Source: Verrucomicrobiota bacterium (GTDB lineage: Bacteria > Verrucomicrobiota > Verrucomicrobiia > Opitutales > Coraliomargaritaceae). Taken from it: 64,000 nt of DNA. The position numbers and the translations under genes are program-made. The stretch covers positions 46,296-110,295 of the forward strand of contig JBCBZJ010000009.1 in NCBI GenBank assembly GCA_039815375.1, given 5' to 3'. The notes beneath the pieces are model-generated. The model did no database searches. It was not told the origin of the DNA and was given only the letters and a program-made list of their open reading frames with translations. Positions 1 through 64,000 of the stretch are shown here, one piece after another. How positions within the stretch are numbered: the stretch's first letter is position 1; each line of letters starts with the position of its first letter.

Positions 1-477
1 ACTGAGATCCACCCCACCAAGCGTAGCGTTCGGGGTAGCCGATGAGTAGGCTTTAACACGTTGATCACTGCTGTCACGAGCTGAAGCCAGAACATTGCCA
101 TTCGGAGAGAGATCACCTGCCGCGTCATCATATGTGTTGATCCGGGCATAACTCGCTGGATCTTTAGTAAAGCTGGCTGTGTGTTTATGTACGGGTAAGT
201 GGAGTTGGTTTAATTGAACATTTTCATAGCCTCCGATCTCACCGATAATGGTGCGTTCGTAGGGAGCAAAATTAGGATTGTAGCCGGTGAAGACTCGCCC
301 TTTGCCATCCGGCAGCCCGAAGGTAGAGCGGCCATCACCGCCATACATGGTGCCAACTAGAGAGAAGAGTGCTGTATTTTGGGTAATTGGCAAGAGCTGG
401 CCCTGACAGGTCGACCAAGTTCTGGGTGCATAATTGCATCCCATAATGATGATTTCGGAGATGAATGGGTCTGCCAT
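1..477 (-). CDS. Phage tail-collar domain protein (microcystin-dependent protein MdpB-like), 3' end runs off the window
   Basis: Not in the ORF track because it has no stop in the window. Manual translation from ATG at 477 gives MADPFISEIIIMGCNYAPRTWSTCQGQLLPITQNTALFSLVGTMYGGDGRSTFGLPDGKGR, the typical tail-collar N-terminus. Confidence 0.88.
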   Translation of the reverse strand, partial: MADPFISEIIIMGCNYAPRTWSTCQGQLLPITQNTALFSLVGTMYGGDGRSTFGLPDGKGRVFTGYNPNFAPYERTIIGEIGGYENVQLNQLHLPVHKHTASFTKDPASYARINTYDDAAGDLSPNGNVLASARDSSDQRVKAYSSATPNATLGGVDLS

Positions 478-529
478 AATTAGCGTATCGGTTTTGAGTT
501 AAGGGGAACGTATTCTAAAATTTTTTGAA

Positions 530-844
530 TCAACCAAAGCAGGCCTGATAAACAGTGCCATCTTCATTCTGCTCAAGCGGCTCCATGAAAACGTATCGCT
601 CTTCCATGTGCTCGTTACTTAAGGCAAATGAGCCGGTCCAGGATGGATGGTCTTTGTTCTTATCCAGAAAAAACAAACTGAAAGGCTGTTTACGTATTTC
701 TTTGTAATTGAAGTCGCGCTCTGTGTGCGGCTTAACTTCGCGTAATTCTAGCTCAACTGTATCTCCGTCTACCTGAGCCTTGAAGATAGTTCCTTCAAGC
801 CCTTCGAAGTTATTAAGATTTAGCTCCTGATCCGTAGTAATCAT
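530..844 (-). CDS. Small hypothetical protein, DUF6916-like
   Basis: 104 aa with RKQPFSLFF and a YQACFG C-terminus. It lies directly upstream of the tail-collar gene, the usual context for this family. Confidence 0.6.
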   Translation of the reverse strand: MITTDQELNLNNFEGLEGTIFKAQVDGDTVELELREVKPHTERDFNYKEIRKQPFSLFFLDKNKDHPSWTGSFALSNEHMEERYVFMEPLEQNEDGTVYQACFG

Positions 845-1286
845 GCTTTTCGAAGATTAGTTAATTTACAATTATCTGATTAGTTAAGTATGAATTATTT
901 AGTCAACGTAATTTATGTAGAAATTACAAAAAAATCACTAGATATATCGAAAAACATACATCCTGTTCTAAGCCGCCCGTAGATCCGGCTTGAGAGTGTT
1001 TTTATCACTAAGCACGATGAAGATCCGAAAAATCTCCTAGCCTTGTTATCACGGTCGTAATGCTCGGTTTCTATTTCGAAGAACTATTCCGGGCCAACCA
1101 TACGGGAAATTATGATATTTTCAGGAAAATAGGATTGGTTCGGTTATTCCTCGAGGCTGATGGTGGGGAATTAGCTGCGAGCTTACCAGGAGTTCTTCCC
1201 TTCAAAGGAGGCTGGCGCTGTCTTAGCGCAGTCACGATCCACAATTGTTTGTGGTCTCGGATGGATTTAGCGATTACATGCAATAC

Positions 1287-2102
1287 TCATTTATCGCAGT
1301 AGTCTGCCGTGCTGACGATACGTTCAATGACCAGCTTTGAGTCCGCTTTGATAATATATTCGCTCATACCCACGTGGTAGGGCGGGTTGCCCCAGTCATA
1401 GGTGTAGCCGAGTTGCGTCCATGGCCAGCCGGGGCTATCCGTATCTCCGCAGATGTAATACTGGTGAGCGCGTGTTGTGTTCATCCATTTACGGTGCTCG
1501 GGTGTTACGTCGCCGGGGAAATCGAGCTCAGCTTGGGAATCGTCTACTTCGGCGTCAGGACTCGGGCGGAATAGATCTGCGGGTCGGACCCATAACTCGA
1601 CAAAGTAACTTTTGTCATCGTTTGGAGGCAGACCGATGAGTTGACGCAGTCGCATATCCAAATCGTCCCCGCCAAATCCCGGCTTAGAGCAGAGGTCCTG
1701 TAGGTAAGGACAGGGAGATACCCATATCAGGTGCGTGCCATTGTTATAAAAGCCATCTGGGCCGTTCTGGTAGTATTGAACGTCCGAGGCCGATATCCAG
1801 GTCTCGACAAGCACGTAGTCCTGTCCGCTGAATGTTTTCCAGAGCAGGTCCTCGTTTGTTTTGCTAATGGAATTGAGCGTGTCGACGATTTCTTTCGGAG
1901 TGGGGTTGGACGCATCATCCAAGGCATCTGCGTAGGCTTGGTCGATATTCGCGAGAACGCTTTCGGGAGCAACACTGGGTATTGGATAGGTTGCGCTCTT
2001 GCTTGCAACAGGGCTTGCCGGAGCTTTGGCCTTTCCGGTTGTGTAGCATCCGCTGATCAGAGAGGCCGTAGTAAAGAGGACGATTGGCAGTGACTTTTTC
2101 AT
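1287..2102 (-). CDS. Putative lipoprotein of unknown function
   Basis: Signal peptide with lipobox LISG-C, followed by conserved-looking motifs LRQLIGLPP, FVELWVRPADLFRP and PWTQLGYTYDW. Confidence 0.7.
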   Translation of the reverse strand: MKKSLPIVLFTTASLISGCYTTGKAKAPASPVASKSATYPIPSVAPESVLANIDQAYADALDDASNPTPKEIVDTLNSISKTNEDLLWKTFSGQDYVLVETWISASDVQYYQNGPDGFYNNGTHLIWVSPCPYLQDLCSKPGFGGDDLDMRLRQLIGLPPNDDKSYFVELWVRPADLFRPSPDAEVDDSQAELDFPGDVTPEHRKWMNTTRAHQYYICGDTDSPGWPWTQLGYTYDWGNPPYHVGMSEYIIKADSKLVIERIVSTADYCDK

Positions 2103-2396
2103 GAGTGATGATTTAATCGAAGATGTGGTTACTGGTTATTCTCCAATACAAAGTTGACGAAATCGATTTGGATATCGATTTGCTACGCCATCTTCATTTT
2201 ATTACGTCCGCTTCGCTGATTTCGATTTCGTGACAGGTGAGAAGTAAAGCAACGCTTTTATAAATTTGTTAAATATGCTCTAACGGTATGGATCAATGGG
2301 TCGCTGCCGGTGTGTAGAGATGATTTAGTGATTTTCAGGATAAAAGAATTTCTGAAAGCCGTGCGCTTTTGTAGAGGCAAGTCTGGGTCAATCGAA

Positions 2397-5300
2397 TTAA
2401 GTGACCATTGCTCTCATATTTTCGATTTCCTGGTTGCGCAGAGCGGTTGCTAGGTCGGTCACATGTGGGGCGGTCATCATGGAGAGGTGCGTGCCGGGAA
2501 CTTCGATAACGTTGACGGTAGCCGGGCTATAGTCCTGCCAATTTAGTTTGTGGTTTTGGCTTGAGCTCATTTCGCCCAGATCGACATCACTCTCTTGCGC
2601 TTTATAGAGTGTGATTGGCAAATCTACCGATAAGGCGTCAGGCTGATATTGTAAGGTTGCCATCGCGTTATCTCTGTAAACTTGGACGTATTTCCCGAGT
2701 GCTCTGGCGTTGATATGATCCGAGAGAACTTTGTGGCTGAGCAGGCGATTATGCAGTAAAGTGATCTGTTGGTCGTGGTTGAGTTTACGAAGGCCTTCGA
2801 TGCTTAGCTGCAAGTCGATGTGATACAACTTCTGCATCCGTGTGACGATATGTATGAGCCAGGTGGCGGTGTCCCAACTTTCGTATGGGCGCTCGTGCAT
2901 AGCGGATGGGGCGGGGTTATCGAGAATACCTAATTGCTTGATATTTCCCGCAGCTTCCGTGCCCAGCTGGCGCACCATCTCATAGGCGACGAGGCCTCCA
3001 TAGGAATGGCCGATCAGGGTGTAGGGTTGGCGGGCAAAGGGAGCTTGCTTCAGTTCATCGAGGTAGAAGGCAGCAGTCGCCTCGATGCCGGATTCTTCAG
3101 GTTTTCGTTCGGATAGCCCGACACCCTGCAATCCCCAGAGGGTGTAGTCGGGCTGTAGCAAGCGTGCGAGTTCATTGTAGTAGAGGATACTGCCCCCTGC
3201 GCCCGGAATGCAGACAATGGGCTCGCCCTCTGTGTTCGGAAGCAGGGGAGTCAGGATGGACTCGATCGAGTCTTCTGCAGTGCTAATCCACTTGGCTTGC
3301 TGCGATATGGTCGTGTTTGAGAGCACTTCCTGCAAGCTGAGTTGTGCTTCCAGACGTTCTTCGATGGTTGCGAGCAGTTTCACTGCAAGGAGTGAGTGAC
3401 CTCCGGTCTCGAAGAAGTTATCATGAATGCCGACGGTATCGACTTCGAGAGTTTCTTTCCAAATGTCCTGTAGAGTTCGCTCTAAGTCTGTCTGCGCTTC
3501 TGCGAAGCCTGTCTCGGTTCCGTTGGAAAGATTATCAAGCAGTTGTTTGATATCGGCTTTGCCATTGGGGTTAAGCGGTATCCGTTTTACTGGATGGATG
3601 AGTCCTGGGACCATTTGTTCCGGGAGTTGTTTTCCGGCCCAATCACCAAGCAATTTTGGTAGTTCTTGCAGGTTCTGGTCTGCTTTGGGAACGACGAAAG
3701 CGACTAATTGTGCATAGTCAGTTCCAGCTCGTTTGACGGTAGCAACTGACTGCTTTATCCAGCCGGACTCCTGGAGTGCGGTTTCGACTTGAAGCGGCTC
3801 GATGCGAAAGCCTCGTAGCTGAATTTGCCGATCGCTGCGACCAAGCAATTCAAGTGTTCCATTGGGTTGCTGGCGTGCGAGGTCTCCGGTCTTGTAGGCT
3901 CGCGGGCCGTTGCTGCCCGGCAATTGGACAAATGCTCGCTGGTTTGCTTTAGAATCCCCATGATAACCTGAACTTAAGCAATCGCCTGCGATGTAGACTT
4001 CTCCGGTTTCGCCTTTAGATACAGCCTGTAAATCTGTGTCCAAAATATAGATACCGGTGTTGGCAATGCATTGGCTGAGAGGAAGCGTCGCCGGGAGGGC
4101 GCCGTTGTCGTCGAAAGCTTGCAGTGGATGACTGAGAACCCCGATCGTAGCCTCAGTCGGTCCATAGTGATTGTAGATTTGGCAATGTGGTGCGAGTTTT
4201 CGTATCTCTCGAATCCACCCGTAGTCGGCTCCTTCGCCGCCAAGGATAAGGCTTTTGCGAGGGAAGAGTTCGGTGCTGGTCTGGGTTTGCAGCAGGGTTT
4301 TCCAATGGGAGGGGACGATCTTTAGATAATCGACTGCATTATCCTGCATGAAAATGGCAAATCTACGCGCATTGAGGCGGTCCGGTTCAGGCATGACATA
4401 TAAAGTGCCACCGCTGACGAGAGAGAGGAAAAGCATGGTGTTGCCGAGATCTGCCGCGAGTGTTGAAACGAGGGCAAAGCGTGCACGCTCCTCTATGCTG
4501 AGGTCGGGCATCATGCTCAGGATATAGTTGGCGACGGACCGGTGGGAGATCGGGACTGCCTTGGGCCGTCCGGTTGAGCCGGAGGTGAAGATAATGTAAG
4601 CGGTGTCTTCTAAACGAACAGCGACAGGAGTGTCAGTAGCTTTTGGCCGGGAGAGCAGGTCATCGACTGTAAACCTAACAGCGGTTATCTCCAGGCTGGT
4701 TAGTGACTTGGGTGCTTCCGAATCCACGAGCACGGCTAATGCCCCTGCGGTTTGAACCATATATTGCAGAAGGTCTGCGGGGTATTGCGATGGGTCCAGA
4801 GGGAGATAGGTCGCACCGATTTTGAGGACTGCTATAATACTACAGAGCGCTGCGTCGCTCGACTGGTTGCCGATGGCAATCACATCGCCAGTTTGGAATC
4901 CCCGTTGCGATAGGTTTTGGGCAAGTTCATTCGCGGCTTGATCGAGTTTCGCGTAGCTGAGCGTCTTGATGCCGTTCGAGTAGGCGGGGCTGTTTGGGTG
5001 TTCCACGACTTGTTGCTCAAAGAGTCTGGTCAGGCATTGGTCCGCCGCGATTTCTATGGTTGGGCCTTGCAGGCAAGGTTCCGGTGTAACGATCTCCGGT
5101 GGCGCGGTCCGTTGCCAGTTATTCAAGTCTGAAAATCGTGTTTGCGGATCGTTTGCAAAAGTCCTGAGCAGCATTTGATAGTCCTCTGCGAAGTGGCGAA
5201 TGGTGGACTCTTCAAACAGATGACAGTTGTAGCCGAAGGTTGCCTGCAATTGGCCGTTATCTTCTAGCAGTGTCAGCGTTAGGTCGAATTTCCCATCGGC

Positions 5301-6615
5301 CTGCCGGAAATCGAAGGTTTCGAGGTCGCTCTGTTTCCCTTGCTTTTGCTTTATATTGGTAATCGCTTTTCGAGTCAGGAAATTGAAGCTGATGTCGAAG
5401 AAAGGTGAGCGATTCGGTTGCCGCTCCGGCTTCAATTTCTCGACGAGCCAAGGGAAAGGCGCGTCGGCGTGATCCAGTGCTTCGCGGCTCTGCCGGGCGC
5501 TCAGGCGTAGCCACTGATCGAACGTATCCGTTGCTTCGGTTTTGACGGAGCGTATAATCACCGGATTGACGAAGTAGCCAACGGTCGAGGCATATTCGGC
5601 ACGTCCACGTCCTGCTGAAAAAGAGCCCAGGATCAGATCGTCACGTCTGCTGTAGTCATGTAGTTGATAAGCAAATACAGAAAGAAAAAGTGAGAATTCG
5701 GAAATATTCTCTTCGCGTGCTATCCCGGAGAGCTGCGAGTGGATTTCTTCAGGGACGATGCTTCGGATAGAAAGGCCCTCAAAGGTGAGGGTCGGAGGCC
5801 GGGGGTGGTCTTGTGCAGGGAGTGTGATGGGGTGTGGTGGATCTGCCAGATTCTCCTGCCAGTAGGCGAAGTTTGCCGCGCCCTCGGGGCTGCGGAGCAA
5901 TTCCTGCTCTTCGCGGGCATGATCGAAATAGGAATGTTTTTCCGGTTTGAGCTGCGGTTTATTGCCCGAGACAAGAGCATTTAGAATAGTATGCAGTTCC
6001 TGGCGTAGCACCTCTCGGGTACCATCCGTCACAGATGATGTGATGCATGGTGAAGAGCACGGTGCTGGGAGTGGTCCCGTCCTCGGAAAAGACCCTGAAG
6101 CGCACGGCTGCACTGGTTTCCAGATCGAACGGTGCTTCGTGTGCTTTGCGGGCCGCTGCATCGCGTTCGTTCATCGTGCATTGAGACAGATCGCTCCAGG
6201 CGCAATCCATGACTGCCGGATCGGTGCGCTGCTGAATCGGCTTCGTGGCATGAAGTGGAAACCGTGTGGAGAGCATGGGGTGGCGATCCAGGAGAATCCT
6301 GAAGCTCTCGATCCAGTTTTCATAGCTTGCACCGAGCGGCGAGGTCAGAGGGATCGATTGATTATAGGCGCTGCTCTCGGGGGCGAGTTTCCAGATGTAC
6401 CAGAGGGCACGTTGGCCATAGGTCAGTGGATAGGCCGAAAGCTGGTACGGCTCGTTTTTTAGGATATGGAGCAGTTCGGATTTATACTCACGGATACGCG
6501 GTAGAATCTCCTCCGTTGGCACGCTTTCCGGTGCCCTGAACTTGAGGCGATCCCCTTCCATCCAGAAGGACCAGCGCTCCAGGCTCAAATCGATAAAGAA
6601 TTCAAGTGGACTCAT
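2397..6615 (-). CDS. Terminal NRPS module: beta-hairpin docking domain-C-A(Asp code)-PCP-TE, interrupted by a +1 frameshift at ~6020 (pseudogene or sequencing error)
   Basis: ORF 5959-6615 encodes a TubC-type N-terminal docking domain and the C domain up to HHIICDGW. ORF 2397-6161 continues with REVLRQEL, A3 YIIFTSGSTGRPK, A5 NHYGPTE, A7 YKTGDL, PCP GGHSLL and TE GHSYGG. Removing T6020 restores HHIICDGWSREVL and one ~1405 aa frame. Confidence 0.9.
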
Positions 6616-9600
6616 ATTTCACCTTCTACCCACTGCGTTGCTGCACCTGCCGCGGAAAGTTGTAGCACTTCCGATTCTTTCTCGGTGGAATCGAGCGCTT
6701 CGGCGACTAGTTGGATCAATCCCGACAGCTCCAAATCCTGAAGGTGTGGTGTCTGCTTCAATTCGATGAATAGGTCTTGTTGTAGCTGGATGCGAAGCGC
6801 CATACTCATGATCGAGTCCATGCCCTGGGAGTTGAAATTTGCGCCTGGATCGACCGCGGAGGTAGATGAAAGACCAAGAATCGCAACGAGCACTTTGCGC
6901 AGATAGCGTTCGAGACGCCGGGAGCGTTCTTCGTCGTCAGCGCTGGCATTGAGCCATTCCAGGACGGACTCGGTCGACTCTTCGTTTTTGCGGTCCTTTG
7001 TCGCGCTCCATTGAGTTTCGGTGCAGCACATTTGCTCGAAGTAGAGGACCGGTTGCATGGAGCTGGTCTCACAAATGAGAATATCGACACTGAGCTTTGT
7101 CTCTGCGAATGTGTTCGGTGATTCGCGAACCTGAACGTGGTAGTCGCCCTGGGGTTCTGCATCGCCGAAGAGGATACTTGCCGCTTCTTCGGGGACAAAG
7201 AGCTTCCCCGGTGCTTTTTGTAAGATAAAAGCTCCCAGGGCTTGTGATGCAGCATCGAGCAAGGTGATCCACGGTCGATCGGGGTGGCTATCGGATGCAG
7301 GCGCAGGAATCGAGATTCTGGTCTGGATTGCTTCCGGCGAGCTGATGAGCTGCTGCATTGATTGCAGAGCAGGCGCAGTTTGAAAGCCTATCCGCTGGGA
7401 GCTTTCGTAATAAGTGTTCCCTTCCGTTGTCGTTTGCCCAGAGGCTGGTGTTGGCTTTGGCCATTGCTCCTGCGTATTCCAGGTAGCTGGCGAAGCAGGA
7501 AGATGGGCGGATGCGATGGTCTGCCAGCCAGCTTCCGGAGTGGGGCGCGCGAAAAGCGTTGCTTCAGCTGTTTCCGTATTTGGCTGGGTGATTTCGGTAT
7601 GCAGTGTGCAGCTCTCTTCCGTTAACTCGACGGCATTAAGGAGGGTAAGGTCACGAATTTCGTAGGTTGCGCTTGTCTGGCAGACTTCCGCTGCCTTGCG
7701 AAGAATGGCTAGAATGGCAGCATTGGGAAGGTAGGTCTTCCCTTGTATTTGCTGCTGCTTCCAGAATTTTGGCTGTGATCTGGAGCAGTGGGATTCAAAA
7801 CGGCGGGAGTTCGCGGTGCCTGGCAGCGTGAGCGCTTCACCAAGCAGTGTTCGGTTGTTGATTGCTTTTCCGTTCGAACGACTCTTTGCCCTATCAGGTT
7901 CGATCCAGTAGCGTTCTTTTGCGAAGGGATAGCTGGGAAGAGTGGTTCGTTTGCCGGGGTGATGACGATGATAATTCTGCCAGTTCGGTAGATATCCTGC
8001 CTCGTAGAGCTGGCCGAGTGCTTCGATGATGTGATGGTCATCGTTTGTCCTCGGGTGCAAGCTGCTGACCATGCTTATTTTGCTGCACTCGGGTATGCCT
8101 TGAGCCAGATTGAGCAGGGTAGGCTTGGGTCCGAGTTCCAGAAACAGGCCACAGCCGTTTGCGACTACCTGTTGGAGGGAGGCTTCGAAGCGAACCGTGG
8201 CACGTATCTGCTCGACCCAGTAGTCCGGTGTGGCGAAGGCTTGGCTTTCGAGTTGGCCGGTCATGCTGGAGATAACCGGGAGCGTGGGGGAATGGTAGCT
8301 TGTCTCTTGAGCGATGGTGCGGAATGGCTCAAGCATAGGATCCATCAACTCGGAATGAAATGCGTGTGAGACATGTAGTCGGGTGCATGCGACGGAACGT
8401 GCTTTCAGCAATTCGGATACTTGCTCGACTGTGCGAGTCAGACCTGAGAGCACGACGCTGTTTGCGGTGTTGACTGCTGCGACGGAGAGCTGCAGCTGGC
8501 TGTCCGACAACAACTCGAGAATAGTCGCTTCATCGGTTTCAACCGAGAGCATGGTGCCATTTTCTGGCAGAGACTGCATCAGTTGGCCACGATGTCGAAC
8601 CATACGCAGAGCGTCCTCCAGTGAGAAGACACCGGCAAGGCAGCAGGCGGCATACTCGCCGATGCTATGTCCGAGAAGGGTATCGGGTTCGATGCCCCAG
8701 TGGGCCCAAAGTTTGCCGAGTGCGTACTGTAGCGCGAAGAGGCAGGGCTGCGCGAATTCAGTGCGATGAATGCTTGTGCTTTCTGCAGACTCGTTTTCCC
8801 CACTTCTCCGAATCGTCTCGAGTATTGAATATCCCTGAGATTGCGCGATGGCCTCGCATGCGTCGATTGTGGCGCGAAAGATAGGCTCTGTTTGATACAG
8901 TCCGTATCCCATTTTTGGATACTGGGAGCCCTGTCCTGTAAAAAGGAAGGCGAGTTGTGGTCGGTATGGTTCCACTCTTTTTGCGGGTGCTTCCATCTGC
9001 TGACCGATTCGTTCCGCTGCTTCCTTACGTGAACGGATCGCATAGGCTTCGCGATAGGCAAAATGAGAACGCCCGAGATTGCTCGTCTGGCAGATGTCTT
9101 CCAGCGGCTTGCCAGAGTGCGAGAGGAAAGCCCTGTAGCGTTCGCGCATTTGATTGAGGGCACTCGGTGTCTTCGCGGAAAGGGTAAGTAAATGAGAACG
9201 GCGGCGCAGCTCGGACACATGATCCGCCGAGGCATTGGGGATGCCCCCTCTATGCTCCGATAAAATAACGTGTGCGTTGGTGCCACTGATGCCAAATGAG
9301 CTGACGCCGATGGACTGATTTGGCGCAAAGGTATCCCAGCATACGCTCTCCTGACATACCTCGATGGGTAGTGTTTCCCAATCGATATGGGGGTTCGGTT
9401 GCTCGAAGTGAAGTCCGGGCAGGAATTGGCGTTTCTGTAGCTGGAGTGTCGCCTTAATCAGGCCCGCTATGCCTGCGGCTGCCTCGAGGTGACCAATGTA
9501 GCTTTTGATCGAGCTGACCAGAAGCGGCGATGAAGAGCTATGTGAACGGGCGAAAATCTCTCCGAGGGCCTGAGCCTCGATGGGGTCACCGAGGGAAGTG

Positions 9601-12221
9601 CCGGTTCCGTGGGCTTCTATACCGATGATCTGTTCTGCATCGACCTGACTGTTACGCAAAGCCTGGCGGATGACATCGCGCTGGGCCAATCCACTCGGAA
9701 CAGTCAATCCGCTGGTATGGCCATTGTGATTGACCGCGGAACCTTCGATTGTGGCGAGAACTTGATCTCCGTCCTCGAGAGCTTGTTGCAGTGGCTTCAG
9801 GATGACGATGCCGCAACCTTCTCCGCGAACATAACCGTTTGCGGCCGCATCAAAGCTTCGGCAGCGTGCCTGGGGCGATAGGGCATGTGCCTGGCTCAGG
9901 TAGATCGAACTTTCGGGAGAGGTCAGCAGTTGAACCCCGCCGACAATTGCGGTTCGGCAGCTTCCGTCCCGTATGCTTTGGCAGGCTTGATGGACTGCGA
10001 CGAGTGATGAGGAACAGGCGGTGTCGACGGCTACGCACGGTCCTTGAATGCCGAGGAAGTAGGACAGGCGTCCGGCCGCGGTGAAATGCGCATTGCCGGT
10101 GCCAATATAGCCTTTCTCGTGCAGGCGCTGATCCATATCCAGTCGATGCGCATAGTCCGCATGACTGATGCCGACGAAAACACCGGTTTGCGAGCCATGT
10201 AGCGTACGTGGTGCGATGCCGGCATGTTCGAGGGCCTCCCAAGTGACTTCGAGTAGCCAGCGCTGCTGAGGGTCTAGGGAGATTGCTTCCTTGGGCGAGA
10301 GTTCGAAGAAGCCGGAATCAAAGCCGGCGATATCTTCGATAAAACCACCCTGGCTCAGATAGGCTTCCTCCGGGGGGATGCTCCATCGGTTTTTGGGAAC
10401 GGAACGGATCGCGTCTGTGCCTTCGCTGAGTTGTTCCCAGAGTTCTTCTGTTGTGCTGGCTTCTCCGGGGAAGCGGCAGGCCATGCCAATGATGGCGATT
10501 GCTTCATTTTCTGAAGATGGATCTGCCTCACCCGAAACATTTTCCTGAATCGATGCTGCTTGAACGCCCGGTGCTTTCAACTGTGCGATGTATCTACCAA
10601 GTGCCTGGGGAGTTTGATAGCTGAAAAGTAGTGGGGCTGCAATCGATACGTCCAGCTGTTGATTGAGCTCGTCCACCATACGAACTGCATCAATTGAATT
10701 GAGGCCGAGCTGGAAGAAGCCCAGTTCGGGATTGAGACTTCCGCTTTCATCCAGTTCGAGAATGTTACGGATGGTCGCAAGTATGGTCCCGGTAAACTGC
10801 TCGCTGAGCTGCCGTTGGGGAATGCGCCCTAAGTTTGGGGCGGATGCTTTATCCTTTATTTCGGTTTGCTTCGGATTTTGGGAATCAAGAAAAGGAGCGG
10901 AGCGGAGGGCTTGGCAAAAATTCGCTACGTCCACTGGGTAGTTGCGGACGAAAAGAGTGGCGACAAAAGTCAAAAGTTGCTCGATGCCGGGTTTGTTTTC
11001 CAGACTTGTGGCCTGTGCGAAGCAGCCCTTGCCTCGCAGAGTATCCCGAACGAAACCAGTCAGACGTCCACCAGGGCCAACTTCCAGGAAATGAGTTATG
11101 CCGTCCCGATGCAGTTGTTTGAGAGTCTTTACGAAACATACCGGAGTCAGCCATTGCTCGATCAATTCCTTCATCAGTTCGGTGCTTTCAGAACCGAGAC
11201 GCTGACCGGTTGAGCAGCTGTAGACTGGTGTCCGGGGGCCCAGCAAATCAAGCTCGGCATAGGCCTCGCTCAAAGCCTGCCGTGTGATAGGAAGCCGTTC
11301 GCTATGTGCAGGAAAGTCCATACCCGACAAAATAGCGGCGGTCTCACCATGAGAGGACAGTCCTCGAATCAGCTCGGGAAGTTCTTCATTCTTAAGACAG
11401 TAGATACTCTGCTGCGGGCAGTTGTCCTTGGTCAGCGTGAGCGAGGGAAAAGTCGAAGCGTCCAGGTCCTCCAAAGTATTCCTTGCCGATGCCGTAAGGA
11501 TCGCCATAGCCCAGTCGTCGTTGGAACCATCTTCAACCTGCAGTTGACTTGCGAGTGTTTGGAAAAGTTCGAATATCGGTTCAACCTCCGAGACGTAGCC
11601 ACCAGCGTAAAGGCAGGTCGCCTCACCGATACTATGGCCCGTGACGACGTCCGGAGAGATTCCGAGAACTTCGGTTAGTAGGTAGTAACATGCGAGGTTG
11701 CTGAGAACAATGCTATCGATATGATGCAGATACTTGCGTTGCAGCTTATGAAGCGGCTGCGCGGCTCCTTGATTCTTTGTGCGACGATACGGAAACAGGC
11801 TTGGATTAGCTTGAAAACGTTCCTGCAGCTCAGGACTCAGACTGGCGAACCAAGCCTCAATTTGAGGGAAATGTCGGTGCAGGTCGTCAAAAAGACTCGG
11901 GTGTTCCGCACCAAAGCCGGGAAATAGGAAGGCTGTTTTGGGTGGAGGATCGGCCGTGTAGCGATAGAAGATCGAGGTGCCAATGGTGAAGCTGGCCTTT
12001 TCACTTTTACTCAGGCGCTCGATGGCCTGGGCTCTAAGCCTGTTCAACTCTGTCGGCGAATCCGCGATCAATGCCAGCCGATGGCTTCCGCTTCCCGGAT
12101 CGCTCACTGCATCCTCGCTGCCTGACTCGATCAGCTGGAGCAGGGAGATCTTACTCTCTGCGGCATAGGTAAAGAGGCGTTGCTTGCTAAGCCTTCGTGA
12201 AAACATGCCAAGCTTACTCAT
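6612..12221 (-). CDS. Type I modular PKS: loading AT-ACP + KS-AT(malonyl)-DH(inactive)-ACP + C-terminal docking motif
   Basis: Motifs in order: AT GHSIG, ACP LGLNSI, KS DTACSSS/HGTGT/GHLEAAAG, AT GQGSQ/GHSIG/HAFHS, DH-like QQQIQGKTYLP, ACP GMDSI, C-terminal WVEGEI. Its stop overlaps the NRPS start (ATGA). Confidence 0.93.
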   Translation of the reverse strand: MSKLGMFSRRLSKQRLFTYAAESKISLLQLIESGSEDAVSDPGSGSHRLALIADSPTELNRLRAQAIERLSKSEKASFTIGTSIFYRYTADPPPKTAFLFPGFGAEHPSLFDDLHRHFPQIEAWFASLSPELQERFQANPSLFPYRRTKNQGAAQPLHKLQRKYLHHIDSIVLSNLACYYLLTEVLGISPDVVTGHSIGEATCLYAGGYVSEVEPIFELFQTLASQLQVEDGSNDDWAMAILTASARNTLEDLDASTFPSLTLTKDNCPQQSIYCLKNEELPELIRGLSSHGETAAILSGMDFPAHSERLPITRQALSEAYAELDLLGPRTPVYSCSTGQRLGSESTELMKELIEQWLTPVCFVKTLKQLHRDGITHFLEVGPGGRLTGFVRDTLRGKGCFAQATSLENKPGIEQLLTFVATLFVRNYPVDVANFCQALRSAPFLDSQNPKQTEIKDKASAPNLGRIPQRQLSEQFTGTILATIRNILELDESGSLNPELGFFQLGLNSIDAVRMVDELNQQLDVSIAAPLLFSYQTPQALGRYIAQLKAPGVQAASIQENVSGEADPSSENEAIAIIGMACRFPGEASTTEELWEQLSEGTDAIRSVPKNRWSIPPEEAYLSQGGFIEDIAGFDSGFFELSPKEAISLDPQQRWLLEVTWEALEHAGIAPRTLHGSQTGVFVGISHADYAHRLDMDQRLHEKGYIGTGNAHFTAAGRLSYFLGIQGPCVAVDTACSSSLVAVHQACQSIRDGSCRTAIVGGVQLLTSPESSIYLSQAHALSPQARCRSFDAAANGYVRGEGCGIVILKPLQQALEDGDQVLATIEGSAVNHNGHTSGLTVPSGLAQRDVIRQALRNSQVDAEQIIGIEAHGTGTSLGDPIEAQALGEIFARSHSSSSPLLVSSIKSYIGHLEAAAGIAGLIKATLQLQKRQFLPGLHFEQPNPHIDWETLPIEVCQESVCWDTFAPNQSIGVSSFGISGTNAHVILSEHRGGIPNASADHVSELRRRSHLLTLSAKTPSALNQMRERYRAFLSHSGKPLEDICQTSNLGRSHFAYREAYAIRSRKEAAERIGQQMEAPAKRVEPYRPQLAFLFTGQGSQYPKMGYGLYQTEPIFRATIDACEAIAQSQGYSILETIRRSGENESAESTSIHRTEFAQPCLFALQYALGKLWAHWGIEPDTLLGHSIGEYAACCLAGVFSLEDALRMVRHRGQLMQSLPENGTMLSVETDEATILELLSDSQLQLSVAAVNTANSVVLSGLTRTVEQVSELLKARSVACTRLHVSHAFHSELMDPMLEPFRTIAQETSYHSPTLPVISSMTGQLESQAFATPDYWVEQIRATVRFEASLQQVVANGCGLFLELGPKPTLLNLAQGIPECSKISMVSSLHPRTNDDHHIIEALGQLYEAGYLPNWQNYHRHHPGKRTTLPSYPFAKERYWIEPDRAKSRSNGKAINNRTLLGEALTLPGTANSRRFESHCSRSQPKFWKQQQIQGKTYLPNAAILAILRKAAEVCQTSATYEIRDLTLLNAVELTEESCTLHTEITQPNTETAEATLFARPTPEAGWQTIASAHLPASPATWNTQEQWPKPTPASGQTTTEGNTYYESSQRIGFQTAPALQSMQQLISSPEAIQTRISIPAPASDSHPDRPWITLLDAASQALGAFILQKAPGKLFVPEEAASILFGDAEPQGDYHVQVRESPNTFAETKLSVDILICETSSMQPVLYFEQMCCTETQWSATKDRKNEESTESVLEWLNASADDEERSRRLERYLRKVLVAILGLSSTSAVDPGANFNSQGMDSIMSMALRIQLQQDLFIELKQTPHLQDLELSGLIQLVAEALDSTEKESEVLQLSAAGAATQWVEGEI

Positions 12222-12482
12222 TTCGGGATTTGATTTTTAGGATCATTCCATGAAAGCCTTTTGAAATTTTTGTTAGCATACGTTTGTTTTACAATCTACT
12301 TGCCTTTTCAAAATATTGTTTGCTCTTTAGTCAAGGGTTCGAAAATTTCTATTTCAAACGCCTGATATACCAGACAAAACAATGATTCTACCGGAAGCAG
12401 GTTAAGTCTTTGATCCGTGGAGTTATCTGTCCCGTTCAGGGACTTTTTTAATTAAATCAATACCACTAAACGAAACATCAAA

Positions 12483-12788
12483 ATGATCAGAGAAAAGAAC
12501 GATATACTTGTGACAATTTCCGGGATTCTGACGACAATGCTGGAAGACATGGGTATCGAGGAGGAGATTGAGACTGGTTCCAAACTTGTTGAGGACCTGG
12601 GATTTTCATCGGTAGATTCCCTGCACATTATGGCATCAATTGATATGGAATTGGGTAAAAAATTGCCTTACGAAAAATTGGTTTTACGTGGAGGCCAATA
12701 TGTAAGCGATCTGACGGTTCAGGAATTAGCTGATTTTGTCTACGACACACAGGATCGCGAAGACCCTGAGCCAATGAAGATGTCGTAG
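12483..12788 (+). CDS. Discrete acyl carrier protein
   Basis: Acidic 101 aa protein with LVEDLGFSSVD (phosphopantetheine Ser) and DLTVQELADFV. Confidence 0.85.
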   Translation: MIREKNDILVTISGILTTMLEDMGIEEEIETGSKLVEDLGFSSVDSLHIMASIDMELGKKLPYEKLVLRGGQYVSDLTVQELADFVYDTQDREDPEPMKMS

Positions 12789-12789
12789 C

Positions 12790-13965
12790 GTGAGTACACG
12801 CCCTCCTCGTCTTGCGCTCTATTGTCATAACCTTTGGGGCCTGGGGCACATCGCCCGTTCGGTGCGTATTGCTGATGCGGCGGTTGAGCTGCTCAACGCA
12901 GACTGCGCAATCGTAACCGGTTGTCGCTGTTTGAATGCCAGTGGGCTCAAGATTCAGGATTCCATACACATTGAGTCCCTGCCTCCTGCGCAGTTCGACA
13001 ATGTCGGTCGTTTCTTTGAATATGGGAACCCGGATAATACGCAGATACTACAACAGCGTGCTGAGCAGATCCTCACTTTTTTAAGAGAGTGGGGGGCAGA
13101 TGTGGTTATTGTGGACAACCTGCCGCTCGGCCTGGGAGGCGAAATGATCGAGGCATTGAATGCAGCGACTCTGGAGTCGTGGCCAACCCGCTTTGTTTGG
13201 GGGATGCCCTATCCGGAATGCGAGGGTAAGACGAATCGTCCGCCCCGTAATCCCAAGATCATTCGTTCTTTTGAACGTTACGATTTGGCGATCGCTTACA
13301 CGGAAGAGTCCTGGTTGCCGGTTTTTCCGGAATATCAGGCCTATGGGCTTCCGGAACGACAGGACTATGTCGGTATGGTTGCGCCTCGCCTGGCTACGAC
13401 GCCACCTTCGGAGGTTCCGTTGATTGCGGTTATGGCTGGCGGTGGCCGTGAAAGCCACGTTGTGCTTGAGTGGACGGTAGCCGGGCTGCGTCCCCAACTG
13501 GAGGATGGGAGTCTGCAACTCAGAATACTGGTCGGACCCCTTGGCGACTGGGAACGGGCGGAGCACTTGGTTGAGGGACTGCGAGGGGTTGAGCTTCTCT
13601 CTGAAGCATCGATGGACGAAGTCATCAATGGTGCCCATGTCGTCGTCTCCCGCATGGGATACAACTCAACCTTCTCTTTGCTGCAAACGGAGATTCCGCT
13701 GGTCTTTGTGCCTTTGCCGACTCGCGATGACGAGCAAACCAATCGTGGCGAGCGTGTGAAGTGTCTTGACCGTATTTGGGTGATTGACCAGCGAGCGGAC
13801 GAGGCGGATCGTTCCTTGATCGGTGCTTTGAAGTCTGCACTGTCTGCACCGCGGTCGCCGCGCTCCCTGCCGTTTTCCTTATCCGGTGCTCAGCAAACGG
13901 CTCGGTGGGTCCAGCGCCTCACCCAAGAGGCTCGGGATCTTGAGTTGGAGGACTTGCGTCTGTAA
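12790..13965 (+). CDS. GT-B fold glycosyltransferase (GT28/COG4671-like)
   Basis: N-terminal YCHNLWGLGHIAR, VDNLPLGLGGE, MAGGG, VSRMGYNS and DEQTNR motifs. Starts 1 nt after the ACP stop. Confidence 0.82.
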   Translation: MSTRPPRLALYCHNLWGLGHIARSVRIADAAVELLNADCAIVTGCRCLNASGLKIQDSIHIESLPPAQFDNVGRFFEYGNPDNTQILQQRAEQILTFLREWGADVVIVDNLPLGLGGEMIEALNAATLESWPTRFVWGMPYPECEGKTNRPPRNPKIIRSFERYDLAIAYTEESWLPVFPEYQAYGLPERQDYVGMVAPRLATTPPSEVPLIAVMAGGGRESHVVLEWTVAGLRPQLEDGSLQLRILVGPLGDWERAEHLVEGLRGVELLSEASMDEVINGAHVVVSRMGYNSTFSLLQTEIPLVFVPLPTRDDEQTNRGERVKCLDRIWVIDQRADEADRSLIGALKSALSAPRSPRSLPFSLSGAQQTARWVQRLTQEARDLELEDLRL

Positions 13966-13996
13966 TCTGTGGCTTGATCGTCGCTCGCGAGGGAGC

Positions 13997-14734
13997 TCAC
14001 CAGTTATGGTCTTTCGCATAGCTGTAGCGTATCAGCATCTCTCCGGCAACTTGTTTGAAGGCACTCTTCTCCCCGTCACTCATACGCTCCCATTTTCCTC
14101 GGGCATCATAGACCGGCTGATTGATCTGCCAGTTTCGGTAGCGGTCGTGATTATCGCCTTTGCCGTCAGGTGGGCGTTCGATGGTGTTGGCGTAGTAATA
14201 CTTTTTCTCGGTGTGGTAGTTGAAGACGGCTTCGTCGTATGGGAGTTCGAGAAAACTGAGAATATCTTCGAGAGTGGCCTGATAGGACTCGATGAGTGAT
14301 TCGTAGTGAACGATGTGCACGCCGGGGCTGTCCCAGTAGGGTTCGGCGGCGAGGTTGTCTTTATACCAGCGGTTGATGCCCATGTCCAAGTTGTCGTAAC
14401 GGTCCTGTAAGGAGCAAGCAACGTCACGGCCGTCTCGGATCATCAGAAGAATCTTCGCGTTGGGACGTAGCTTGAGCAGCTTCGGGATACAGTGAATGTG
14501 GCGCGGGCTCTTTTCGATCCATCGGCGGAGGGACCGATCACTGGTTTCCTGGTCGAATCGTGCCATATGCTTTTCGGCATTGGGCACGAAGCCGACATTG
14601 GTCTCTTGCTCGATTGTATAGAGCTGGTTGTGCGAACCGATGATGGAGAGCAGAAGGCTGGTTCCGCTGTGTCCGCAACCGACGATAAAGATGGGCGGAT
14701 CGACTTTGGTAGGCGTGAGCGTGCTTTCTTCCAC
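13997..14734 (-). CDS. PAPS-dependent sulfotransferase
   Basis: 5'-PSB-like IFIVGCGHSGTSLL, WIEKSP, 3'-PB-like IRDGRDVACS, and HYESL. Confidence 0.85.
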   Translation of the reverse strand: MEESTLTPTKVDPPIFIVGCGHSGTSLLLSIIGSHNQLYTIEQETNVGFVPNAEKHMARFDQETSDRSLRRWIEKSPRHIHCIPKLLKLRPNAKILLMIRDGRDVACSLQDRYDNLDMGINRWYKDNLAAEPYWDSPGVHIVHYESLIESYQATLEDILSFLELPYDEAVFNYHTEKKYYYANTIERPPDGKGDNHDRYRNWQINQPVYDARGKWERMSDGEKSAFKQVAGEMLIRYSYAKDHNW

Positions 14735-14745
14735 GGTCTGACTTC

Positions 14746-15984
14746 TCAGTTTGCGAGGACGGCCTGCTGTGATTGGCGGAAGCGTTGGCTAGTGGCTTCA
14801 ACCGCGGTTTTCACCTTCTCCATTTCACTTTCGGGTAGGACGACCGGAGCAGGGAGGGTGATGAGGCGCGGCACGATGGTTTCGGCAACTTCGCAGCGAT
14901 GTGGAACGACCTTTTGTTCCGCACCCGGCCACTGGTATGGGGCCTGGTGTTGAAGCAATGGCCAGTAGTGATTGGGCTCGACCGGAAGACCGCCGGCACG
15001 AAGGCTCTCTTCGATCATTTGGATTGGCGTGTCGCCCCATTCTTCCTGTGGCACCTGAAAGACGAGGCGCCAGTAGACCCGTTCGTCGCCCGTCCGGACC
15101 TTCTGCGGTCGGAAACCGTTTGCCTCAAAAAGGGTTTCGATTTCCCGGCAGGTCGCTTGCAGGCGTTTCTTTTTTGCATCGAAGCGTTTGATCTGTGGCG
15201 TTGCCAGAGCGAGTCCGGCGATGTGCGGACGAAGCTTTAGACCGACCGCATCCGAAGTCCACTCAAAGGTCTTGATGTCCTGTGCGGCCCGTTTGACATG
15301 GCCCAGCACAACCATCTTATCGCGAAGTTCGGGATTGTTGGTTACCGCTGCACCCAGTTCGCCGCCCGTGATCAGCTTGCGCATCCCAAGCGAGTAGCAA
15401 GTGATATCGGCCCAGTGCCCAAGCGGCTTGCCCTGATGAGTTGCTCCATGGGCGTGGGAGGCGTCGGAAATGATGGGCAAGTCAGTTGCGCGACGAATGG
15501 CTTCGATCCCGGCGGGCACACCCCATGGATGATGAAGGAGCACGGCTTTGCTGCGCGTGGTCAAGCGGCTCGCAATCGTCTCGGGGTCGAGGGCCAGAGT
15601 TTCGGGATCCATATCGCAGGGGACCAGATGAGCCCCCAGAGTGGAAATTGCGGCAGCAACGCCGTGATAGCCATAGTCACAGGCCAGCACTTCATCGCCC
15701 GGGCCAATACCCAGTGCCCAAAGTGCGGCATAGAGGGAAGCGGTGCCGTTATTGAAGGCGACGCAATGAGAAGCCCCGGCAAACTGGGCGAACTTGCGCT
15801 CGAACTGGTTGAGTAGCCCTCCATGCGGGACGGTCAAAGTCCCCCTGAGGAGCTGCTTGCTCAGGTTTTCAACATCCTTCTCTTCGACGTCCTGCCAACC
15901 GCCATACCATTTCTGGATACCTGAAAGTGCATCCAGCGATCCGTTTGCCGGAATCGTTGACTGACTAGGCAGTGATGAGTTCAT
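14746..15984 (-). CDS. DegT/DnrJ/EryC1/StrS family PLP-dependent sugar aminotransferase
   Basis: FNNGTASL, DASHAHGA and SLGMRKLITGGELG (PLP Lys) motifs. The likely start is ATG at 15984 (MNSSLP), overlapping the upstream gene's stop; the ORF-track extension to 16284 lies inside the upstream gene. Confidence 0.88.
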   Translation of the reverse strand: MNSSLPSQSTIPANGSLDALSGIQKWYGGWQDVEEKDVENLSKQLLRGTLTVPHGGLLNQFERKFAQFAGASHCVAFNNGTASLYAALWALGIGPGDEVLACDYGYHGVAAAISTLGAHLVPCDMDPETLALDPETIASRLTTRSKAVLLHHPWGVPAGIEAIRRATDLPIISDASHAHGATHQGKPLGHWADITCYSLGMRKLITGGELGAAVTNNPELRDKMVVLGHVKRAAQDIKTFEWTSDAVGLKLRPHIAGLALATPQIKRFDAKKKRLQATCREIETLFEANGFRPQKVRTGDERVYWRLVFQVPQEEWGDTPIQMIEESLRAGGLPVEPNHYWPLLQHQAPYQWPGAEQKVVPHRCEVAETIVPRLITLPAPVVLPESEMEKVKTAVEATSQRFRQSQQAVLAN

Positions 15985-17044
15985 TGTGCGGGATGTTTTC
16001 GTTGTTTCCGGTGCGTGCGGAGGTGTAAACCGTAGTGATGAAACGTGCGACATCCAGTGCTTCATCAAGACTTGCAGCGACTGAAGAGGGCTTGCCCAGA
16101 ATTGCGTCCTGGAAGCTTTGCGCCACCTCGCGATGCGAAGTACCATAATAGGCGATCCCCGGTGAATCCTGCGACGACGCTTCGTTGATCGCTTTGAGTT
16201 GCTTGCGGAACCGATGCTGGCGAGCTCGATCCTCCAGTGTGATGCGGAACACCTGATTGGGATGGCTGATGTCAAAAGCAACAAGCCCCTTTGAGCCGAT
16301 CAATTCAATGTAGGGGCTCCATCGTGAGCCAGCTGATCCGATTACACTGAGAACGCCGAGTGCGCCACTGGCAAACTGGATGTTTGCGGTAAGTGTATCT
16401 TCGGTATCCATGGCTTCGGAATAGTTCAGATTTCCCATCCGTGCAAAAACAGACTCTACCGGGCCACCGAAGTGGAGCAGCATGTCGGCGACGTGAAACG
16501 CCTGATTGATGAGCACCGAACCACCTTCAAGTTCCCAGGAACCGCGCCATGCGCTTTCCTTATAATAGGCGATTGCCTCGCGGAAGCACTCAAGGTGGCC
16601 CCGGATCAATGAAATGCGCCCCAAGGCACCTTCCTTGATGAGTTCGCCGATGAGTTGAATGACGGCATCATGACGATGCTGAATGACCGGCATCGCAATT
16701 GCAGAACTGTCTTCTGCCGCGCTGTGGAGGGAGTCTATTTCCTCCATGCTGATCGCCGGGGGTTTTTCGATCAGCACATGCTTACCCGCCTGCAGTGCCT
16801 GTGTCGCCATTGGCACATGTAAATAGTGTGGGACGCAAAGCGAAATCGAGTCGATGCTTTCGTCAGCAAGTAGAGATTCATAGGAATCGATAACACGCGG
16901 TATCTGATTCTTTGTCGCGAAATCCTGCGCGAGTGTTGCGTCCTTATCGACAACAGCAACGAGTTCAATGTGAGGTAAACGTTGAAACGCATCCACGTGG
17001 TTAGGCGCGATTCTTCCGCATCCGATAATTGAGTGATTGAGCAT
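15965..17044 (-). CDS. Gfo/Idh/MocA family NAD(P)-dependent oxidoreductase (sugar 3-dehydrogenase-like)
   Basis: Rossmann IIGCGRIA, HVLIEKP and WRGSWELEGGSVLINQAFH motifs. Confidence 0.9.
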   Translation of the reverse strand: MLNHSIIGCGRIAPNHVDAFQRLPHIELVAVVDKDATLAQDFATKNQIPRVIDSYESLLADESIDSISLCVPHYLHVPMATQALQAGKHVLIEKPPAISMEEIDSLHSAAEDSSAIAMPVIQHRHDAVIQLIGELIKEGALGRISLIRGHLECFREAIAYYKESAWRGSWELEGGSVLINQAFHVADMLLHFGGPVESVFARMGNLNYSEAMDTEDTLTANIQFASGALGVLSVIGSAGSRWSPYIELIGSKGLVAFDISHPNQVFRITLEDRARQHRFRKQLKAINEASSQDSPGIAYYGTSHREVAQSFQDAILGKPSSVAASLDEALDVARFITTVYTSARTGNNENIPHNELITA

Positions 17045-17146
17045 AAAAAGAGCTTACTAATTTACTGTTAGTGTTTGACAATTAAAATAACCTAAAATTA
17101 GGGAGTATATGCTCGTTTGCACATTTCAATTTTATTGCAGGCTACC

Positions 17147-17929
17147 ATGATCCGAAACATTCTTTACGGCACAAATCCCATTGTTTTTCATGCGCACAGC
17201 CATTACCCGCGGCAGAGGCACTGGCCAAAAATCCGTGAGCATTTCTTTAATTCACAAGAACGTAGCTTAACTGCCTGTAGTGATGTTACGATTGTGACAT
17301 GTAATAACGGGCACAGCGCTATGGGACTTTTTGAGGATAGTCTGGCTCATTTTGGTCTGGACTGTGTCGTCAAGGGGCAGGGGATCGAAAATTGGATCAA
17401 CAGTGAGCACAAACCACCTTTAATTCTGGAAGCTGCCGCCGAAACGACGACGCCCTACCTCCTTTATGTGGATTCCCGTGATGCGATTTTGATGGATGAT
17501 CCGGCGATCCTGGTGGAGCGTTATGAGGCGCACTTCAGGGACTATGACATGGTTTTTAGTTCAGATCTGCTCAGCTGGCCAACCGTCTCCGAGTTTACGC
17601 GATTCGAACGTCAACTGCCGGGAGCTGCAGATACCGAATTCAAATACCTCAATGGCGGGGTCTGGATGGGACGGACAGATTTTTGTCGTGAATTCTGGGA
17701 GCGGGCCGTCCAAACACCGCCTGTTGAGAACCGTAAAGACTCCGAACAGGGCATACTGCGACGCGTCTTTCAGGAGTTCGTTCCGCGCGTGACAATGGAT
17801 TATCGATGTTCGATGTTCCAAAATATTGGTTTTGTGGAAAAACCGATCTTTGAATTTCTGAGCACCGGGCGAAACACGCTTGATGAGGTCGAGGAGAACG
17901 AAGCGGTGCTCCAGAGCGCAGATCGCTAA
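17147..17929 (+). CDS. GT-A fold glycosyltransferase-like protein (PLOD/procollagen GT-domain-like)
   Basis: LLYVDSRDAIL (DxxD), VFSSD, FKYLNGGVWMG, SEQG and MDYRCSMFQN resemble the PLOD-type GT domain. ATG at 17147 chosen over TTG at 17117. Confidence 0.62.
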   Translation: MIRNILYGTNPIVFHAHSHYPRQRHWPKIREHFFNSQERSLTACSDVTIVTCNNGHSAMGLFEDSLAHFGLDCVVKGQGIENWINSEHKPPLILEAAAETTTPYLLYVDSRDAILMDDPAILVERYEAHFRDYDMVFSSDLLSWPTVSEFTRFERQLPGAADTEFKYLNGGVWMGRTDFCREFWERAVQTPPVENRKDSEQGILRRVFQEFVPRVTMDYRCSMFQNIGFVEKPIFEFLSTGRNTLDEVEENEAVLQSADR

Positions 17930-17998
17930 CCTGGCCAGGGTGAGTCTCTATTCGAAGCGGTGTTCTACTGATTTTTCAAGAAATTACGAATCGAGCGA

Positions 17999-20932
17999 TT
18001 GGTCGTGCCATCTGTCGGAACACACTTCAACTACTTCATCTCGGCTTCATCCCGGGCGGCTTTGCTGGATAAGTTGCGTGAGCTGCAGAAGCAGGTGGAG
18101 TCGCCGGGTGCATCCGAGACCTGGATAAAGGGTAATGAGATCGGGCTTACGCGTGAAGCGGGTTCCTTCCGTGCGGCGATTATTTACACCGGGACTTCTG
18201 ATTTCACGGAGGCTCTGGTGTCGGGCATCGAGAGGATGCAGAAGTCTGAGCGTTCCCATCTCCAGACTCGTCAGGGTTTTTATTTTCATAAGGTCGATGA
18301 AGTTGCGGTTGGTGGACAACTCGCCTTCGTCTACCCCGGGTTTGGCTCCGAGTACGCCGGTATGGGAGCAAGTTATAACGGATTGGAACCAATCGTCGAA
18401 GAATGGTTTCAGCATATTGATGACGAGCTAAAAGGATGGTTTTACCAATCCGGCTCCGGGGGCGCAGCAGAGAGTGGAAAGCGTCTGGGAGAGTATGGTC
18501 AGAGTGGCCACCTGCTGGCGATGGGATTGATGGATATCCTGCAACATCACGGGCTGGAACCCGATGTGATCGCAGGGCACAGTAATGGCGAAAACTCTGC
18601 GCTGTATGCGGCCGGGTTTGTTACATGCGAAAGCCGTGAGCAGGAGTTGCAGGTCATGGCCGAAGTCAATACTACGGCAAATTCGAATGCAGAAACGGTT
18701 GGCGAGTTTATCATCGTGGGCCAGATCGGGAGAGGTGCGCTGGATGCGGTTTTGAGCGAATTCGACGGCGAAGTGGTGGTGGCAATGGAAAACTGCGCCA
18801 ACCAGTTTGTATTGTTTGCCACATCGCTGGTCTCAATGGATGCACTGATCGCCAGAATACTTGAAAGTCGGGGCATCGCCTTTCCCTTTTCGCGGAATCA
18901 GGGTTTCCACACTCGCTTTTTCAAGAATCAGGAAAGCCGTATTGATGCAACTTTCGAGCGCCTGGCAATCGGAGTCGGACATAAGCCGCTCTATAGTTGC
19001 ATAACGGGAGAGCTGTTCCCGTTGGAGTCCGTTGCGATTGTTGCGACGGCGAAACGCCAGTGGTTCGAAGAGGTGCGCTTCCGCAGTATGATTGAACAGA
19101 TGTATGAGGACGGCGTGCGTCAGTTTATAGAAGTAGGTCCGAATAACCGTCTATGCGGATTCATTGGCGATATTCTGCGTGGCCGGGGGTGCTTGATTGT
19201 GGCATCAAGTGTCACCACACGCGGGGGATGTGAACAGATCGCACACTTGCTCGGGCAGTGTTTTGTTTTCGGCCTGAATGTTCAGGGTCTCGGTGCGGAA
19301 GAGAACTCTGTGAAAAAGCACGAGCCCATCCCGGTTGCCCAAACTGAAGCGCCTTTGCCGAGAGCAAAGGCGGTAGTTAGCTCTGTGCCTCAAGTTGCGC
19401 CGACGACCTCGCCGCTTCGCGCTGCGATCATGATGCGGCACGAGGCGCTGATGCGTGCCTATTTGCATACCGAAGAACAGGTCAGTAGCTCGATCTTCAG
19501 CCATTTGAGCAGAGAGCCCCGGATTCCAGAAGTGATTGATCCGCAGAGTTCCGGTCCCTCCTCTGAGGGTGGGTCGATGGCTATGCCCTGTATCGGTCAT
19601 CAGTATGAGCTGCACTCAGGGCACTTACTTGGGCAGCGGAGCCTCTGTCGTGATACGGATGCTTACATATTCGACCATACTTTTGGTAAATCGACAGCTA
19701 CGGGAGAACACGGGCCTCTTCCGGTTCTACCCTTTGCAATTAGCGTGGAAACTGCAGTTGAGGCTGCGAGCTTGATTCATGGAGAACGTTTGAGCCGTTT
19801 CGAACTTGTGAATGTGCGGGGCATGGAGTGGGTGATACTACGCGAGCAGCAGCAGCCGCTGGTTATCGAAGCAAGTCAAGTGCAGTCGAATACGGTAAAT
19901 GTGCAGTTGAAGCATGTGAAAGCATCAGGTGAAGAGCCGAGCCTCTTCTGGTCGGGTGATGTCATTGCGCTGGATGAATCGACGGATGCGATTCCTTGCC
20001 TGGAATTGAATCGCCGGGCTCTGCGTAAGCCTCATTCCAGCGCTCAGGACTACTATCGCGATGTCTTGTTCCATGGTCCCATGTTTCAGGGGATCGCCGA
20101 GGTCTCCGGTTTTAGTGATGACTCGATTGAGGCAATTTTGCAGATGCCTGATTTTTCACGAGCTGTGAACGGATATACGGCGACTCAATTTTTAACGTCG
20201 CCGCCGCTGGCAGATTGTGTCGGGCAGTTGGCAGCTTTCTGGGCGCTTGAATATTTGGATGACCCGGAGTTGGCAGCCTTTCCTTTTAAGATTGAGCGGG
20301 TGCGCTACTATAGGTCCATTCCCACGGCAGGTGAACGTATCCATTGTGTGGGTAAAGTCCGTGTCATCGGACAGTCGATTCTGGAGGCTGATTTCGACTA
20401 TTTTACAGAAGAGGGGCAGCTCTATGCGCAATATCGCGGGTTCTCTCAACGCTTCTATCGCAACCGTTTCATACCGCGTATGGTCTATCAGCAACCCTCT
20501 GCAGTTCATTTTTCCGATCTGGAAACACATTCGCAGGAGGGGGAGTCGACTCTGCGCAGCGTTAGTGATGATGCGATTCCCTTCCTAATGGGTAGCGATG
20601 GATTTTGGGCCAATGTTTTGGCTTATCTGGTCTTGTCGCCCAGCGAGCGCCAAGAGTGGCTTGATCTAACGCGTGATCAAGTAGAACGGGAGCCTGTGCA
20701 ATGGCTGGTGCGTCGGGCTCTGGTTAAAGACATCTATCGTTACTGGTTGAAAAGATGCCATGAGAGACCCTGTTCTTTGCTGGACTTATCGATTGAGGAA
20801 TGCGGCCTGGACCAGTTCAACGTTATGCAGGCGAATTCCGATTCTCAATCGCTTCGAGTTTCTTTGGTGAAGCATGCGAAACGATTGGAAGGGTGGTTTC
20901 AGGCTGAGGAAAGCGCCGTTTTTATCGATTGA
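17999..20932 (+). CDS. KS-less PKS subunit: AT-linker-DH-degenerate PPTase-like tail
   Basis: AT motifs AFVYPGFGSE, GHSNG, GFHT and FIEVGP; DH motifs DHTFG...LPVLP, LFHGPMFQG and DCVGQ; C-terminal LSPSERQEW...WLVRRALVKD resembles the N-half of a PPTase. Confidence 0.8.
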   Translation: MVVPSVGTHFNYFISASSRAALLDKLRELQKQVESPGASETWIKGNEIGLTREAGSFRAAIIYTGTSDFTEALVSGIERMQKSERSHLQTRQGFYFHKVDEVAVGGQLAFVYPGFGSEYAGMGASYNGLEPIVEEWFQHIDDELKGWFYQSGSGGAAESGKRLGEYGQSGHLLAMGLMDILQHHGLEPDVIAGHSNGENSALYAAGFVTCESREQELQVMAEVNTTANSNAETVGEFIIVGQIGRGALDAVLSEFDGEVVVAMENCANQFVLFATSLVSMDALIARILESRGIAFPFSRNQGFHTRFFKNQESRIDATFERLAIGVGHKPLYSCITGELFPLESVAIVATAKRQWFEEVRFRSMIEQMYEDGVRQFIEVGPNNRLCGFIGDILRGRGCLIVASSVTTRGGCEQIAHLLGQCFVFGLNVQGLGAEENSVKKHEPIPVAQTEAPLPRAKAVVSSVPQVAPTTSPLRAAIMMRHEALMRAYLHTEEQVSSSIFSHLSREPRIPEVIDPQSSGPSSEGGSMAMPCIGHQYELHSGHLLGQRSLCRDTDAYIFDHTFGKSTATGEHGPLPVLPFAISVETAVEAASLIHGERLSRFELVNVRGMEWVILREQQQPLVIEASQVQSNTVNVQLKHVKASGEEPSLFWSGDVIALDESTDAIPCLELNRRALRKPHSSAQDYYRDVLFHGPMFQGIAEVSGFSDDSIEAILQMPDFSRAVNGYTATQFLTSPPLADCVGQLAAFWALEYLDDPELAAFPFKIERVRYYRSIPTAGERIHCVGKVRVIGQSILEADFDYFTEEGQLYAQYRGFSQRFYRNRFIPRMVYQQPSAVHFSDLETHSQEGESTLRSVSDDAIPFLMGSDGFWANVLAYLVLSPSERQEWLDLTRDQVEREPVQWLVRRALVKDIYRYWLKRCHERPCSLLDLSIEECGLDQFNVMQANSDSQSLRVSLVKHAKRLEGWFQAEESAVFID

Positions 20933-21152
20933 AAAGGACGTTAGAGAAAATTCTATTTTAAATTCTTTCTTTGGCGTTAGTTTTCTGATTCAGAATGTCG
21001 GTCCTTGTATTAAACAGTCTATTATTTGATAGGTTTGAAATTTTCCACAATCCAACCTGATGCCATGAGTCCATTGCCTTTCAGGTTTACGTTTTCTTTG
21101 CAACTTCCTGATCAGGTAAGTGGATGCGAAAAGTAGATAAGGTCCCGACAAT

Positions 21153-24100
21153 ATGAAAAATTCGGTAACTGAACGGTTCGAATGCCTGGTTTTCACCCCA
21201 CTGCATCTGGATCATCCTGGATTAGCCATTGCTGCTGCTCAAGCAGGTGCCGTTCCGGTTTTTGATTTTGAATATGCTGCCTCGGAGTATGGATCGCAGA
21301 TTCAGGCTAATTTTCGACGATTCCTCGATGCGACTGATGCCGGGACGACTTGTTACGGAATTCGCAGTACACCGGAGCAATTGGCACGGTGTCTCGAGTG
21401 GATTGGAACAGAAGAGACGCCATTGTGTGACCGTATTATCCTCCATGGTTGGATGTCTGATAAGCTGGCAGCCACTTTGGACGAAATTGAGCCCACTGGG
21501 TGCAGGCTTTTTTTGGAAGTTACCAGTGCATCGGAGATTGAGCCGATCCGTGAGTATTTGCCGAAGATCGATGGTTTAGTAGGAAAGGGTAACGAATCGG
21601 GCGGCCGTGTTGGAACCGAGTCCTCTTATGTGTTGATTCAAAAGCTAATCGATGCGCAGGAGCTACCGGTTTATGTTCGTGGCGGTATTGGCGCGCATAG
21701 TGCCGCAGCCTGTCGTGTGCTCGGAGCTTCAGGTATTGTTTTGGATGACACGCTCTGGCTCTTTCCTGAATCACCGTTATGCCACTCTCTGGGCCCGGTT
21801 CTGCGGCGGGTGGATGTTAAAGACAGTATCATCGTCGGTGCAGAATTGGGAGCGGGTTGCCGTTTCTTGCAACGTCCGGACCTGCCTGCTGCTAGAGGTT
21901 TGGTCGATCATGCACGTCAACTCGAAGCGGCGCTTGAACGTCGCGGTGAGTCGGCAGTCCAAGCGGAGTGGCTTAGCTGTTTGAGCGATGAGTTGGGCTT
22001 TGAGGAGAAGCCGAACGGCGTAATGCCTGTATTGCCACTGGGGCCATTGGCCGTCTTCAGTGATGCCTACGCGAAGCGCTTCAAGAGCTTGGCGCGCTAC
22101 ATTCATCACATTCTCAGCTCGAGTACTGAAGCGGTGAAGCAGAGCCGCCTACAATCCACGCTTGCGCCGGACTCCCCGATGGCGGTGGATCATGGCACAA
22201 GGTATCCGATTGTACAGGGGCCGATGACACGTGTCAGCGATCGTGCCGAGTTTGCCGTTCGTCTGGCTGAGTCAGGCGGCCTGCCGATGCTGGCGCTCGC
22301 GCTTATGCGAGCCGAGCAGGTGAAAACACTTCTGGATGAGACTCGTGCTTCGATAGGCGATCAAGCTTGGGGTGTTGGTTTGCTTGGTTTCGCACCGAAG
22401 GATTTGCTGGATGCCCAGATCAAGGAAGTGCTCCGAGTAAAGCCGGGATTTGCCTTGCTGGCCGGTGGCCGCCCAACTCAGGCGGGGATACTCGAGGCTG
22501 AAGGAATCAAAACCTACATTCACGCGCCGGTTCCCAGTTTACTGACGAATTTTTTAGAGCAAGGTGCACGACGTTTTGTTTTGGAAGGACGTGAATGTGG
22601 AGGCCACGTTGGGCCTCTAAGTAGTTTCGTTCTTTGGGAAGAAGCGATCGAGGTTCTGCTACGGCACAGTCGCAGTAAACAGGCCGAGCCAGTCAGTGTG
22701 CTGTTTGCCGGTGGTATTCATGACCGGCGCTCGGCGGCAATGGTTGCTGCTATGGCGGCTCCCTTAGTCGATGCTGGTGCCCGGGTCGGTGTATTGATGG
22801 GGACTCCCTATATCTTTACACAGGAAGCGGTGGAGACCGGCGCGATTATGTCGGAGTTTCAGCAACAGGCTCGTATTTGTGAGCGCACTACGATTATCGA
22901 ATCAAGTCCCGGACATCAGATCCGTTGTTCGACCACTCCGTTTATGGATGAGTTTCGCCGGGCCCGCCGAAGTTATCTCGAGCAGGGGCTGTCTGGGGTG
23001 GAGATAAAGGATGCGCTGGAGCACCTGTCTCTGGGTCGTTTAAGAATCGCTTCAAAAGGTGTTACGCGAAGTAAGGATGGGGGACTGGAGGAGGTGTCTG
23101 CCGAGGACCAGGTTCGTGATGGCATGTATATGCTTGGCGATACGGCAACCATGCATGCGGATACCTGCTCACTTGAGGAGTTGCATCGCGAAGTTTCGAT
23201 CGGCTGTGTGGATTGGCTTCAAGAGTTGGACTTTTCCGAGCCGCCTCGCGAGCCGGTTGCTGCACGGCCCTGTCAGGTAGCGGTGGTCGGTATGGCCGCC
23301 TTCCTGCCGGGGGCTGAAGATGTGGATGCGTATTGGCGCAACCTTCTGGATCTGGAGGATTCGATGAAGGAGATTCCGCAAGAGTACTGGGACTGGCGCC
23401 TGTATTATCAGGATTTGCAGTCCGGTGAAGAACGTAATCTGGATCAAACTGTTTCCAAGTGGGGCGGCTTTATCAAGGAAGTGCCCTTCAATCCGATTCA
23501 ATATGGTATTCCGCCAAACTCACTTAAGCGGATCAGTCCGGCACAGTTGCTGGCATTGGAAAGTGTCTATCGCACGGTGCAGGATGCAGGCTATTCCTTT
23601 GATGAAATTGATCGGGAAAACACGTCGGTTATTTTCGGGACGGATGGCAGCAGTCCGTTAAAAGGACACTTCATTTTTCGCACCCTGATGCCTTTGTTTC
23701 ACTATCGTGATGATTCGATTATGGATCGTTTACCTGAATGGGGTGAGGAGGCTTTTCCGGGGATTCTGGCCAATGTCGGACCGGGGCGGGTTGCCAATCG
23801 CTTTGATCTGGGCGGAACGAATTTTGTAGTGGATGCGGCCTGCGCCTCTTCCCTCAAGGCGATTGATTTAGCGGTGCAGGAACTTGAATCGGGGCGGAGT
23901 AATTGCGTCATTGCCGGCGGGGTTGACATTGACCAGTCGCCGGAAGCTTACGTAGCATTCAGCAGTTCACACGCGCTTTCACCGACCGGACGGGTACGGA
24001 CTTTTGATCAATCGGCAGACGGTATTGTTATTAGTGAGGGTATTTCCGTTGTCATGCTGAAGCGTCTTGAAGACGCGGAGCGTGATGGAGACCGGATTTA

Positions 24101-27100
24101 TTCGGTCATTCAAGGTGTAGGCAGTTCCAGTGATGGCAAGGCGCTTGGCTTAACGGCCCCGAACACGAGCGGTCAGAAACGGGCCTTTGAGCGGGCCTAT
24201 CGCCTCTCAGGAGTAGACCCGAAAACACTCGGCTATTACGAGGCGCATGGCACGGGAACCGTCCTGGGTGACCGGACCGAACTTCAGTCTTTTCACAATT
24301 TGCTGAGTGATTCCGGTGCGGAGCCACAATCCTGTGCAATAGGTTCGCATAAAACCCTGATTGGTCATACAAAAACGGCGGCCGGGGTCACTGGTTTGAT
24401 TAAATCAAGCCTATCGCTCTATCACCGGGTCCTGCCTCCCCACAAAGGTGTCGAGGCACCGATTGATGGCGTGCAGAGCAAGGAAGACCCGGTTTGTATT
24501 ATGGATCGTGCCTCGCCATGGTGTGCTCAGGGTCAGAAACGGCGTTCGGCCGTGAGTGCGTTCGGTTTCGGTGGCACAAATACGCATATCGTGCTTGAGG
24601 AATACACTGCTTCGGGGCGTGATTTAGCCCCGGGTGCTGCAAAATGGCCCTGTGAGCTTTGCATATTCACGGCAAAGGACGAAATCTCTCTAGTTAATGA
24701 ACTGTCCGGGCACCTTAAGTTGCTGGAGTCGGCAGAAAGCAAAATCCGCTTATCTGATTATGCTTACAGCCTTGCCCATGAAGCGGAGACAAAAACTGAT
24801 TGTTCCCATGCTTTGACAGTGATTGCTCAAAACCTGGAGGAATTGAGGAAGGCGCTTGAATCCACACTCAAGATTTTGAGCGAGTCTCAATCGGAGCGCC
24901 GCTTCCCTTCGCATATTCGGTTTGCAGCCGCTCGACACGAGGCCGCAAAGATCGCCTTTGTCTTTCCCGGGCAAGGGGCCCAATACATCAATATGGCGCG
25001 TGAGTCGGCGCTCTATTTCGATGAGATCCGAAGTGTATTTGAGCGGGCGAACCAAGCGCTCGACGGCTGCTACGAAAAGCCTTTATCACGTTATGTCTTT
25101 CCTTCTGCGGCCTTCACGGAAGCAGATCGCGAGGAGCAGCGTTCCAGCCTTACGGATACCCATGTTGCGCAGGTTGCAATCGGCTCGGTCTCCCTCGGCT
25201 ACTATCACCTGTTGGAGCGTTTGGGAATCTCACCCGATGCGGTATGCGGACATAGTTATGGTGAATTTGTCGCGCTGCATGTTGCCGGTGCCTACAGCGA
25301 GGAGGCCTTTTTAAAGCTCTCTGAAGTGCGCGGTCGAGAGATGGCAAGCGCCTCTGCACTGGGAGGCGGTATGCTGGTCTGTTTCGCGGAGCGTCAGCAG
25401 ATAACGGAGTTGGCTCGGGAAATCGGCGAAGACCTCTGCATCTCGAATCATAACGCGCCGCGACAGGTCGTTCTTGCCGGAACGACCGATGCAGTGGAAC
25501 GGATGATTGCAGTCTGTGATCAGAAAGAGATTCGCTATCGCCGACTCAATGTTGCCGGACCGTTTCATTCGAGCTTAATGGAGCCCGCAAAAGCTCCGCT
25601 GGTTGAGGCGATTCGATCTGTAGAATGGTCTGAGCCCAAGATCCCGGTTTACTCGAATATGGATGGCGAATGCTATCCTGAAGATATTGATGGCCTGAAG
25701 GATTGCCTGGAGCGTCATCTTCTTCATTCGGTCGAGTTTGTCTCCCAGATCGAGCAGATGCATGCCGATGGAGTAGACCTTTTTATCGAGTGTGGTCCGA
25801 ACGGGTTGTTTTCCAAGATGATTGGGCAGATCCTGGAGGGCGAAGATCATCTTGCCCTTTCGCTAGATCGTGATGAGGGGGCGATAAGCCATCTGTTGGG
25901 TTGCCTGGCACAGTTGTTCAACCTTGGCGTTTGGCGGCTTCCCCTCCGATTGTTCAGCGGGCGGGATGTCACTTTCCTCGACTTTGCCGAGTTGCGGCAG
26001 CAGGCCGCTGAGGCGAGAAGCCAAGGTCCGGCTCCTCTTTGGTATGTCGATGGCTCCGGTTGTCGAGCTGCTAACGAGAAATTGAAACATCCAGGTAAAC
26101 TCTCACCACTCACTTACGAAGAATCATTGGAACTTATGGAGAAGCAACAACGGTTGGAAACAGGCCAGAGTCCTGGTCATCACAATGGCTCGCACAACGG
26201 AGAGCATGTCGTTATTCCGTCATCGCAGACCTCTAAGAATGGAACTTCGCATGCCTCAGGCACACCTTCGGCGTCTCCTGCTGCGGCGAAGCCGCAGACC
26301 CTTCACAGCATGCCCATGCCAACGAGCAATGTTGGAGGCCTTCAACCCAGCGAGGCACTTGCCGCTTACGAATCATACCAGCAAACCATGCAGCAGTTTC
26401 TGAAAATGGAAGAGTCGATTATGACGCGCTTCTTGCAGGGAGGCGTTGCACCTCCACATGATGTGGGCGATTTGAAGAACTCCATGGTCTCTGCACCTGC
26501 ACCGGAGTTCGTTGCCGCGCCATCCCATGCAGTATCAAATTCAAATGGTGTTGCCCCTTCAGACATGTTAGCGGAACCAACTTCGCGTGCACCGGAGTCA
26601 CCGCCGCAGGTTCCGGTAAACGCGGCTGAGGAAATGCCTCAAGCTGCTGAGTCGAGTGCAGCTTCGCCCGCTGCAACCGAGGTTGCCGAGAGCACAACAG
26701 TTGACACCCCGGATCGTGCACAAATGCAGGCCAGTCTGTTGGGTCTGGTTAGTCAACTCACAGGCTATCCTGAAGACCTTCTTGAGCTGGACAGCGATCT
26801 GGAGTCCGAGCTTGGGATCGACTCGATCAAAAGAATTGAGATTTTAACCAAGGTCATGGACCTACTGCCGTCGAGCATGAAGAAAGGGCTGAACGCCCAG
26901 TTTGAGCACCTTACTCAGATAAAGACACTGTCGGGTATTCTGGACGAGTTTGAAGCCTTTCTCGAATCTGCCGCTGCGGAGACAAGTGCGCCGGTCTCAT
27001 CGGAAAAATTAGTTAAACTTCCATCAGGGCCAATCAATGCAACGGATGCCTTGAGTGAGTCGACTTGTCCGCTTTCGGTGATGGTTAGTGAACGCACGGA

Positions 27101-28643
27101 GCTTCCCGCTGTGCTGGATCGTGCTTCCCTCGGTGCCGGCTTGTATTTACTGACTGATGGTCCGGTTGAACTGGTTGCTGCGGTCACCCGATTGCTCAAG
27201 GCCCGTGGCGCGTCGGTTACGGTTTTGGAGACTGCCGACTACATGTCTGCGGAACGACTCAAAGCGCGCGTTTCGGCTCTACGCGAGCAGATGCCGATTG
27301 CGGGTATCATTCACCTGGCGGGAATCGGAGATAAGGCGTGGCCGGATAATTTTGATGAGCTGAAAACCCAAACTCGAATGGATACCAAGAGTTTCTTTCA
27401 ACTTATCCAGCTCTGTCGTGAGAACCTGATGAAGCTTTCAGAGAAGGGTGGTGGGCAAGTTGTTTCCGTGTCACACCTTGATGGACTTTTTGGGCGGGGA
27501 GGTAGCCGGATCGCAGGTTTTCCGACCGTCGGAAGTAGTGTGGGTCTGTTGAAAACACTTCATACGGAATCGGAAGGTTTACACCTGCGGGCTCTGGATT
27601 TTGATGGGCAACTTTCTGTTGAAGACGAGGCAGAAAAAATTGTGGCTGAAACACTGATTCCCGGTGATGCGATCGAGATTGGCTACCAAGCTGGTGTTCG
27701 ACATACATTTCACGCTGAAATAGTCGAGCGGATGGAGGCTCCAAATTGGAAGCAAACCGTTCCGCCATCGCGCGAGAATTGGGTTGTGCTGGCGACAGGC
27801 GGCGCGCGTGGGATCACGGCTGAAATTCTCAAGCGCTATGCCGAGCCCGGTATGCAGATTGTTCTCGTCGGACGCTCTCCTGTCGGTGAAGCCCCTGTTT
27901 TTGAGGGTGCCGATGCCGAGGACGTTGATTCATTGCGTAAAGCCTTGATCGCAGAGATGCAGGGCCGGAACGCAAAAATCACTCCAGCTGCGATCGAATC
28001 CGAGCTTCGTTCGATACTTGGGCAGCGTGAACGCTTACGTAACCTTCGTGATCTGGAGGCACGGGGCGCAGTCGTTTCCTATCACGCTGTTGATGTCGCC
28101 GATGAGGCTGTCTTCAAACCTTTCCTCGAAGAGCTCTATTCGCGCTTTGAGCGGATCGATGCGGTTTTTCACGGGGCCGGTGTTCTCGAAGACAAATTGA
28201 TCGCCGATAAAACGCTCGATTCGTTTGATCGCGTATTTGATGTGAAAGTGGATAGCACCTTCCTCCTGACGAAACATCTCAAACCCGATTCCTTGCGCGA
28301 GTTGGTGCTTTTCTCGTCGATTGCGGGTCGTTTCGGAAATCGCGGTCAAGTGGACTATGCGGCGGCAAATGAGGCTCTGAACCGTTTTGCGTGGGTGCTG
28401 GACCGTTCATGGGAGCAGACACGGGTCGTGTCCATGAACTGGGGACCGTGGGCATCTGCAGGAATGGCAGTCGATCCGCAGATTGCTGCTCAGTTCCAAA
28501 AACAGGGCATCGTTCCCATTGATACGGAGGACGGCAGCCGCGTAATGTTAGAGGTTCTCAATAGTCAAATTGCCCCTGATGCCGTGGAAATCATTGCGGG
28601 CCTTGGAAACTGGGTTCAGGGTGGCCCGATGATCGCTGGATAA
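21153..28643 (+). CDS. Iterative type I PKS/fatty-acid synthase, PfaA/HglE-like: FMN-dependent ER (nitronate monooxygenase/FabK-like)-KS-AT-ACP-KR
   Basis: ER motifs YPIVQGPMTRVSD, EGRECGGHVG and FAGGIHD; KS DAACASS/HGTGT/GHTKTAAG; AT PGQGAQ/GHSYG/GPFHS; PfaA-type ACP LGIDSIKRIEIL; KR TGGARGIT and YAAAN. Confidence 0.92.
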   Translation: MKNSVTERFECLVFTPLHLDHPGLAIAAAQAGAVPVFDFEYAASEYGSQIQANFRRFLDATDAGTTCYGIRSTPEQLARCLEWIGTEETPLCDRIILHGWMSDKLAATLDEIEPTGCRLFLEVTSASEIEPIREYLPKIDGLVGKGNESGGRVGTESSYVLIQKLIDAQELPVYVRGGIGAHSAAACRVLGASGIVLDDTLWLFPESPLCHSLGPVLRRVDVKDSIIVGAELGAGCRFLQRPDLPAARGLVDHARQLEAALERRGESAVQAEWLSCLSDELGFEEKPNGVMPVLPLGPLAVFSDAYAKRFKSLARYIHHILSSSTEAVKQSRLQSTLAPDSPMAVDHGTRYPIVQGPMTRVSDRAEFAVRLAESGGLPMLALALMRAEQVKTLLDETRASIGDQAWGVGLLGFAPKDLLDAQIKEVLRVKPGFALLAGGRPTQAGILEAEGIKTYIHAPVPSLLTNFLEQGARRFVLEGRECGGHVGPLSSFVLWEEAIEVLLRHSRSKQAEPVSVLFAGGIHDRRSAAMVAAMAAPLVDAGARVGVLMGTPYIFTQEAVETGAIMSEFQQQARICERTTIIESSPGHQIRCSTTPFMDEFRRARRSYLEQGLSGVEIKDALEHLSLGRLRIASKGVTRSKDGGLEEVSAEDQVRDGMYMLGDTATMHADTCSLEELHREVSIGCVDWLQELDFSEPPREPVAARPCQVAVVGMAAFLPGAEDVDAYWRNLLDLEDSMKEIPQEYWDWRLYYQDLQSGEERNLDQTVSKWGGFIKEVPFNPIQYGIPPNSLKRISPAQLLALESVYRTVQDAGYSFDEIDRENTSVIFGTDGSSPLKGHFIFRTLMPLFHYRDDSIMDRLPEWGEEAFPGILANVGPGRVANRFDLGGTNFVVDAACASSLKAIDLAVQELESGRSNCVIAGGVDIDQSPEAYVAFSSSHALSPTGRVRTFDQSADGIVISEGISVVMLKRLEDAERDGDRIYSVIQGVGSSSDGKALGLTAPNTSGQKRAFERAYRLSGVDPKTLGYYEAHGTGTVLGDRTELQSFHNLLSDSGAEPQSCAIGSHKTLIGHTKTAAGVTGLIKSSLSLYHRVLPPHKGVEAPIDGVQSKEDPVCIMDRASPWCAQGQKRRSAVSAFGFGGTNTHIVLEEYTASGRDLAPGAAKWPCELCIFTAKDEISLVNELSGHLKLLESAESKIRLSDYAYSLAHEAETKTDCSHALTVIAQNLEELRKALESTLKILSESQSERRFPSHIRFAAARHEAAKIAFVFPGQGAQYINMARESALYFDEIRSVFERANQALDGCYEKPLSRYVFPSAAFTEADREEQRSSLTDTHVAQVAIGSVSLGYYHLLERLGISPDAVCGHSYGEFVALHVAGAYSEEAFLKLSEVRGREMASASALGGGMLVCFAERQQITELAREIGEDLCISNHNAPRQVVLAGTTDAVERMIAVCDQKEIRYRRLNVAGPFHSSLMEPAKAPLVEAIRSVEWSEPKIPVYSNMDGECYPEDIDGLKDCLERHLLHSVEFVSQIEQMHADGVDLFIECGPNGLFSKMIGQILEGEDHLALSLDRDEGAISHLLGCLAQLFNLGVWRLPLRLFSGRDVTFLDFAELRQQAAEARSQGPAPLWYVDGSGCRAANEKLKHPGKLSPLTYEESLELMEKQQRLETGQSPGHHNGSHNGEHVVIPSSQTSKNGTSHASGTPSASPAAAKPQTLHSMPMPTSNVGGLQPSEALAAYESYQQTMQQFLKMEESIMTRFLQGGVAPPHDVGDLKNSMVSAPAPEFVAAPSHAVSNSNGVAPSDMLAEPTSRAPESPPQVPVNAAEEMPQAAESSAASPAATEVAESTTVDTPDRAQMQASLLGLVSQLTGYPEDLLELDSDLESELGIDSIKRIEILTKVMDLLPSSMKKGLNAQFEHLTQIKTLSGILDEFEAFLESAAAETSAPVSSEKLVKLPSGPINATDALSESTCPLSVMVSERTELPAVLDRASLGAGLYLLTDGPVELVAAVTRLLKARGASVTVLETADYMSAERLKARVSALREQMPIAGIIHLAGIGDKAWPDNFDELKTQTRMDTKSFFQLIQLCRENLMKLSEKGGGQVVSVSHLDGLFGRGGSRIAGFPTVGSSVGLLKTLHTESEGLHLRALDFDGQLSVEDEAEKIVAETLIPGDAIEIGYQAGVRHTFHAEIVERMEAPNWKQTVPPSRENWVVLATGGARGITAEILKRYAEPGMQIVLVGRSPVGEAPVFEGADAEDVDSLRKALIAEMQGRNAKITPAAIESELRSILGQRERLRNLRDLEARGAVVSYHAVDVADEAVFKPFLEELYSRFERIDAVFHGAGVLEDKLIADKTLDSFDRVFDVKVDSTFLLTKHLKPDSLRELVLFSSIAGRFGNRGQVDYAAANEALNRFAWVLDRSWEQTRVVSMNWGPWASAGMAVDPQIAAQFQKQGIVPIDTEDGSRVMLEVLNSQIAPDAVEIIAGLGNWVQGGPMIAG

Positions 28644-28672
28644 GCCTTTTCAGCCAATTCATTCTATTAAGT

Positions 28673-29044
28673 ATGGGCACTCTTATCGACCAACATTATC
28701 GGGAAGTGCGCGAAAGAGCGCTTCTCTTCAGTTTCACGATCAAAGTCAATCTGGCCTTAGTTCAAGACGAGGAGGACTTCTATTTTTCTGGCGACTATGA
28801 TATCAGCGGCATCGTTAATGTCTCTGGTCAAATCGATCCAAGAGGTCCAATTACAGGGGATTGTGAAGAGCGGGTTGAACTGAATTCCGGAAATGTCATC
28901 CAATATCGGGTCGAGAACTGGTCCTATGAAGACGGTGAAGTTGCATGCACCTTATCCGTCGAAGCTGAGTATCAGGCACTCGGGAAAAAGCGCAGGGTCG
29001 TGATTTTCGAATCGGTTCAATACGCCGGGGAATTGACTTCATGA
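28673..29044 (+). CDS. Hypothetical protein
   Basis: 123 aa ORF between the PKS and the SDR; its stop overlaps the SDR start (ATGA), suggesting translational coupling. Confidence 0.6.
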   Translation: MGTLIDQHYREVRERALLFSFTIKVNLALVQDEEDFYFSGDYDISGIVNVSGQIDPRGPITGDCEERVELNSGNVIQYRVENWSYEDGEVACTLSVEAEYQALGKKRRVVIFESVQYAGELTS

Positions 29045-29817
29045 CGAACCTCTCTGAGACGGAATCCTTGCGGCAGGTGGCTCTCATCGTGGGTGGAGCC
29101 AGTGGTATAGGCCTGGCAACAGCCGGGAAATTTCTCCAGTCTGGGGTGTGTGTGATGTTAGCGGATGTCAACACGAGTGCAGGCCAGCTGCGTTGCCGTG
29201 AGCTCCAGCAAGCCTACGGAGAGGATGCCTGCGCTTTTGTGTCGGTTGATGTTACGAACTCTTCATCCGTTGAAGCAATGGCGGAGACGACTCACCAGCG
29301 CTGGGGGCGGATTGATTTCCTCATCAATAGCGCCGGATTGGGAGCCACACCAAGTCTTCCTCATATGCTAGACGATGCGGAGTTCGAACGAACTCTCGGA
29401 GTGAACCTGTCAGGGGTTTTTCGATCGATGAAGGCTGTGATACCTGTCATGTTACGCCAAAAGTCCGGATCTATCGTCAATTTGGGAAGTGTTGGAGGTA
29501 TGCACCCGATGCCGTACGGCTGCGACTATGGGGCGTCCAAAGCGGCAGTCATCTTCCTCAGCCGTTCGATGGCTCAAGCCTACGGTCGAAACGGAATCCG
29601 TGTCAATGTAGTCAGTCCGGCATGGGTGGATACGCCGATGATTGATGAGGTTGTCGAGCGTAAGGGCCCTGAAATGCGAGAAAAAATGAAGTCGGATATT
29701 CCACTTGGGCGGATCGGGTGCCCCGAGGAGATCGCGGGCACAGTTTACTATGTTGCCTGCGATGCTTCCTTTATGTCCGGGAGCAATGTCACCGTCGATG
29801 GGGGAATGGCATCCTAG
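29041..29817 (+). CDS. Short-chain dehydrogenase/reductase (FabG-like)
   Basis: GGASGIG, INSAG, catalytic YGASK and VTVDGG motifs. Confidence 0.92.
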   Translation: MTNLSETESLRQVALIVGGASGIGLATAGKFLQSGVCVMLADVNTSAGQLRCRELQQAYGEDACAFVSVDVTNSSSVEAMAETTHQRWGRIDFLINSAGLGATPSLPHMLDDAEFERTLGVNLSGVFRSMKAVIPVMLRQKSGSIVNLGSVGGMHPMPYGCDYGASKAAVIFLSRSMAQAYGRNGIRVNVVSPAWVDTPMIDEVVERKGPEMREKMKSDIPLGRIGCPEEIAGTVYYVACDASFMSGSNVTVDGGMAS

Positions 29818-29983
29818 CTATTGATCAGCTGAATAAATGGAAAATCGCAGGCATTGCTTGCAGCCCTTCTTTTGCCGGATATTAATTTACAACGTACTTG
29901 ACACTCCTTAAATTAAAAAACAATTTTTTCACAGTTAGGATTAAAAATAAATCAGCTTTTAAAGTATTTAACTCAAAACTAAT

Positions 29984-30394
29984 ATGGATAATTCAGATAA
30001 AGCATTAAATGGAGCCAAACTTGTTGGTGAAGCCTATCTTCCTGGTTCAAGCTTATTGATCGATGGTGATATCCTCGGTGGCGGTGCCTACGCTGCGGCG
30101 GGTTTTGTTGCAGGTCGTTTCTTCGGTTTACCGGGAAAGCTTTTCGTAGCCGGCGAATCGTTCACTCGCTCCGTTGCCGGTAAGGGCCTTGTCGAACTTG
30201 TTGCTGATACAGCTGGTAAAGCAGTCAAAGGCGCAACTGAGAAAGTTCAATCAAAGGTGAGTCGTAAATCGGAAGTGAAGCAGTCCAAGGCACGCGATGA
30301 GCTAAAGGATGTTATTCGCGAGGTCATGCTCGAATTGAGCCAAGAGACCAAAGCTACCAGAACCCCTGCCAAGAAGGTAGCGGCTAAAGCCTAA
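29984..30394 (+). CDS. Small Gly-rich membrane-associated protein (DUF6072-like)
   Basis: GAKLVGEAYLPGSSLLIDG...SFTRSVAGK N-terminal region and a Lys/Ala-rich tail; followed by a terminator. Confidence 0.55.
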   Translation: MDNSDKALNGAKLVGEAYLPGSSLLIDGDILGGGAYAAAGFVAGRFFGLPGKLFVAGESFTRSVAGKGLVELVADTAGKAVKGATEKVQSKVSRKSEVKQSKARDELKDVIREVMLELSQETKATRTPAKKVAAKA

Positions 30395-30416
30395 TTTTTT
30401 CATAGTCTATCTTTCG

Positions 30417-30448
30417 AAAGCCCATCGATATTTTCGGTGGGCTTTTTT
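30417..30448 (+). terminator. Rho-independent terminator
   Basis: Stem AAAGCCCATCGA / TCGGTGGGCTTT running into a T tract, ~22 nt after the stop at 30394. Confidence 0.75.
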
Positions 30449-30725
30449 GTCTTATAAGATTAACTGGTTTAGCCCGTTTTGCGGGAGTTTTAGCCTTATG
30501 TGGGCTGCTCGAGTCCGCCGCGGAATCATACAAGAACCCTGGAGACCCGAGGGAAGACCTCCCTTCCGATACAATCCTGCCTGACCTTTGCTCATTTGGT
30601 ATAAAAACCCACGATTTTATTGGGCTGAGTGATAATCCAGAGTATTTGATGCTTTTACATTGACTCATGGCTGAGTCGGTGGGATTCGGTAGATTTAACA
30701 ATCTAACGATACGTTAATTATAAGT

Positions 30726-30923
30726 ATGATAACTATTCTTGCATTTGCGATAGGGCTAGGGTTGGGAATTTTCTTAACTTTAAAAATCCGTAGTCTACTC
30801 AAAGGTTTGATTCGACTCGCTTTCCGTCTCGCGCGGAGCCTTCAAAAATACAAGGAGGAGGTCTCTCAGGAAATCGAAGATTGCGCTTCTGAGGTCCAGT
30901 CCGAGTTGAAGAAAGCAAGCTGA
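30726..30923 (+). CDS. Small single-TM protein with helical C-terminus (DUF5132-like)
   Basis: 65 aa with a hydrophobic N-terminus and EEVSQEIEDCASEVQSE; lies directly upstream of the ABC transporter. Confidence 0.5.
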   Translation: MITILAFAIGLGLGIFLTLKIRSLLKGLIRLAFRLARSLQKYKEEVSQEIEDCASEVQSELKKAS

Positions 30924-30969
30924 GGCGATCTTGCTTGGGCATTCAGGCCAAGCTTGAGTCGAATTCTGT

Positions 30970-33033
30970 ATGGTGGACTCTTCTGCTTCAATCAAACTAC
31001 TGTCGACTACCGGACTGAGGCAGCGCTGGAGAGTGCGTACTCTCTGCGGCGAGGTCTCGGAAGCGAAGCTTTTCGAAGCATTGCTGCGTGCAGATGCAAC
31101 CGTTGAACGGGTTTCAGCTGACCCAGTTACCGGGAGGGTTCTCATTGTATTCAAACAATCCCGGGATACGGAAGAAGTTGCTGAGTACATCCAATCATCT
31201 CTGGTGCGGGTTGCCGCGATGCCCGAATCAGAGCGGATCAAGCTGATTGGGCGGACTCGGCAAAGTCCGGTAGGAGTCTTCCGGCTTTTAGGAGAGATTC
31301 CCGGGATTAAAATCCTTCTCGTTTTGAAGGCAGTTGCGTTTTCGGTAACCTTTAACGCACTCAACATTCTGCCGCCCTTGATTTTTGCAGCAATTGCCTA
31401 CTTAGGCATGAACGGCACCTTTGCGATAATGGAGAGCATGGGAGTCAACTCCTTGACCATGCAATTCATTCTGGTGGCAATCGGTGGTCTGATCGTATAT
31501 TCAATCCGTACTTATTTTTCTTTTTCGACCCGCGATGCCTGGCGTGAGCTAGGTCAAACGGTTCAGCACTCTTTGCGAACCAAGATTTTCAAGAAGGTCC
31601 AGTTTCTGGAGCTTCCCTATGTTGCCGATCGCACTCATTCCGGTATACGTGATGTAGTCAGCGAAGATACGGCTGCGGTTGAAGCTTTCTATGAAAAGGG
31701 GCTTGAGGACATCATACGCAAGGTAGTTACGTTGATCTTTGTCCAGCAGGTTTATCTGCTTCTCTCACCTCTGGTCGCGATTATTGTTTTTCTGATCATA
31801 TTCGCATTTTGGGTTTCGTGGTCCGTTTTTCACCGCAACGCGGCGATTCCCTACAAGGCTGCAGTTGAAGCAGACGCGGACCTGAACGAACACATCTCCA
31901 AAAACATTGCCGGAATTGAAACTGTGCGCAGCTACGTGGCGGAGAAGTTTGAAATAGAACGGATGCAGGATGCAAGTTTGCGTGCACTTGCTGCCGGTAA
32001 GCAGGCGACGCTGATTACCTGGTTGTATTCACATCTCGTGGATCTCTGTCTCTTCGTCTGCTTCCTCCTTATTTTGACTGTATCAGGAATCATGCTTGCC
32101 AATGGTTTGATTGATATCGGTGCATTTATTATTCTCGTCTTTCTGATACCGCGTGTGGGCGTCATCTTTGACAATATCGAAGAAACGCTCGACCTGTATC
32201 AACGGGCGAATGCGGCAAGCCGTCGGATTCTGGATCTACTGGCTATCCAACCAAGTAGTCAGAACCGGGTAGAGCAAAGCCTGGAGACGGCAGATATCAG
32301 GGGACACTTGGACTTCCGCTCGATCACATTTTCCTACACTGGGCGTTCTCCGGTCATTGCGGAGACGTCATTCGAGATTCCGGCTGGGAGCAGCTGCGCT
32401 TTTGTCGGAAGCACCGGTTCGGGCAAGAGCACTCTGGCGAGGTTGCTCATGCGCTTCTATGATTTGAATCAGGGGCAGATCTGTCTGGATGGCCACGATA
32501 TCTCAGAGCTCAACGTCCAGTTCCTGCGTTCGCAAATCGGTTATGTTAGTCAGGACACCTATTTATTCAACGGAAAGCTAATTGATAACATTCGTTTCGG
32601 TAGACCTGATGCGACGCTTGAGGAAGTCGTCACGGTGACTAAAATGGTCGGAATTTATGAGTTCATTGAAAAACTTGAGAATGGCTTCGATACCATCGTG
32701 GGAGAGCGTGGGCAGTTCCTCTCGGGAGGGCAGCGCCAGCTAATCTCTATTTCACGAGCTCTGATTAAGAATCCGAAGATTTTCATATTTGATGAGGCAA
32801 CTTCCGCTTTGGATAATGAGACGGAGGCAATGATTCACAACGCAATCTCCAAGGTGATGCAGGATCGAACCACGATCGTGATTGCTCACCGTTTGAGTAC
32901 TATCACCAACGTCGACAAAATACATGTCCTCTCAGAGGCAGGTATTCATGAATCAGGATCGCATGAGCAATTGGTGAAAGACGACGGAATCTATGCTGCT
33001 TTGTGGAAGTTGCAGGCCCGCGGCTTAGGTTAG
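30970..33033 (+). CDS. ABC exporter (fused TMD+NBD) with an N-terminal HMA2-like domain
   Basis: Walker A GSTGSGKS, signature LSGGQRQ, Walker B IFDEATS, H-loop IAHRLST and several TM helices; N-terminal GLRQRWRV...VSADPVTGRVLIVF. Confidence 0.92.
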   Translation: MVDSSASIKLLSTTGLRQRWRVRTLCGEVSEAKLFEALLRADATVERVSADPVTGRVLIVFKQSRDTEEVAEYIQSSLVRVAAMPESERIKLIGRTRQSPVGVFRLLGEIPGIKILLVLKAVAFSVTFNALNILPPLIFAAIAYLGMNGTFAIMESMGVNSLTMQFILVAIGGLIVYSIRTYFSFSTRDAWRELGQTVQHSLRTKIFKKVQFLELPYVADRTHSGIRDVVSEDTAAVEAFYEKGLEDIIRKVVTLIFVQQVYLLLSPLVAIIVFLIIFAFWVSWSVFHRNAAIPYKAAVEADADLNEHISKNIAGIETVRSYVAEKFEIERMQDASLRALAAGKQATLITWLYSHLVDLCLFVCFLLILTVSGIMLANGLIDIGAFIILVFLIPRVGVIFDNIEETLDLYQRANAASRRILDLLAIQPSSQNRVEQSLETADIRGHLDFRSITFSYTGRSPVIAETSFEIPAGSSCAFVGSTGSGKSTLARLLMRFYDLNQGQICLDGHDISELNVQFLRSQIGYVSQDTYLFNGKLIDNIRFGRPDATLEEVVTVTKMVGIYEFIEKLENGFDTIVGERGQFLSGGQRQLISISRALIKNPKIFIFDEATSALDNETEAMIHNAISKVMQDRTTIVIAHRLSTITNVDKIHVLSEAGIHESGSHEQLVKDDGIYAALWKLQARGLG

Positions 33034-33046
33034 GCTTGATAGCGCT

Positions 33047-34099
33047 TTACGCCAATTTGAACTCCAGAATCTTACGACCGATTTTAGTCGGATGGACTCC
33101 AGCGAGTTCCAGACCCGCATCCGCAGCGATATCGGTATACTCTTTCTGCGTTCGGGATTTTCCGTTCACCAGGATCATAAAGTTCAGGTCGAGCCAGTTT
33201 GCCATTTCCGAACCTGCCTCATCTGCCACCAGATACTCGATGATCAGCAGGCGTTTGTCGGCATTAGCTGATTCACTTGTTTGGTTGTGCCTCATTGCTT
33301 CACTTAGGCTTTTAAGTAGTTTCTTCGTTTGATGTTGGGGCCAGTTATGAATGGTATTTTTGATAATGTAGAGGTCCCCATCTGTGGGAACCGAATCGAA
33401 GAAGTCGCCCCCGATTAGACGAAGCTTCCCACTGGTTTCCAGGGCCTGCACGGGTTTGTAAGCCGTATCTGAGGATCGAAGTTGTTCGAAGGTGTCCTTA
33501 CGATCAAACAGGGTTCCTTTACTGTTGCCTGCGGACTCGAGAATAGCTGTCAAGAAGGAGCCATGTCCGCCGCCAACATCAATGATGTGCTTGAATTGAT
33601 CGAATGGGAAAGACTTCGACAGAACTTGGTCATCACGGACTGAAAGGTCTGTCATCGCTTGGTGGAAGACTGCTTTGAGTTCGGGTTTGTCTGCTAAATA
33701 ATCAAGTGTTCCAGATGCGGCTGTGTCTGCATATTTGCTACTTGGACCTTGTTTGAGGATGTCAGTAAGCTGGCCCCATGGATGATAGCGGTAGGGTGCT
33801 CCATTGAGGCGTGCAGCTGCACGTTGGCTCTGTGGATGATCGCTGCGAAGCAGGTCTCCGAGAGGACTTAGCACATAACCGTCATCATGATCAGTCTCGA
33901 TCAAGTCCAGATTGGCAGCGCAGCGGAGAAAGCGTTCAAGCATTTCGGTGGCAGTTCCTGTTTGCTCAGCAAGATAATCTACGAAACGGCGCTCTCCATT
34001 AAAGCAGTCTGCTATGCCGAGCTCTGCAAATGTATAGGTCACGGAAGTGGCCCAGTTGCCGTAGATTAACTTGTGTACTTGAGGGATGAGCGAGGCCAT
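33047..34099 (-). CDS. SAM-dependent methyltransferase (COMT-like, dimerisation + Methyltransf_2 domains)
   Basis: IDVGGGHG, GDFFDSVP, KNTIHNW and LDLNFM...GKSRT motifs. Confidence 0.9.
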   Translation of the reverse strand: MASLIPQVHKLIYGNWATSVTYTFAELGIADCFNGERRFVDYLAEQTGTATEMLERFLRCAANLDLIETDHDDGYVLSPLGDLLRSDHPQSQRAAARLNGAPYRYHPWGQLTDILKQGPSSKYADTAASGTLDYLADKPELKAVFHQAMTDLSVRDDQVLSKSFPFDQFKHIIDVGGGHGSFLTAILESAGNSKGTLFDRKDTFEQLRSSDTAYKPVQALETSGKLRLIGGDFFDSVPTDGDLYIIKNTIHNWPQHQTKKLLKSLSEAMRHNQTSESANADKRLLIIEYLVADEAGSEMANWLDLNFMILVNGKSRTQKEYTDIAADAGLELAGVHPTKIGRKILEFKLA

Positions 34100-34201
34100 G
34101 TGTATTACTCTTGGTAGTTTGAATGTGGATATTTCTATCTATGATCGCGTTATTATTCGATCTTTCATGATGGAATCAACTCTAGGAATAAATCATTTGC
34201 A

Positions 34202-34969
34202 TCAGGAACCCTCTACTGCCTTCTCCAATGATCCTGGATCCAATTCAAAATGTAGAAGTTCTGTAATTGAGGAATCCGTCGCTATAGCGGATTGATAATC
34301 CTCAATGTTGGAGATGTCGAAAAGTGACCACTCTCTAAGCACTTTTGTGCCTTGCTTATGGTTTACAGTGATTTGTAGGTCCCGGTCATCTAGAAAGTTA
34401 ACGGAAAAAGTATCCAATTGCAGAGCTAAACCGAGGCCCACTGCTTTGATATAGGCTTCCTTGCAGGTCCAGCATCGATAGAAGGCATGTAGACGCTCGC
34501 TTTCCGGTAGCTCGCGAAGGTTCGTATACTCCCGAGGCGAGAAAAAGCGTTCTGCGAGTTTCATGTAATCCAGTGGGCGCTTCGGGTGGCAGCACTCGAT
34601 ATCGATCCCGACTGGAGTAGATTTCGTGATCGCAATTTGTCCGTAATCGGCGGAGTGGGAGACGTTGAAACAAACGAACTCCCCCGAATCTATTTTCTTG
34701 AGCGAAGGTTTTCCATGCAGCGAGTATTCAATGTTCAGCTTTTCTGGTATTTTCTGTAGATACCGTGCAAGGAGAAGTCGCAGGCTGGCACGTGTGACGG
34801 TGTAGGAAGTCGAATGCTCTTCAAATTTAAATCGCAGAGCTCTCTCTTGCTCGTCGGAGCTTAATACTGTGAAGAGGTCTTTCTTTATTGGTTTGATCCG
34901 GTCAATGCATAGAGTCCAGATATGCGCTGTGCGCTTATTTATAGTCATAACGCTTTTATCCTGAATCAT
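34202..34969 (-). CDS. Sfp/HetI-type 4'-phosphopantetheinyl transferase
   Basis: FNVSHS, VGIDIE and WTCKEAYIKAVGLGL motifs. Confidence 0.93.
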   Translation of the reverse strand: MIQDKSVMTINKRTAHIWTLCIDRIKPIKKDLFTVLSSDEQERALRFKFEEHSTSYTVTRASLRLLLARYLQKIPEKLNIEYSLHGKPSLKKIDSGEFVCFNVSHSADYGQIAITKSTPVGIDIECCHPKRPLDYMKLAERFFSPREYTNLRELPESERLHAFYRCWTCKEAYIKAVGLGLALQLDTFSVNFLDDRDLQITVNHKQGTKVLREWSLFDISNIEDYQSAIATDSSITELLHFELDPGSLEKAVEGS

Positions 34970-35609
34970 ATAACCCTATTAGTTGCTGGTAGGACTTCCG
35001 GGGCAATACATCTCTGGCCGCTGCGTAATTTACTAATTCATATCACCGTGAGAGCAAAGTGCTTTTGGGAGCAGGTTCGTGTCGATATTTCCGTAGGCCG
35101 ACCGAGGGTCCTGATCGCTGCCGAAAAATGAAGAATGGTGAGTCGTGCGTAAGCGGAATTATCAAGTTCGGCAGATCGTGATGACAATTGTCCTGTTCCT
35201 ATCATTCTGACGAATGAAAGAACTGACTTGCTTCAAGCCGTAAATGCATAAATCGGTGCGGATGTCTCCTGAGAAATCAACCTACGCGCCAACCATTAGC
35301 ATGTGTGCTACCAGAGATGCTAATTATGGTAAACTGCGTGCAGCAGCTTCTCACGGATGAACCCTTCTCTTTCCTTCTTTCTGTTGATTGATTGGCTCAG
35401 CAAAATGGCTGCATTTTACAACTCATCTAGCAATACGAGGTTTTCAAAGAACTTGAATTTTTGAGGTATCCAAAGGCGTCAGGCACAAAAAATAAAGATT
35501 TGCGTTGATGTCTGTTTCTCTAGCTAAGCCCGTTCGCTCTACTGTTACGCAGATCGAACGGGTTTCGCTGTCTTTGTCTACTCTGTGGCAAGCGTCAGAG
35601 TAAGGATCG

Positions 35610-35653
35610 TGATGTGAATCCAGTATAGATATTAATCACAGCGATTCACATCA
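35610..35653. repeat. Perfect 11-bp inverted repeat (possible terminator or stabilising hairpin of the upstream minus-strand gene)
   Basis: TGATGTGAATC (35610-35620) and GATTCACATCA (35643-35653), ~20 nt past the stop at 35674. A second hairpin, AAGCCCGTTCG/CGAACGGGTTT, lies at 35526-35565. Confidence 0.5.
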
Positions 35654-35673
35654 GGCTTGTGATTGTTAGAACT

Positions 35674-38600
35674 TTATTGTGTCCACTTAGAGGTCATAGA
35701 GTCGCGTTGAGTTTGAAACTCGACCGCATCCAAAGCTTCGCTGTAGATCTGAATTTCACCGAATATCCCGTCAGTTTTGTGGTTCGTATTCGACGAGCCG
35801 CCTATATACATAGGAAAGTTTGGTGAGAAATCGGCATTTGGCGCAATTGTTTGAGTTGTGGCATTGCCCAACGAATCCCAGTAAGCGACTACACCGGTTG
35901 AAGCTTCGTAAGTCAGGCCGACGACAAAGGATTGTCCGGCAGTCACCCGCGAGCCGATGATGTTCGTAATAATAGTCGCGTCAGACAAACGAACATGGAT
36001 GTCTCCATCATTTTGCACGAAGATCTTAATGTTTGGTTTCTGAAAGCCTCCTCCGCCTGCGATGATGTTATTCTCTGCACTCAGATCGGAAACCTCGAAT
36101 GCTGCTAATATGGTGTAACCGCCTGTGGCCGTTCCTGTGGCAAAATCGAAGAGGGCATTATTTTCCGATGTGCTCATGATTTGGTTTCGATTTAACTGAT
36201 CCCAGCCAATGCCCTGTTCTCCGGAATCCATTACAGTTGCACTGCTTTGCGTCATGCCGCTAACGGTGACATCCGAACCCATTCCATCGGTATAAGCCTT
36301 GCTCCATGCAGTTACGCTGTTACCTGATTTGGTTAAACTCGATGTGTCTGATGCATCATAATGAACTGCCAACTCACCTGCGTAATAGACCGGTAGTGTT
36401 GGAGAGGCACTTGAGGCGTTACCGACGATGTCGAAGGCTTCAATGTAGTATTCGTAATTGGTGTGACTTGCTGGATCATCATCATCGAAGAAGATAGGCT
36501 CAGCTGGTTCACTTATTGTTGTTAGCATCGTGTAGGCAGGCTCTCCTTCGGCCTTACGGTAAACATCGTAGCCAGCCACGTCCCAGGTCATCACATTAAA
36601 CCAGCCTAATCTCAGATCCTGATCAACATCTGCAAAGAGAATCGATGGTGAATCTGGAGCAGTCGTTTCCTGATTCCGTGTTTTTGTTATCGAATTTGAT
36701 TGGGCCGATTCATTGCCCGCAGCATCAACTGCTGTGAGGTAATAGGTATAGCGGGTTGTTTGGTCCGCTTGATAATCCTTATACTCTAGATTAGGTGACC
36801 TGATTAGACCTGTATTTAGTTTTATCGTTGTCGCCAATACATCGCCATCTGCGTCGTAGCGATAAAGATTGTATCCGACAACACCATCGGATGCCGGGTT
36901 TGTGTTCCCCCAAGTAGAGCGCAGTATTGTTCCACCATTATGGTAAATTCTTACAAGAACCGGGGCTTGTGGGGCGACTGTATCCGGGGTGTCGTCAACC
37001 GGAATGACATGCATGTTATCCAAGTAAGCGGTCCCTCCGCCTGAGCCACCATCACGAAGCCACTGGAACGTTACTTGAGTTAGGTTTGTGGCACCGGAAG
37101 GTACATCTATATAACTGACATAACTTTCGAATTTTTTATCAAACAAATCCGGGTCCAGAGTCAGTGTGATATCGCCATTCTGCAATGAACCACCGTCAAA
37201 CTTGACACGCATCCGTACCCTGACACTGCCGGGACTCGTACCATCATTATCTCTGAATGCAGTACGTGCTCTCAAAAGCAGGCGATCGGCGTTGCCAAGA
37301 GGGATGCTGACATTTTCAAAGGTTGATCGCGTGGTCGTTCCCGAGCCACCTCCGGTCAGCCCCTTACTTGCAACATACTTGCCACCACCATTGCGTGGCA
37401 CAACCGAGTAGTCATTGACATAAGCCGCATCCTTGATTGCAGCGAAATTGAGACCGCTGAGACCGGATGCCTGATCTTCAAAGTTTTCAGAATAAATGCT
37501 CTTCGGGCTCGTAATGGCATCCCAATACGGAGTCGACCCCCAGCTGGTTGCATCGTAGGGCCACATGAGTTTGCACCATTCAATGACGTCATCCACAAGC
37601 ATCTCGTCGATACCTGCATCGACCAATAACGGCAGTAATCGGTAAAGCCTTGTTACGTTATCGCTGCTGAAATAATCAGACGTTCCAGGGATCCATTCGG
37701 TTGGCAGAAATGTAGATTCTTCAAACTGGTGGTTATTTTTAGTTTTGCCACGTGGGAATGTCGTTGTGTCAGTCATGTCATAGGACTGTATAACATCTAG
37801 CCATTCATACAGATATGCTTCATATACCTTATCAGAAAGACCGCTTTCAATCGCATCCAGAGCACCTTCAAATAAGTAACGTTGTGCACCACTAGCGGCA
37901 AAGAAAAATTGTGGGTGTAGTGTTCGCTGAGAGAAGCCACCTTGCCGAATACCTTTCCCTGTGTATCTCATCTGAAGCATCTTTATCTGAGTGACCAGAC
38001 GCTGCATTCCATAGTAGTTATTTGATCTCTCGCTTGCGTCAACTGTATGGGCAAGCTGGTAGGCCCAGTCCAGAGGAACATTCATGGACCATTGCTTGCG
38101 AAAACCAGACTGAAGAATCATCTGCAAATGGTACCATTGATTGGATTCCATTTTACCCAGATTGGATGGCTGGCCATCGAAGTTTGTCCAGTTATCAGAT
38201 ATGATGTGTGGCGCATGTGAAAACACGAGACTTGTGCCTGATGGAATGCTCAAAGCCTCCGGTGTATAGTATGGATGATTTGCCTGTGCCGAAGCCTCAT
38301 CATCCATTATGGATTCAAGGTCGTATTTACGAACAATTTCCAGGGTCTTCATGGCTGACCATTTGGCGAGGTTTTGCGGCACCTCTTCCCGGTGCAACCA
38401 CGGATTTCGGCGCAGGGAAACCGGAGATTCGAGGTCATAATTCTTGCCTGAAAGTCGCCAGCCGAAGTGATCGTTCAGACCTCCACCCAGCCAGTTTCCA
38501 ATGTCTTTATGCAGCTGCCCAACAGTTGAGTAAAGGGTGCCATTGGAGGCACGTGTTACCGCACCGGATGTGCTGGTAATCGCTGTTTTTAAATTTCCGT

Positions 38601-39783
38601 AGTAGTTGTATGGCACGTTGTAATCAGATGCAGTCGGCCACATGTCCTCGGGTGCGTAGATCGGCAGCCAAGTGTTCCAATCGGGCATTGGGATCGAGAC
38701 TGGAATCTCGCGAACACTCAGAGTGGTCTCGTGATCCATGACCTTGCCAATATTGGCTCGTGACGTGTCTGCGGTTCCAGGTGAAGATGCATCCGGAAAA
38801 ATATAAGGCAGAATTTCGTTTTCGCTCTTAATCCATTCGAGGCCTGCGCCTGCCATCCATTTCTGTGTCTTGTCCAGAACCACGGCCGTGCTGTCGCTTG
38901 GCTGTGGGTCGAGATTCGGGCCGGGCTGGAACGGTGGGTTCCATGGACGGCCTGGGTTGGGTGAGGTATGGGAACGAATGTAACTGGTAACCTGCTCTGC
39001 TTCGGTCTGTGTTAAACCGTGGAACATGGCCCGAGTGATAATCGATTCATTCGAGTAATTGAAATAAGTAAGGTCAGAGCCGTCCTCAAAGTGGCAGGAT
39101 GAGCAACTTGCGTTGATGGATTGAAGTGTGACCGGGTCGTTGACCAGATTTGCAGTTGACCAAAGTGTTTGCCCTTGGGCTTCTTCTCCGGGTCTCGGTG
39201 CTGTCCAGCCATTGGGATCTTCCTGCGTGAAATACTGAGTGCCCAGGATTCTGTTTTCGCTGGTGTCGATAAAATCGAAGTCGAGAACTCGAATTGTACT
39301 GACTACGCCGTTCGTTCCATTCAAACGAAACGATACATCATTATTACCCGTTACCACAAGACCTGCCGGGAGTGACGCGTCGAAACGAATCGTGCTGTTT
39401 ATCCCTCCGATGCCTCCTTGGCTATGCTCTGGCTCCAGAATGCTTATCGTATGGTTGTAAAGGGTGATCCATTCACCGTTATTGACTTTTACCGAGACCT
39501 GACCGCCGAAGCGAAGATTATGGATTTGCGCATACAGTCGATTCACTGACTGCGCACCGGAAGATACATTTACCGTAACCGTTTGGATCATCGGTTCGGC
39601 GTTGTAACTGGATACGCGGAGAGGGAGTTGGAGACCGAAGGTAGAGCTGACGCAAAATAGAGTTAAAGCCGGGAAAATCCTTCGGGACAGTTTTGTAGGG
39701 AATTTTAGTTTTTGAGACAGTCGAGACAACAGAGACAAGGGTATAGGTAGGTCCATTATTATATGTAGCACCAAAACGATCAA
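35674..39783 (-). CDS. Large secreted multidomain protein: c-type heme motif, FN3-like repeats, C-terminal LamG/concanavalin-like domain
   Basis: Signal-like segment TLFCVSSTFG, CSSCH motif, FN3-like DTVAPQAP...GYNLYR...YYLTAVDAAGNES plus a second copy, and C-terminal LAVHYDASD...GEIQIYS. The start may be ATG at 39756. Confidence 0.75.
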   Translation of the reverse strand: MIVLVLHIIMDLPIPLSLLSRLSQKLKFPTKLSRRIFPALTLFCVSSTFGLQLPLRVSSYNAEPMIQTVTVNVSSGAQSVNRLYAQIHNLRFGGQVSVKVNNGEWITLYNHTISILEPEHSQGGIGGINSTIRFDASLPAGLVVTGNNDVSFRLNGTNGVVSTIRVLDFDFIDTSENRILGTQYFTQEDPNGWTAPRPGEEAQGQTLWSTANLVNDPVTLQSINASCSSCHFEDGSDLTYFNYSNESIITRAMFHGLTQTEAEQVTSYIRSHTSPNPGRPWNPPFQPGPNLDPQPSDSTAVVLDKTQKWMAGAGLEWIKSENEILPYIFPDASSPGTADTSRANIGKVMDHETTLSVREIPVSIPMPDWNTWLPIYAPEDMWPTASDYNVPYNYYGNLKTAITSTSGAVTRASNGTLYSTVGQLHKDIGNWLGGGLNDHFGWRLSGKNYDLESPVSLRRNPWLHREEVPQNLAKWSAMKTLEIVRKYDLESIMDDEASAQANHPYYTPEALSIPSGTSLVFSHAPHIISDNWTNFDGQPSNLGKMESNQWYHLQMILQSGFRKQWSMNVPLDWAYQLAHTVDASERSNNYYGMQRLVTQIKMLQMRYTGKGIRQGGFSQRTLHPQFFFAASGAQRYLFEGALDAIESGLSDKVYEAYLYEWLDVIQSYDMTDTTTFPRGKTKNNHQFEESTFLPTEWIPGTSDYFSSDNVTRLYRLLPLLVDAGIDEMLVDDVIEWCKLMWPYDATSWGSTPYWDAITSPKSIYSENFEDQASGLSGLNFAAIKDAAYVNDYSVVPRNGGGKYVASKGLTGGGSGTTTRSTFENVSIPLGNADRLLLRARTAFRDNDGTSPGSVRVRMRVKFDGGSLQNGDITLTLDPDLFDKKFESYVSYIDVPSGATNLTQVTFQWLRDGGSGGGTAYLDNMHVIPVDDTPDTVAPQAPVLVRIYHNGGTILRSTWGNTNPASDGVVGYNLYRYDADGDVLATTIKLNTGLIRSPNLEYKDYQADQTTRYTYYLTAVDAAGNESAQSNSITKTRNQETTAPDSPSILFADVDQDLRLGWFNVMTWDVAGYDVYRKAEGEPAYTMLTTISEPAEPIFFDDDDPASHTNYEYYIEAFDIVGNASSASPTLPVYYAGELAVHYDASDTSSLTKSGNSVTAWSKAYTDGMGSDVTVSGMTQSSATVMDSGEQGIGWDQLNRNQIMSTSENNALFDFATGTATGGYTILAAFEVSDLSAENNIIAGGGGFQKPNIKIFVQNDGDIHVRLSDATIITNIIGSRVTAGQSFVVGLTYEASTGVVAYWDSLGNATTQTIAPNADFSPNFPMYIGGSSNTNHKTDGIFGEIQIYSEALDAVEFQTQRDSMTSKWTQ

Positions 39784-40458
39784 TGATAGTCATTGAACTA
39801 CTTGGTGGGGGTAAGGGGGATAGGAGGTAAGGGGCGGGGGAAGTCGGCTATTTGGTAGTATAGCTAACGTTGGTTAAACCTTTAACATAATAATTATAAT
39901 GTCAACTAATTTAAGTTAAAAGGCATTTGTCTTAGAGTCAAAAAAAGTCACTTACAAAAGAAAGTGAGTGTTCCAAGTGCCTGCAAGATAGATGGATTAT
40001 GAGGCTCGTTTATCTATTTTGCTACCGCAGCGCCTGGCCTGGCCAGTCGTGTTGCTCTCTTTAACTTTATGCGGTCGCACGCCAGATTCCTTCGATCCGT
40101 ACACAGTTTTCGAATTCAGTTGGCAATGTAACTGTTTGAACGATATTTCTAATTAGAACTCGCGTGGTTTTTCTGGAATGTACGGGCTAGAAGCGATTTT
40201 TGATGGAGAGCTCGTCTCAGCAAAACAGTGGAGGATATTTCGGTCAAAGATGTGCTGACTGACGGCACCTCCACGATTGACTTTACTTACGACGAGACGG
40301 GCTAACTTGTTCAAAAACGACACTACGGATAGGGAAGGGAATTTGGAATAGAAGAAGCAGTGGATTGATGAGGGTATTATCCTAGCAGGTTTGCTATGAT
40401 GTGTCTTGATTTTCCCTAAGACAGGGAATACTACCTCTCAGCTTACTTTAATTACCAT

Positions 40459-42195
40459 ATGAATACCCTAGAAGTTGTTTTGTTTGTTATTGCCGTTGTC
40501 GGTGTCATTGGTCTCGGAATCTGGAAAAGCCGTGACGAGGACCAGGGAGGCGAAAAAGGTGCTACGGATTATTTCCTCGCGGGGCGAGGCCTGACCTGGT
40601 GGTTGGTCGGTTTTTCCCTGATTGCAGCCAACATTTCGACAGAGCAGTTCGTTGGTATGTCGGGGGCCTCAGCCAATTGGCTTGGCATGGCGATCGCCTC
40701 CTATGAATGGATCGCGGCAATTACTTTGGTTTTCGTTGCATTCTGGTTCTTGCCCCGATTCCTCAAGGCGGGTCTCTATACGATCCCTGAGTTTCTCGAA
40801 TACCGTTTCGACGGGGTAGCGCGCCTAGCTATGGCGATACCTGCGATCGTGACTCTGGTTTTTGTCACAACGTCATCGGTCATCTTCTCGGGTGCCAAGT
40901 TTGTCTCGGAATACTACAACACCGTTCCGATCCTGAACAGCCTGACTGCAATGTGCTGGTTGATCGCAATCTTTGCAGCAGTTTATGTTTTTATCGGTGG
41001 TTTGAAGGCCTGTGCCTGGACCGACTTGATTTGGGGTGCCGCGCTCATTGTGGGAGGAGCTATTGTGATGGTGCTGGCATTCAATGTTTTGGCTGAAAAG
41101 CCGGCTGAAGAGCTTATTCTGACAAAGGTGGCCAATTCTGATGCGACCGTTGAGATGATTGAGGCGGCTGGGCCCTGGGAGCGTTTCATGCTTCTTAATG
41201 ACGGTGTGGATGGCGAGGCCGAGGCGCGTAATGGACCTAATGGTTCCGGTGGCAAGGTCCACATGGTGCGTCCAAAGGAAGACTCCGACATTCCGTGGAC
41301 GGCCTTGCTCATCGGTTTATGGATACCGAACTTTTTCTACTGGGGTCTGAACCAATATATCGTGCAGCGTACGCTCGGTTCAAAGTCTCTTGCAGAAGGA
41401 CAGAAGGGTATTGTTTTTGCTGCCTTTTTGAAGTTGCTGATTCCTTTTGTCGTGGTGATTCCCGGCATTCTTGCCTATAACCTCTTCAGTGGTGATTTGT
41501 TGAATGCGTCGACGGGAGAGTATGACTATGACCGTGCTTTCCCGGTTCTGGTGCGAAATCTTATTCAACCCTTGCCATGGCTTTCCTGGTTCGTTCTAGC
41601 AGCACTTTCAGGAGCGGTCATTAGTTCGCTGGCTTCGATGCTGAACTCTGCATCCACCATTGCCACAATGGATTTGTATTCCAAGTTCACTAAGGAGAAG
41701 GATCCGGTAAAGCTGGTGAAGGTTGGCCGTTTCTTCGTTGTGATCTTTGTCATCCTTGCCGGATTTGTGGCACCGAAGTTGGATAACTTCACCAGTATCT
41801 TTGCCTATATTCAGGAATTCCAGGGCTTTATTTCTCCGGGCATTCTTGCGGTCTTTATCTTCGGCTTTTTCTCGCCCAAGACCCCGCGTTATTTTGGTGC
41901 AGTCGGCATTGGTTTGAACGTTGTTTCGTATGGTGCCTTCAAGTGGGCGATCGGGCCGTGGCTCGTCTCCAAGGGGTGGTGGTATGCTGAGCAGATCGCC
42001 TTCCTCGATCGCATGGCGATTTGTTTCTTCCTCGTGCTGCTTGCCGGTTTGATACTGACTATCGTCAAGCCTATTGAAAAGCCGGTTGTGATGCCGGTAA
42101 ACGATGAGATCGCGCTTGAGAGCTCCCCAGGTGCCAAGATCGTCGGTGTCGGGGTGATCCTTGCAACAATCGCGCTCTACGTTGTCTTCTGGTAA
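40459..42195 (+). CDS. Sodium:solute symporter (SSS family, SGLT-like sugar transporter)
   Basis: DYFLAGRGL, SLIAANISTEQFVGMSG and YWGLNQYIVQRTL motifs; many TM helices. Confidence 0.93.
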   Translation: MNTLEVVLFVIAVVGVIGLGIWKSRDEDQGGEKGATDYFLAGRGLTWWLVGFSLIAANISTEQFVGMSGASANWLGMAIASYEWIAAITLVFVAFWFLPRFLKAGLYTIPEFLEYRFDGVARLAMAIPAIVTLVFVTTSSVIFSGAKFVSEYYNTVPILNSLTAMCWLIAIFAAVYVFIGGLKACAWTDLIWGAALIVGGAIVMVLAFNVLAEKPAEELILTKVANSDATVEMIEAAGPWERFMLLNDGVDGEAEARNGPNGSGGKVHMVRPKEDSDIPWTALLIGLWIPNFFYWGLNQYIVQRTLGSKSLAEGQKGIVFAAFLKLLIPFVVVIPGILAYNLFSGDLLNASTGEYDYDRAFPVLVRNLIQPLPWLSWFVLAALSGAVISSLASMLNSASTIATMDLYSKFTKEKDPVKLVKVGRFFVVIFVILAGFVAPKLDNFTSIFAYIQEFQGFISPGILAVFIFGFFSPKTPRYFGAVGIGLNVVSYGAFKWAIGPWLVSKGWWYAEQIAFLDRMAICFFLVLLAGLILTIVKPIEKPVVMPVNDEIALESSPGAKIVGVGVILATIALYVVFW

Positions 42196-42361
42196 ACTGC
42201 TCTCCAGCGATACCTCGAATTCATGTTGTCGAAGCTCGGCATCTCGAGTGCAGGAGATTCCCGAAATCCTGATGCTCGGGTAGGATGCTTTGGTTAACTC
42301 CTGACGACTTCGTTTGCCAGCAGCCAGGCACTCTTCTGCTTGGCCTTTGACGAGGTCGGTG

Positions 42362-43414
42362 CTAGTTTGCTAAAATCCAAAAGTTGCGGAATTGTATCGG
42401 ATGTCCGTGGTCTTGAAGTAAGATCGGCTTGGCTTCAGTGGGGTGTTTCCCCATGCGGTTGGTTTCAGAAAACTGGGTGATTTCGGCCATCGGCTGGTCC
42501 AGATGAATGACTTTCCCATTGTGGAGCACGGTGATCTCGGGTGGGGATGTCATCTTCCCCTCGTCGTCAAAACGAGCTGCTTTAAATGTGACGTCGTAAG
42601 TTTGCCAGAGTCCTGGTGGGAGGCAGGCGTTTATCTTTGGTGGCGAGACCTTGTAGAGCGCACCGCAATCCGTCCATCCGGGGCTGATGCCGTAGCTGTC
42701 GAGAATCTGAATTTCGTAAACACCCTGGATGAAGAGCCCGCTGTTGGCACGGCTCTGACCGGAGTTTTCGGGCTCGTAGGGCAGACGATACTCAAGATGC
42801 AGTTCGATGTCTTTGTAGCCATTTTTTGTTTCCAGATTTCCGCCTTTCTTGTTGCCGGCTTTTTTGGGGTAGCACTCCAGAATACCATCTCCGATATACT
42901 TCCAGGACGGTATGTTTCCTTTGGGATGTTGCCATTGTTCAAGACCGGGATTGATAAGCTGCTGCGCGCCCGGGGCCGGTGGTAAGCCGATTGTGGGTGA
43001 GAGGCGCTCAACTTTCATTAGCTCAAACGGTGCCCATACCGTTTTGCCGTGTTTCATGAATTTGTGCGCGCCGGTCAATCGATCACCCCGAATTTCAAAG
43101 CGGACTTTATCGTCAGCATAGTGGATCGCCCCTTTCTTGGGCTTAACTATGGCTCCAAATTCGATTTCCGCGCGTCGATCAAAGGCATTCATAAACTGGA
43201 CTTCGTAGCTCCCTGTTTTGCGACCGACTACACGTGCCACAAGGCTGGGGTTGCGCTGTGGCCAGATTCCAGGCTCGGGATTGATATAGCCGCCGTCCCA
43301 ATCTCCCATGTAACTGGGGATCTCTTTCGCAGAAAGGTTCCTTTTTTGTGCGGCTGCGGTATTGGGCAGAGTGAGGCATGCCATTATGGCTAACGTAATC
43401 TGTATTAAGTTCAT
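42362..43414 (-). CDS. Secreted DUF1080 (3-keto-disaccharide hydrolase-like) protein
   Basis: Signal peptide; LHLEY, GQSRANSGLF, YEIQILDS, WQTYDVTF and LQDHGHPIQFRNFW motifs. Confidence 0.88.
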   Translation of the reverse strand: MNLIQITLAIMACLTLPNTAAAQKRNLSAKEIPSYMGDWDGGYINPEPGIWPQRNPSLVARVVGRKTGSYEVQFMNAFDRRAEIEFGAIVKPKKGAIHYADDKVRFEIRGDRLTGAHKFMKHGKTVWAPFELMKVERLSPTIGLPPAPGAQQLINPGLEQWQHPKGNIPSWKYIGDGILECYPKKAGNKKGGNLETKNGYKDIELHLEYRLPYEPENSGQSRANSGLFIQGVYEIQILDSYGISPGWTDCGALYKVSPPKINACLPPGLWQTYDVTFKAARFDDEGKMTSPPEITVLHNGKVIHLDQPMAEITQFSETNRMGKHPTEAKPILLQDHGHPIQFRNFWILAN

Positions 43415-43735
43415 GATCCGAGAATAAGCTCTTCGTGATTAAGATACGGCTTCCTGAGCATCGCTTGGTCTTTCCGCCAATGTTCAAAACATGCGGATGG
43501 CTGTGAATCCGATTTAAGTGCAGCTCTATTTGAATACTTCATTCAGTTCCTCACGAATTAAAGTAGAGAGATCGAAGTGAGGCGACAGAAAATATGAGTT
43601 CACCGTATGCGGACCGAAGCTATGATCTTTATTTTTCGCTTTTGTTTGCTGCCGGATGTGTAGAATTCATCTTTTATGGTTATCGGCAATACTTCGGCAT
43701 ATAAGGTAAGAGAATAAGCCATTTTTTAAGTTCTC

Positions 43736-44590
43736 ATGAAGAAAATCGATACACACCAACACCTGCTCTATCCCGAACAGTTTAATTACTCATGGACAAA
43801 GGATTTTCCTGTGCTTGGGGGGGCGTTTACACTGGAGGATTATCGGAACCAGGCAAAGGGCTGCGATATTGAAGGAACGGTCTTTATGGAGGTCGATGTC
43901 GACGCAGAAGACATCGCGGCGGAGGGGCAGTTTTTCGGCAGTCTAGCTGGGGACTCGAGTTCGCAAATACTTGGCATAATCGCAAGTTGCCGTCCGGAAG
44001 AGGCTGACTTTGAGGCGCAAATCGAAGCGGTCCAGAGTCCGGCGCTTCGAGGAATTCGCCGTGTGTTACACACGCATCCTGACGAACTCTCGCATTCGAT
44101 TGGCTTTCGAGCTAATATGGCGAAGCTGGCTCGGATGGGCCTTACAGCGGACCTTTGCGTAAGTCAGCAGCAACACGGCAGTGCGTTGGAGCTGATTCAG
44201 GCTTGTCCAGATACTCGTTTTATCCTCGATCACTGCGGATGCCCCGATATCGCAAAACATCCGACGTCTGATACTGAAGGTTTCCAAAATTGGAAGGCGG
44301 GCATCCATCGTCTTGCGAAGCAGGAGAATCTGATATGCAAGCTTTCAGGGATCACGGCATATGCAAAGCCCGAGCAGCGGACTAAGGCCGGACTGGCACC
44401 TTATGTCACAGAGATACTCGAGAGCTTTGGACCGCAGCGCATGGTTTGGGGGGGCGATTGGCCCGTCTGTAACTTAGCCGATGGTTTGAAAAAATGGTGT
44501 CAGTTGACTGATGAGCTGATCGCTGACTTATCTGCGGACGAGCAATCCCAAATTCTTTACATTAACGCGCAGACGTTCTACTCACTTTAG
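43736..44590 (+). CDS. Amidohydrolase_2 family protein (L-fuconolactonase/sugar lactonase-like)
   Basis: IDTHQH, ILDHCGCP, CKLSG and FGPQRMVWGGDWPV motifs. Confidence 0.85.
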   Translation: MKKIDTHQHLLYPEQFNYSWTKDFPVLGGAFTLEDYRNQAKGCDIEGTVFMEVDVDAEDIAAEGQFFGSLAGDSSSQILGIIASCRPEEADFEAQIEAVQSPALRGIRRVLHTHPDELSHSIGFRANMAKLARMGLTADLCVSQQQHGSALELIQACPDTRFILDHCGCPDIAKHPTSDTEGFQNWKAGIHRLAKQENLICKLSGITAYAKPEQRTKAGLAPYVTEILESFGPQRMVWGGDWPVCNLADGLKKWCQLTDELIADLSADEQSQILYINAQTFYSL

Positions 44591-44614
44591 AGCGTTTAAG
44601 AAATTGCGCCTGTC

Positions 44615-45625
44615 ATGTCTGCTATCATCGAAGGTATTTTCACACCTAACATCGTTCCCTACGATGCACAGGGTCGTATTAATGAGGACGAGTTGCGTCG
44701 CATCGTTCGTTGGCTCGGCGATAAAGGCGTGACTGGTTTCTACCCAAACGGAAGTATGGGAGAGTTTATTCGCCTGAGCTATGAGGAGCGCAAAAAGGTC
44801 GTCAAGATCGTGACTGAGGAGAGTGGCGGGCGTCCGGTTCTTGCAGGTGCGGCCGAACCGAACGTCGATCTCGTTTTAGAGATGTGTAACTATTGTGCAG
44901 ATTTGGGCTGCAAGGCGGTTTCGATTACGGGGCCCTATTATTACAAACTCACTCAAGAGAGTATTGAAGCCTACTTCCGCGAGCTGGCGGAGAAGTCGCC
45001 GATCGATATCGTTGTTTACAATATCCCTGCCTTCGCGAATGAAATTAGTATACCGGTCTTGAAGCGACTGGCTTTGGATTGTCCACGGATTGTGGGGACC
45101 AAGGATACCTCTCGTGACATGCCGCGTTTCCAACAGCTGATTCACGAGATCAAACCGCAACGACCAGATTTCTCGATGCTCATTGGATGGGAAGAGCTGC
45201 TTTGCACCGCGATGTTCATGGGCGCGGATGGCGGCACATTATCCAGCTCCGGTGTGGTACCTGAAGTGTTGATGAAGATTTATAACAGTGCGCTGGCCGG
45301 CGACTGGGAGAGCTCGAAGGAAGCGCAATTCAAACTGCTTGATTTGTTCTCTCTGATGGTTAACGCGCCTAACTTTCCAGAAGGTTTCCGTATCGGTTAC
45401 CAATTGCGTGGTTTTGAAACCGGCAGTGCCCGCTTTCCTTTGTCGGAAGAGGAGATCGCTTTGATGGGAGGCATCCGCTCTCGGCTCGCATGCGTGTTGG
45501 CTGAATGCGGGTTCGCAGAAGCGGCGCATGCATGCGTAAGTCGAGAATCTGCAGCACCGCAGGATGCCGAACTTCGCGAAAAGATAGAGGATATTGTCCG
45601 GGGTGTTGTTGCGTCGATGAGTTGA
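44615..45625 (+). CDS. Dihydrodipicolinate synthase family aldolase (2-keto-3-deoxy sugar-acid aldolase-like) with a C-terminal amphipathic extension
   Basis: NGSMGE, VYNIP and Schiff-base Lys in GTKDTS; co-oriented with the lactonase, 24 nt apart. Confidence 0.85.
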   Translation: MSAIIEGIFTPNIVPYDAQGRINEDELRRIVRWLGDKGVTGFYPNGSMGEFIRLSYEERKKVVKIVTEESGGRPVLAGAAEPNVDLVLEMCNYCADLGCKAVSITGPYYYKLTQESIEAYFRELAEKSPIDIVVYNIPAFANEISIPVLKRLALDCPRIVGTKDTSRDMPRFQQLIHEIKPQRPDFSMLIGWEELLCTAMFMGADGGTLSSSGVVPEVLMKIYNSALAGDWESSKEAQFKLLDLFSLMVNAPNFPEGFRIGYQLRGFETGSARFPLSEEEIALMGGIRSRLACVLAECGFAEAAHACVSRESAAPQDAELREKIEDIVRGVVASMS

Positions 45626-45645
45626 GCGGCAAATTCGTTGCCTAG

Positions 45646-46854
45646 TCAGTTTATTTCCGGTGTGCTCTGTGTACGCCGAAATTCGGTCGGAGTTTGCCCG
45701 GTGAGGTCGCGAAAAACCTGAGTGAGGTAGCGGACATTTTCGAAGCCTGCGCGCGCAGCAATTGTACTGACGTTTAAATTCGTGCTGGTGAGCAGCTCTT
45801 TAACTCGATTCATTTGGTTGCGTTGGATCTCGTTGTGGATGGAACGGCCAATCGCTTTCATGAACTTTCGGTAGGCGGTTGAATTGGACATTCCTGTGAC
45901 CGTGAGTACGTCTGCGGTCGAAATAGGGTCGTAGGCATGTTCTTTGATGTAGCGTAGTGCAAAGGCGACCTCGGGATCATCAAAAGCCATATAGCTACTG
46001 GAGTCCCGAGCAACAACGCGAGCGGGGTCGATCTCTGTCAAGGGCAGTGGCTTGGTTTCGCCATTCATCATTTGGTCCAATAACTTAGCCGTCGCATAAC
46101 CGGCATTATCCGCGTTTTGGTCGACGCTGCTTAGCCTCGGCTGTGAGAGTTCACAGAGCCAGCGGTCATTATCGACTCCGAGTACGGATACTTCTTCAGG
46201 AACCTGGATATTTTGGACAACACAGGCATCTAATACCCACCTTGCCCAGCCATCAAAGAAAACGAAAACGCCGCAAGGCTTTGGCAGGCTTTGTAGCCAT
46301 TGCTTCAAAGAATTGACCGCGTCCGGCATATTCGTCGGGTCCTTGAAGTTATGGTCATAAATTTGACATTTGTAGTCGTGTTTCGCAAGCTCTCGGACGA
46401 AACTCTCCTGTCGCTGACGACACCAAAGCGCATTTTCATCTCCCCCGCAGAAGGCAAAGTGCCGGATACCGTTGTTGATGAAGTGTTGAGCCGCGAGCCG
46501 GCCAACAGCCTCCTGATTCGTTGTCACTACGGGAAAATTGATATATTTATCAACGGTCTCTGAGTAGCTGCCAAATCCGACTTTAGGAATGTTTTGAATT
46601 TGTGCGATCTGCTTGATTGCCGGCAAGTTGATACTGGTTATGATACCGTCTGGATCCCAATGCTTCAGGCTCTCCATGCTAACCTCCATCATTGGATCCA
46701 TAAGAATGACCCAATCTGTTTTGCTCCGGATATACTCACCGACTCCACGTGCTATGCCACGGTCGAAGGCCATATCTGACTCAAGGAGCAAGGCAACTCG
46801 CTTCAGCGGGCCCGCCTGTTTCGACTTTTTCTCGGATGTCTTTTTCTTTGGCAT
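45646..46854 (-). CDS. XylR-type transcriptional regulator (periplasmic-binding-protein-like sensor + AraC HTH)
   Basis: VPEEVSVLGVDND...LSSVD and the C-terminal AraC motif IAARAGFENVRYLTQVFRDLTGQTPTEFR. Confidence 0.9.
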   Translation of the reverse strand: MPKKKTSEKKSKQAGPLKRVALLLESDMAFDRGIARGVGEYIRSKTDWVILMDPMMEVSMESLKHWDPDGIITSINLPAIKQIAQIQNIPKVGFGSYSETVDKYINFPVVTTNQEAVGRLAAQHFINNGIRHFAFCGGDENALWCRQRQESFVRELAKHDYKCQIYDHNFKDPTNMPDAVNSLKQWLQSLPKPCGVFVFFDGWARWVLDACVVQNIQVPEEVSVLGVDNDRWLCELSQPRLSSVDQNADNAGYATAKLLDQMMNGETKPLPLTEIDPARVVARDSSSYMAFDDPEVAFALRYIKEHAYDPISTADVLTVTGMSNSTAYRKFMKAIGRSIHNEIQRNQMNRVKELLTSTNLNVSTIAARAGFENVRYLTQVFRDLTGQTPTEFRRTQSTPEIN

Positions 46855-47025
46855 CTAACTCCTTGTCTGCCAGTAGCGTTTGTCGTGCGAACGGGGTTCT
46901 GTCAAAATCAATTTGAATGAAGAAATAGTGAATAAAAGTTACAGAATATTGCCATTTTGACTTGATTGGGATTTTGAATTCAGTATCAACTGTTACTTTC
47001 CTGCATCACGTCTTCCCCAATTTAA

Positions 47026-48252
47026 ATGTCCGCAAAATCTGTTTCTTACCTTTTGTTCTGGGTTCTACTCGCAGTTGTCCAACTATCTGCTGAACGAAAG
47101 TCCCCATTCAGTCTCTCTGTTGGCACCCAAAGTGTCGGAGTTCGCTACACCTTCACCGAAGATGATGCCTTGATCGAATCAGCCAAGCAAATTGCTGCTC
47201 TTGGCTCAGACACTCTCAAAATTGCGATTACGCCCAAATACGCGGACGATTACCAATTTAGCTCCGATCCATCCATTAACTCGATGCTGAAGCTTGTTCA
47301 TGCGAAGCCATCGTATTTGGAAGCGATGGATATGCCCTTCCGGAACATAATGCTCTGGGTTTATCCTTTCTGTGATTCACATGATGCTTTTTTCAAAGGC
47401 GTCTTAACGGACAAAGAATCACAGGCGATCTACGACGAGATTTATGAGTTTACGGCTTTTTTGCTGAAACGTTACTCCGGTAGCGGTAAGTCTTTTTTTC
47501 TTGGGAACTGGGAGGGAGACTGGCATCTACTCCGTGAGAACTACAACTACAATTCTGATCCGGAACCGGGAACGATCGCGGCATCCATTGAATGGTTTAA
47601 AATCCGTGAAAAGGCGATAGCAGATGCCCGGCGCGATGTTGCTCATGACGATGTCGAGGTCTACTTTTACATCGAGCTGAACCATGTCGCCAAGTCAATG
47701 GACCATGGGAAGCCTTCCATTGTGAATACTGTGCTCCCCTACATCAAGACGGACTACGTTTCCTGGTCGAGTTACGACGTGACCAAGCGGGCTGCGCTTA
47801 AGGGACGGAAGGGTAGACAGCGAGTCTTGAAAGCTCTCGATTTCATCGAAGCTCATTTGCCCGAAAGCGACATTAAGGGAAAGCGTGTTTTCTTGGGCGA
47901 GTATGGATTTCAGCTGAAGGCGTTTCCCGACCGTGAGCTACAAAGTAAATACACCGCTTCGATCATGAAGTGGGCTCTTGAGTGGGGATGCCCGTTCGTT
48001 CTCTATTGGGAACTCTACTGCAACGAGATCGATGCCTCAACTGGAGAGCACCGTGGTTATTGGCTGATTGACGATCATGGCGACAAACAGCCAGTTTGGT
48101 TTTTTCACAAGGAATTTTTGGATAAAGCAAATGCGTATGTCGCTGCTTATGAGAAAAAGCATGGTAAGTTGCCATCTCAGGAGAACTACAACCGCGTCGC
48201 TGCCTCTTGGATTGAAGAGTTTATGACTTACGACATCCGGATCGAAAAATAG
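47026..48252 (+). CDS. Secreted protein of unknown family, putative TIM-barrel glycoside hydrolase
   Basis: Signal peptide; FFLGNWEGDW, YIELN, VSWSSYD, VFLGEYG and WGCPFVLYW motifs. Paralogous to domains in 49645-53388 and 62429-63427. Confidence 0.65.
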   Translation: MSAKSVSYLLFWVLLAVVQLSAERKSPFSLSVGTQSVGVRYTFTEDDALIESAKQIAALGSDTLKIAITPKYADDYQFSSDPSINSMLKLVHAKPSYLEAMDMPFRNIMLWVYPFCDSHDAFFKGVLTDKESQAIYDEIYEFTAFLLKRYSGSGKSFFLGNWEGDWHLLRENYNYNSDPEPGTIAASIEWFKIREKAIADARRDVAHDDVEVYFYIELNHVAKSMDHGKPSIVNTVLPYIKTDYVSWSSYDVTKRAALKGRKGRQRVLKALDFIEAHLPESDIKGKRVFLGEYGFQLKAFPDRELQSKYTASIMKWALEWGCPFVLYWELYCNEIDASTGEHRGYWLIDDHGDKQPVWFFHKEFLDKANAYVAAYEKKHGKLPSQENYNRVAASWIEEFMTYDIRIEK

Positions 48253-48260
48253 TTAGGAGG

Positions 48261-49679
48261 ATGGCTAAAATGGAAGAAGAAATCAAAAAGACGGATCTAG
48301 ACCCTTCGGCTAAACTCGGATGGGGAGAGAAATTTGGATATGCTGCTGGAGACATGGCCTCATGCCTCTATTTCGGCATCTTCATGAATTTCATGGCGAT
48401 CTTCTACACGGATGTTTTTGGTATCACACCAGCCGTGCTCGCCACGATGCTACTTTTTACCCGGACATGGGATTGGATCAACGACCCGATCATGGGCGCG
48501 ATCGCGGACCGGACGAATACAAAGATGGGAAAGTTTCGGCCTTGGATTCTTTGGATGATTCCGCCCTACATGATCTTGGGGGTCCTTACCTTCACGACCT
48601 TTAACTTGGAAGGAGCCGCTAAGATCATCTATGCTTACGTTACCTATACCTTGCTGATGATGGTCTACACAGCCATCAATGTCCCCTACGGAGCATTAAT
48701 GGGTGTAATGACGGCTAAGTCCGATCAGCGCACTATACTGGCCTCATTCCGTTTTGTTGGTGCCAATGCAGGTATATTCACAGTGACACTTCTCTTGCCT
48801 ATTTTAGTGAAGAGTATCGGAGGGGGCAACGAACAGCTCGGCTACTCCGGTGCCATGGTCGTTCTGGCCTGTATGGCGGGCGGTCTGTTCTTCGTAACAT
48901 TCAAGACAAGTACCGAACGAATAAAGCCACTGGAAAAGAAACATGAGCCGGTGGTGAAGGAACTGAAGGAGCTGGTTCGAAATGTTCCCTGGCTCATCGT
49001 TATCGCTCTCAGTATTCTCACTGTTTTGGCCCAAGCAATCCGTGGGACGCCGCTTCTGCATTTCTTCAAATACGTTGTGGGTAACGAAGACTGGGGCACG
49101 AAATTGCTACTTTACAATTCTGTGGCTGCAATCATCGCCGTCTTGTTGAGTAAGTGGATCGTTAATCTGTTCGGTTGCAAAAAGCGTGCTTATATTATCC
49201 TGAACCTTCTCTTTGCGGCCATACTCGTTTGGTTCTATTTCATACCGATCGACAATTTCCGGCTCATGATTGTCAACCAATTGATGATTGCTTTTGTCGC
49301 TGCACCGATGATGCCGCTCTTCTGGTCAATGATCGCCGATACGGCAGACTATGGCGCAGCAAAATTCGGGCATCGATCAACAGGCATCATTTTTTCGGCC
49401 GGCACCGCTTCGCAAAAGATTGGTTGGACCGTCGGGCCAGCTTTGACTATGCTTGTTCTTGGTGCTGTCGGATACGTGGCGAATCAAGAGCAGACACCGC
49501 AAGCACAGTCTGCCTTGCATCTCATGATGAGTATAATTCCCGCTGGCTGTGCTGTGCTGACTGCTTTGGTTACCTGTTTCTACCCGATCAATCACAAGGT
49601 TGAAAAGGAGCTGGAAGAAGCGATGAGTGAGATGAATAAGGCAGATGCCGATGCAGTCGATAAAGGTTGCCATGGGTAA
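48261..49679 (+). CDS. MFS glycoside-pentoside-hexuronide (GPH):cation symporter
   Basis: EKFGYAAGD, DWINDPIMGAIADRTNTKMGKFRPW and MIADTADYG motifs. Confidence 0.93.
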   Translation: MAKMEEEIKKTDLDPSAKLGWGEKFGYAAGDMASCLYFGIFMNFMAIFYTDVFGITPAVLATMLLFTRTWDWINDPIMGAIADRTNTKMGKFRPWILWMIPPYMILGVLTFTTFNLEGAAKIIYAYVTYTLLMMVYTAINVPYGALMGVMTAKSDQRTILASFRFVGANAGIFTVTLLLPILVKSIGGGNEQLGYSGAMVVLACMAGGLFFVTFKTSTERIKPLEKKHEPVVKELKELVRNVPWLIVIALSILTVLAQAIRGTPLLHFFKYVVGNEDWGTKLLLYNSVAAIIAVLLSKWIVNLFGCKKRAYIILNLLFAAILVWFYFIPIDNFRLMIVNQLMIAFVAAPMMPLFWSMIADTADYGAAKFGHRSTGIIFSAGTASQKIGWTVGPALTMLVLGAVGYVANQEQTPQAQSALHLMMSIIPAGCAVLTALVTCFYPINHKVEKELEEAMSEMNKADADAVDKGCHG

Positions 49680-52600
49680 CAAAAAACGAGGCTCAAAAAT
49701 CTGCAACAAATGCATCCGAAAGATTCTTACGTCATCGCCTAGAACAGTTGTTATTGTGCTATTGGTTCTATCCATAGGGCCATGGTTGAGAGCTGAAATG
49801 GTGACTTTCGGAGACGAAAGCGTTTCTACCGGGTGGATTAATCTGGCACTCCAGAACGGCGTCAATAATTCCGAGCGCGCCTACTACACTGTGAACGGGG
49901 TGACACCGAGCGGAGAGATTGTCTTCTGGCTCACTATTGATAGCGCTAACCCGATACGTCGTGATGCGGATGAATTGATGGTCGCCGAAGGTCTTGGCAA
50001 TAATGATATCGACAGTCGTAGTTGGTCTGAAGACAGCGACGATGAGTGGATCGAGTTTAAGTTTTTTGTCACAGGTCCTGGTGCTTCAGATATTGTCAAT
50101 TTGAGTTTTAAAGAGTTAGGCCTTAGTCGAAGTGCTGATGACTCGGTTGAATTCGAAGACGGAATTGGAAGCAGTGTGACGCACTATTTGAGTGATCCTA
50201 GCGTGATTAGCAGTTACGCAGAAGGGGATAGGCTTGAAGGTTTGGATCCATTGACGCTGTCGAATGTCGGTGGGATCGGTGACGGGACCTGGGCACTTCG
50301 TATGACGGCTCGTGCGTTCGGACAGGATACGGAAAATGACACGAGCTTCCGTGTCACCACCCTTACATTTGAGTATGAGGTTGCGATTACGGATGTTCAG
50401 CATCCGCTCCCTGCAAACGATCTACTGCTCCACTTTGATGCCGCATCCCTGATAGGTTCCACGGATGGTGCGGTTATGGGCGGTGCCTGGCCGGATTCTT
50501 CGGGGATGGAGAACAACGCAGATTCTTCTCAAAGGCCTCAGTTCCTTGCCGACGGCGGCGGTGGTTATCCGGCAGTGCGCTTTGATGGGACGGATGATTA
50601 TCTGGAAGTGCCTGTCTCGCTCGGGACAGAAGCGAGTGTTTTCATTGTATTCTCCAACGAACGAAGTTCGCTCCTGGCCGATACAAGCGATACGCTTTTG
50701 GCGACGAATGGCGATGGTTTGGAGATCAGCTCAAGTAAGAGTAGTGCAACTGCTCCCGACTACCCTGCCTTCAACACTAAAACTGGAGCGGGCATAACAA
50801 GCAGTATCTGGGTGGATGGGATGGATGTCTCCGACTTAACTGGAGAGATTTTTAGTGATCGCTACTACATTGGCTCTGCAGTTTACACTCAGATGCCGAA
50901 TTCCAGTTCTCTTTTTATCGGTTCAACAGAGGCGACCGGCTCTGATGCCGGCCAGAACGATATCCGCGAGATTCTCGTTTATGACTCAGTATTGACGGAT
51001 GCCGAACGGCGCGAGGTAGAGGCTTACCTTTCGGAGAAGTATCGTATCGGGATCAGACGGTACGCGTCTGATCATCCTGTTGAATCATTCGTGCACATAC
51101 TGGGATCACAGCAATTCGGAACACAGTACAGTTTCGGTGAGGCTGGTATTCGTGCTTTGGATTATGCATATGGCACCTTGGCTCAGGGGGGACGAATTGC
51201 AAAGTTTCGCTTATCTAACAAGTACGACACTGCCGATGGTTTTACGCAAGTAGCAGCCATAGATTCTCTGACTGAACTTGTCCGCGACCAGCCTGAGATT
51301 AAGGAAATTCTGGATCTTCCCTTTACCGATTATCAGTTCTGGGTGTCAACTTTTGCTGTTGCGGACTGGACGAACCAAATCGATGAGTCAGGTGGCGGCC
51401 TGATTGCTTCGAAGAGAGCGGAGATTTATGACGAGATCTACGATCTGACAGTTTATCTTTTGGAAACCTACAGCGGCACCGGTAAATCTTTCTTCTTAGG
51501 TAATTGGGAAGGCGATTGGAAACTTGCTGGCCCCAATCGAAGCGACCCAACCCAGATTCCAGCCACGCGGATTGCGGCTCAAATCGACTGGGCCAATACC
51601 CGCCAAAAAGCAATTGATGATGCGAAGGCGGCCACGACTCACAATGACGTCAATGTCTGGTATTACCTTGAAGCAAACAAGATGGACTGGGCCCGTGAAG
51701 GTCTACCTTGTATTGTAAACGACGTGATTCCGGAAATGCCTAAGCTGGACTTCATTTCCTTCTCCTCCTACAGTATTCATAAGGAAGATACGCAGACGGC
51801 ACCAGTAGGGCGCTTTCACGAAGATTTGGATAGACTCCAGGCACTCATTGATGCCAAGCCGGACAACTCCATAGCTGGCAGCCGCATAATTATTGGCGAA
51901 TACGGGTTTCAGTATAACTCCGGTAATTTTGAAAACTTCGAGGAGTTTGCCAGTGAGCACGCACTCACAGTGCGTAATTATCTTTCCTGGCAAGGTGGGA
52001 CAATCCGCAACATTTTGCAATGGCAGTTCTTCAACCAATCGACTGCGGAGTCCGGTGCTGCAAAAGAGATGTCTCAGATCGGCCCTCAGAATGATGTGCG
52101 TCCCTTGTATTACATGCATGAGAACTTCATCCGTAGGATGCGCGATTGGCTCGCCGATTACTATGAAGCTCATGGCACACTTCCTTCTGATCGTGCTTAC
52201 ATGGATGAGGCCATATTGCAATTCGATCAGACCTTGGTTGAAGAGTATGATCCTGATGTTTCGCCTTGGCCAAATCAAGTCGGCCAGTCGGTAGATGGAT
52301 ACATGATACCCGATACGGTCTCCGATGTCGCGCAGCAGGATGCCGCAGTGGTCTATGACCGCTACGGGAACCTCATGTCCCTCTCTCTCGATTCTTTTGA
52401 CTGGTCTCTAAGCCCCGAGCAACAAGGCCTTTCGGTTGACAACACCGGCCTTCTCTCAATTCAGGGTAATGCCAGCCCAGGGGACTACACGATTTCTGTC
52501 AGTTCCAGTGCATACCCTTATCTTGATACCCAGCTCAACATCAAAGCCGAGCTGCCGGTGGCGAGTATCTACGATAAATTGACAGACTTTTCCAAAACGG

Positions 52601-53388
52601 ATGGTGTGAATCCTAACCTCGGTATTGTATCTAATAATGCAGAAATCCACTTTGAGGGGGATAATGATCGTGTGAACCGTCTCGGAAGCACGGATCCTGA
52701 AGCCATCACTTGGTATGTTCCCGGCCTTAACCGATTCTACGCAAAAGTCTATCATTCCAATAGTATCGCTCTCGACGAAAAGATTTCGGTAGAGACCTCT
52801 ACCGACGGCAGTTCATGGACTCCCCTCAGCCTCCGGGTCGATCCTGTAACGGTAACTTCCGACACCTGGAATCGTAGCTGGATCGCACCGCTTAATCCTC
52901 TGCCGGCAAATACGAACTACCTTCGAATTCTGCTGATCTTTCCATCCAAAACCTGGAATCCGCAAATTGGCGAAGTCATTCTCTTCGGCGAAGATACCGG
53001 ATATAGTTTTTGGAAGCAGAAGGAGTTTGAAACTGAATCGGATCGGAATGATCCTGCCATTTCCGGCCCAGAAGCCGATCCATCCGGTTCGGGTGTCTCT
53101 AATCTCTATCGCTACTTTACGGATATGTCCGCAGGCGAGATTGATTCTACCTTACTTCCGAAGCTGGTGGATGAGGAAGCCGGCATTCGCTATGCCATAC
53201 CTTTTGATTCTACCAAGAGTGATGTGCTTACAAAGGTAAAGGCATCGACGGATTTGAGCAGTTGGGATTATACACTTTTTGATTCAACAGTTGACGAGGC
53301 TTTGCTGGAAGACGGTAGGCTGTTCTTTGATGAGAGTGAGCTGCCAGAAAGTGATCGGTATTTCTTCAGGCTGGAGTTGTCGGAGTGA
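49645..53388 (+). CDS. Large secreted multimodular protein: LamG-like domain + putative GH domain + beta-sandwich modules + Verrucomicrobia-type C-terminal domain
   Basis: LLLHFDAAS...AVRFDGTDDYL (LamG-like), GNWEGDW and IIIGEYG (GH-like), then YSFWKQKEF...ADPSGSGVSNLYRYF and a terminal YFFRLELSE. The start may be ATG at 49672. Confidence 0.72.
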   Translation: MPMQSIKVAMGNKKRGSKICNKCIRKILTSSPRTVVIVLLVLSIGPWLRAEMVTFGDESVSTGWINLALQNGVNNSERAYYTVNGVTPSGEIVFWLTIDSANPIRRDADELMVAEGLGNNDIDSRSWSEDSDDEWIEFKFFVTGPGASDIVNLSFKELGLSRSADDSVEFEDGIGSSVTHYLSDPSVISSYAEGDRLEGLDPLTLSNVGGIGDGTWALRMTARAFGQDTENDTSFRVTTLTFEYEVAITDVQHPLPANDLLLHFDAASLIGSTDGAVMGGAWPDSSGMENNADSSQRPQFLADGGGGYPAVRFDGTDDYLEVPVSLGTEASVFIVFSNERSSLLADTSDTLLATNGDGLEISSSKSSATAPDYPAFNTKTGAGITSSIWVDGMDVSDLTGEIFSDRYYIGSAVYTQMPNSSSLFIGSTEATGSDAGQNDIREILVYDSVLTDAERREVEAYLSEKYRIGIRRYASDHPVESFVHILGSQQFGTQYSFGEAGIRALDYAYGTLAQGGRIAKFRLSNKYDTADGFTQVAAIDSLTELVRDQPEIKEILDLPFTDYQFWVSTFAVADWTNQIDESGGGLIASKRAEIYDEIYDLTVYLLETYSGTGKSFFLGNWEGDWKLAGPNRSDPTQIPATRIAAQIDWANTRQKAIDDAKAATTHNDVNVWYYLEANKMDWAREGLPCIVNDVIPEMPKLDFISFSSYSIHKEDTQTAPVGRFHEDLDRLQALIDAKPDNSIAGSRIIIGEYGFQYNSGNFENFEEFASEHALTVRNYLSWQGGTIRNILQWQFFNQSTAESGAAKEMSQIGPQNDVRPLYYMHENFIRRMRDWLADYYEAHGTLPSDRAYMDEAILQFDQTLVEEYDPDVSPWPNQVGQSVDGYMIPDTVSDVAQQDAAVVYDRYGNLMSLSLDSFDWSLSPEQQGLSVDNTGLLSIQGNASPGDYTISVSSSAYPYLDTQLNIKAELPVASIYDKLTDFSKTDGVNPNLGIVSNNAEIHFEGDNDRVNRLGSTDPEAITWYVPGLNRFYAKVYHSNSIALDEKISVETSTDGSSWTPLSLRVDPVTVTSDTWNRSWIAPLNPLPANTNYLRILLIFPSKTWNPQIGEVILFGEDTGYSFWKQKEFETESDRNDPAISGPEADPSGSGVSNLYRYFTDMSAGEIDSTLLPKLVDEEAGIRYAIPFDSTKSDVLTKVKASTDLSSWDYTLFDSTVDEALLEDGRLFFDESELPESDRYFFRLELSE

Positions 53389-53412
53389 TTCTTCATTATA
53401 GCAGTTACTGCT

Positions 53413-54999
53413 ATGATAAGAATATTATGTTTCTGCTTTGCCTTTTTCGGGTGTGCATATGGAAGAGCCCCTAACATTATTTTCGTCTTTAGTGATGATC
53501 ATGCCACTCAAGCGATCAGTGCGTACGGCCACCCTATTGCGAAGCTGGCACCAACGCCCAACCTCGACCGCCTGGCGGAAGAAGGGATGCGTTTCGACCG
53601 TTGTTTGGTAACTAATTCTATTTGTGGTCCAAGTCGTGCGACGATTCTGACTGGTAAATATAGCCACCTCAACGGATTCTATTTTAACGAGTTCACTCAT
53701 TTTGACGGGGCTCAAGAGACCTTCCCGAAATTATTGCGAGCAGGTGGTTACCAGACAGCAATCATCGGAAAGTGGCACCTCGGCTCTGAGCCTACAGGAT
53801 TTGACCATTGGGAAGTCCTTCCGGGGCAAGGGCTCTATTATCGACCTGAGTTTCGAGGGGCAGAAGGCTTAAAGACGGAGGACGGCTATGTCACTGACGT
53901 TGTTACTGACAAGGCCATAGAATGGTTGGAACATAAACGTGATCCTAAAAAGCCCTTTATGATGATGGTCCAGCATAAGGCTCCACACCGAGAATGGTCA
54001 CCACCGATTAAATACCTCGATTTGTTCAATGGCGTCAGCTTTCCAGAGCCGGCGACCCTTTTTGATGATTACCGTGCTCGAACAACTGCAGCCCACGACC
54101 AAGACATGACCTTGGCCCGCACCTTCGAGAAGGACCGAGATATGAAAGTCGATGTGCGCAGGAAAGATTCTACATTTTATAAACGCGTCTACTCCAGAAT
54201 TTCACCGGAGCAGCAGATTCAGTGGGATCGTAATCTTGATCAACGTGAAGCCATCTACAATGATCCTGACATGAAGGGCGTCGCGCTTGTGCGATGGAAA
54301 TACCAAAGTTATCTTCGTGATTATCTCGGCTGCGTGCGCTCATTGGATGACAACATCGGTCGTTTGCAGGACTACCTTGATCAAAATGGATTAACTGAAA
54401 ACACAGTCTTCGTGTATTCCTCTGACCAAGGCTTTTATTTGGGAGAGCATGGCTGGTTCGACAAACGCTTCATGTATGATGAATCCTATCGCACGCCTTT
54501 ACTGGTTCGTTGGCCTGGAATGATAGAGCCTGGTTCCGTGAATACCGACCTTGTTTCGAACCTCGATTTCGCGCAGACCTTTCTGGAAATTGCCGGTCTC
54601 TCTCAACCAAAAGCCATGCAGGGCACCAGTCTACTGCCGCTCCTAGTTGGGAAGGCGCCCCATGACTGGAGGAAGTACCATTACTATCATTACTACGAGT
54701 ATCCCGGTTGGCATATGGTGCAGCGCCACGAAGGTGTCTACGATGGCCGATACAAGCTGATCCACTTCTATGATCTGAATGAGTGGGAGCTTATCGATAT
54801 GGAAACGGATCCGCACGAACTCAAGAACCAGTTCCACAATTCCGAATATACTGCCGTCAAAGAGCGCATGCATCTAGCTCTTGATGCGATGAAGAAACGC
54901 TACAAAGTACCGGATGGGATTCCTCCACCTCGCCGAGGAGTCGATCCGATGCGTTACTATTCGACTGAGCGAAAAGCTATCGAACTATTGAAAAAATAG
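53413..54999 (+). CDS. Formylglycine-dependent sulfatase (S1 family, GlcNAc-6-sulfatase-like)
   Basis: [29 protein letters not shown] and [16 protein letters not shown] motifs. Confidence 0.93.
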
Positions 55000-55003
55000 C
55001 CCT

Positions 55004-56485
55004 TTAATTGCGTTTCCGGATGCCTCCACTGGCAAGGCGTTTTTTACTTTCCCGTTCTTGCTGCTGAACAAATTCCTTTAGCGCTACAGGATTATCTCGA
55101 TTGAGGAATGGTTCTAGAGCAGGGTCATTCATCGCTTTCATCCATGCCTGCAGAGAAGTTCTAAGTTCTTCAATCTCTTCGGCATAGCGTGGGTCATTGA
55201 TGAGGTTGTGCAGTGCGTCCGGGTCTTTCTTATAATCGTAGAACTCCTCCACAGTTCGGTGATTGAAGTGTTGGATACGCCCTTGAATCTGTGGATTGTC
55301 CTTGGCTGCACCCTGCATTGCTTTGTATGTCGGCGAGTAAAGTGTGGCTGATTTGAAGAGACGCTTCCCATTGGACCATGGATTAAAAATGTAGCCGTAG
55401 CGTCTGGTTTCGATGGCTCGCATGGGGTTCCGGGCACCACCTGCGTTTTCATGGAACTCTTTAAATACACGATCGCGTCCATCTTGTGACTGTCCTTTCA
55501 AAAGAGGAGCGAAGCTCCGGCCATCCATACCTTCTGGAGCATTGATCCCGCAGAGCTCGAGAATTGTTGGCATGAAATCGATTGCCGAGATCATGTGTTC
55601 TTTATCTACAGATCCCGGTTCAATTAGTCCGGGAATGCGGACAATCCAAGGCGTGCGTGTGCTGTGGTGATACAAGTTGGTTTTTGCGAAGGGGAAGGGC
55701 ATACCGTGATCCGAGAGAAACATGACGATGGTGTTCTCTGCTTCACCGGACTCCTGGAGGGCCTGCAGTGCGGCTCCGACAAGATCATCGGCGCGACGCA
55801 CACTGTTGTAGTAGTTGGTAACGTCTTGCCGGACTTTTTTGATGTCCGGCAGAAAACCGGGGACGACAACCTCATCTTGCGTAAAAATCCGAGAGGGTGG
55901 GAAGTTGTCATGCCCCTTCTTCTTAGCGGCTTGACTGCTAAATAGCGGGTGGTGCGGGTCAGATATATTGAGGACGAAGTAGAAGGGTTTTTCCTGCTCC
56001 AGGCTGTCGTTAATAAAATTACCAGTCAAACGATGCACTTCGTCGATACTCTTGATACTGCCTTTGCTTCCAGCGGACTGCATGACCTTATCCCAGCCGT
56101 ATTTTGAAAGCGGTGTGGTGTCGACGACTTTACCCCATATGCCGGTTTTGTAGCCTGCATTTTTCAATAGGTCCGGTAGTATTGGAAAATCAACTACAAC
56201 ATCATAGAAGCCTTCGACGCCGTTCTTTTGAGGGTAGCGGCCGGTTTGTAGGACATTACGTGACGGTGTGCAGTTCGGGACTTGAACGTGGGCATATTCG
56301 AAACGCATGCCATCTGCAGCAAGTGCATCCAGATTTGGCGTTGTGTCCGGAATAGGGCAGCCGAAAACGCCGACTGAATCCGCATTCATATCATCAACGG
56401 TAATGAAGAGCACGTTCGGCTGGCTCGCAGTGCTCAGATTCAGTGCAACGAGCAGAGGGAGGAAGGCCTGTTTGAGGATACTCAT
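55004..56485 (-). CDS. Formylglycine-dependent sulfatase (S1 family, sulfamidase-like)
   Basis: PNVLFITVDDM, CTPSRNVLQTGRYP and SDHGMPFPFAKTNLY motifs. Confidence 0.92.
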   Translation of the reverse strand: MSILKQAFLPLLVALNLSTASQPNVLFITVDDMNADSVGVFGCPIPDTTPNLDALAADGMRFEYAHVQVPNCTPSRNVLQTGRYPQKNGVEGFYDVVVDFPILPDLLKNAGYKTGIWGKVVDTTPLSKYGWDKVMQSAGSKGSIKSIDEVHRLTGNFINDSLEQEKPFYFVLNISDPHHPLFSSQAAKKKGHDNFPPSRIFTQDEVVVPGFLPDIKKVRQDVTNYYNSVRRADDLVGAALQALQESGEAENTIVMFLSDHGMPFPFAKTNLYHHSTRTPWIVRIPGLIEPGSVDKEHMISAIDFMPTILELCGINAPEGMDGRSFAPLLKGQSQDGRDRVFKEFHENAGGARNPMRAIETRRYGYIFNPWSNGKRLFKSATLYSPTYKAMQGAAKDNPQIQGRIQHFNHRTVEEFYDYKKDPDALHNLINDPRYAEEIEELRTSLQAWMKAMNDPALEPFLNRDNPVALKEFVQQQERESKKRLASGGIRKRN

Positions 56486-56511
56486 GAAGCAATTGTATTT
56501 CTCGATCTTAG

Positions 56512-58077
56512 CTATCGAGCAGTGCGCAATTGATAGAGTTCCTTATTTTTACCGGTTCCGCCTATACGATTCTTGTAGCGTTTCCATTGAAGCTTCTCTG
56601 CCCGCTTCAATGATTCTGCATCGAGTTTCTCGTAAATAGCTTGAAGCTCGGATACATCATCACGTGCAGCAAAGGCTTCGATGAGGTAGTCATCGGTTTC
56701 TTCCATCCAACCTTGAAGTCTCGCTCGGAAGCTTTCGATACGTTCTTGATGTTCAGGAGCATCGATCAGGTTTTTTAGAACGTGTGGGTCTTTACGTAGA
56801 TCGTAGAATTCTTCAACACAGCGGTGGATCAGAAAATTGTAACGCTTCGCAACTTCAGGGTTTTTCTTTGCCATACCTTTCATGACACCTTCGGAAGGGT
56901 ACCAGGTTGCGGCAGATACGAATTTGTTTTTGCCTGTACCCCATACGTTAAAAACATAGAGGAAGTCTTTGGTGTGCACCGCTCGCATAGGGAAAGCGAT
57001 TCCTCCAGCATTGTCGTTGAATTCCGCGAAGACGACATCGCGTGAAGGGTCTTTCTTTCCTTCGATAATGTCGATCTTGGATTTGCCCTGAATACCTTTC
57101 GGTTGAGGGACATTGGCGATGTCGAGAATCGTTGGTTTGAAATCAATTGCGGAGACCAAGTGTTGATCATCTACAGTGCCCAGCTCGATTTTTCCGGGCC
57201 AAGTGATGATCCAAGGTGTGCGCAGGCCGTCAGGGTAGAGTGATGATTTTGCGTAGGGCAGTGGCATGCCGTGATCAGAAATGAAGACAATTACAGTATC
57301 TTCCTTCAAGCCGCTCTCTTCGAGTATTTTGAGGACTGCACCGACGCAGTCATCTCCGCGTTTTACAGAGTTGTAGTAATTGCGCATCTCTTCACGGATT
57401 TTTGGATGTTTCGGAAGGAAGGCGGGGATACTGACGTCATCTACGGTGAATTCTGTGGAAGGTCGATAGGTGTCGAAACCTTGCTGAATCCCTTTCTGGT
57501 CGTTGTAGAAGGGTTTGTGCGGATCAGCGATATTGACCACGCAGTAGAAAGGCTTTTTCTCATCTTTTGCGTTGTTGAGTGCTTTCTTGAAATGCTCGGC
57601 GTAGTATGCGCCGTTACGTTTGGGCGGGCCTGTCATGATGACCTGATAGTCCCAATATTTATCGTATTGATCCGTGATACTGGTGTCTCTCGGTTTGTTT
57701 ACGCAGGCAGTGAAGTAGCCTGCATTCTTTAAAAGTTCCGGCAGGGTCAGAAAGTCTGTATCGACATTGTAAAAACTGAGTACTCCATTGGAGTGAGGAT
57801 AGCGTCCGGTTTGGTAGACATTGCGCGAAGGAACACAGCTTGAAGTCTGGTTGTAGGCGTATATGAATCGAAGTCCTTGGTCGGCTAAACTGTCAATGTG
57901 AGGAGAAATGTTTGGAATCTCGCAGCCGTAAGAACCAATTGAATCATAATTCATATCATCCATTGTAATAAAGAGGATATTCGGCTTTTCGTCTGCTTGT
58001 AACACTAGGCCACTCGATAAAGCCAAAAGGCATGTGTACGAAATTTGTTTCAGGAGATATTTTGTGAGATTGAACAT
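56512..58077 (-). CDS. Formylglycine-dependent sulfatase (S1 family, sulfamidase-like), paralogue of the adjacent gene
   Basis: PNILFITMDDM, CVPSRNVYQTGRYP and SDHGMPLPYAKSSLY motifs. Confidence 0.92.
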   Translation of the reverse strand: MFNLTKYLLKQISYTCLLALSSGLVLQADEKPNILFITMDDMNYDSIGSYGCEIPNISPHIDSLADQGLRFIYAYNQTSSCVPSRNVYQTGRYPHSNGVLSFYNVDTDFLTLPELLKNAGYFTACVNKPRDTSITDQYDKYWDYQVIMTGPPKRNGAYYAEHFKKALNNAKDEKKPFYCVVNIADPHKPFYNDQKGIQQGFDTYRPSTEFTVDDVSIPAFLPKHPKIREEMRNYYNSVKRGDDCVGAVLKILEESGLKEDTVIVFISDHGMPLPYAKSSLYPDGLRTPWIITWPGKIELGTVDDQHLVSAIDFKPTILDIANVPQPKGIQGKSKIDIIEGKKDPSRDVVFAEFNDNAGGIAFPMRAVHTKDFLYVFNVWGTGKNKFVSAATWYPSEGVMKGMAKKNPEVAKRYNFLIHRCVEEFYDLRKDPHVLKNLIDAPEHQERIESFRARLQGWMEETDDYLIEAFAARDDVSELQAIYEKLDAESLKRAEKLQWKRYKNRIGGTGKNKELYQLRTAR

Positions 58078-58107
58078 AGTTGGAGCTAACTGGATTCTTT
58101 TGATGAA

Positions 58108-58169
58108 GAACCCCTTCCACAGATATCATCCATGGAAGGGGCCAGGGGTTCACCAGATCAGGTGATCTG
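58108..58169. repeat. Intergenic inverted repeats (hairpins) between the GH130 and sulfatase genes
   Basis: CCCCTTCCA (58111-58119) / TGGAAGGGG (58133-58141), followed by the near-palindrome CAGATCAGGTGATCTG. Confidence 0.45.
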
Positions 58170-58192
58170 ATAAGGCATTGGGGAAGACTCTT

Positions 58193-59278
58193 TTATTGTG
58201 TGACAGGGTTTTCGAGAAGATGTTCTAGTAAGTCTTGCAGTGGGCTTGTGCACACTGCGCAATGTACGTCACCGCCTCCGTAGTATAGGAAGTAGGTTCC
58301 GTTGATTACGACATGGCCACAGGGGAAACAGACGCCTTTGTAAATGCCTTGAGTCTCATAATCCTCCACCGGCTCATAAATCGGCTTTGGTGTGCGGTGC
58401 GTTACTTTGGTCGGATCTTCAAGATCGAGAAGCAGTGCACCGAGGCGGTATTGCTTGTCTGCGCCGACACCGTGATAGATCTGAAGCCAACCGTGCTCGG
58501 TCTTGAGTGGTGGGTTATTTGCGCCGATCTTTTCTTCCCATGGATACTCACCCTTGGCGAGTAGCTTCATATCCTTCCATTCAAGAAGGTCCTCACATTC
58601 CGCGATCCACATGCCGGGGAATTTATTTGGAAAGCCCTCGCCATGCCACTGCATGGGGCGGTGGATGGTGTACCACTTATCGTTGATCTTCTCTGGGAAG
58701 ATCACAACGTCCCTATCGTCTAGCTGTGGATTGGTTAACCGTCCCGCACGCAGCCAATCATCGCTAGCCAGATCTTTCGTGAGGAAAAGATGCGTTGATG
58801 TGAAATTCTCACGCATTGCGATTGGGAACTCATCGGGGAAATGACTGTTCTTGTCTGCATGGTGATTCTCATTCTCCCAGTATTTGCCGGGAGGGAAGGG
58901 ACGTGTTGCGGAGGTGATGTAATACCAGTCGCCGATTTTAACGATGCGCGGGTCTTCAACACATCCGTTGTCGATGCTGCCGACCATTGGTGACAGGACT
59001 GGCTTGTCAGAGACGCGCTCAAAGTTGTAGCCATCTGTGCTGACCGCTAGGCCGAGGTGGACACGGTGTTCGATGTCGTCACCTGCAGCGCGGTAGACTA
59101 GCTGCACCTTTCCGCTTTCCTCATCATACCACGCGGCCGGATTTGTTGTGACTTCGGATTCCCATTCTGAACCAGGAAGTGGAGAGAGGATGGGATTTCC
59201 TTGATATCGTTTCAGTTGAAATGTCGATGGATCTATCATCGGCTGTTTCGCTTCGTTACTTATGCATGAATCAGTCAT
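58193..59278 (-). CDS. GH130 family beta-mannoside phosphorylase
   Basis: NPILSP, TNPAA, CVEDPRIV, DVVIFPEKIN, HRP, KIG, IYHGV and VCFPCG...YYGGGD motifs. The basic phosphate-binding residues appear to be retained. Confidence 0.88.
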   Translation of the reverse strand: MTDSCISNEAKQPMIDPSTFQLKRYQGNPILSPLPGSEWESEVTTNPAAWYDEESGKVQLVYRAAGDDIEHRVHLGLAVSTDGYNFERVSDKPVLSPMVGSIDNGCVEDPRIVKIGDWYYITSATRPFPPGKYWENENHHADKNSHFPDEFPIAMRENFTSTHLFLTKDLASDDWLRAGRLTNPQLDDRDVVIFPEKINDKWYTIHRPMQWHGEGFPNKFPGMWIAECEDLLEWKDMKLLAKGEYPWEEKIGANNPPLKTEHGWLQIYHGVGADKQYRLGALLLDLEDPTKVTHRTPKPIYEPVEDYETQGIYKGVCFPCGHVVINGTYFLYYGGGDVHCAVCTSPLQDLLEHLLENPVTQ

Positions 59279-59391
59279 ATTGATATTTGGTTAATAGCAG
59301 TGTAAATGTTTAGTTATTGATCAGCCAATACCTAGAGACGTGCTACTCAAATTGAAGTATCGTCAGCCGGTCTTCAGCGTTTCAACTCTGA

Positions 59392-62103
59392 TTAGAAACG
59401 CATGTTGGCAGAGAGTAGGTATTGTCGGCCTGGTCGATGAAACGCGCTTTTGTTTCTCTGGATCAAATCTGTGTCATCCCAAATGTTGTTGACGCGTAGG
59501 CCGAGATTAAGCCGTGGAGCGCGACGTCCGGAGCCGAGTCTCATCTGGTAGTTGATGAAAGCATCAGTAACGAACTCAGGATCGAAATCGATTTCATACC
59601 AAGTGCCCTCGCCTGGAGCATCGTTATCATCTTCAATGTACCATTGACCGATAGTTGAAGAGGAGCGGAAGCTTTGATTCACACCAAGGACGAGGCCATT
59701 GAGTGGGCCGTCGCGGAATTGGTAACGGCCGACCAGCACGGCGTTGTGGGGCGCCTGTCCGAAGACTTGTCCGAATCTAGGGTTAACATTTTCGTTAATC
59801 TCAATTGCATCCAAGTTATTGTAGGTGTATGAGAAAATGAAGGAGAGGTTATTGTTCGGATTGTAAAAGAACTCGACCTCCAGGCCCTCGGAACGAGATA
59901 CATCACCTGGCACGCGTTTGCCGGGAAGCAGATTATTGTTGAGTGTTTGGTTGGGGTTGAAGATCTGCGGATTACTTGCGCCGAATTCAGCGAAAGTGTA
60001 GATGTCGCTCAAACGGAAGTCGTAGTTTACAATATTGTCGTTCTCCTTCTCGATGTAGAAGGCATTGATCTGTCCATTTAATTTGCCCTCAAGAAGCTCG
60101 AATCGGAAACCATACTCATAGCCCTCGCCGTAAACCGGTGGAATAATATCACCGAGTGGATCGACATCAATGTTCGTTGGCGACTGGATGGACTGGGCAT
60201 AGTTGGCGAAGACACCGAAATCACTGGTGATCCAATAGAGTGCTCCGATCGTCGGGCTGACTTGATCGTAGTTGTTTTCACTGTCTTGGATTTGAGTAAC
60301 CGCACGCGAGTAATCGCCTCCCAAGTTGTTGTTCACGAAATTATCATTTACGCCAAATCTGAAATCCATGATGGTATATTCGATATCAATATAGTCATAT
60401 CGAAGTCCGATTAAGCTTCGAAGTTTCCCGTTGAGAAAACTGCTTTGCGCCGCAAACCAGACAGACTGTGTCTGGACTTCAAGGTCATTGTCCTGGCGAA
60501 GAACGAATAGGTCGTCCTGACCATTAAATCCGATATTCGGAGTGTTTGGTCCGAAACCATCAGAGAGATAGAAGCGCTCATTGAGAAGATCTGATCCACG
60601 ATAGTAGAGTCCATCTCGGAGAAGTGCAGTGTCCTGAACTTGCTCGTATTGTTTCGGATCCTTGAGCAGTTGATCCCAGTCTAATCCGAAGAGCAATTTG
60701 TGCTCGCTGTCTTTGATGATGGGCAGATCGTTGTTGAGCTCTAGATCCCAGAGAAGGGTTGACTTGAGTGCATTGGAAACGGTGCGGCCTTCCTGTCTGC
60801 GCCAATATGTTTCAACATATGGATCGAAGGCTCTGGCGCCCGATGTGTCGCTGGTAACGCGCCCGGCGCTGAAACCATCGCGTGCCAGCGCTTCGCGGTC
60901 ATCGTCTTCGCGGTTCACTGCGATTCGAGCCTGTAGATTTTCTGTAATACGTTGGGTCCAGTCGAGAGTAGTGATAAGGCCCTGGCGTTCATTGAACTTA
61001 TCCGGCCCGGTGACGCTATATCGATCATCCTGGGGTGCCCACGCTGAGTAGACTTGATCCAAGACCTCGCGCGTGACGTTGGTTGGATCGGCAACACCGA
61101 TCTGTGCTGCATAGTCGGAATTCAAAACAAGGTCATCAATAATCGGCTGGGGAATAAACTCTACGGCATCCGGGCTGTAGATAAATTCGTTGCGAAAGGT
61201 GCCCAGGGAAAAGGAGTTTGCTGCACCGGAAAGGTCGTCCTGCGGGCTATTGGCCTCGAAGCGGCTGTCGCCGTTCGTTGATCTGAACATGTTCGGTGCC
61301 AGGTTTTGGTCGAGGTCGACCAGCTCGATACGAGCGCGCAGTTGAGTCTTTGGCGTCGGGCGGAAGCTAGTTTCAATCGTAGCGCCTCGAAGGTCAGCAT
61401 ATTCGTAGAGTTGATCCAATTCACGGGAAAAATCGACGGCCATTACACGGACGGCTATATCTTCTGTGATCGACTGATTCACGTCGATTTCAGCGCGAGT
61501 GTAGTCATTGTTGCCAACCGTGCCTTTGATGTTGACGAAATTTTTATCGTGCTGGGCAACTTTCGGGACACTGTTAATCAGGCCGCCGGGATCCGCTTGC
61601 CCATACATCAGGCTGTTGGCTCCTTTGACGATGTCGACTCGTTGTATATTGTAGGAATCCCGCTCTATTTCACGCCAGAATAGATCATAGCGCTGAGTCA
61701 GGCTACGGAAGCCGCGAATACGAAGCTGATTGAGCGAAAAGCCATCCGGATCTTCCGAAATACTTGCGTTTACTCGGACCAAGTCCTGATCATTCAGAAT
61801 TTGAAGGTCTTCAATGAGCTGTTCATTGATTACAGAGATCGTGATTGGTGTGTTTTTGACCAGAGCATTAGAGCGGGTCGCAGAGATCGAGTTCGCCGAG
61901 AAGTAACCTTGGTCACCTGATGTGGAGACAGTGAAATCAGTTAATTCGAAGACTTCTTCGCCATCGGACATGGAATCATTGTTTTCGACATCAGGTAACA
62001 CGAAATCACCTTCATCCGAATCTTGAGCATGTGCAAAGGGTGCGCACATGGAGAGGGTGAGCAGCATCAACGCCGCTCTAAGTGGGTATTGTTGTTGTAT
62101 CAT
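59392..62103 (-). CDS. TonB-dependent receptor (Opitutae-type)
   Basis: Signal peptide; EVFELTDFTV...GYFSANSISATR; plug motif IQRVDIVKGANSLMYG...PGGLIN; terminal Phe (ANMRF). Confidence 0.92.
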   Translation of the reverse strand: MIQQQYPLRAALMLLTLSMCAPFAHAQDSDEGDFVLPDVENNDSMSDGEEVFELTDFTVSTSGDQGYFSANSISATRSNALVKNTPITISVINEQLIEDLQILNDQDLVRVNASISEDPDGFSLNQLRIRGFRSLTQRYDLFWREIERDSYNIQRVDIVKGANSLMYGQADPGGLINSVPKVAQHDKNFVNIKGTVGNNDYTRAEIDVNQSITEDIAVRVMAVDFSRELDQLYEYADLRGATIETSFRPTPKTQLRARIELVDLDQNLAPNMFRSTNGDSRFEANSPQDDLSGAANSFSLGTFRNEFIYSPDAVEFIPQPIIDDLVLNSDYAAQIGVADPTNVTREVLDQVYSAWAPQDDRYSVTGPDKFNERQGLITTLDWTQRITENLQARIAVNREDDDREALARDGFSAGRVTSDTSGARAFDPYVETYWRRQEGRTVSNALKSTLLWDLELNNDLPIIKDSEHKLLFGLDWDQLLKDPKQYEQVQDTALLRDGLYYRGSDLLNERFYLSDGFGPNTPNIGFNGQDDLFVLRQDNDLEVQTQSVWFAAQSSFLNGKLRSLIGLRYDYIDIEYTIMDFRFGVNDNFVNNNLGGDYSRAVTQIQDSENNYDQVSPTIGALYWITSDFGVFANYAQSIQSPTNIDVDPLGDIIPPVYGEGYEYGFRFELLEGKLNGQINAFYIEKENDNIVNYDFRLSDIYTFAEFGASNPQIFNPNQTLNNNLLPGKRVPGDVSRSEGLEVEFFYNPNNNLSFIFSYTYNNLDAIEINENVNPRFGQVFGQAPHNAVLVGRYQFRDGPLNGLVLGVNQSFRSSSTIGQWYIEDDNDAPGEGTWYEIDFDPEFVTDAFINYQMRLGSGRRAPRLNLGLRVNNIWDDTDLIQRNKSAFHRPGRQYLLSANMRF

Positions 62104-62428
62104 GAGTAATGTAGACTGTTTAACAGACTAAACTCATATTCACTCTTGGATGATAGAATATCAAACATAAAATCAACAATAACACCACATGCGGGTTTTG
62201 CTTTATTGACCTCTCTTCAATCTATTCGTCGATGCGCTATGAGTTTTGGCATCTAAAAAAGCATCTGAATAAAAGGGTATTTAATACTTATCCGGCTTTT
62301 GACTAGAACTCTTTACGGTCTAAATAAGGAACTCTTGATAGACTTTTTATGACAATATATAAAACACAAATACATCAATAAAACCATTTGCCCTTGTCTT
62401 TGAACATTTCAGCTCTAGCAGTTATTCA

Positions 62429-63427
62429 ATGCCTCTTTTGATACCCCACTTGCGCCTGTTATTTACATACGCTCTAGCATTTTGCTTCCTCAATCTGCAT
62501 GTTTGTATTTTGAGTGCGTCGGACGCGGATCCTTTTGAGGGAAACCTTCTTGTCGCGACCCAAGCCATAGGTGGCCCCTACCAATTTACGGACGAGGCTT
62601 ACCTTTTGGAAGTCGCACGTGGAATCGAAGATATGGGCTCTAACCTGATCAAGTTTGCTTTAAACCCGAGGACATACACCAAGCAGCCCTATTCGTTGGG
62701 CCGGGTTCGGGGCATTGATTCGATGGCTGCTCTACTAAGAAAACAACCGGTTTACAAAGAAGTCATGGATATGGATTTCAGGTTCTATCACATGTGGGCC
62801 AGCCCCTATGCGAAGCCTGGCTGGCAGGATGGCTTAAATCCAACAGAACTGAAGATAATATATAAGGATTTTTATGAGCTTACGACGTATTTGTTAACTG
62901 AATACAAAGGCAGTGGAAAACGATTTTTCCTGGGGCATTGGGAAGGTGATTGGCTCCTGATCGGCAAGACGGATGCTTCGATTGATCCGACACCTCAGCG
63001 AATTCTTGGCTTCGCTCAGTATTTGAATGTTCGGCAGCAGGCTATTGAGGATGCGCGTGTAGAGCTACAGGGGCAAGGGGTTTGGGTTTACCACTACACT
63101 GAGGTTAATCAGGTTTGGAAGGGGATTGATGGCTCGCGACCAACACTAACCAACTCGGTCTTACCTCTCGTAAATGTCGATTTTGTATCATATTCCAGTT
63201 ACGATGTTATCCAACGAAAGACGATGCGTGAGGATTTACATCGTGCTCTGGACCACATTGAAAGCCAGCTTAAGCCGCGTCCGGAATTACCGGGAAAGCG
63301 TGTTTTTGTCGGAGAATATGCGATTAAAGCTGCGTCAGTTAAATACGATCCGTTGGAACATGAAGCTCGGAATCGAGAGGTGACTCATGCGATCCTTGAA
63401 TGGGGTTGTCCTTTTGCGATATACTGG
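62429..63427 (+). CDS. Third paralogue of the putative GH domain (secreted), C-terminally truncated by an in-frame switch into coaBC
   Basis: Not in the ORF track. Manual translation from ATG at 62429 gives MPLLIPHLRLLFTYALAF...VATQAIGGPYQFT...FFLGHWEGDW...YTEVN...VSYSSYD...VFVGEYA...EWGCPFAIYW. Confidence 0.75.
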
Positions 63428-64000
63428 CCCCCGGCGATGAACACAATGATGTGGGAAAATCCGGCAACCCAGAGAAACCTTTCAACGCTCATCAATGACG
63501 GCATTCAAGTTATTGGACCTGACAGAGGCGAAACAGCTTGCGGTGAAACAGGTCTTGGCCGACTTGTTGAGCCTGAGCTTATCTTCGAGCGCATACAAAA
63601 TTTTTTCACCAACGGGTCATTACACGATATAAAAGCCTTGGTGACAAGCGGCCCAACGTTCGAGCCTATTGACCCCGTACGCTTCATCGGCAATCGTTCT
63701 TCCGGCAAACAAGGACATGCGCTAGCCGAAGCCTTGCGCGATTTGGGCGCGGATGTCACGCTTGTTACCGGTCCTGTCGCTTTAAAAGATCCAAAAGGAA
63801 TAAACGTTATTCATGTTGAAACAGCGCAGGAAATGCATACATCTTGCATGAAATCTTTACCCGCTGATATCGCTGTGTGCGTTGCGGCTGTTGCCGATTG
63901 GGGCGTCGACACACCCAGTCATGCGAAGATAAAGAAGACACCTGAGTCAAAAGCCCTATCGGATATTCAATTCAGTGAAAATCCGGATATCTTAAAAACA
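63428..64000 (+). other. coaBC: Internal fragment of phosphopantothenoylcysteine decarboxylase/synthetase (5' part missing, runs off the window)
   Basis: Translation PAMNTMMWENPATQRN...ACGETGLGRL...LVTSGPTFEPIDPVRFIGNRSSGKQGHALA...AAVADW...ENPDIL contains the CoaC PAMN motif and CoaB motifs. Confidence 0.88.

Follow-up and report, generated by a model that had tools for sequence, protein, structure and literature searches.

Does a locus in which a Pfa-like lipid synthase lies beside a PKS and an NRPS encode one pathway or two, and what would such a pathway make? The question is raised by a gene cluster of about 33 kb in a marine Verrucomicrobiota genome, which ORF analysis, Pfam and NCBIfam place at positions 2397–34969 of the 64,000-nucleotide stretch of DNA that we analysed (hereafter the window) and which, according to a genome search, is the only PKS/NRPS locus of that genome. 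The original prediction had read it as a Pfa-like synthase linked to a PKS–NRPS end module with tailoring and export genes; all the genes and domains that it named were found in place in the ORF list and by Pfam and NCBIfam. In our reading, the cluster is probably a single biosynthetic unit of a recurrent, uncharacterised family and would work by the route proposed below.

The iterative synthase and its partner

A pfaA-like KS-AT-ACP-KR is fused to a pfaD-like ER in one forward-strand ORF (21153–28643), identified by Pfam, homologues and active-site motifs. In this PfaDA-like protein of 2496 aa, Pfam locates NMO at residues 464–606, KS at 708–1099, AT at 1269–1562, ACP at about 1862 and KR at 2212–2434, and an N-terminal extension precedes the ER (NMO). 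The partner AT-DH (17999–20932, forward strand; 977 aa) is a pfaBC-like protein lacking KS-CLF, in which Pfam recognizes only Acyl_transf_1 and PS-DH domains; its DH residue H560 is invariant in all three close homologues. The canonical PfaABCD set of PUFA synthases is absent, as Pfam detects a single ACP and a single PS-DH domain in the cluster and neither a CLF nor a further Pfa KS. Because the cluster has no CLF and a single ACP, we do not regard PfaDA/AT-DH as a PUFA synthase. The remaining KS matches in the genome share 24–26% identity and are read as putative housekeeping FabF/FabB types.

The PKS–NRPS line

The PKS (6612–12221, reverse strand; Pfam) had been described as one modular module. 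Its KS-AT is indeed present, but Pfam and alignments give the full order as AT-ACP-KS-AT-DH-like-ACP, with an Arg-less loading AT, a second AT of malonyl type (HAFH) and a DH-like domain whose His is changed to Gln. Pfam finds no KR in this protein, and none was seen in any related PKS compared here. The His of the DH-like HxxxGxxxxP motif, Gln in the window, is replaced in 10 of 12 distinct aligned family members, and fused PKS–NRPS forms have no DH-like domain at all. A module that lacks both a KR and the His of the DH-like motif would be expected to leave the beta-keto group in place.

Among paralogues, the loading AT matches the AT of AT-DH best (E 3.9e-35), and the two share an unusual GFG(S/A)E motif in alignments. 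The FabD-type malonyl-binding Arg and the Gln of GQGxQ are missing in all seven aligned ATs of the loading and AT-DH type and kept in all four extender ATs. The loss of these residues from both the loading AT and its paralogue in AT-DH suggests acyl hand-over, in which a long chain would be passed on by this pair. Ordinary modular PKSs also use loading ATs without this Arg, for short acyl-CoA starters, so the hand-over of a long chain is a step that we infer here.

The PKS ends in a WVEGEI docking tail, and its stop codon overlaps the NRPS start (ATGA). The NRPS (2397–6615, reverse strand; Pfam) is ordered TubC_N-type docking domain, C, A, T, TE. The C-A-T-TE domains of the original prediction are thus all there; what it overlooked is a frameshift that splits them into two ORFs in the window, one (5959–6615) with the docking domain and C positions 4–145, the other (2397–6161) with C positions 148–445 followed by A-T-TE. 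As the frame breaks at about 6018–6021, directly past the catalytic HHIICDGW motif, the cluster could be a decaying remnant whose NRPS is truly frameshifted in the organism. We consider this very improbable. A 15,828-nt Logan contig of depth 14.7, from run X1, which may be the source sample of the window assembly, differs at 6015–6017 and has one base fewer at 6020, and by codon arithmetic this version joins both frames into about 1405 aa. Three substitutions and a missing base exactly at the break point to a local error of assembly or polishing. This contig is the only one to read the intact frame, the site being unbridged in three other runs; the intact orthologue in locus L049 has 1406 aa. 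The other genes of the cluster are all open, with intact active-site motifs.

The A-domain code, read by hand from motif and alignment, is DLTKIGHIGK, and all seven family A domains read DL(T/S)K(I/V)GH(I/V)GK, which we take to specify Asp; a literature search on the code strings gave no papers. The TE carries a GHSYG motif and the Ser/Asp/His make-up of alpha/beta-hydrolases. The solved structure nearest to it, 4zxh, belongs to an ordinary NRPS TE of type I and is uninformative on Dieckmann activity.

Tailoring, export and accessory genes

Several accessory genes recur near AT-DH in loci of other phyla. A small free ACP-like protein with an LGFSS motif (12483–12788, forward strand; weak matches to Pfam PP-binding, E 0.003, and NCBIfam ACP, 2.3e-5) is conserved in five distant loci, with homologues of 32–48% identity: in L013, L014, L027 and L052 it immediately follows AT-DH, and in L063 it lies between PfaDA and AT-DH. 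The Glyco_tran_28_C/MurG-like GT-B glycosyltransferase (12790–13965, forward strand; Pfam) has a 37% identical homologue in L027, following an AT-DH-PPTase and ACP, and another in L052. The small GT-A glycosyltransferase (GT_PLOD-like; 17117–17929, forward strand; Pfam), with homologues of 36–47% identity in L013, L014 and L027, is a signature gene of this glycolipid core. The DegT/DnrJ/EryC1-family PLP aminotransferase (14746–15984, reverse strand, its start re-set to Met at 15984; Pfam, NCBIfam) and the Gfo/Idh/MocA NAD oxidoreductase (15965–17044, reverse strand; Pfam), which resembles sugar or inositol 2-/3-dehydrogenases with all NCBIfam matches below cut-offs, have adjoining homologues of 51 and 47% identity, respectively, in L052.

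The Methyltransf_2 methyltransferase, with its dimerisation domain (33047–34099, reverse strand; Pfam), is a conserved partner of the PKS–NRPS: homologues of 34–50% identity directly adjoin these genes in L025, L049, L050, L063 and L066. A PAPS-type sulfotransferase (Sulfotransfer_3/1; 13997–14734, reverse strand; Pfam) is also present, and an APS kinase is encoded elsewhere in the genome. The cluster further encodes an MsbA/HepA-like ABC exporter with fused TMD-NBD (30970–33033, forward strand; Pfam, all NCBIfam matches below cut-offs) and an Sfp/HetI-type phosphopantetheinyl transferase (PPTase; 34202–34969, reverse strand; Pfam, with the NCBIfam HetI model at E 5.6e-51, below cut-off).

Alongside the KR-less PKS module with its His-less DH-like domain, the cluster encodes a FabG-like SDR (29041–29817, forward strand; Pfam, NCBIfam), possibly a trans-acting ketoreductase or a sugar dehydrogenase. 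In the former role it might act in trans on the beta-keto group and reduce it, which would count against keto retention. Among related loci it was not found beside the PKS–NRPS, matches occurring only at unrelated positions in L016 and L054. Two further genes had been absent from the earlier gene list, one encoding a DUF6072 protein (29984–30394, forward strand; Pfam E 8.5e-19) and the other a 123-aa protein (28673–29044, forward strand) that overlaps the SDR start, is predicted to form a beta-barrel and has structural leads in the Atlas, with no Pfam or NCBIfam family match. Neither these two nor the sulfotransferase has a counterpart among the related loci compared. The cluster contains no hydroxylase to account for the sugar attachment point.

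Relationship to published hybrid clusters

The original prediction had recognized no characterised cluster of this architecture, and its claim of novelty was overstated, as an orthologous cluster from Ottowia thiooxydans has already been published. A 2026 paper charts 63 PKS–NRPS–PUFA-synthase-like hybrids and describes the Ottowia cluster, which is uncharacterised (PMC13291983). The window architecture is therefore already in print and belongs to a recurrent uncharacterised family. By BLASTP, the window PKS aligns collinearly with residues 40–1439 of the Ottowia protein P0266 (40% identity over 1445 aa) and the NRPS with residues 1778–2902 (38% over 1171 aa), so that the two PKS–NRPS lines are orthologous. 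Common to both clusters are a fused pfaD-pfaA, a pfaBC-like fusion lacking KS-CLF, a ‘trimodular’ line of AT-ACP/KS-AT-ACP/C-A-T-TE, the same Asp-type code in the A domain, and genes for a glycosyltransferase and for a protein of unknown function. They differ in that the Ottowia PKS and NRPS form a single protein of 2911 aa without a DH-like domain, whereas the window has two proteins with a docking pair; in the additional Pls/PosA-type NRPS of Ottowia; in the Gfo and DegT genes, sulfotransferase, SDR, DUF6072 protein, ABC exporter and separate PPTase of the window (the Ottowia tailoring genes being those named in the text of PMC13291983); and in phylum.

Flavobacteriales hybrids of clade VI also pair a fused pfaDA with a pfaBC-like gene, together with 9–11 NRPS modules (PMC13291983). 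This pairing, according to the available text, is shared with the ‘Type M’ of Shulse & Allen (Renibacterium salmoninarum type). Distant relatives of the window AT-DH bear a C-terminal PPTase domain; the window AT-DH, in contrast to the clade VI and Type M proteins as described there, has neither this domain, its PPTase being a separate gene, nor a KS.

Co-occurrence of the two halves

Whether the iterative synthase and the PKS–NRPS are two unrelated loci, as the original prediction had allowed should their homologues never co-occur, can be judged from related loci. A loading-AT profile retrieved 23 metagenome loci, nine with a PKS of the window's type. PfaDA and/or AT-DH is adjacent to the PKS in all seven testable loci (L049, L050, L053, L056, L063, L065 and L066), the other two contigs (3.8 and 2.1 kb) being too short for this check. 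Since L050/L056 and L063/L065/L066 are near-duplicates, the seven represent about four independent lineages. In L050, PfaDA, AT-DH, PKS and NRPS all lie on one strand; in the Opitutia MAG G063 all parts are present, spread over three short contigs; and orthologues of PKS, AT-DH and PfaDA (48, 47 and 55% identity) probably lie together on one contig of 105,415 nt. Given their joint occurrence in these loci and in Ottowia, the separation of the halves into two unrelated loci finds no support. In the window, 5.8 kb separate the PKS end from AT-DH, well inside the published curation rule, by which PKS and NRPS genes lie within 20 kb of pfa-like genes and their colocalisation is conserved in relatives (PMC13291983).

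The cluster is absent from eight genomes of the same genus (P0002 query), and the adjacency is thus conserved across distant carriers but not among close kin. In L014/G062 and L052 the glycolipid core has no visible PKS–NRPS with it, which indicates that it can work alone. Judged by gene order, the two halves of the window cluster belong together in one predicted pathway.

Proposed pathway and alternatives

From the observed domain content, conserved synteny and residue patterns we infer the following reaction steps. The ER-KS-AT-ACP-KR protein and the DH of AT-DH would iteratively make a long, mostly saturated acyl chain, perhaps with a hydroxyl kept. The paralogous ATs of AT-DH and the PKS loading region would hand over the finished chain, in a function like that of the fungal SAT domain; the PKS would receive it on ACP(L), possibly from the small free ACP. 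The PKS KS-AT would add one malonyl unit and leave the beta-keto group, the PKS tail would dock on the NRPS, and the C domain would condense the beta-ketoacyl chain with T-bound Asp. For the subsequent release by the TE, the most attractive option is a Dieckmann cyclisation, which would give a 3-acyl-5-carboxymethyl tetramic acid; hydrolysis and lactonisation are the alternatives. Two glycosyltransferases would attach the sugar(s), Gfo/Idh/MocA and DegT would turn a sugar (or cyclitol) hydroxyl first into a ketone and then into an amine, the product would be decorated by the sulfotransferase and the Methyltransf_2 enzyme and exported by the ABC pump, and the HetI-like PPTase would prime the five carrier domains. 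The original logic of a Pfa-like chain, one extension, Asp, tailoring and export is upheld; the loading AT-ACP, the missing KR and the His-less DH-like domain had escaped it. The best reading of the product is a glycosylated, sulfated and methylated long-chain beta-ketoacyl-Asp, which may be a 3-acyl tetramic acid, as the sponge ancorinosides are.

Dieckmann closure by the TE is a serious candidate that we place below an even chance. N-(beta-ketoacyl)aminoacyl thioesters are classical tetramate precursors, which speaks against simple hydrolysis to a linear lipoamino acid (a glycosylated and sulfated N-(3-oxo- or 3-hydroxyacyl)-aspartate), the product that the original prediction implied. That outcome, which we regard as rather unlikely, would suit the ordinary catalytic make-up of the TE, most like a standard NRPS TE, and the SDR adjoining PfaDA could reduce the keto group; the KR-less related PKSs, the His-less or missing DH-like domains and the absence of the SDR beside PKS–NRPS genes in related loci count against it. 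Macrolactonisation, with the Asp carboxyl closing onto a hydroxyl of the sugar or of a distal part of the chain, appears improbable: terminal C-A-T-TE modules often macrocyclise, and glycosylation would require a retained chain hydroxyl anyway, but nothing in the sequence points to it and it would compete with glycosylation for the same hydroxyl.

Equally improbable is that the PKS–NRPS makes a small head group, for example acetoacetyl-Asp or a 3-acetyl tetramate, and the Pfa-like genes a separate glycolipid, the two being joined later or never. The established use of short acyl-CoAs by Arg-less loading ATs of many modular PKSs would fit such a division, as would the loci with the core alone. 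Against it stand the adjacency in every testable locus with its tight gene order, the close paralogy of the loading AT and the AT of AT-DH with their common motif, and the absence from the cluster, by Pfam, of a ligase or acyltransferase able to join two product pieces.

Comparison with other known systems

Our preferred reading, a Pfa-like chain passed to the PKS–NRPS, recalls several known systems. The heterocyst glycolipid synthases (Hgl, ‘Type F’) likewise use a PfaA-like KS-AT-ACP-KR synthase to make a long hydroxylated chain that is glycosylated, and the window PPTase and exporter resemble HetI and HepA/MsbA, in NCBIfam matches that are both below cut-offs. The features of an Hgl synthase are nevertheless lacking, as Pfam found neither a CLF nor a NAD_binding_4/TR domain in the 19 ORFs scanned: both KS-CLF (HglC/D) and an HglB-type thioester reductase domain are missing, and the chain proposed here would pass to the PKS–NRPS, whereas the Hgl chain is reduced to an alcohol. 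On the routes to zeamine and fabclavine a Pfa-like lipid is also given to a PKS–NRPS (PMC13291983), but their KS-CLF, aminotransferase domains, thioester reductases and polyamino chains have no equivalent in the cluster.

The sponge ancorinosides consist of a diglycoside on a C20-type alkyl tether that ends in an N-methyl-Asp-derived 3-acyl tetramic acid, and in their chemical synthesis the ring is closed by a Dieckmann reaction of an N-(beta-ketoacyl)-aspartate; the available part of this source treats ancorinosides A–D as chemistry and mentions no gene cluster there (PMC8541288). With the structures as given in that part, the predicted building blocks agree in the long unbranched alkyl tether, the beta-ketoacyl unit, Asp, a methyl group and two sugars. 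The ancorinosides differ in having uronic acids and neither amino sugar nor sulfate, in their D-configured, N-methylated Asp (the cluster has no E domain), and in the sugar on a terminal hydroxyl, which the window cluster does not obviously supply. By analogy, we hypothesize a link between these compounds and the window cluster. The cluster family could conceivably be the means by which bacteria make glycosylated long-chain 3-acyl tetramic acids such as those found in marine sponges, of ancorinoside and perhaps melophlin type, combining a Pfa-like tether, SAT-like Arg-less ATs, a KR-less PKS module, Asp, a TE acting as Dieckmann cyclase and ring methylation by the Methyltransf_2 enzyme, a proposal that we put forward as tentative and on balance unlikely. 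If it is true, the product of this Verrucomicrobiota bacterium would be an amino-sugar-bearing, sulfated analogue.

Organization of the gene cluster

The region 2397–34969 had been proposed in the original prediction to encode a hybrid of a PfaA-like lipid synthase and a PKS–NRPS, and every element named there was confirmed, position included, by the ORF map, Pfam and NCBIfam. A plus-strand row consists of a GT_PLOD-like glycosyltransferase (17117–17929), an AT-DH protein (17999–20932) resembling PfaBC without KS-CLF and an ER(NMO)-KS-AT-ACP-KR synthase of 2496 aa (21153–28643) of the fused PfaD–PfaA type (PfaDA). 3' of the synthase, on the same strand, follow a 123-aa ORF of no known family, a FabG-like SDR, a DUF6072 protein and an MsbA/HepA-like ABC exporter. 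The genes for a Gfo/Idh/MocA protein, a DegT aminotransferase (start re-read as 15984) and a sulfotransferase are divergent from this row, and a small ACP-like protein and a GT28_C-like glycosyltransferase are encoded on the plus strand. On the minus strand, the stop of the PKS gene (12221 to 6612) overlaps the start of the NRPS gene (6615 to 2397), and a Methyltransf_2 methyltransferase and a HetI-like PPTase lie at the opposite end of the cluster. This is the only PKS/NRPS locus in the source genome (3.56 Mb, 66 contigs). The description of the PKS requires correction: its domain order is AT-ACP-KS-AT-DH-like-ACP, so that the protein includes a loading didomain and a DH-like domain but no KR.

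The small ACP-like protein, which matches profiles weakly (E 0.003 and 2.3e-5), has homologues with 32–48% identity in five distant loci, located directly 3' of AT-DH in L013, L014, L027 and L052 and between AT-DH and PfaDA in L063; on this comparison we regard it as genuine despite its scores. The sulfotransferase, the DUF6072 protein and the 123-aa ORF are so far particular to this cluster, and Rfam gave no match in the whole window. For the 123-aa ORF an Atlas look-up returned weak beta-barrel leads only; a 271-aa ORF at 1287–2102, placed outside the cluster, was lipoprotein-like by the same means. Ahead of its main ER domain, the synthase is extended at the N-terminus by about 340 aa (residues 1–340, 21153–22170), in which a second NMO-like match, a weak one, occurs (profile positions 130–221); the synthase homologue of the Bacteroidia locus L014 has a comparable extension.

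As assembled, the NRPS condensation domain is spread over two ORFs, with the break directly after the motif HHIICDGW. When contigs from four public marine-metagenome runs (X1, X2, X3 and X6) were compared over positions 5000–7000, the site was spanned by a single one, a Logan contig of 15,828 nt (depth 14.7) from run X1, which may be the source sample; no contig from X2, X3 or X6 bridged it. The X1 contig differs from the window by three substitutions at 6015–6017 and by one base fewer at 6020. By codon arithmetic, the X1 version joins the upstream and downstream frames, the motif continues as ...DGWS, and the protein so encoded has the order docking-C-A-T-TE and a length of about 1405 aa; in the metagenome locus L049, the intact orthologue has 1406 aa. 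Because the X1 contig restores one reading frame, we ascribe the frameshift to a local fault of assembly or polishing, or to a minor variant, and not to decay of the gene. As the disagreement between the two sequences coincides exactly with the frame break, the MAG sequence at 6015–6021 probably contains a local error.

Linkage of the lipid core and the PKS–NRPS

A profile of the unusual loading AT (the first AT of the PKS) was built and scanned over metagenome contigs, yielding 23 loci that were then searched by tblastn with all window proteins. A PKS of the window type (loading AT plus KS-AT, 30–40% identity) was present in nine of them. Two of the nine are on contigs of 3.8 and 2.1 kb, too short for a test of linkage; in the seven others (L049, L050, L053, L056, L063, L065 and L066) a homologue of PfaDA and/or AT-DH directly adjoins the PKS. 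L050 and L056 are near-duplicates, as are L063, L065 and L066, so these seven loci represent about four lineages. L050 carries PfaDA, AT-DH, PKS and NRPS in this order on one strand, with a methyltransferase next. In the Opitutia MAG G063, three short contigs together encode a fused PKS–NRPS with an adjoining methyltransferase, PfaDA with a glycosyltransferase, and AT-DH-PPTase with ACP, GT28-like and GT_PLOD-like proteins. The alternative named in the original prediction was that of two unrelated loci, with halves that never co-occur among homologues. Adjacency in all seven testable loci, together with the presence of all parts in G063, makes that alternative very unlikely.

The lipid–sugar core also occurs where no PKS–NRPS is visible. 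L014 encodes AT-DH, ACP, YdjC, GT_PLOD, further glycosyltransferases and PfaDA, and a search of its genome with P0003 found no PKS–NRPS relative. L052 encodes AT-DH-PPTase, ACP, GT28-like, YdjC, Gfo (47% identity) and DegT (51% identity) proteins, and no PKS–NRPS is visible there either. By this comparison of gene content, the cluster is therefore a glycolipid core combined with a head-group module.

The AT-DH protein varies in architecture across the family. Distant relatives (P0008, P0019, P0032 and P0036; L015/L027; L052) have a C-terminal PPTase domain, some with an N-terminal KS as well; in the window, the protein stops after its DH region, and the PPTase is encoded by a gene of its own at a distance of 13 kb. 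The pattern resembles a series of gene fissions or fusions within the family. A radical SAM protein and a B12-binding-domain protein are encoded directly upstream of the methyltransferase–PKS–NRPS–PfaDA row of L049 (885–3273), and two radical SAM genes lie near the core of L014.

Predicted biosynthetic route

The lipid part comprises KS, AT, one ACP, KR and ER, together with the DH of the AT-DH partner, in which His560 is invariant in three of three close homologues. Lacking a CLF, tandem ACPs and a thioester reductase, it is set apart by its domain content from PUFA synthases as well as from alcohol makers of the Hgl type. The synthase and the DH of its partner would produce a long, largely saturated acyl-ACP.

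The AT of AT-DH and the loading AT of the PKS are the best paralogues of each other (E 3.9e-35). We aligned AT-DH ATs and loading ATs (those of the window, two close homologues of each, and Ottowia) with the FabD of the genome and extender ATs. The FabD-type Arg was absent and GFG(S/A)E replaced GQGxQ in 7/7 AT-DH and loading ATs; both features were kept in 4/4 extender-type ATs. The loss of the Arg and of GQGxQ makes malonyl handling unlikely for this AT pair, and its members are good candidates for transfer of the finished chain onto the PKS, possibly via the free ACP. Such a hand-over would be functionally analogous to that by a fungal SAT domain.

The extender AT, the second of the PKS, carries HAFH, which we take to be a malonyl signature. 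The DH-like domain of the window has Gln in place of the His of HxxxGxxxxP, and DxxxQ is kept; of 12 distinct family members, 10 lack His at this position, only P0165 and P0248 having it, and the domain is wholly absent from the fused PKS–NRPS forms. With no KR in the module and a DH that is His-less or missing, the beta-keto group should persist after one ketide extension. The split PKSs end in W(V/M)(E/R)GE(L/I) (12/12) and the NRPS begins with a TubC_N docking domain, onto which the PKS tail would dock for condensation of the beta-ketoacyl chain with Asp. At its ten specificity positions, the A domain has DLTKIGHIGK and six relatives have DL(T/S)K(I/V)GH(I/V)GK, the same type in all seven. 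We assume that this code specifies Asp; a literature text search for the code strings found nothing. The TE has a GHSYG motif and is similar to the ordinary TEs of NRPSs. Classically, 3-acyl tetramic acids derive from a beta-ketoacyl-Asp thioester, and release of the product as a tetramate is a tentative proposal that we hold to be plausible, if short of probable.

The methyltransferase directly adjoins the PKS–NRPS in five related loci (L025, L049, L050, L063 and L066), which points to the head group as the predicted target of methylation. The two glycosyltransferases and the Gfo/Idh/MocA–DegT pair predict an amino-sugar or aminocyclitol glycoside, for which Gfo/Idh/MocA would carry out oxidation and DegT the subsequent transamination. 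PAPS for the sulfotransferase could be supplied, since the genome encodes an APS kinase. In L014 (12972–13739), L052 (14446–15249) and L026 (525–1415), genes for YdjC-like proteins or polysaccharide deacetylases are found with the glycolipid core, a hint that these versions involve attachment of an N-acetyl amino sugar and its subsequent deacetylation; no deacetylase is encoded in the window cluster.

Distribution and genomic setting

Members of the family were found in Burkholderiales, in Opitutia, which is a class of Verrucomicrobiota, and in several further metagenome lineages. Among 60 relatives of the source genome, including eight of the same genus, AT-DH has no full-length relative, the matches covering the AT part only. 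In a phylum sample of 401 genomes, ten (the source included) match AT-DH at E ≤ 1e-25, and beyond the source a PKS–NRPS relative was found in G295 only, a genome of the same order with contig numbers and coordinates identical to those of G063. Three phylum relatives with full-length matches (G149, G161 and G070) were rejected: they encode KS-AT-DH(-PPTase) types beside a PfaA-like gene, with no PKS–NRPS within the 20–40 kb examined. Pattern scans of genome contigs with AT-DH alone (P0002; 59 matches) and, in a first metagenome scan, with an AT-DH alignment (160 matches) yielded no confirmed case. Among 5.8 billion proteins, AT-DH (53% and 47%), the synthase (63% and 55%) and the PKS (57% and 48%) have two close homologues each, of which the more distant comes in every case from a contig of 105,415 nt; we take this to be one and the same contig. 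The top 150 matches of the NRPS among 1.84 billion representatives were its own record and 149 giant multimodular NRPSs (27–33% identity), so that this search was uninformative about an orthologue on the 105-kb contig.

Composition does not support recent horizontal transfer. The cluster has a GC content of 52.4% and the genome one of 50.8%; among 283 genome windows of 32 kb, 15% equal or exceed the cluster value. Its tetranucleotide distance is exceeded in 17% of windows and is thus no outlier. Flanking genes from about 40.4 kb onward have 68–79% identity to congeners, on scattered contigs, and a clean insertion site could therefore not be drawn. Unlike these genes, the minus-strand region 35674–39783, encoding a 1369-aa protein with a C-terminal Laminin_G_3 domain as its sole Pfam match, has no DNA match in the eight same-genus genomes. 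Past the PPTase gene, the intergenic segment 35172–35407 contains a dispersed repeat of about 100–240 nt with 73–83% identity to at least seven other places, on six other contigs of the genome (C45 three times, C57, C54, C6, C47 and C41). Three copies (C57, C6 and C47) start within about 200 nt of the contig start; Rfam returned nothing for the repeat. At the other edge (1–844, minus strand), just outside the cluster and with no link to it seen, are genes for a DUF6916 protein and for a phage tail collar domain protein that the window edge truncates.

Comparison with known hybrids and with ancorinosides

A 2026 survey (PMC13291983) searched antiSMASH-DB for clusters in which PUFA-synthase-like genes occur together with PKS and NRPS genes, and retained 63. 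Its text describes a singleton from Ottowia thiooxydans, product unknown, with fused pfaD-pfaA, fused pfaBC lacking KS-CLF, a "trimodular" PKS–NRPS, a glycosyltransferase and an unknown protein. The Ottowia PKS–NRPS (P0266, 2911 aa) is collinear with the window PKS (40% over 1445 aa) and NRPS (38% over 1171 aa), and about twelve further fused proteins, each some 2800 aa long, were found. Judged by this collinearity, the window cluster is a split-gene version of the Ottowia type, from which it differs in having two proteins in place of one and, compared with the Ottowia genes described in that text, in its extra amino-, sulfo- and SDR tailoring. The same survey reports fused pfaDA with pfaBC-PPTase in Flavobacteriales, likened to Renibacterium, which is assigned to Type M in PMC3098273 (Shulse & Allen 2011). 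The terms "Verrucomicrob", "Opitut" and "sulfotransferase" do not appear in the survey's text and supplementary PDF, and neither of these names a hybrid from Verrucomicrobiota; the publications listed for Verrucomicrobiota and hglE-KS are, by title and abstract, all general metagenome surveys.

Thus, the claim of novelty in the original prediction was overstated, as the type had already been published, uncharacterized, from Ottowia; its interpretation of the cluster was largely right. The cluster is the first Verrucomicrobiota member of this PUFA-synthase-like/PKS/NRPS type that we can document. Four regularities at the family level, read from sequence comparison, are added here: the two halves are constantly linked, a pair of ATs lacks the Arg, the module has no KR and a DH that is either His-less or missing, and an Asp-type code that does not vary goes together with a conserved methyltransferase.

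The ancorinosides, which come from the sponges Ancorina and Penares, combine a disaccharide and an unadorned alkyl tether of the C20 type with a 3-acyl tetramic acid derived from N-methyl-D-Asp, and their chemical synthesis includes Dieckmann closure of an N-(beta-ketoacyl)-aspartate (PMC8541288); that article makes no mention of biosynthesis. Our literature searches found no publication that connects such compounds with PUFA-synthase-like genes, and, by title and abstract, none of those listed for tetramic acid, PUFA synthase, glycolipid and Dieckmann closure concerns such a gene cluster. A candidate gene lies in the window for every building block: the long chain, a single unreduced C2 unit, Asp, the methyl group and both sugars. 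However, ancorinosides contain uronic acids where an amino sugar and sulfate are predicted here, their Asp is D and the NRPS has no E domain, and their terminal glycosylation site is a mismatch. On balance, we consider it possible, but less likely than not, that the family is a bacterial route to ancorinoside-type compounds.

The logic shared across this uncharacterized family, in which a long chain is combined with a single unreduced ketide and Asp and a methyltransferase is present, is strikingly conserved. The passage of a chain from a PUFA-synthase-like machine to an assembly line now becomes testable, with the Arg-less AT pair as a concrete candidate, as does the question of whether bacteria make long-chain tetramic acids that are glycosylated, compounds of which sponges have been the sole source so far. 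Few natural products are known from Verrucomicrobiota, and the cluster would contribute one of the lipid type.

Follow-up and report, generated by a model that had tools for sequence, protein, structure and literature searches.

The question raised by this locus is what a polyketide synthase (PKS) and a single nonribosomal peptide synthetase (NRPS) module build together, and in which form the product leaves the enzyme. The window, i.e. the whole stretch of 64,000 nucleotides analysed here, belongs to a marine bacterium of the phylum Verrucomicrobiota, and a preliminary description of it predicted an aspartate-derived head group, either a 3-acyl-tetramic acid or a beta-ketoacyl-aspartate.

The PKS is a type I protein of 1869 aa encoded on the minus strand at 6612..12221. 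Pfam matches (two Acyl_transf_1, two PP-binding, the N- and C-terminal parts of the KS, PKS_DH_N and PS-DH) and a reading of the residues give the order AT-ACP-KS-AT-DH*-ACP, where DH* is degenerate: a loading-type AT (10932-11954), ACP1 (10587-10784), a KS (9402-10505), AT2 (8040-8948), the DH (7017-7847) and ACP2 (6672-6863), all on the minus strand. The KS has its Cys736, His871 and His911, and AT2 carries the motifs GHSIG...HAFH, the latter of which we take to denote malonyl specificity. No ketoreductase (KR, PF08659) was found by Pfam in the 1869 residues at E<=1e-3, and one would not fit, since about 50 residues separate the end of the DH (1735) from the start of the ACP (1787). The catalytic His of the CurK and CurF dehydratases (3kg9, 3kg6) is aligned by HMMER with Gln1490 (7752-7754) in the segment QQQIQGKTYLP (residues 1489-1499, window 7725-7757), and the Asp of the DxxxQ motif is retained (DAASQ, 1656-1660). 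The earlier claims that the last PKS module lacks a KR and that its DH has lost the catalytic His are both borne out.

The NRPS (minus strand, 2397..6615; 1405 aa when intact, as in independent assemblies) is a single module translationally coupled to the PKS, its start codon and the PKS stop overlapping by 4 bases. It consists of a TubC_N docking domain (6457-6564), a C domain (N-half 6022-6435, C-half 5121-6014), an A domain (3558-5021), a PCP (3285-3476) and a TE (2445-3221), i.e. dock-C-A-PCP-TE, all on the minus strand. The PKS ends in the tail TQWVEGEI (6615-6638, minus strand). The A-domain code, read via motif anchors, is DLTKIGHIGK, which fits the pattern DLTK[VI]GH[IV]GK; DLTKVGHI is the code of SrfAB-M2-Asp (PMC3207962, Table 2), and DLTKVGHVGK is common to Asp and Asn domains, mostly Asp (PMC12283262). 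Judged by its code, the A domain is of the Asp type, in agreement with what had been proposed. Equally, the NRPS does end in a TE (PF00975, E 3e-23) with an intact Ser-Asp-His triad: the Ser in GHSYG (2997-3011), D1081 (2919-2921) and H1225 (2487-2489). In the ORFs that are 150 aa or longer Pfam found no other thioesterase, and neither an N-methyltransferase insertion in the A domain nor an epimerisation domain in the NRPS.

A point overlooked in the preliminary description is that the NRPS appears in the window as two ORFs in different frames (5959-6615 and 2397-6161). The break lies on the minus strand at 6011..6021, directly after HHIICDGW, where the window differs from assemblies of the sequencing runs by a surplus base and three substitutions. 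Of the four runs, two span this point, with 6015 T>G, 6016 C>A, 6017 G>C and one base missing at 6020 in each; in the deepest run, the remainder of the 1301 compared bases is identical to the window. A 15,828-bp contig of one run encodes the intact 1405-aa protein (P0401), which reads ...HHIICDGWSVEVLRQEL... and contains one complete Condensation domain. Because independent assemblies of two runs give an intact protein, the frame break looks like an assembly discrepancy. That the NRPS is a pseudogene here, so that the PKS product leaves without Asp, would take the frameshift within the C domain at face value; against both in-frame assemblies, the complete protein and the identity of the surrounding bases, we hold this to be extremely improbable.

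The genes beside the synthase may indicate what is attached to the head group. On the plus strand, a 977-aa AT + PS-DH protein (17999..20932) is followed in the same operon by a 2496-aa PfaA-like iterative synthase (21153..28643) with a FabK/NMO-type enoyl reductase, KS, AT, ACP and KR. Over its KS-AT part the latter scores 922.8 bits with TIGR02813 against a cut-off of 1010.1; by sequence it is related to the PfaA subfamily and is not a member by NCBI's rule. We presume from its adjacency that it is the source of a long acyl chain. It is followed by a 123-aa ORF (28673-29044), whose end is overlapped by a FabG/glucose-dehydrogenase-like SDR (29041..29817, plus strand). Between the two synthases lies a tailoring block (12790..17929) with a GT28-like glycosyltransferase (12790-13965, plus), a sulfotransferase (13997-14734, minus), a DegT aminotransferase (14746-16284, minus), a GFO/IDH/MocA oxidoreductase (15965-17044, minus) and a PLOD-type glycosyltransferase (17117-17929, plus). 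An MsbA/HepA-like ABC exporter (30970..33033, plus), a PF00891 methyltransferase with a dimerisation domain (33047..34099, minus) and, upstream of it on the same strand, an Sfp-type phosphopantetheinyl transferase (34202..34969) complete the set.

The PKS-NRPS pair belongs to a distinct family, whose members are split as in the window or fused as AT-ACP-KS-AT-ACP-C-A-PCP-TE. The window pair has the features of this family: its TE falls in a clade of 39 members, and it has one Asp-coded A domain, a loading AT-ACP and a single extension module without KR. An Asp-type code is present in 38 of the 39 sequences that make up this clade (SH-like support 97, in a FastTree tree from which 59 rows without an A domain were left out) and in all 12 single-module homologues, and the N-terminal loading AT-ACP is kept in 9/9 fused forms. 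A KR was found in none of the eight fused relatives scanned and in none of three split PKSs. The DH is wholly absent from six of the eight fused homologues, and in the remaining relics the His column holds Q, Q, H, Y or is unalignable, which argues that the DH is a relic and that retention of the keto group is the conserved state. In other words, as both the lack of a KR and the Asp code are conserved family-wide, a beta-ketoacyl-Asp-S-PCP intermediate would seem to be the purpose of the design.

Beyond the Asp clade, the TEs closest to that of the window terminate multimodular NRPSs in which no beta-keto group occurs, e.g. Orn-coded myxobacterial modules. As a point against cyclisation, three proteins with an aurantoside-like layout, KS-AT...A(Asn)-PCP-TE, fall into a separate, well-supported TE clade in this tree, which holds no proven Dieckmann TE. 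The closest solved TE is 4zxh (E 1e-19), with no link to tetramates.

A second homologous pair is formed by P0006 and P0009, each on a 105,415-bp contig. Another genome (G945), from the order to which the window belongs, has a fused synthase that is followed by a PF00891 methyltransferase gene with overlapping stop and start codons. No PfaA-like gene was found in the 2.7 kb visible upstream or elsewhere on that 12-kb contig, so the family does not appear to depend on such a synthase; no SDR was seen adjoining it either. The methyltransferase of the window is 34% identical (E 7e-68) to the one directly after the G945 synthase and is therefore likely to be a partner of the head-group synthase, an association seen at two loci. 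It is of the small-molecule O-methyltransferase type, with MmcR, DnrK and CalO6 among its PDB relatives; as this fold mostly methylates phenolic or enolic hydroxyls, the enol of a tetramate would suit it better than a carboxylate. The PF00891 relatives also include the N-methylating PhzM-like entry 2ip2, so N-methylation in trans is conceivable.

The fused forms surfaced only through a search with the TE domain; a protein search aimed at longer forms gave none among the matches listed (at least 120), whose places were taken up by multimodular NRPSs. A scan of genome contigs with the NRPS kept 80 loci at up to 37% identity, none with a DH homologue or a matching layout. A tblastn search of plasmids with P0032 gave no match above 37% identity, and P0087 gave none at E<=1e-250 in 251 Acidobacteriaceae genomes. 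Among 160 genomes from the same family as G063, P0011 had three matches (37-40% identity), all in multimodular frames. The TE had 25 matches in 401 Myxococcota genomes. Four of these were inspected and rejected: they carry an Orn code (DVGEIGSIDK), form the last module of a conserved NRPS with several modules and fall outside the Asp clade. Two further candidates were set aside: the best metagenome-contig locus by PKS alignment (L090), an unrelated FAAL-ACP-KS-AT cluster with an HMG-CoA-synthase cassette, and L057, where a C-A-PCP-TE protein stands alone next to a TPP enzyme and lacks a docking domain. In the literature we found no published member of the family, neither the ten-letter A-domain codes nor the domain-order strings, and, among the papers listed, none that deals with both Verrucomicrobia and tetramic acid. 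Going by the source names, we take the members to come from Chloroflexota, Myxococcota, Acidobacteriota, Alphaproteobacteria and Verrucomicrobiota; the design is widespread in bacteria and apparently unstudied.

We propose the following pathway. The N-terminal AT would place an acyl chain on ACP1, most likely one from the adjoining PfaA-like synthase, and the KS with the malonyl-type AT2 would extend it once, leaving a 3-oxoacyl thioester on ACP2. The TubC_N domain would receive the PKS tail, and the C domain would couple the chain to PCP-bound aspartate. The 3-oxoacyl-Asp would then pass to the TE and most likely be released by a Dieckmann reaction, in which the activated C2 carbon attacks the ester to give a 3-acyl-5-carboxymethyl-tetramic acid. 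The conserved methyltransferase would methylate the tetramic acid, and the lipid would be glycosylated, aminated and sulfated before export as the last step. The whole pathway with this release is our best explanation, and we give it an even chance of being correct. Dieckmann chemistry does not require strict Asp, and the strict conservation of the residue may point to another use of the side-chain carboxylate.

The same assembly line could instead end in hydrolysis by the TE, giving a linear N-(3-oxoacyl)-aspartate with two free carboxylates, one of them possibly esterified by the methyltransferase. The TE has an ordinary Ser-Asp-His triad, the TEs closest to it beyond the Asp clade serve NRPSs that handle no beta-keto group, and an invariant Asp would fit a product that relies on its free dicarboxylate; we know of no sequence signature that separates cyclising from hydrolysing TEs. 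However, an N-acyl-Asp needs no PKS extension, and the universal unreduced module points to a use for the keto group. Moreover, the solved relatives of the methyltransferase mostly act on hydroxyls, not carboxyls, and beta-ketoacyl-aminoacyl esters are described as cyclising readily (PMC8541288). We consider hydrolysis unlikely, though more likely than the other alternatives. It was also predicted that a beta-keto thioester reaches the NRPS, for which the dead DH and the family-wide lack of a KR speak; the competing reading is a reduction in trans, e.g. by the SDR, to a 3-hydroxyacyl-Asp that is hydrolysed or lactonised. This SDR lies inside the cluster and scores 188-192 bits with FabG models, but these scores are under the cut-offs and the model that it fits best is that of a glucose-1-dehydrogenase subfamily (218.7, cut-off 215). 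It is also part of the operon of the PfaA-like synthase, at a distance of 17 kb from the PKS, and the G945 synthase, with no adjoining SDR, and the family-wide absence of a KR do not suit it. Reduction in trans is thus decidedly improbable.

Alternatively, two clusters may simply adjoin: the PKS-NRPS would draw its starter, a short acyl or an ordinary fatty acyl group, from primary metabolism and make a small 3-acyl-Asp head-group compound, and the PfaA-like synthase, glycosyltransferases and sulfotransferase would make a separate glycolipid. This would agree with the G945 synthase, which has no PfaA-like gene in its visible contig, and with the N-terminal AT-ACP, which resembles a normal loading didomain and is retained in every fused form. 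On the other hand, the PfaA-like synthase has neither a thioesterase nor a reductase of its own for release. The PKS-NRPS operon, the tailoring genes and the Pfa-like genes adjoin one another within a single segment whose G+C is raised (0.52-0.55, compared with 0.47-0.50), and neither the NRPS nor the AT-DH protein occurs in the 60 relatives searched. In addition, the N-terminal AT of the PKS shares 29-30% identity with its counterpart in the AT-DH protein. Two separate clusters are rather improbable on this evidence.

If release by cyclisation is correct, two synthase genes with a phosphopantetheinyl transferase and a methyltransferase would be a small gene set for Asp-derived acyl-tetramates, and the look-alike synthases would form a minable clade across five bacterial groups. 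Since acyl-tetramates chelate metals and act as membrane-active antibiotics, the family could be relevant to competition among marine and soil microbes. Should the TE only hydrolyse, the products would be a new, still undescribed class of 3-oxoacyl-aspartate lipids. More tentatively, we suggest that the widespread family makes methylated 3-acyl-5-carboxymethyl-tetramic acids and that in this window it works together with a very-long-chain synthase of the PfaA-like kind and with sugar and sulfate tailoring, which would give a glycolipid tetramate like the ancorinosides. This would be a bacterial route to long-chain glycosylated tetramates, so far sponge isolates for which we found no published genes, and, if the product is ancorinoside-like, the first template at the level of genes for such sponge metabolites.

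Several known systems can be set beside the locus. The polycyclic tetramate macrolactam synthases (ikarugamycin, HSAF) are hybrid PKS-NRPSs in which a cis TE (Ser-Asp-His) turns a beta-ketoacyl-aminoacyl thioester into the tetramate. The window shares two traits of such cis-TE systems, including that of aurantoside, namely a last module that by its domains leaves the keto group unreduced and a single C-A-PCP with a Ser-Asp-His TE; compared by description, the ikarugamycin/HSAF synthases differ in their iterative KS-AT-DH-KR-ACP, ornithine and two chains. PfaA-type synthases resemble the 2496-aa protein in KS-AT, FabK-type enoyl reductase, KR and a separate AT-DH protein, whereas the window is without a PfaC-like KS/CLF protein, and the chain is presumably handed to the PKS-NRPS and not released.

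AtsG of 'Candidatus Poriflexus aureus', whose terminal TE is proposed to release the tetramate of aurantoside by a Dieckmann reaction (PMC9802089), likewise has one malonyl extension, an Asx unit and a terminal TE, and its cluster contains glycosyltransferases and an O-methyltransferase. In contrast to the window, it uses Asn and a chlorinated polyene from an iterative PKS, not a PfaA-like chain, and no loading AT-ACP is described for it in the consulted text of PMC9802089, the comparison being one of descriptions, not of sequences. The epifadin system of Staphylococcus epidermidis ends a polyketide with an Asp-derived tetramate, as is predicted here, but EfiE belongs to a trans-AT PKS, has a terminal condensation-like domain in place of a TE and gives a peptide-polyene (PMC11310079); for the Asp-tetramate part of epifadin, fragment ions of m/z 158.045 and 140.034 are reported there. 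TrdC, SlgL, NcmC and BpdE also off-load beta-ketoacyl-aminoacyl thioesters as tetramates, but according to PMC10956176 they are separate Cys-Asp-His proteins of about 270 aa that serve NRPSs without a TE. The window NRPS has its own TE, and the 271-aa ORF after it (1287-2102), considered as a trans cyclase, was rejected: it has a lipoprotein-like leader, no Pfam match and no match to a PDB chain at E<=10, which would include the NcmC entry 6E6Y cited in PMC10956176 if that entry is among the chains searched.

The preliminary description had likened the product to the ancorinosides, and its account of these is accurate: ancorinosides A-D are sponge tetramates of N-methyl-D-Asp in which a long alkyl tether carries a disaccharide of hexose and uronic acid (PMC8541288). 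No ancorinoside biosynthetic genes were found in the literature ('biosynth' occurs 0 times in PMC8541288), nor was a melophlin gene cluster in the titles and abstract openings of the papers listed. The hint at a bacterial source stands as new only for the long-chain glycosylated type, as bacterial Asp or Asn tetramates are already in print, namely epifadin (PMC11310079), aurantoside (PMC9802089) and bripiodionen. The analogy itself holds in part. The window NRPS has neither an N-methyltransferase nor an epimerisation domain, whereas the ancorinosides are N-methylated and D-configured, and the aminotransferase, oxidoreductase and sulfotransferase, with which the cluster adds amino-sugar and sulfate functions, have no counterpart in the ancorinosides as described there (PMC8541288). 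The window does encode two glycosyltransferases and a PfaA-like synthase, and in both the ancorinosides and the predicted scaffold a long alkyl chain joins sugars to an Asp-derived tetramic acid.

The region 2397-12221 holds two minus-strand genes that overlap by 4 bases at their stop and start codons. The upstream gene (6612-12221) encodes a type I PKS of 1869 aa with the order AT-ACP-KS-AT-DH-ACP, in which Pfam recognises two acyltransferase stretches, two carrier domains, a ketosynthase and both halves of a PKS dehydratase. No ketoreductase was detected in the protein (Pfam, E<=1e-3), and the gap of about 50 residues between the DH and the last ACP leaves no room for one. The ketosynthase residues Cys736, His871 and His911 are all in place. 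The second AT carries GHSIG and HAFH motifs, HAFH being a sign of malonyl specificity. The segment QQQIQGKTYLP occupies residues 1489-1499; in HMMER alignments with the solved CurK and CurF dehydratases, Gln1490 takes the position of the catalytic His, and Gly1494 and Pro1499 align with the Gly and Pro of HxxxGxxxxP. The Asp of the DxxxQ motif is retained (DAASQ). The Pfam results and these alignments confirm the preliminary description, according to which the last module has no KR and its DH has lost the catalytic His. Judged by its domains and residues, the extension module is predicted to be competent for condensation and to have no capacity for reduction or dehydration. The C-terminal tail of the PKS reads TQWVEGEI.

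The NRPS gene is split in the window into two minus-strand ORFs in different frames, a split that the preliminary description had not noted. ORF 5959-6615 encodes a TubC_N docking domain plus the N-terminal third of a condensation (C) domain (end HHIICDGW), and 2397-6161 encodes the remaining C domain, then A, PCP and TE. Contigs from four public runs were compared with window positions 5400-6700, and two of the four covered the break site. The first covers it in one 15,828-bp contig at a depth of 14.7, the rest of the 1301 bases being identical to the window; the second comes from a related strain with eight differences. Both differ from the window at 6015-6020 by three substitutions and the lack of one base. 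In other words, the deposited assembly differs at 6011-6021 from two independent run assemblies, and its extra base splits the gene. P0401, the 1405-aa protein predicted from the 15,828-bp contig, is identical to both window pieces flanking the junction, reads HHIICDGWSVEVLRQEL across it and has a single complete condensation domain. Since the run assemblies are in frame and P0401 is intact, the break represents either a minor variant or a discrepancy of the assembly, and the population carries an intact gene. Similar local assembly errors may affect further genes of this genome (3.56 Mb, 99.9% complete), in which no second condensation domain was found.

The ten-residue code of the A domain, anchored on conserved A-domain motifs, is DLTKIGHIGK. 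In Table 2 of PMC3207962, DLTKVGHI belongs to the surfactin Asp module and DLTKIGHV is matched to the same module; DLTKVGHVGK is found in both Asp and Asn domains, mostly Asp (PMC12283262). The TE has GHSYG, an Asp within LDNPAP and a His within GTHLS. The Asp A domain and terminal TE described previously are thus borne out by an Asp-type code and by a predicted TE with Ser-Asp-His motifs. The best solved relative of the TE, the terminal TE of the Acinetobacter AB3403 module (E 1e-19), is uninformative on tetramates. Pfam found neither a methyltransferase insertion nor an epimerisation domain in the window pieces or in the intact protein. A 271-aa ORF 3' of the NRPS was considered as a TrdC-type cyclase and rejected; its leader resembles that of a lipoprotein, and neither Pfam nor PDB gave a match.

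Probing with the DH-ACP end returned only two genuine PKS relatives, P0005 (58% overall identity) and P0006 (48%). Both share the six domains and the C-terminal tail of the window PKS and lack a KR; the DH His column holds Gln in P0005 and His in P0006. P0009 is an intact NRPS homologue (1395 aa, 51% identity), and P0009 and P0006 each come from a 105,415-bp contig. The NRPS search gave eleven more dock-C-A-PCP-TE proteins (36-40% identity; named sources Promineifilaceae, Polyangium, Azospirillum and Edaphobacter), and all 12 homologues share the TE motifs of the window protein as well as the code DLTK[IVF]GH[IV]GK. A TE-only search gave 129 representatives (E<=1e-30), and 16 long matches were scanned with Pfam: eight are whole-system fusions AT-ACP-KS-AT-ACP-C-A-PCP-TE, seven are plain NRPSs and one is a different, KR-containing type. 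No KR was detected by Pfam in the eight fusions, and one has a DH remnant. With a ninth fused form from domain BLAST (P0279), the Asp-type code occurs in nine of nine; one fused form, from Poseidonocella sedimentorum, bears the annotation type I PKS. A literature search for this domain order found no match. The pair represents a conserved synthase family that is apparently uncharacterised.

The searches also touched other systems. Two NRPSs from the TE search (P0313, P0344) have a sulfotransferase domain inserted between modules and preceded by a TubC_N docking domain. Loci L098-L105 of large myxobacterial genomes (G496, G505, G584, G671) share a conserved multimodular NRPS with KS-AT-aminotransferase at its start and, at its end, an Orn-coded C-A-PCP-TE module with a TE 33-35% identical to that of the window. 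A metagenome contig (L090, 7156-14682) proved unrelated to the pair; it encodes FAAL-ACP-KS-AT, followed by a beta-branching cassette of one HMG-CoA synthase and two enoyl-CoA hydratases and by NRPS modules.

A FastTree phylogeny was built from 102 TE domains, i.e. TE-search matches having an A domain plus the NRPS-search homologues; 59 rows lacking an A domain had been removed. The tree contains a 39-row clade (SH-like support 97) of proteins with a single A domain, coded Asp in 38 and DLSKIGHIGK in one. All nine fused forms fall within it; the window TE and P0009 form a sister pair (support 100). Outside it, two Asp-coded rows group with three KS-AT...A(Asn)-PCP-TE proteins (support 99), which share the described architecture of AtsG, the aurantoside synthase. 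The window TE thus belongs to a clade specific for the family design and not to the one expected to hold AtsG; as the tree holds no proven Dieckmann TE sequence, it does not assign chemistry.

A loading AT-ACP search of 401 Verrucomicrobiota genomes matched 11, the window genome included. One of the others, G945, which belongs to the same order, was examined and assigned to the family. Its 12-kb contig encodes an AraC regulator and, in one polypeptide of 2794 aa, the fused synthase AT-ACP-KS-AT-ACP-C-A-PCP-TE, which has the code DLSKIGHIGK and lacks both KR and DH. A PF00891 methyltransferase with a dimerisation domain overlaps the synthase stop; it is 34% identical over its full length (E 7e-68) to the window methyltransferase (33047-34099), nearer than any solved relative. 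The G945 synthase was not found in 10 other genomes of its family, and neither the window NRPS nor the AT-DH protein was found in 60 relatives, eight of them of the same genus. The G+C content is 0.52-0.55 at 4000-28000 versus 0.47-0.50 in the rest of the window. Together with the absence from relatives this suggests that 4000-28000 is a horizontally acquired island.

The genes divergent from the PKS encode two glycosyltransferases, a sulfotransferase, a DegT aminotransferase, a GFO oxidoreductase, the AT-DH protein, a PfaA-like synthase, an SDR, a DUF6072 protein, an MsbA-like exporter, the methyltransferase and a PPTase. The PfaA-like synthase (21153-28643, 2496 aa, ER-KS-AT-ACP-KR; TIGR02813 922.8 bits, below cut-off) has a fused N-terminal FabK/NMO-type enoyl reductase, preceded by about 350 residues without a Pfam match. 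No PfaC-like KS/CLF protein was found within the window. The lipid operon also includes a 123-aa ORF of no family (28673-29044), overlapping the SDR start, and the DUF6072 gene 3' of the SDR (29984-30394). As the PfaA-like synthase has no release domain, chain hand-over to the PKS, proposed from adjacency, is plausible; the family can do without such a partner, as the G945 locus shows. Adjoining the PPTase, a 1369-aa protein (35674-39783) is recognisable only by its C-terminal laminin-G/concanavalin-like domain. The genes at 40459-62103 form a polysaccharide-utilisation stretch (sodium:solute symporter, 3-keto-disaccharide hydrolase, three sulfatases, GH130 phosphorylase, XylR/AraC regulator, TonB-dependent receptor and a 1247-aa protein without family).

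The comparisons establish the parts and their order, the lack of a reducing domain, the Asp code and their conservation across the family. In the proposed mechanism the loading AT would place an acyl chain on ACP1, a single malonyl extension would give 3-oxoacyl-ACP2, the PKS tail would dock onto the NRPS, and the C domain would form 3-oxoacyl-Asp-S-PCP for release by the TE. Dieckmann cyclisation to a 3-acyl-5-carboxymethyl-tetramic acid is the favoured release and has, in our view, about an even chance of being correct. The extension step without reduction, retained across the family, would be superfluous for a plain N-acyl-Asp; beta-ketoacyl-aminoacyl esters cyclise readily, according to PMC8541288; passages in PMC10956176 and PMC9802089 (AtsG, as a proposal) credit bacterial cis TEs with Ser-Asp-His with such release; and the conserved hydroxyl-type methyltransferase suits an enolic product. 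Against cyclisation count the separate TE clade and the invariance of Asp, which it does not explain. The main rival, in which the TE hydrolyses the thioester to a linear 3-oxoacyl-Asp, seems unlikely to us. To judge by the domain content, the head group would be a beta-ketoacyl-Asp derivative, most likely a tetramate. The domain observation of the preliminary description therefore stands, and its interpretation is supported in part.

That description had also likened the product to the ancorinosides, given there as long-chain glycosylated N-methyl-Asp tetramates. This agrees with the account in PMC8541288, where they are N-methyl-D-Asp tetramates with long alkyl tethers and a hexose-uronic acid disaccharide. 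No biosynthetic genes for them are described in the literature searched, and words starting with 'aspart' are absent from a 2020 review that covers 277 marine microbial tetramates. The predicted product of the window system resembles the ancorinosides in scaffold only: they are N-methylated and contain D-Asp, whereas the window NRPS has neither an N-methylation nor an epimerisation domain, and nothing among the ancorinoside features noted in PMC8541288 corresponds to the amino-sugar and sulfate genes. Bacterial Asx-derived tetramates are already published (epifadin, aurantoside, bripiodionen) and are not new in themselves; what is new is the conserved, apparently uncharacterised synthase family to which the pair belongs.
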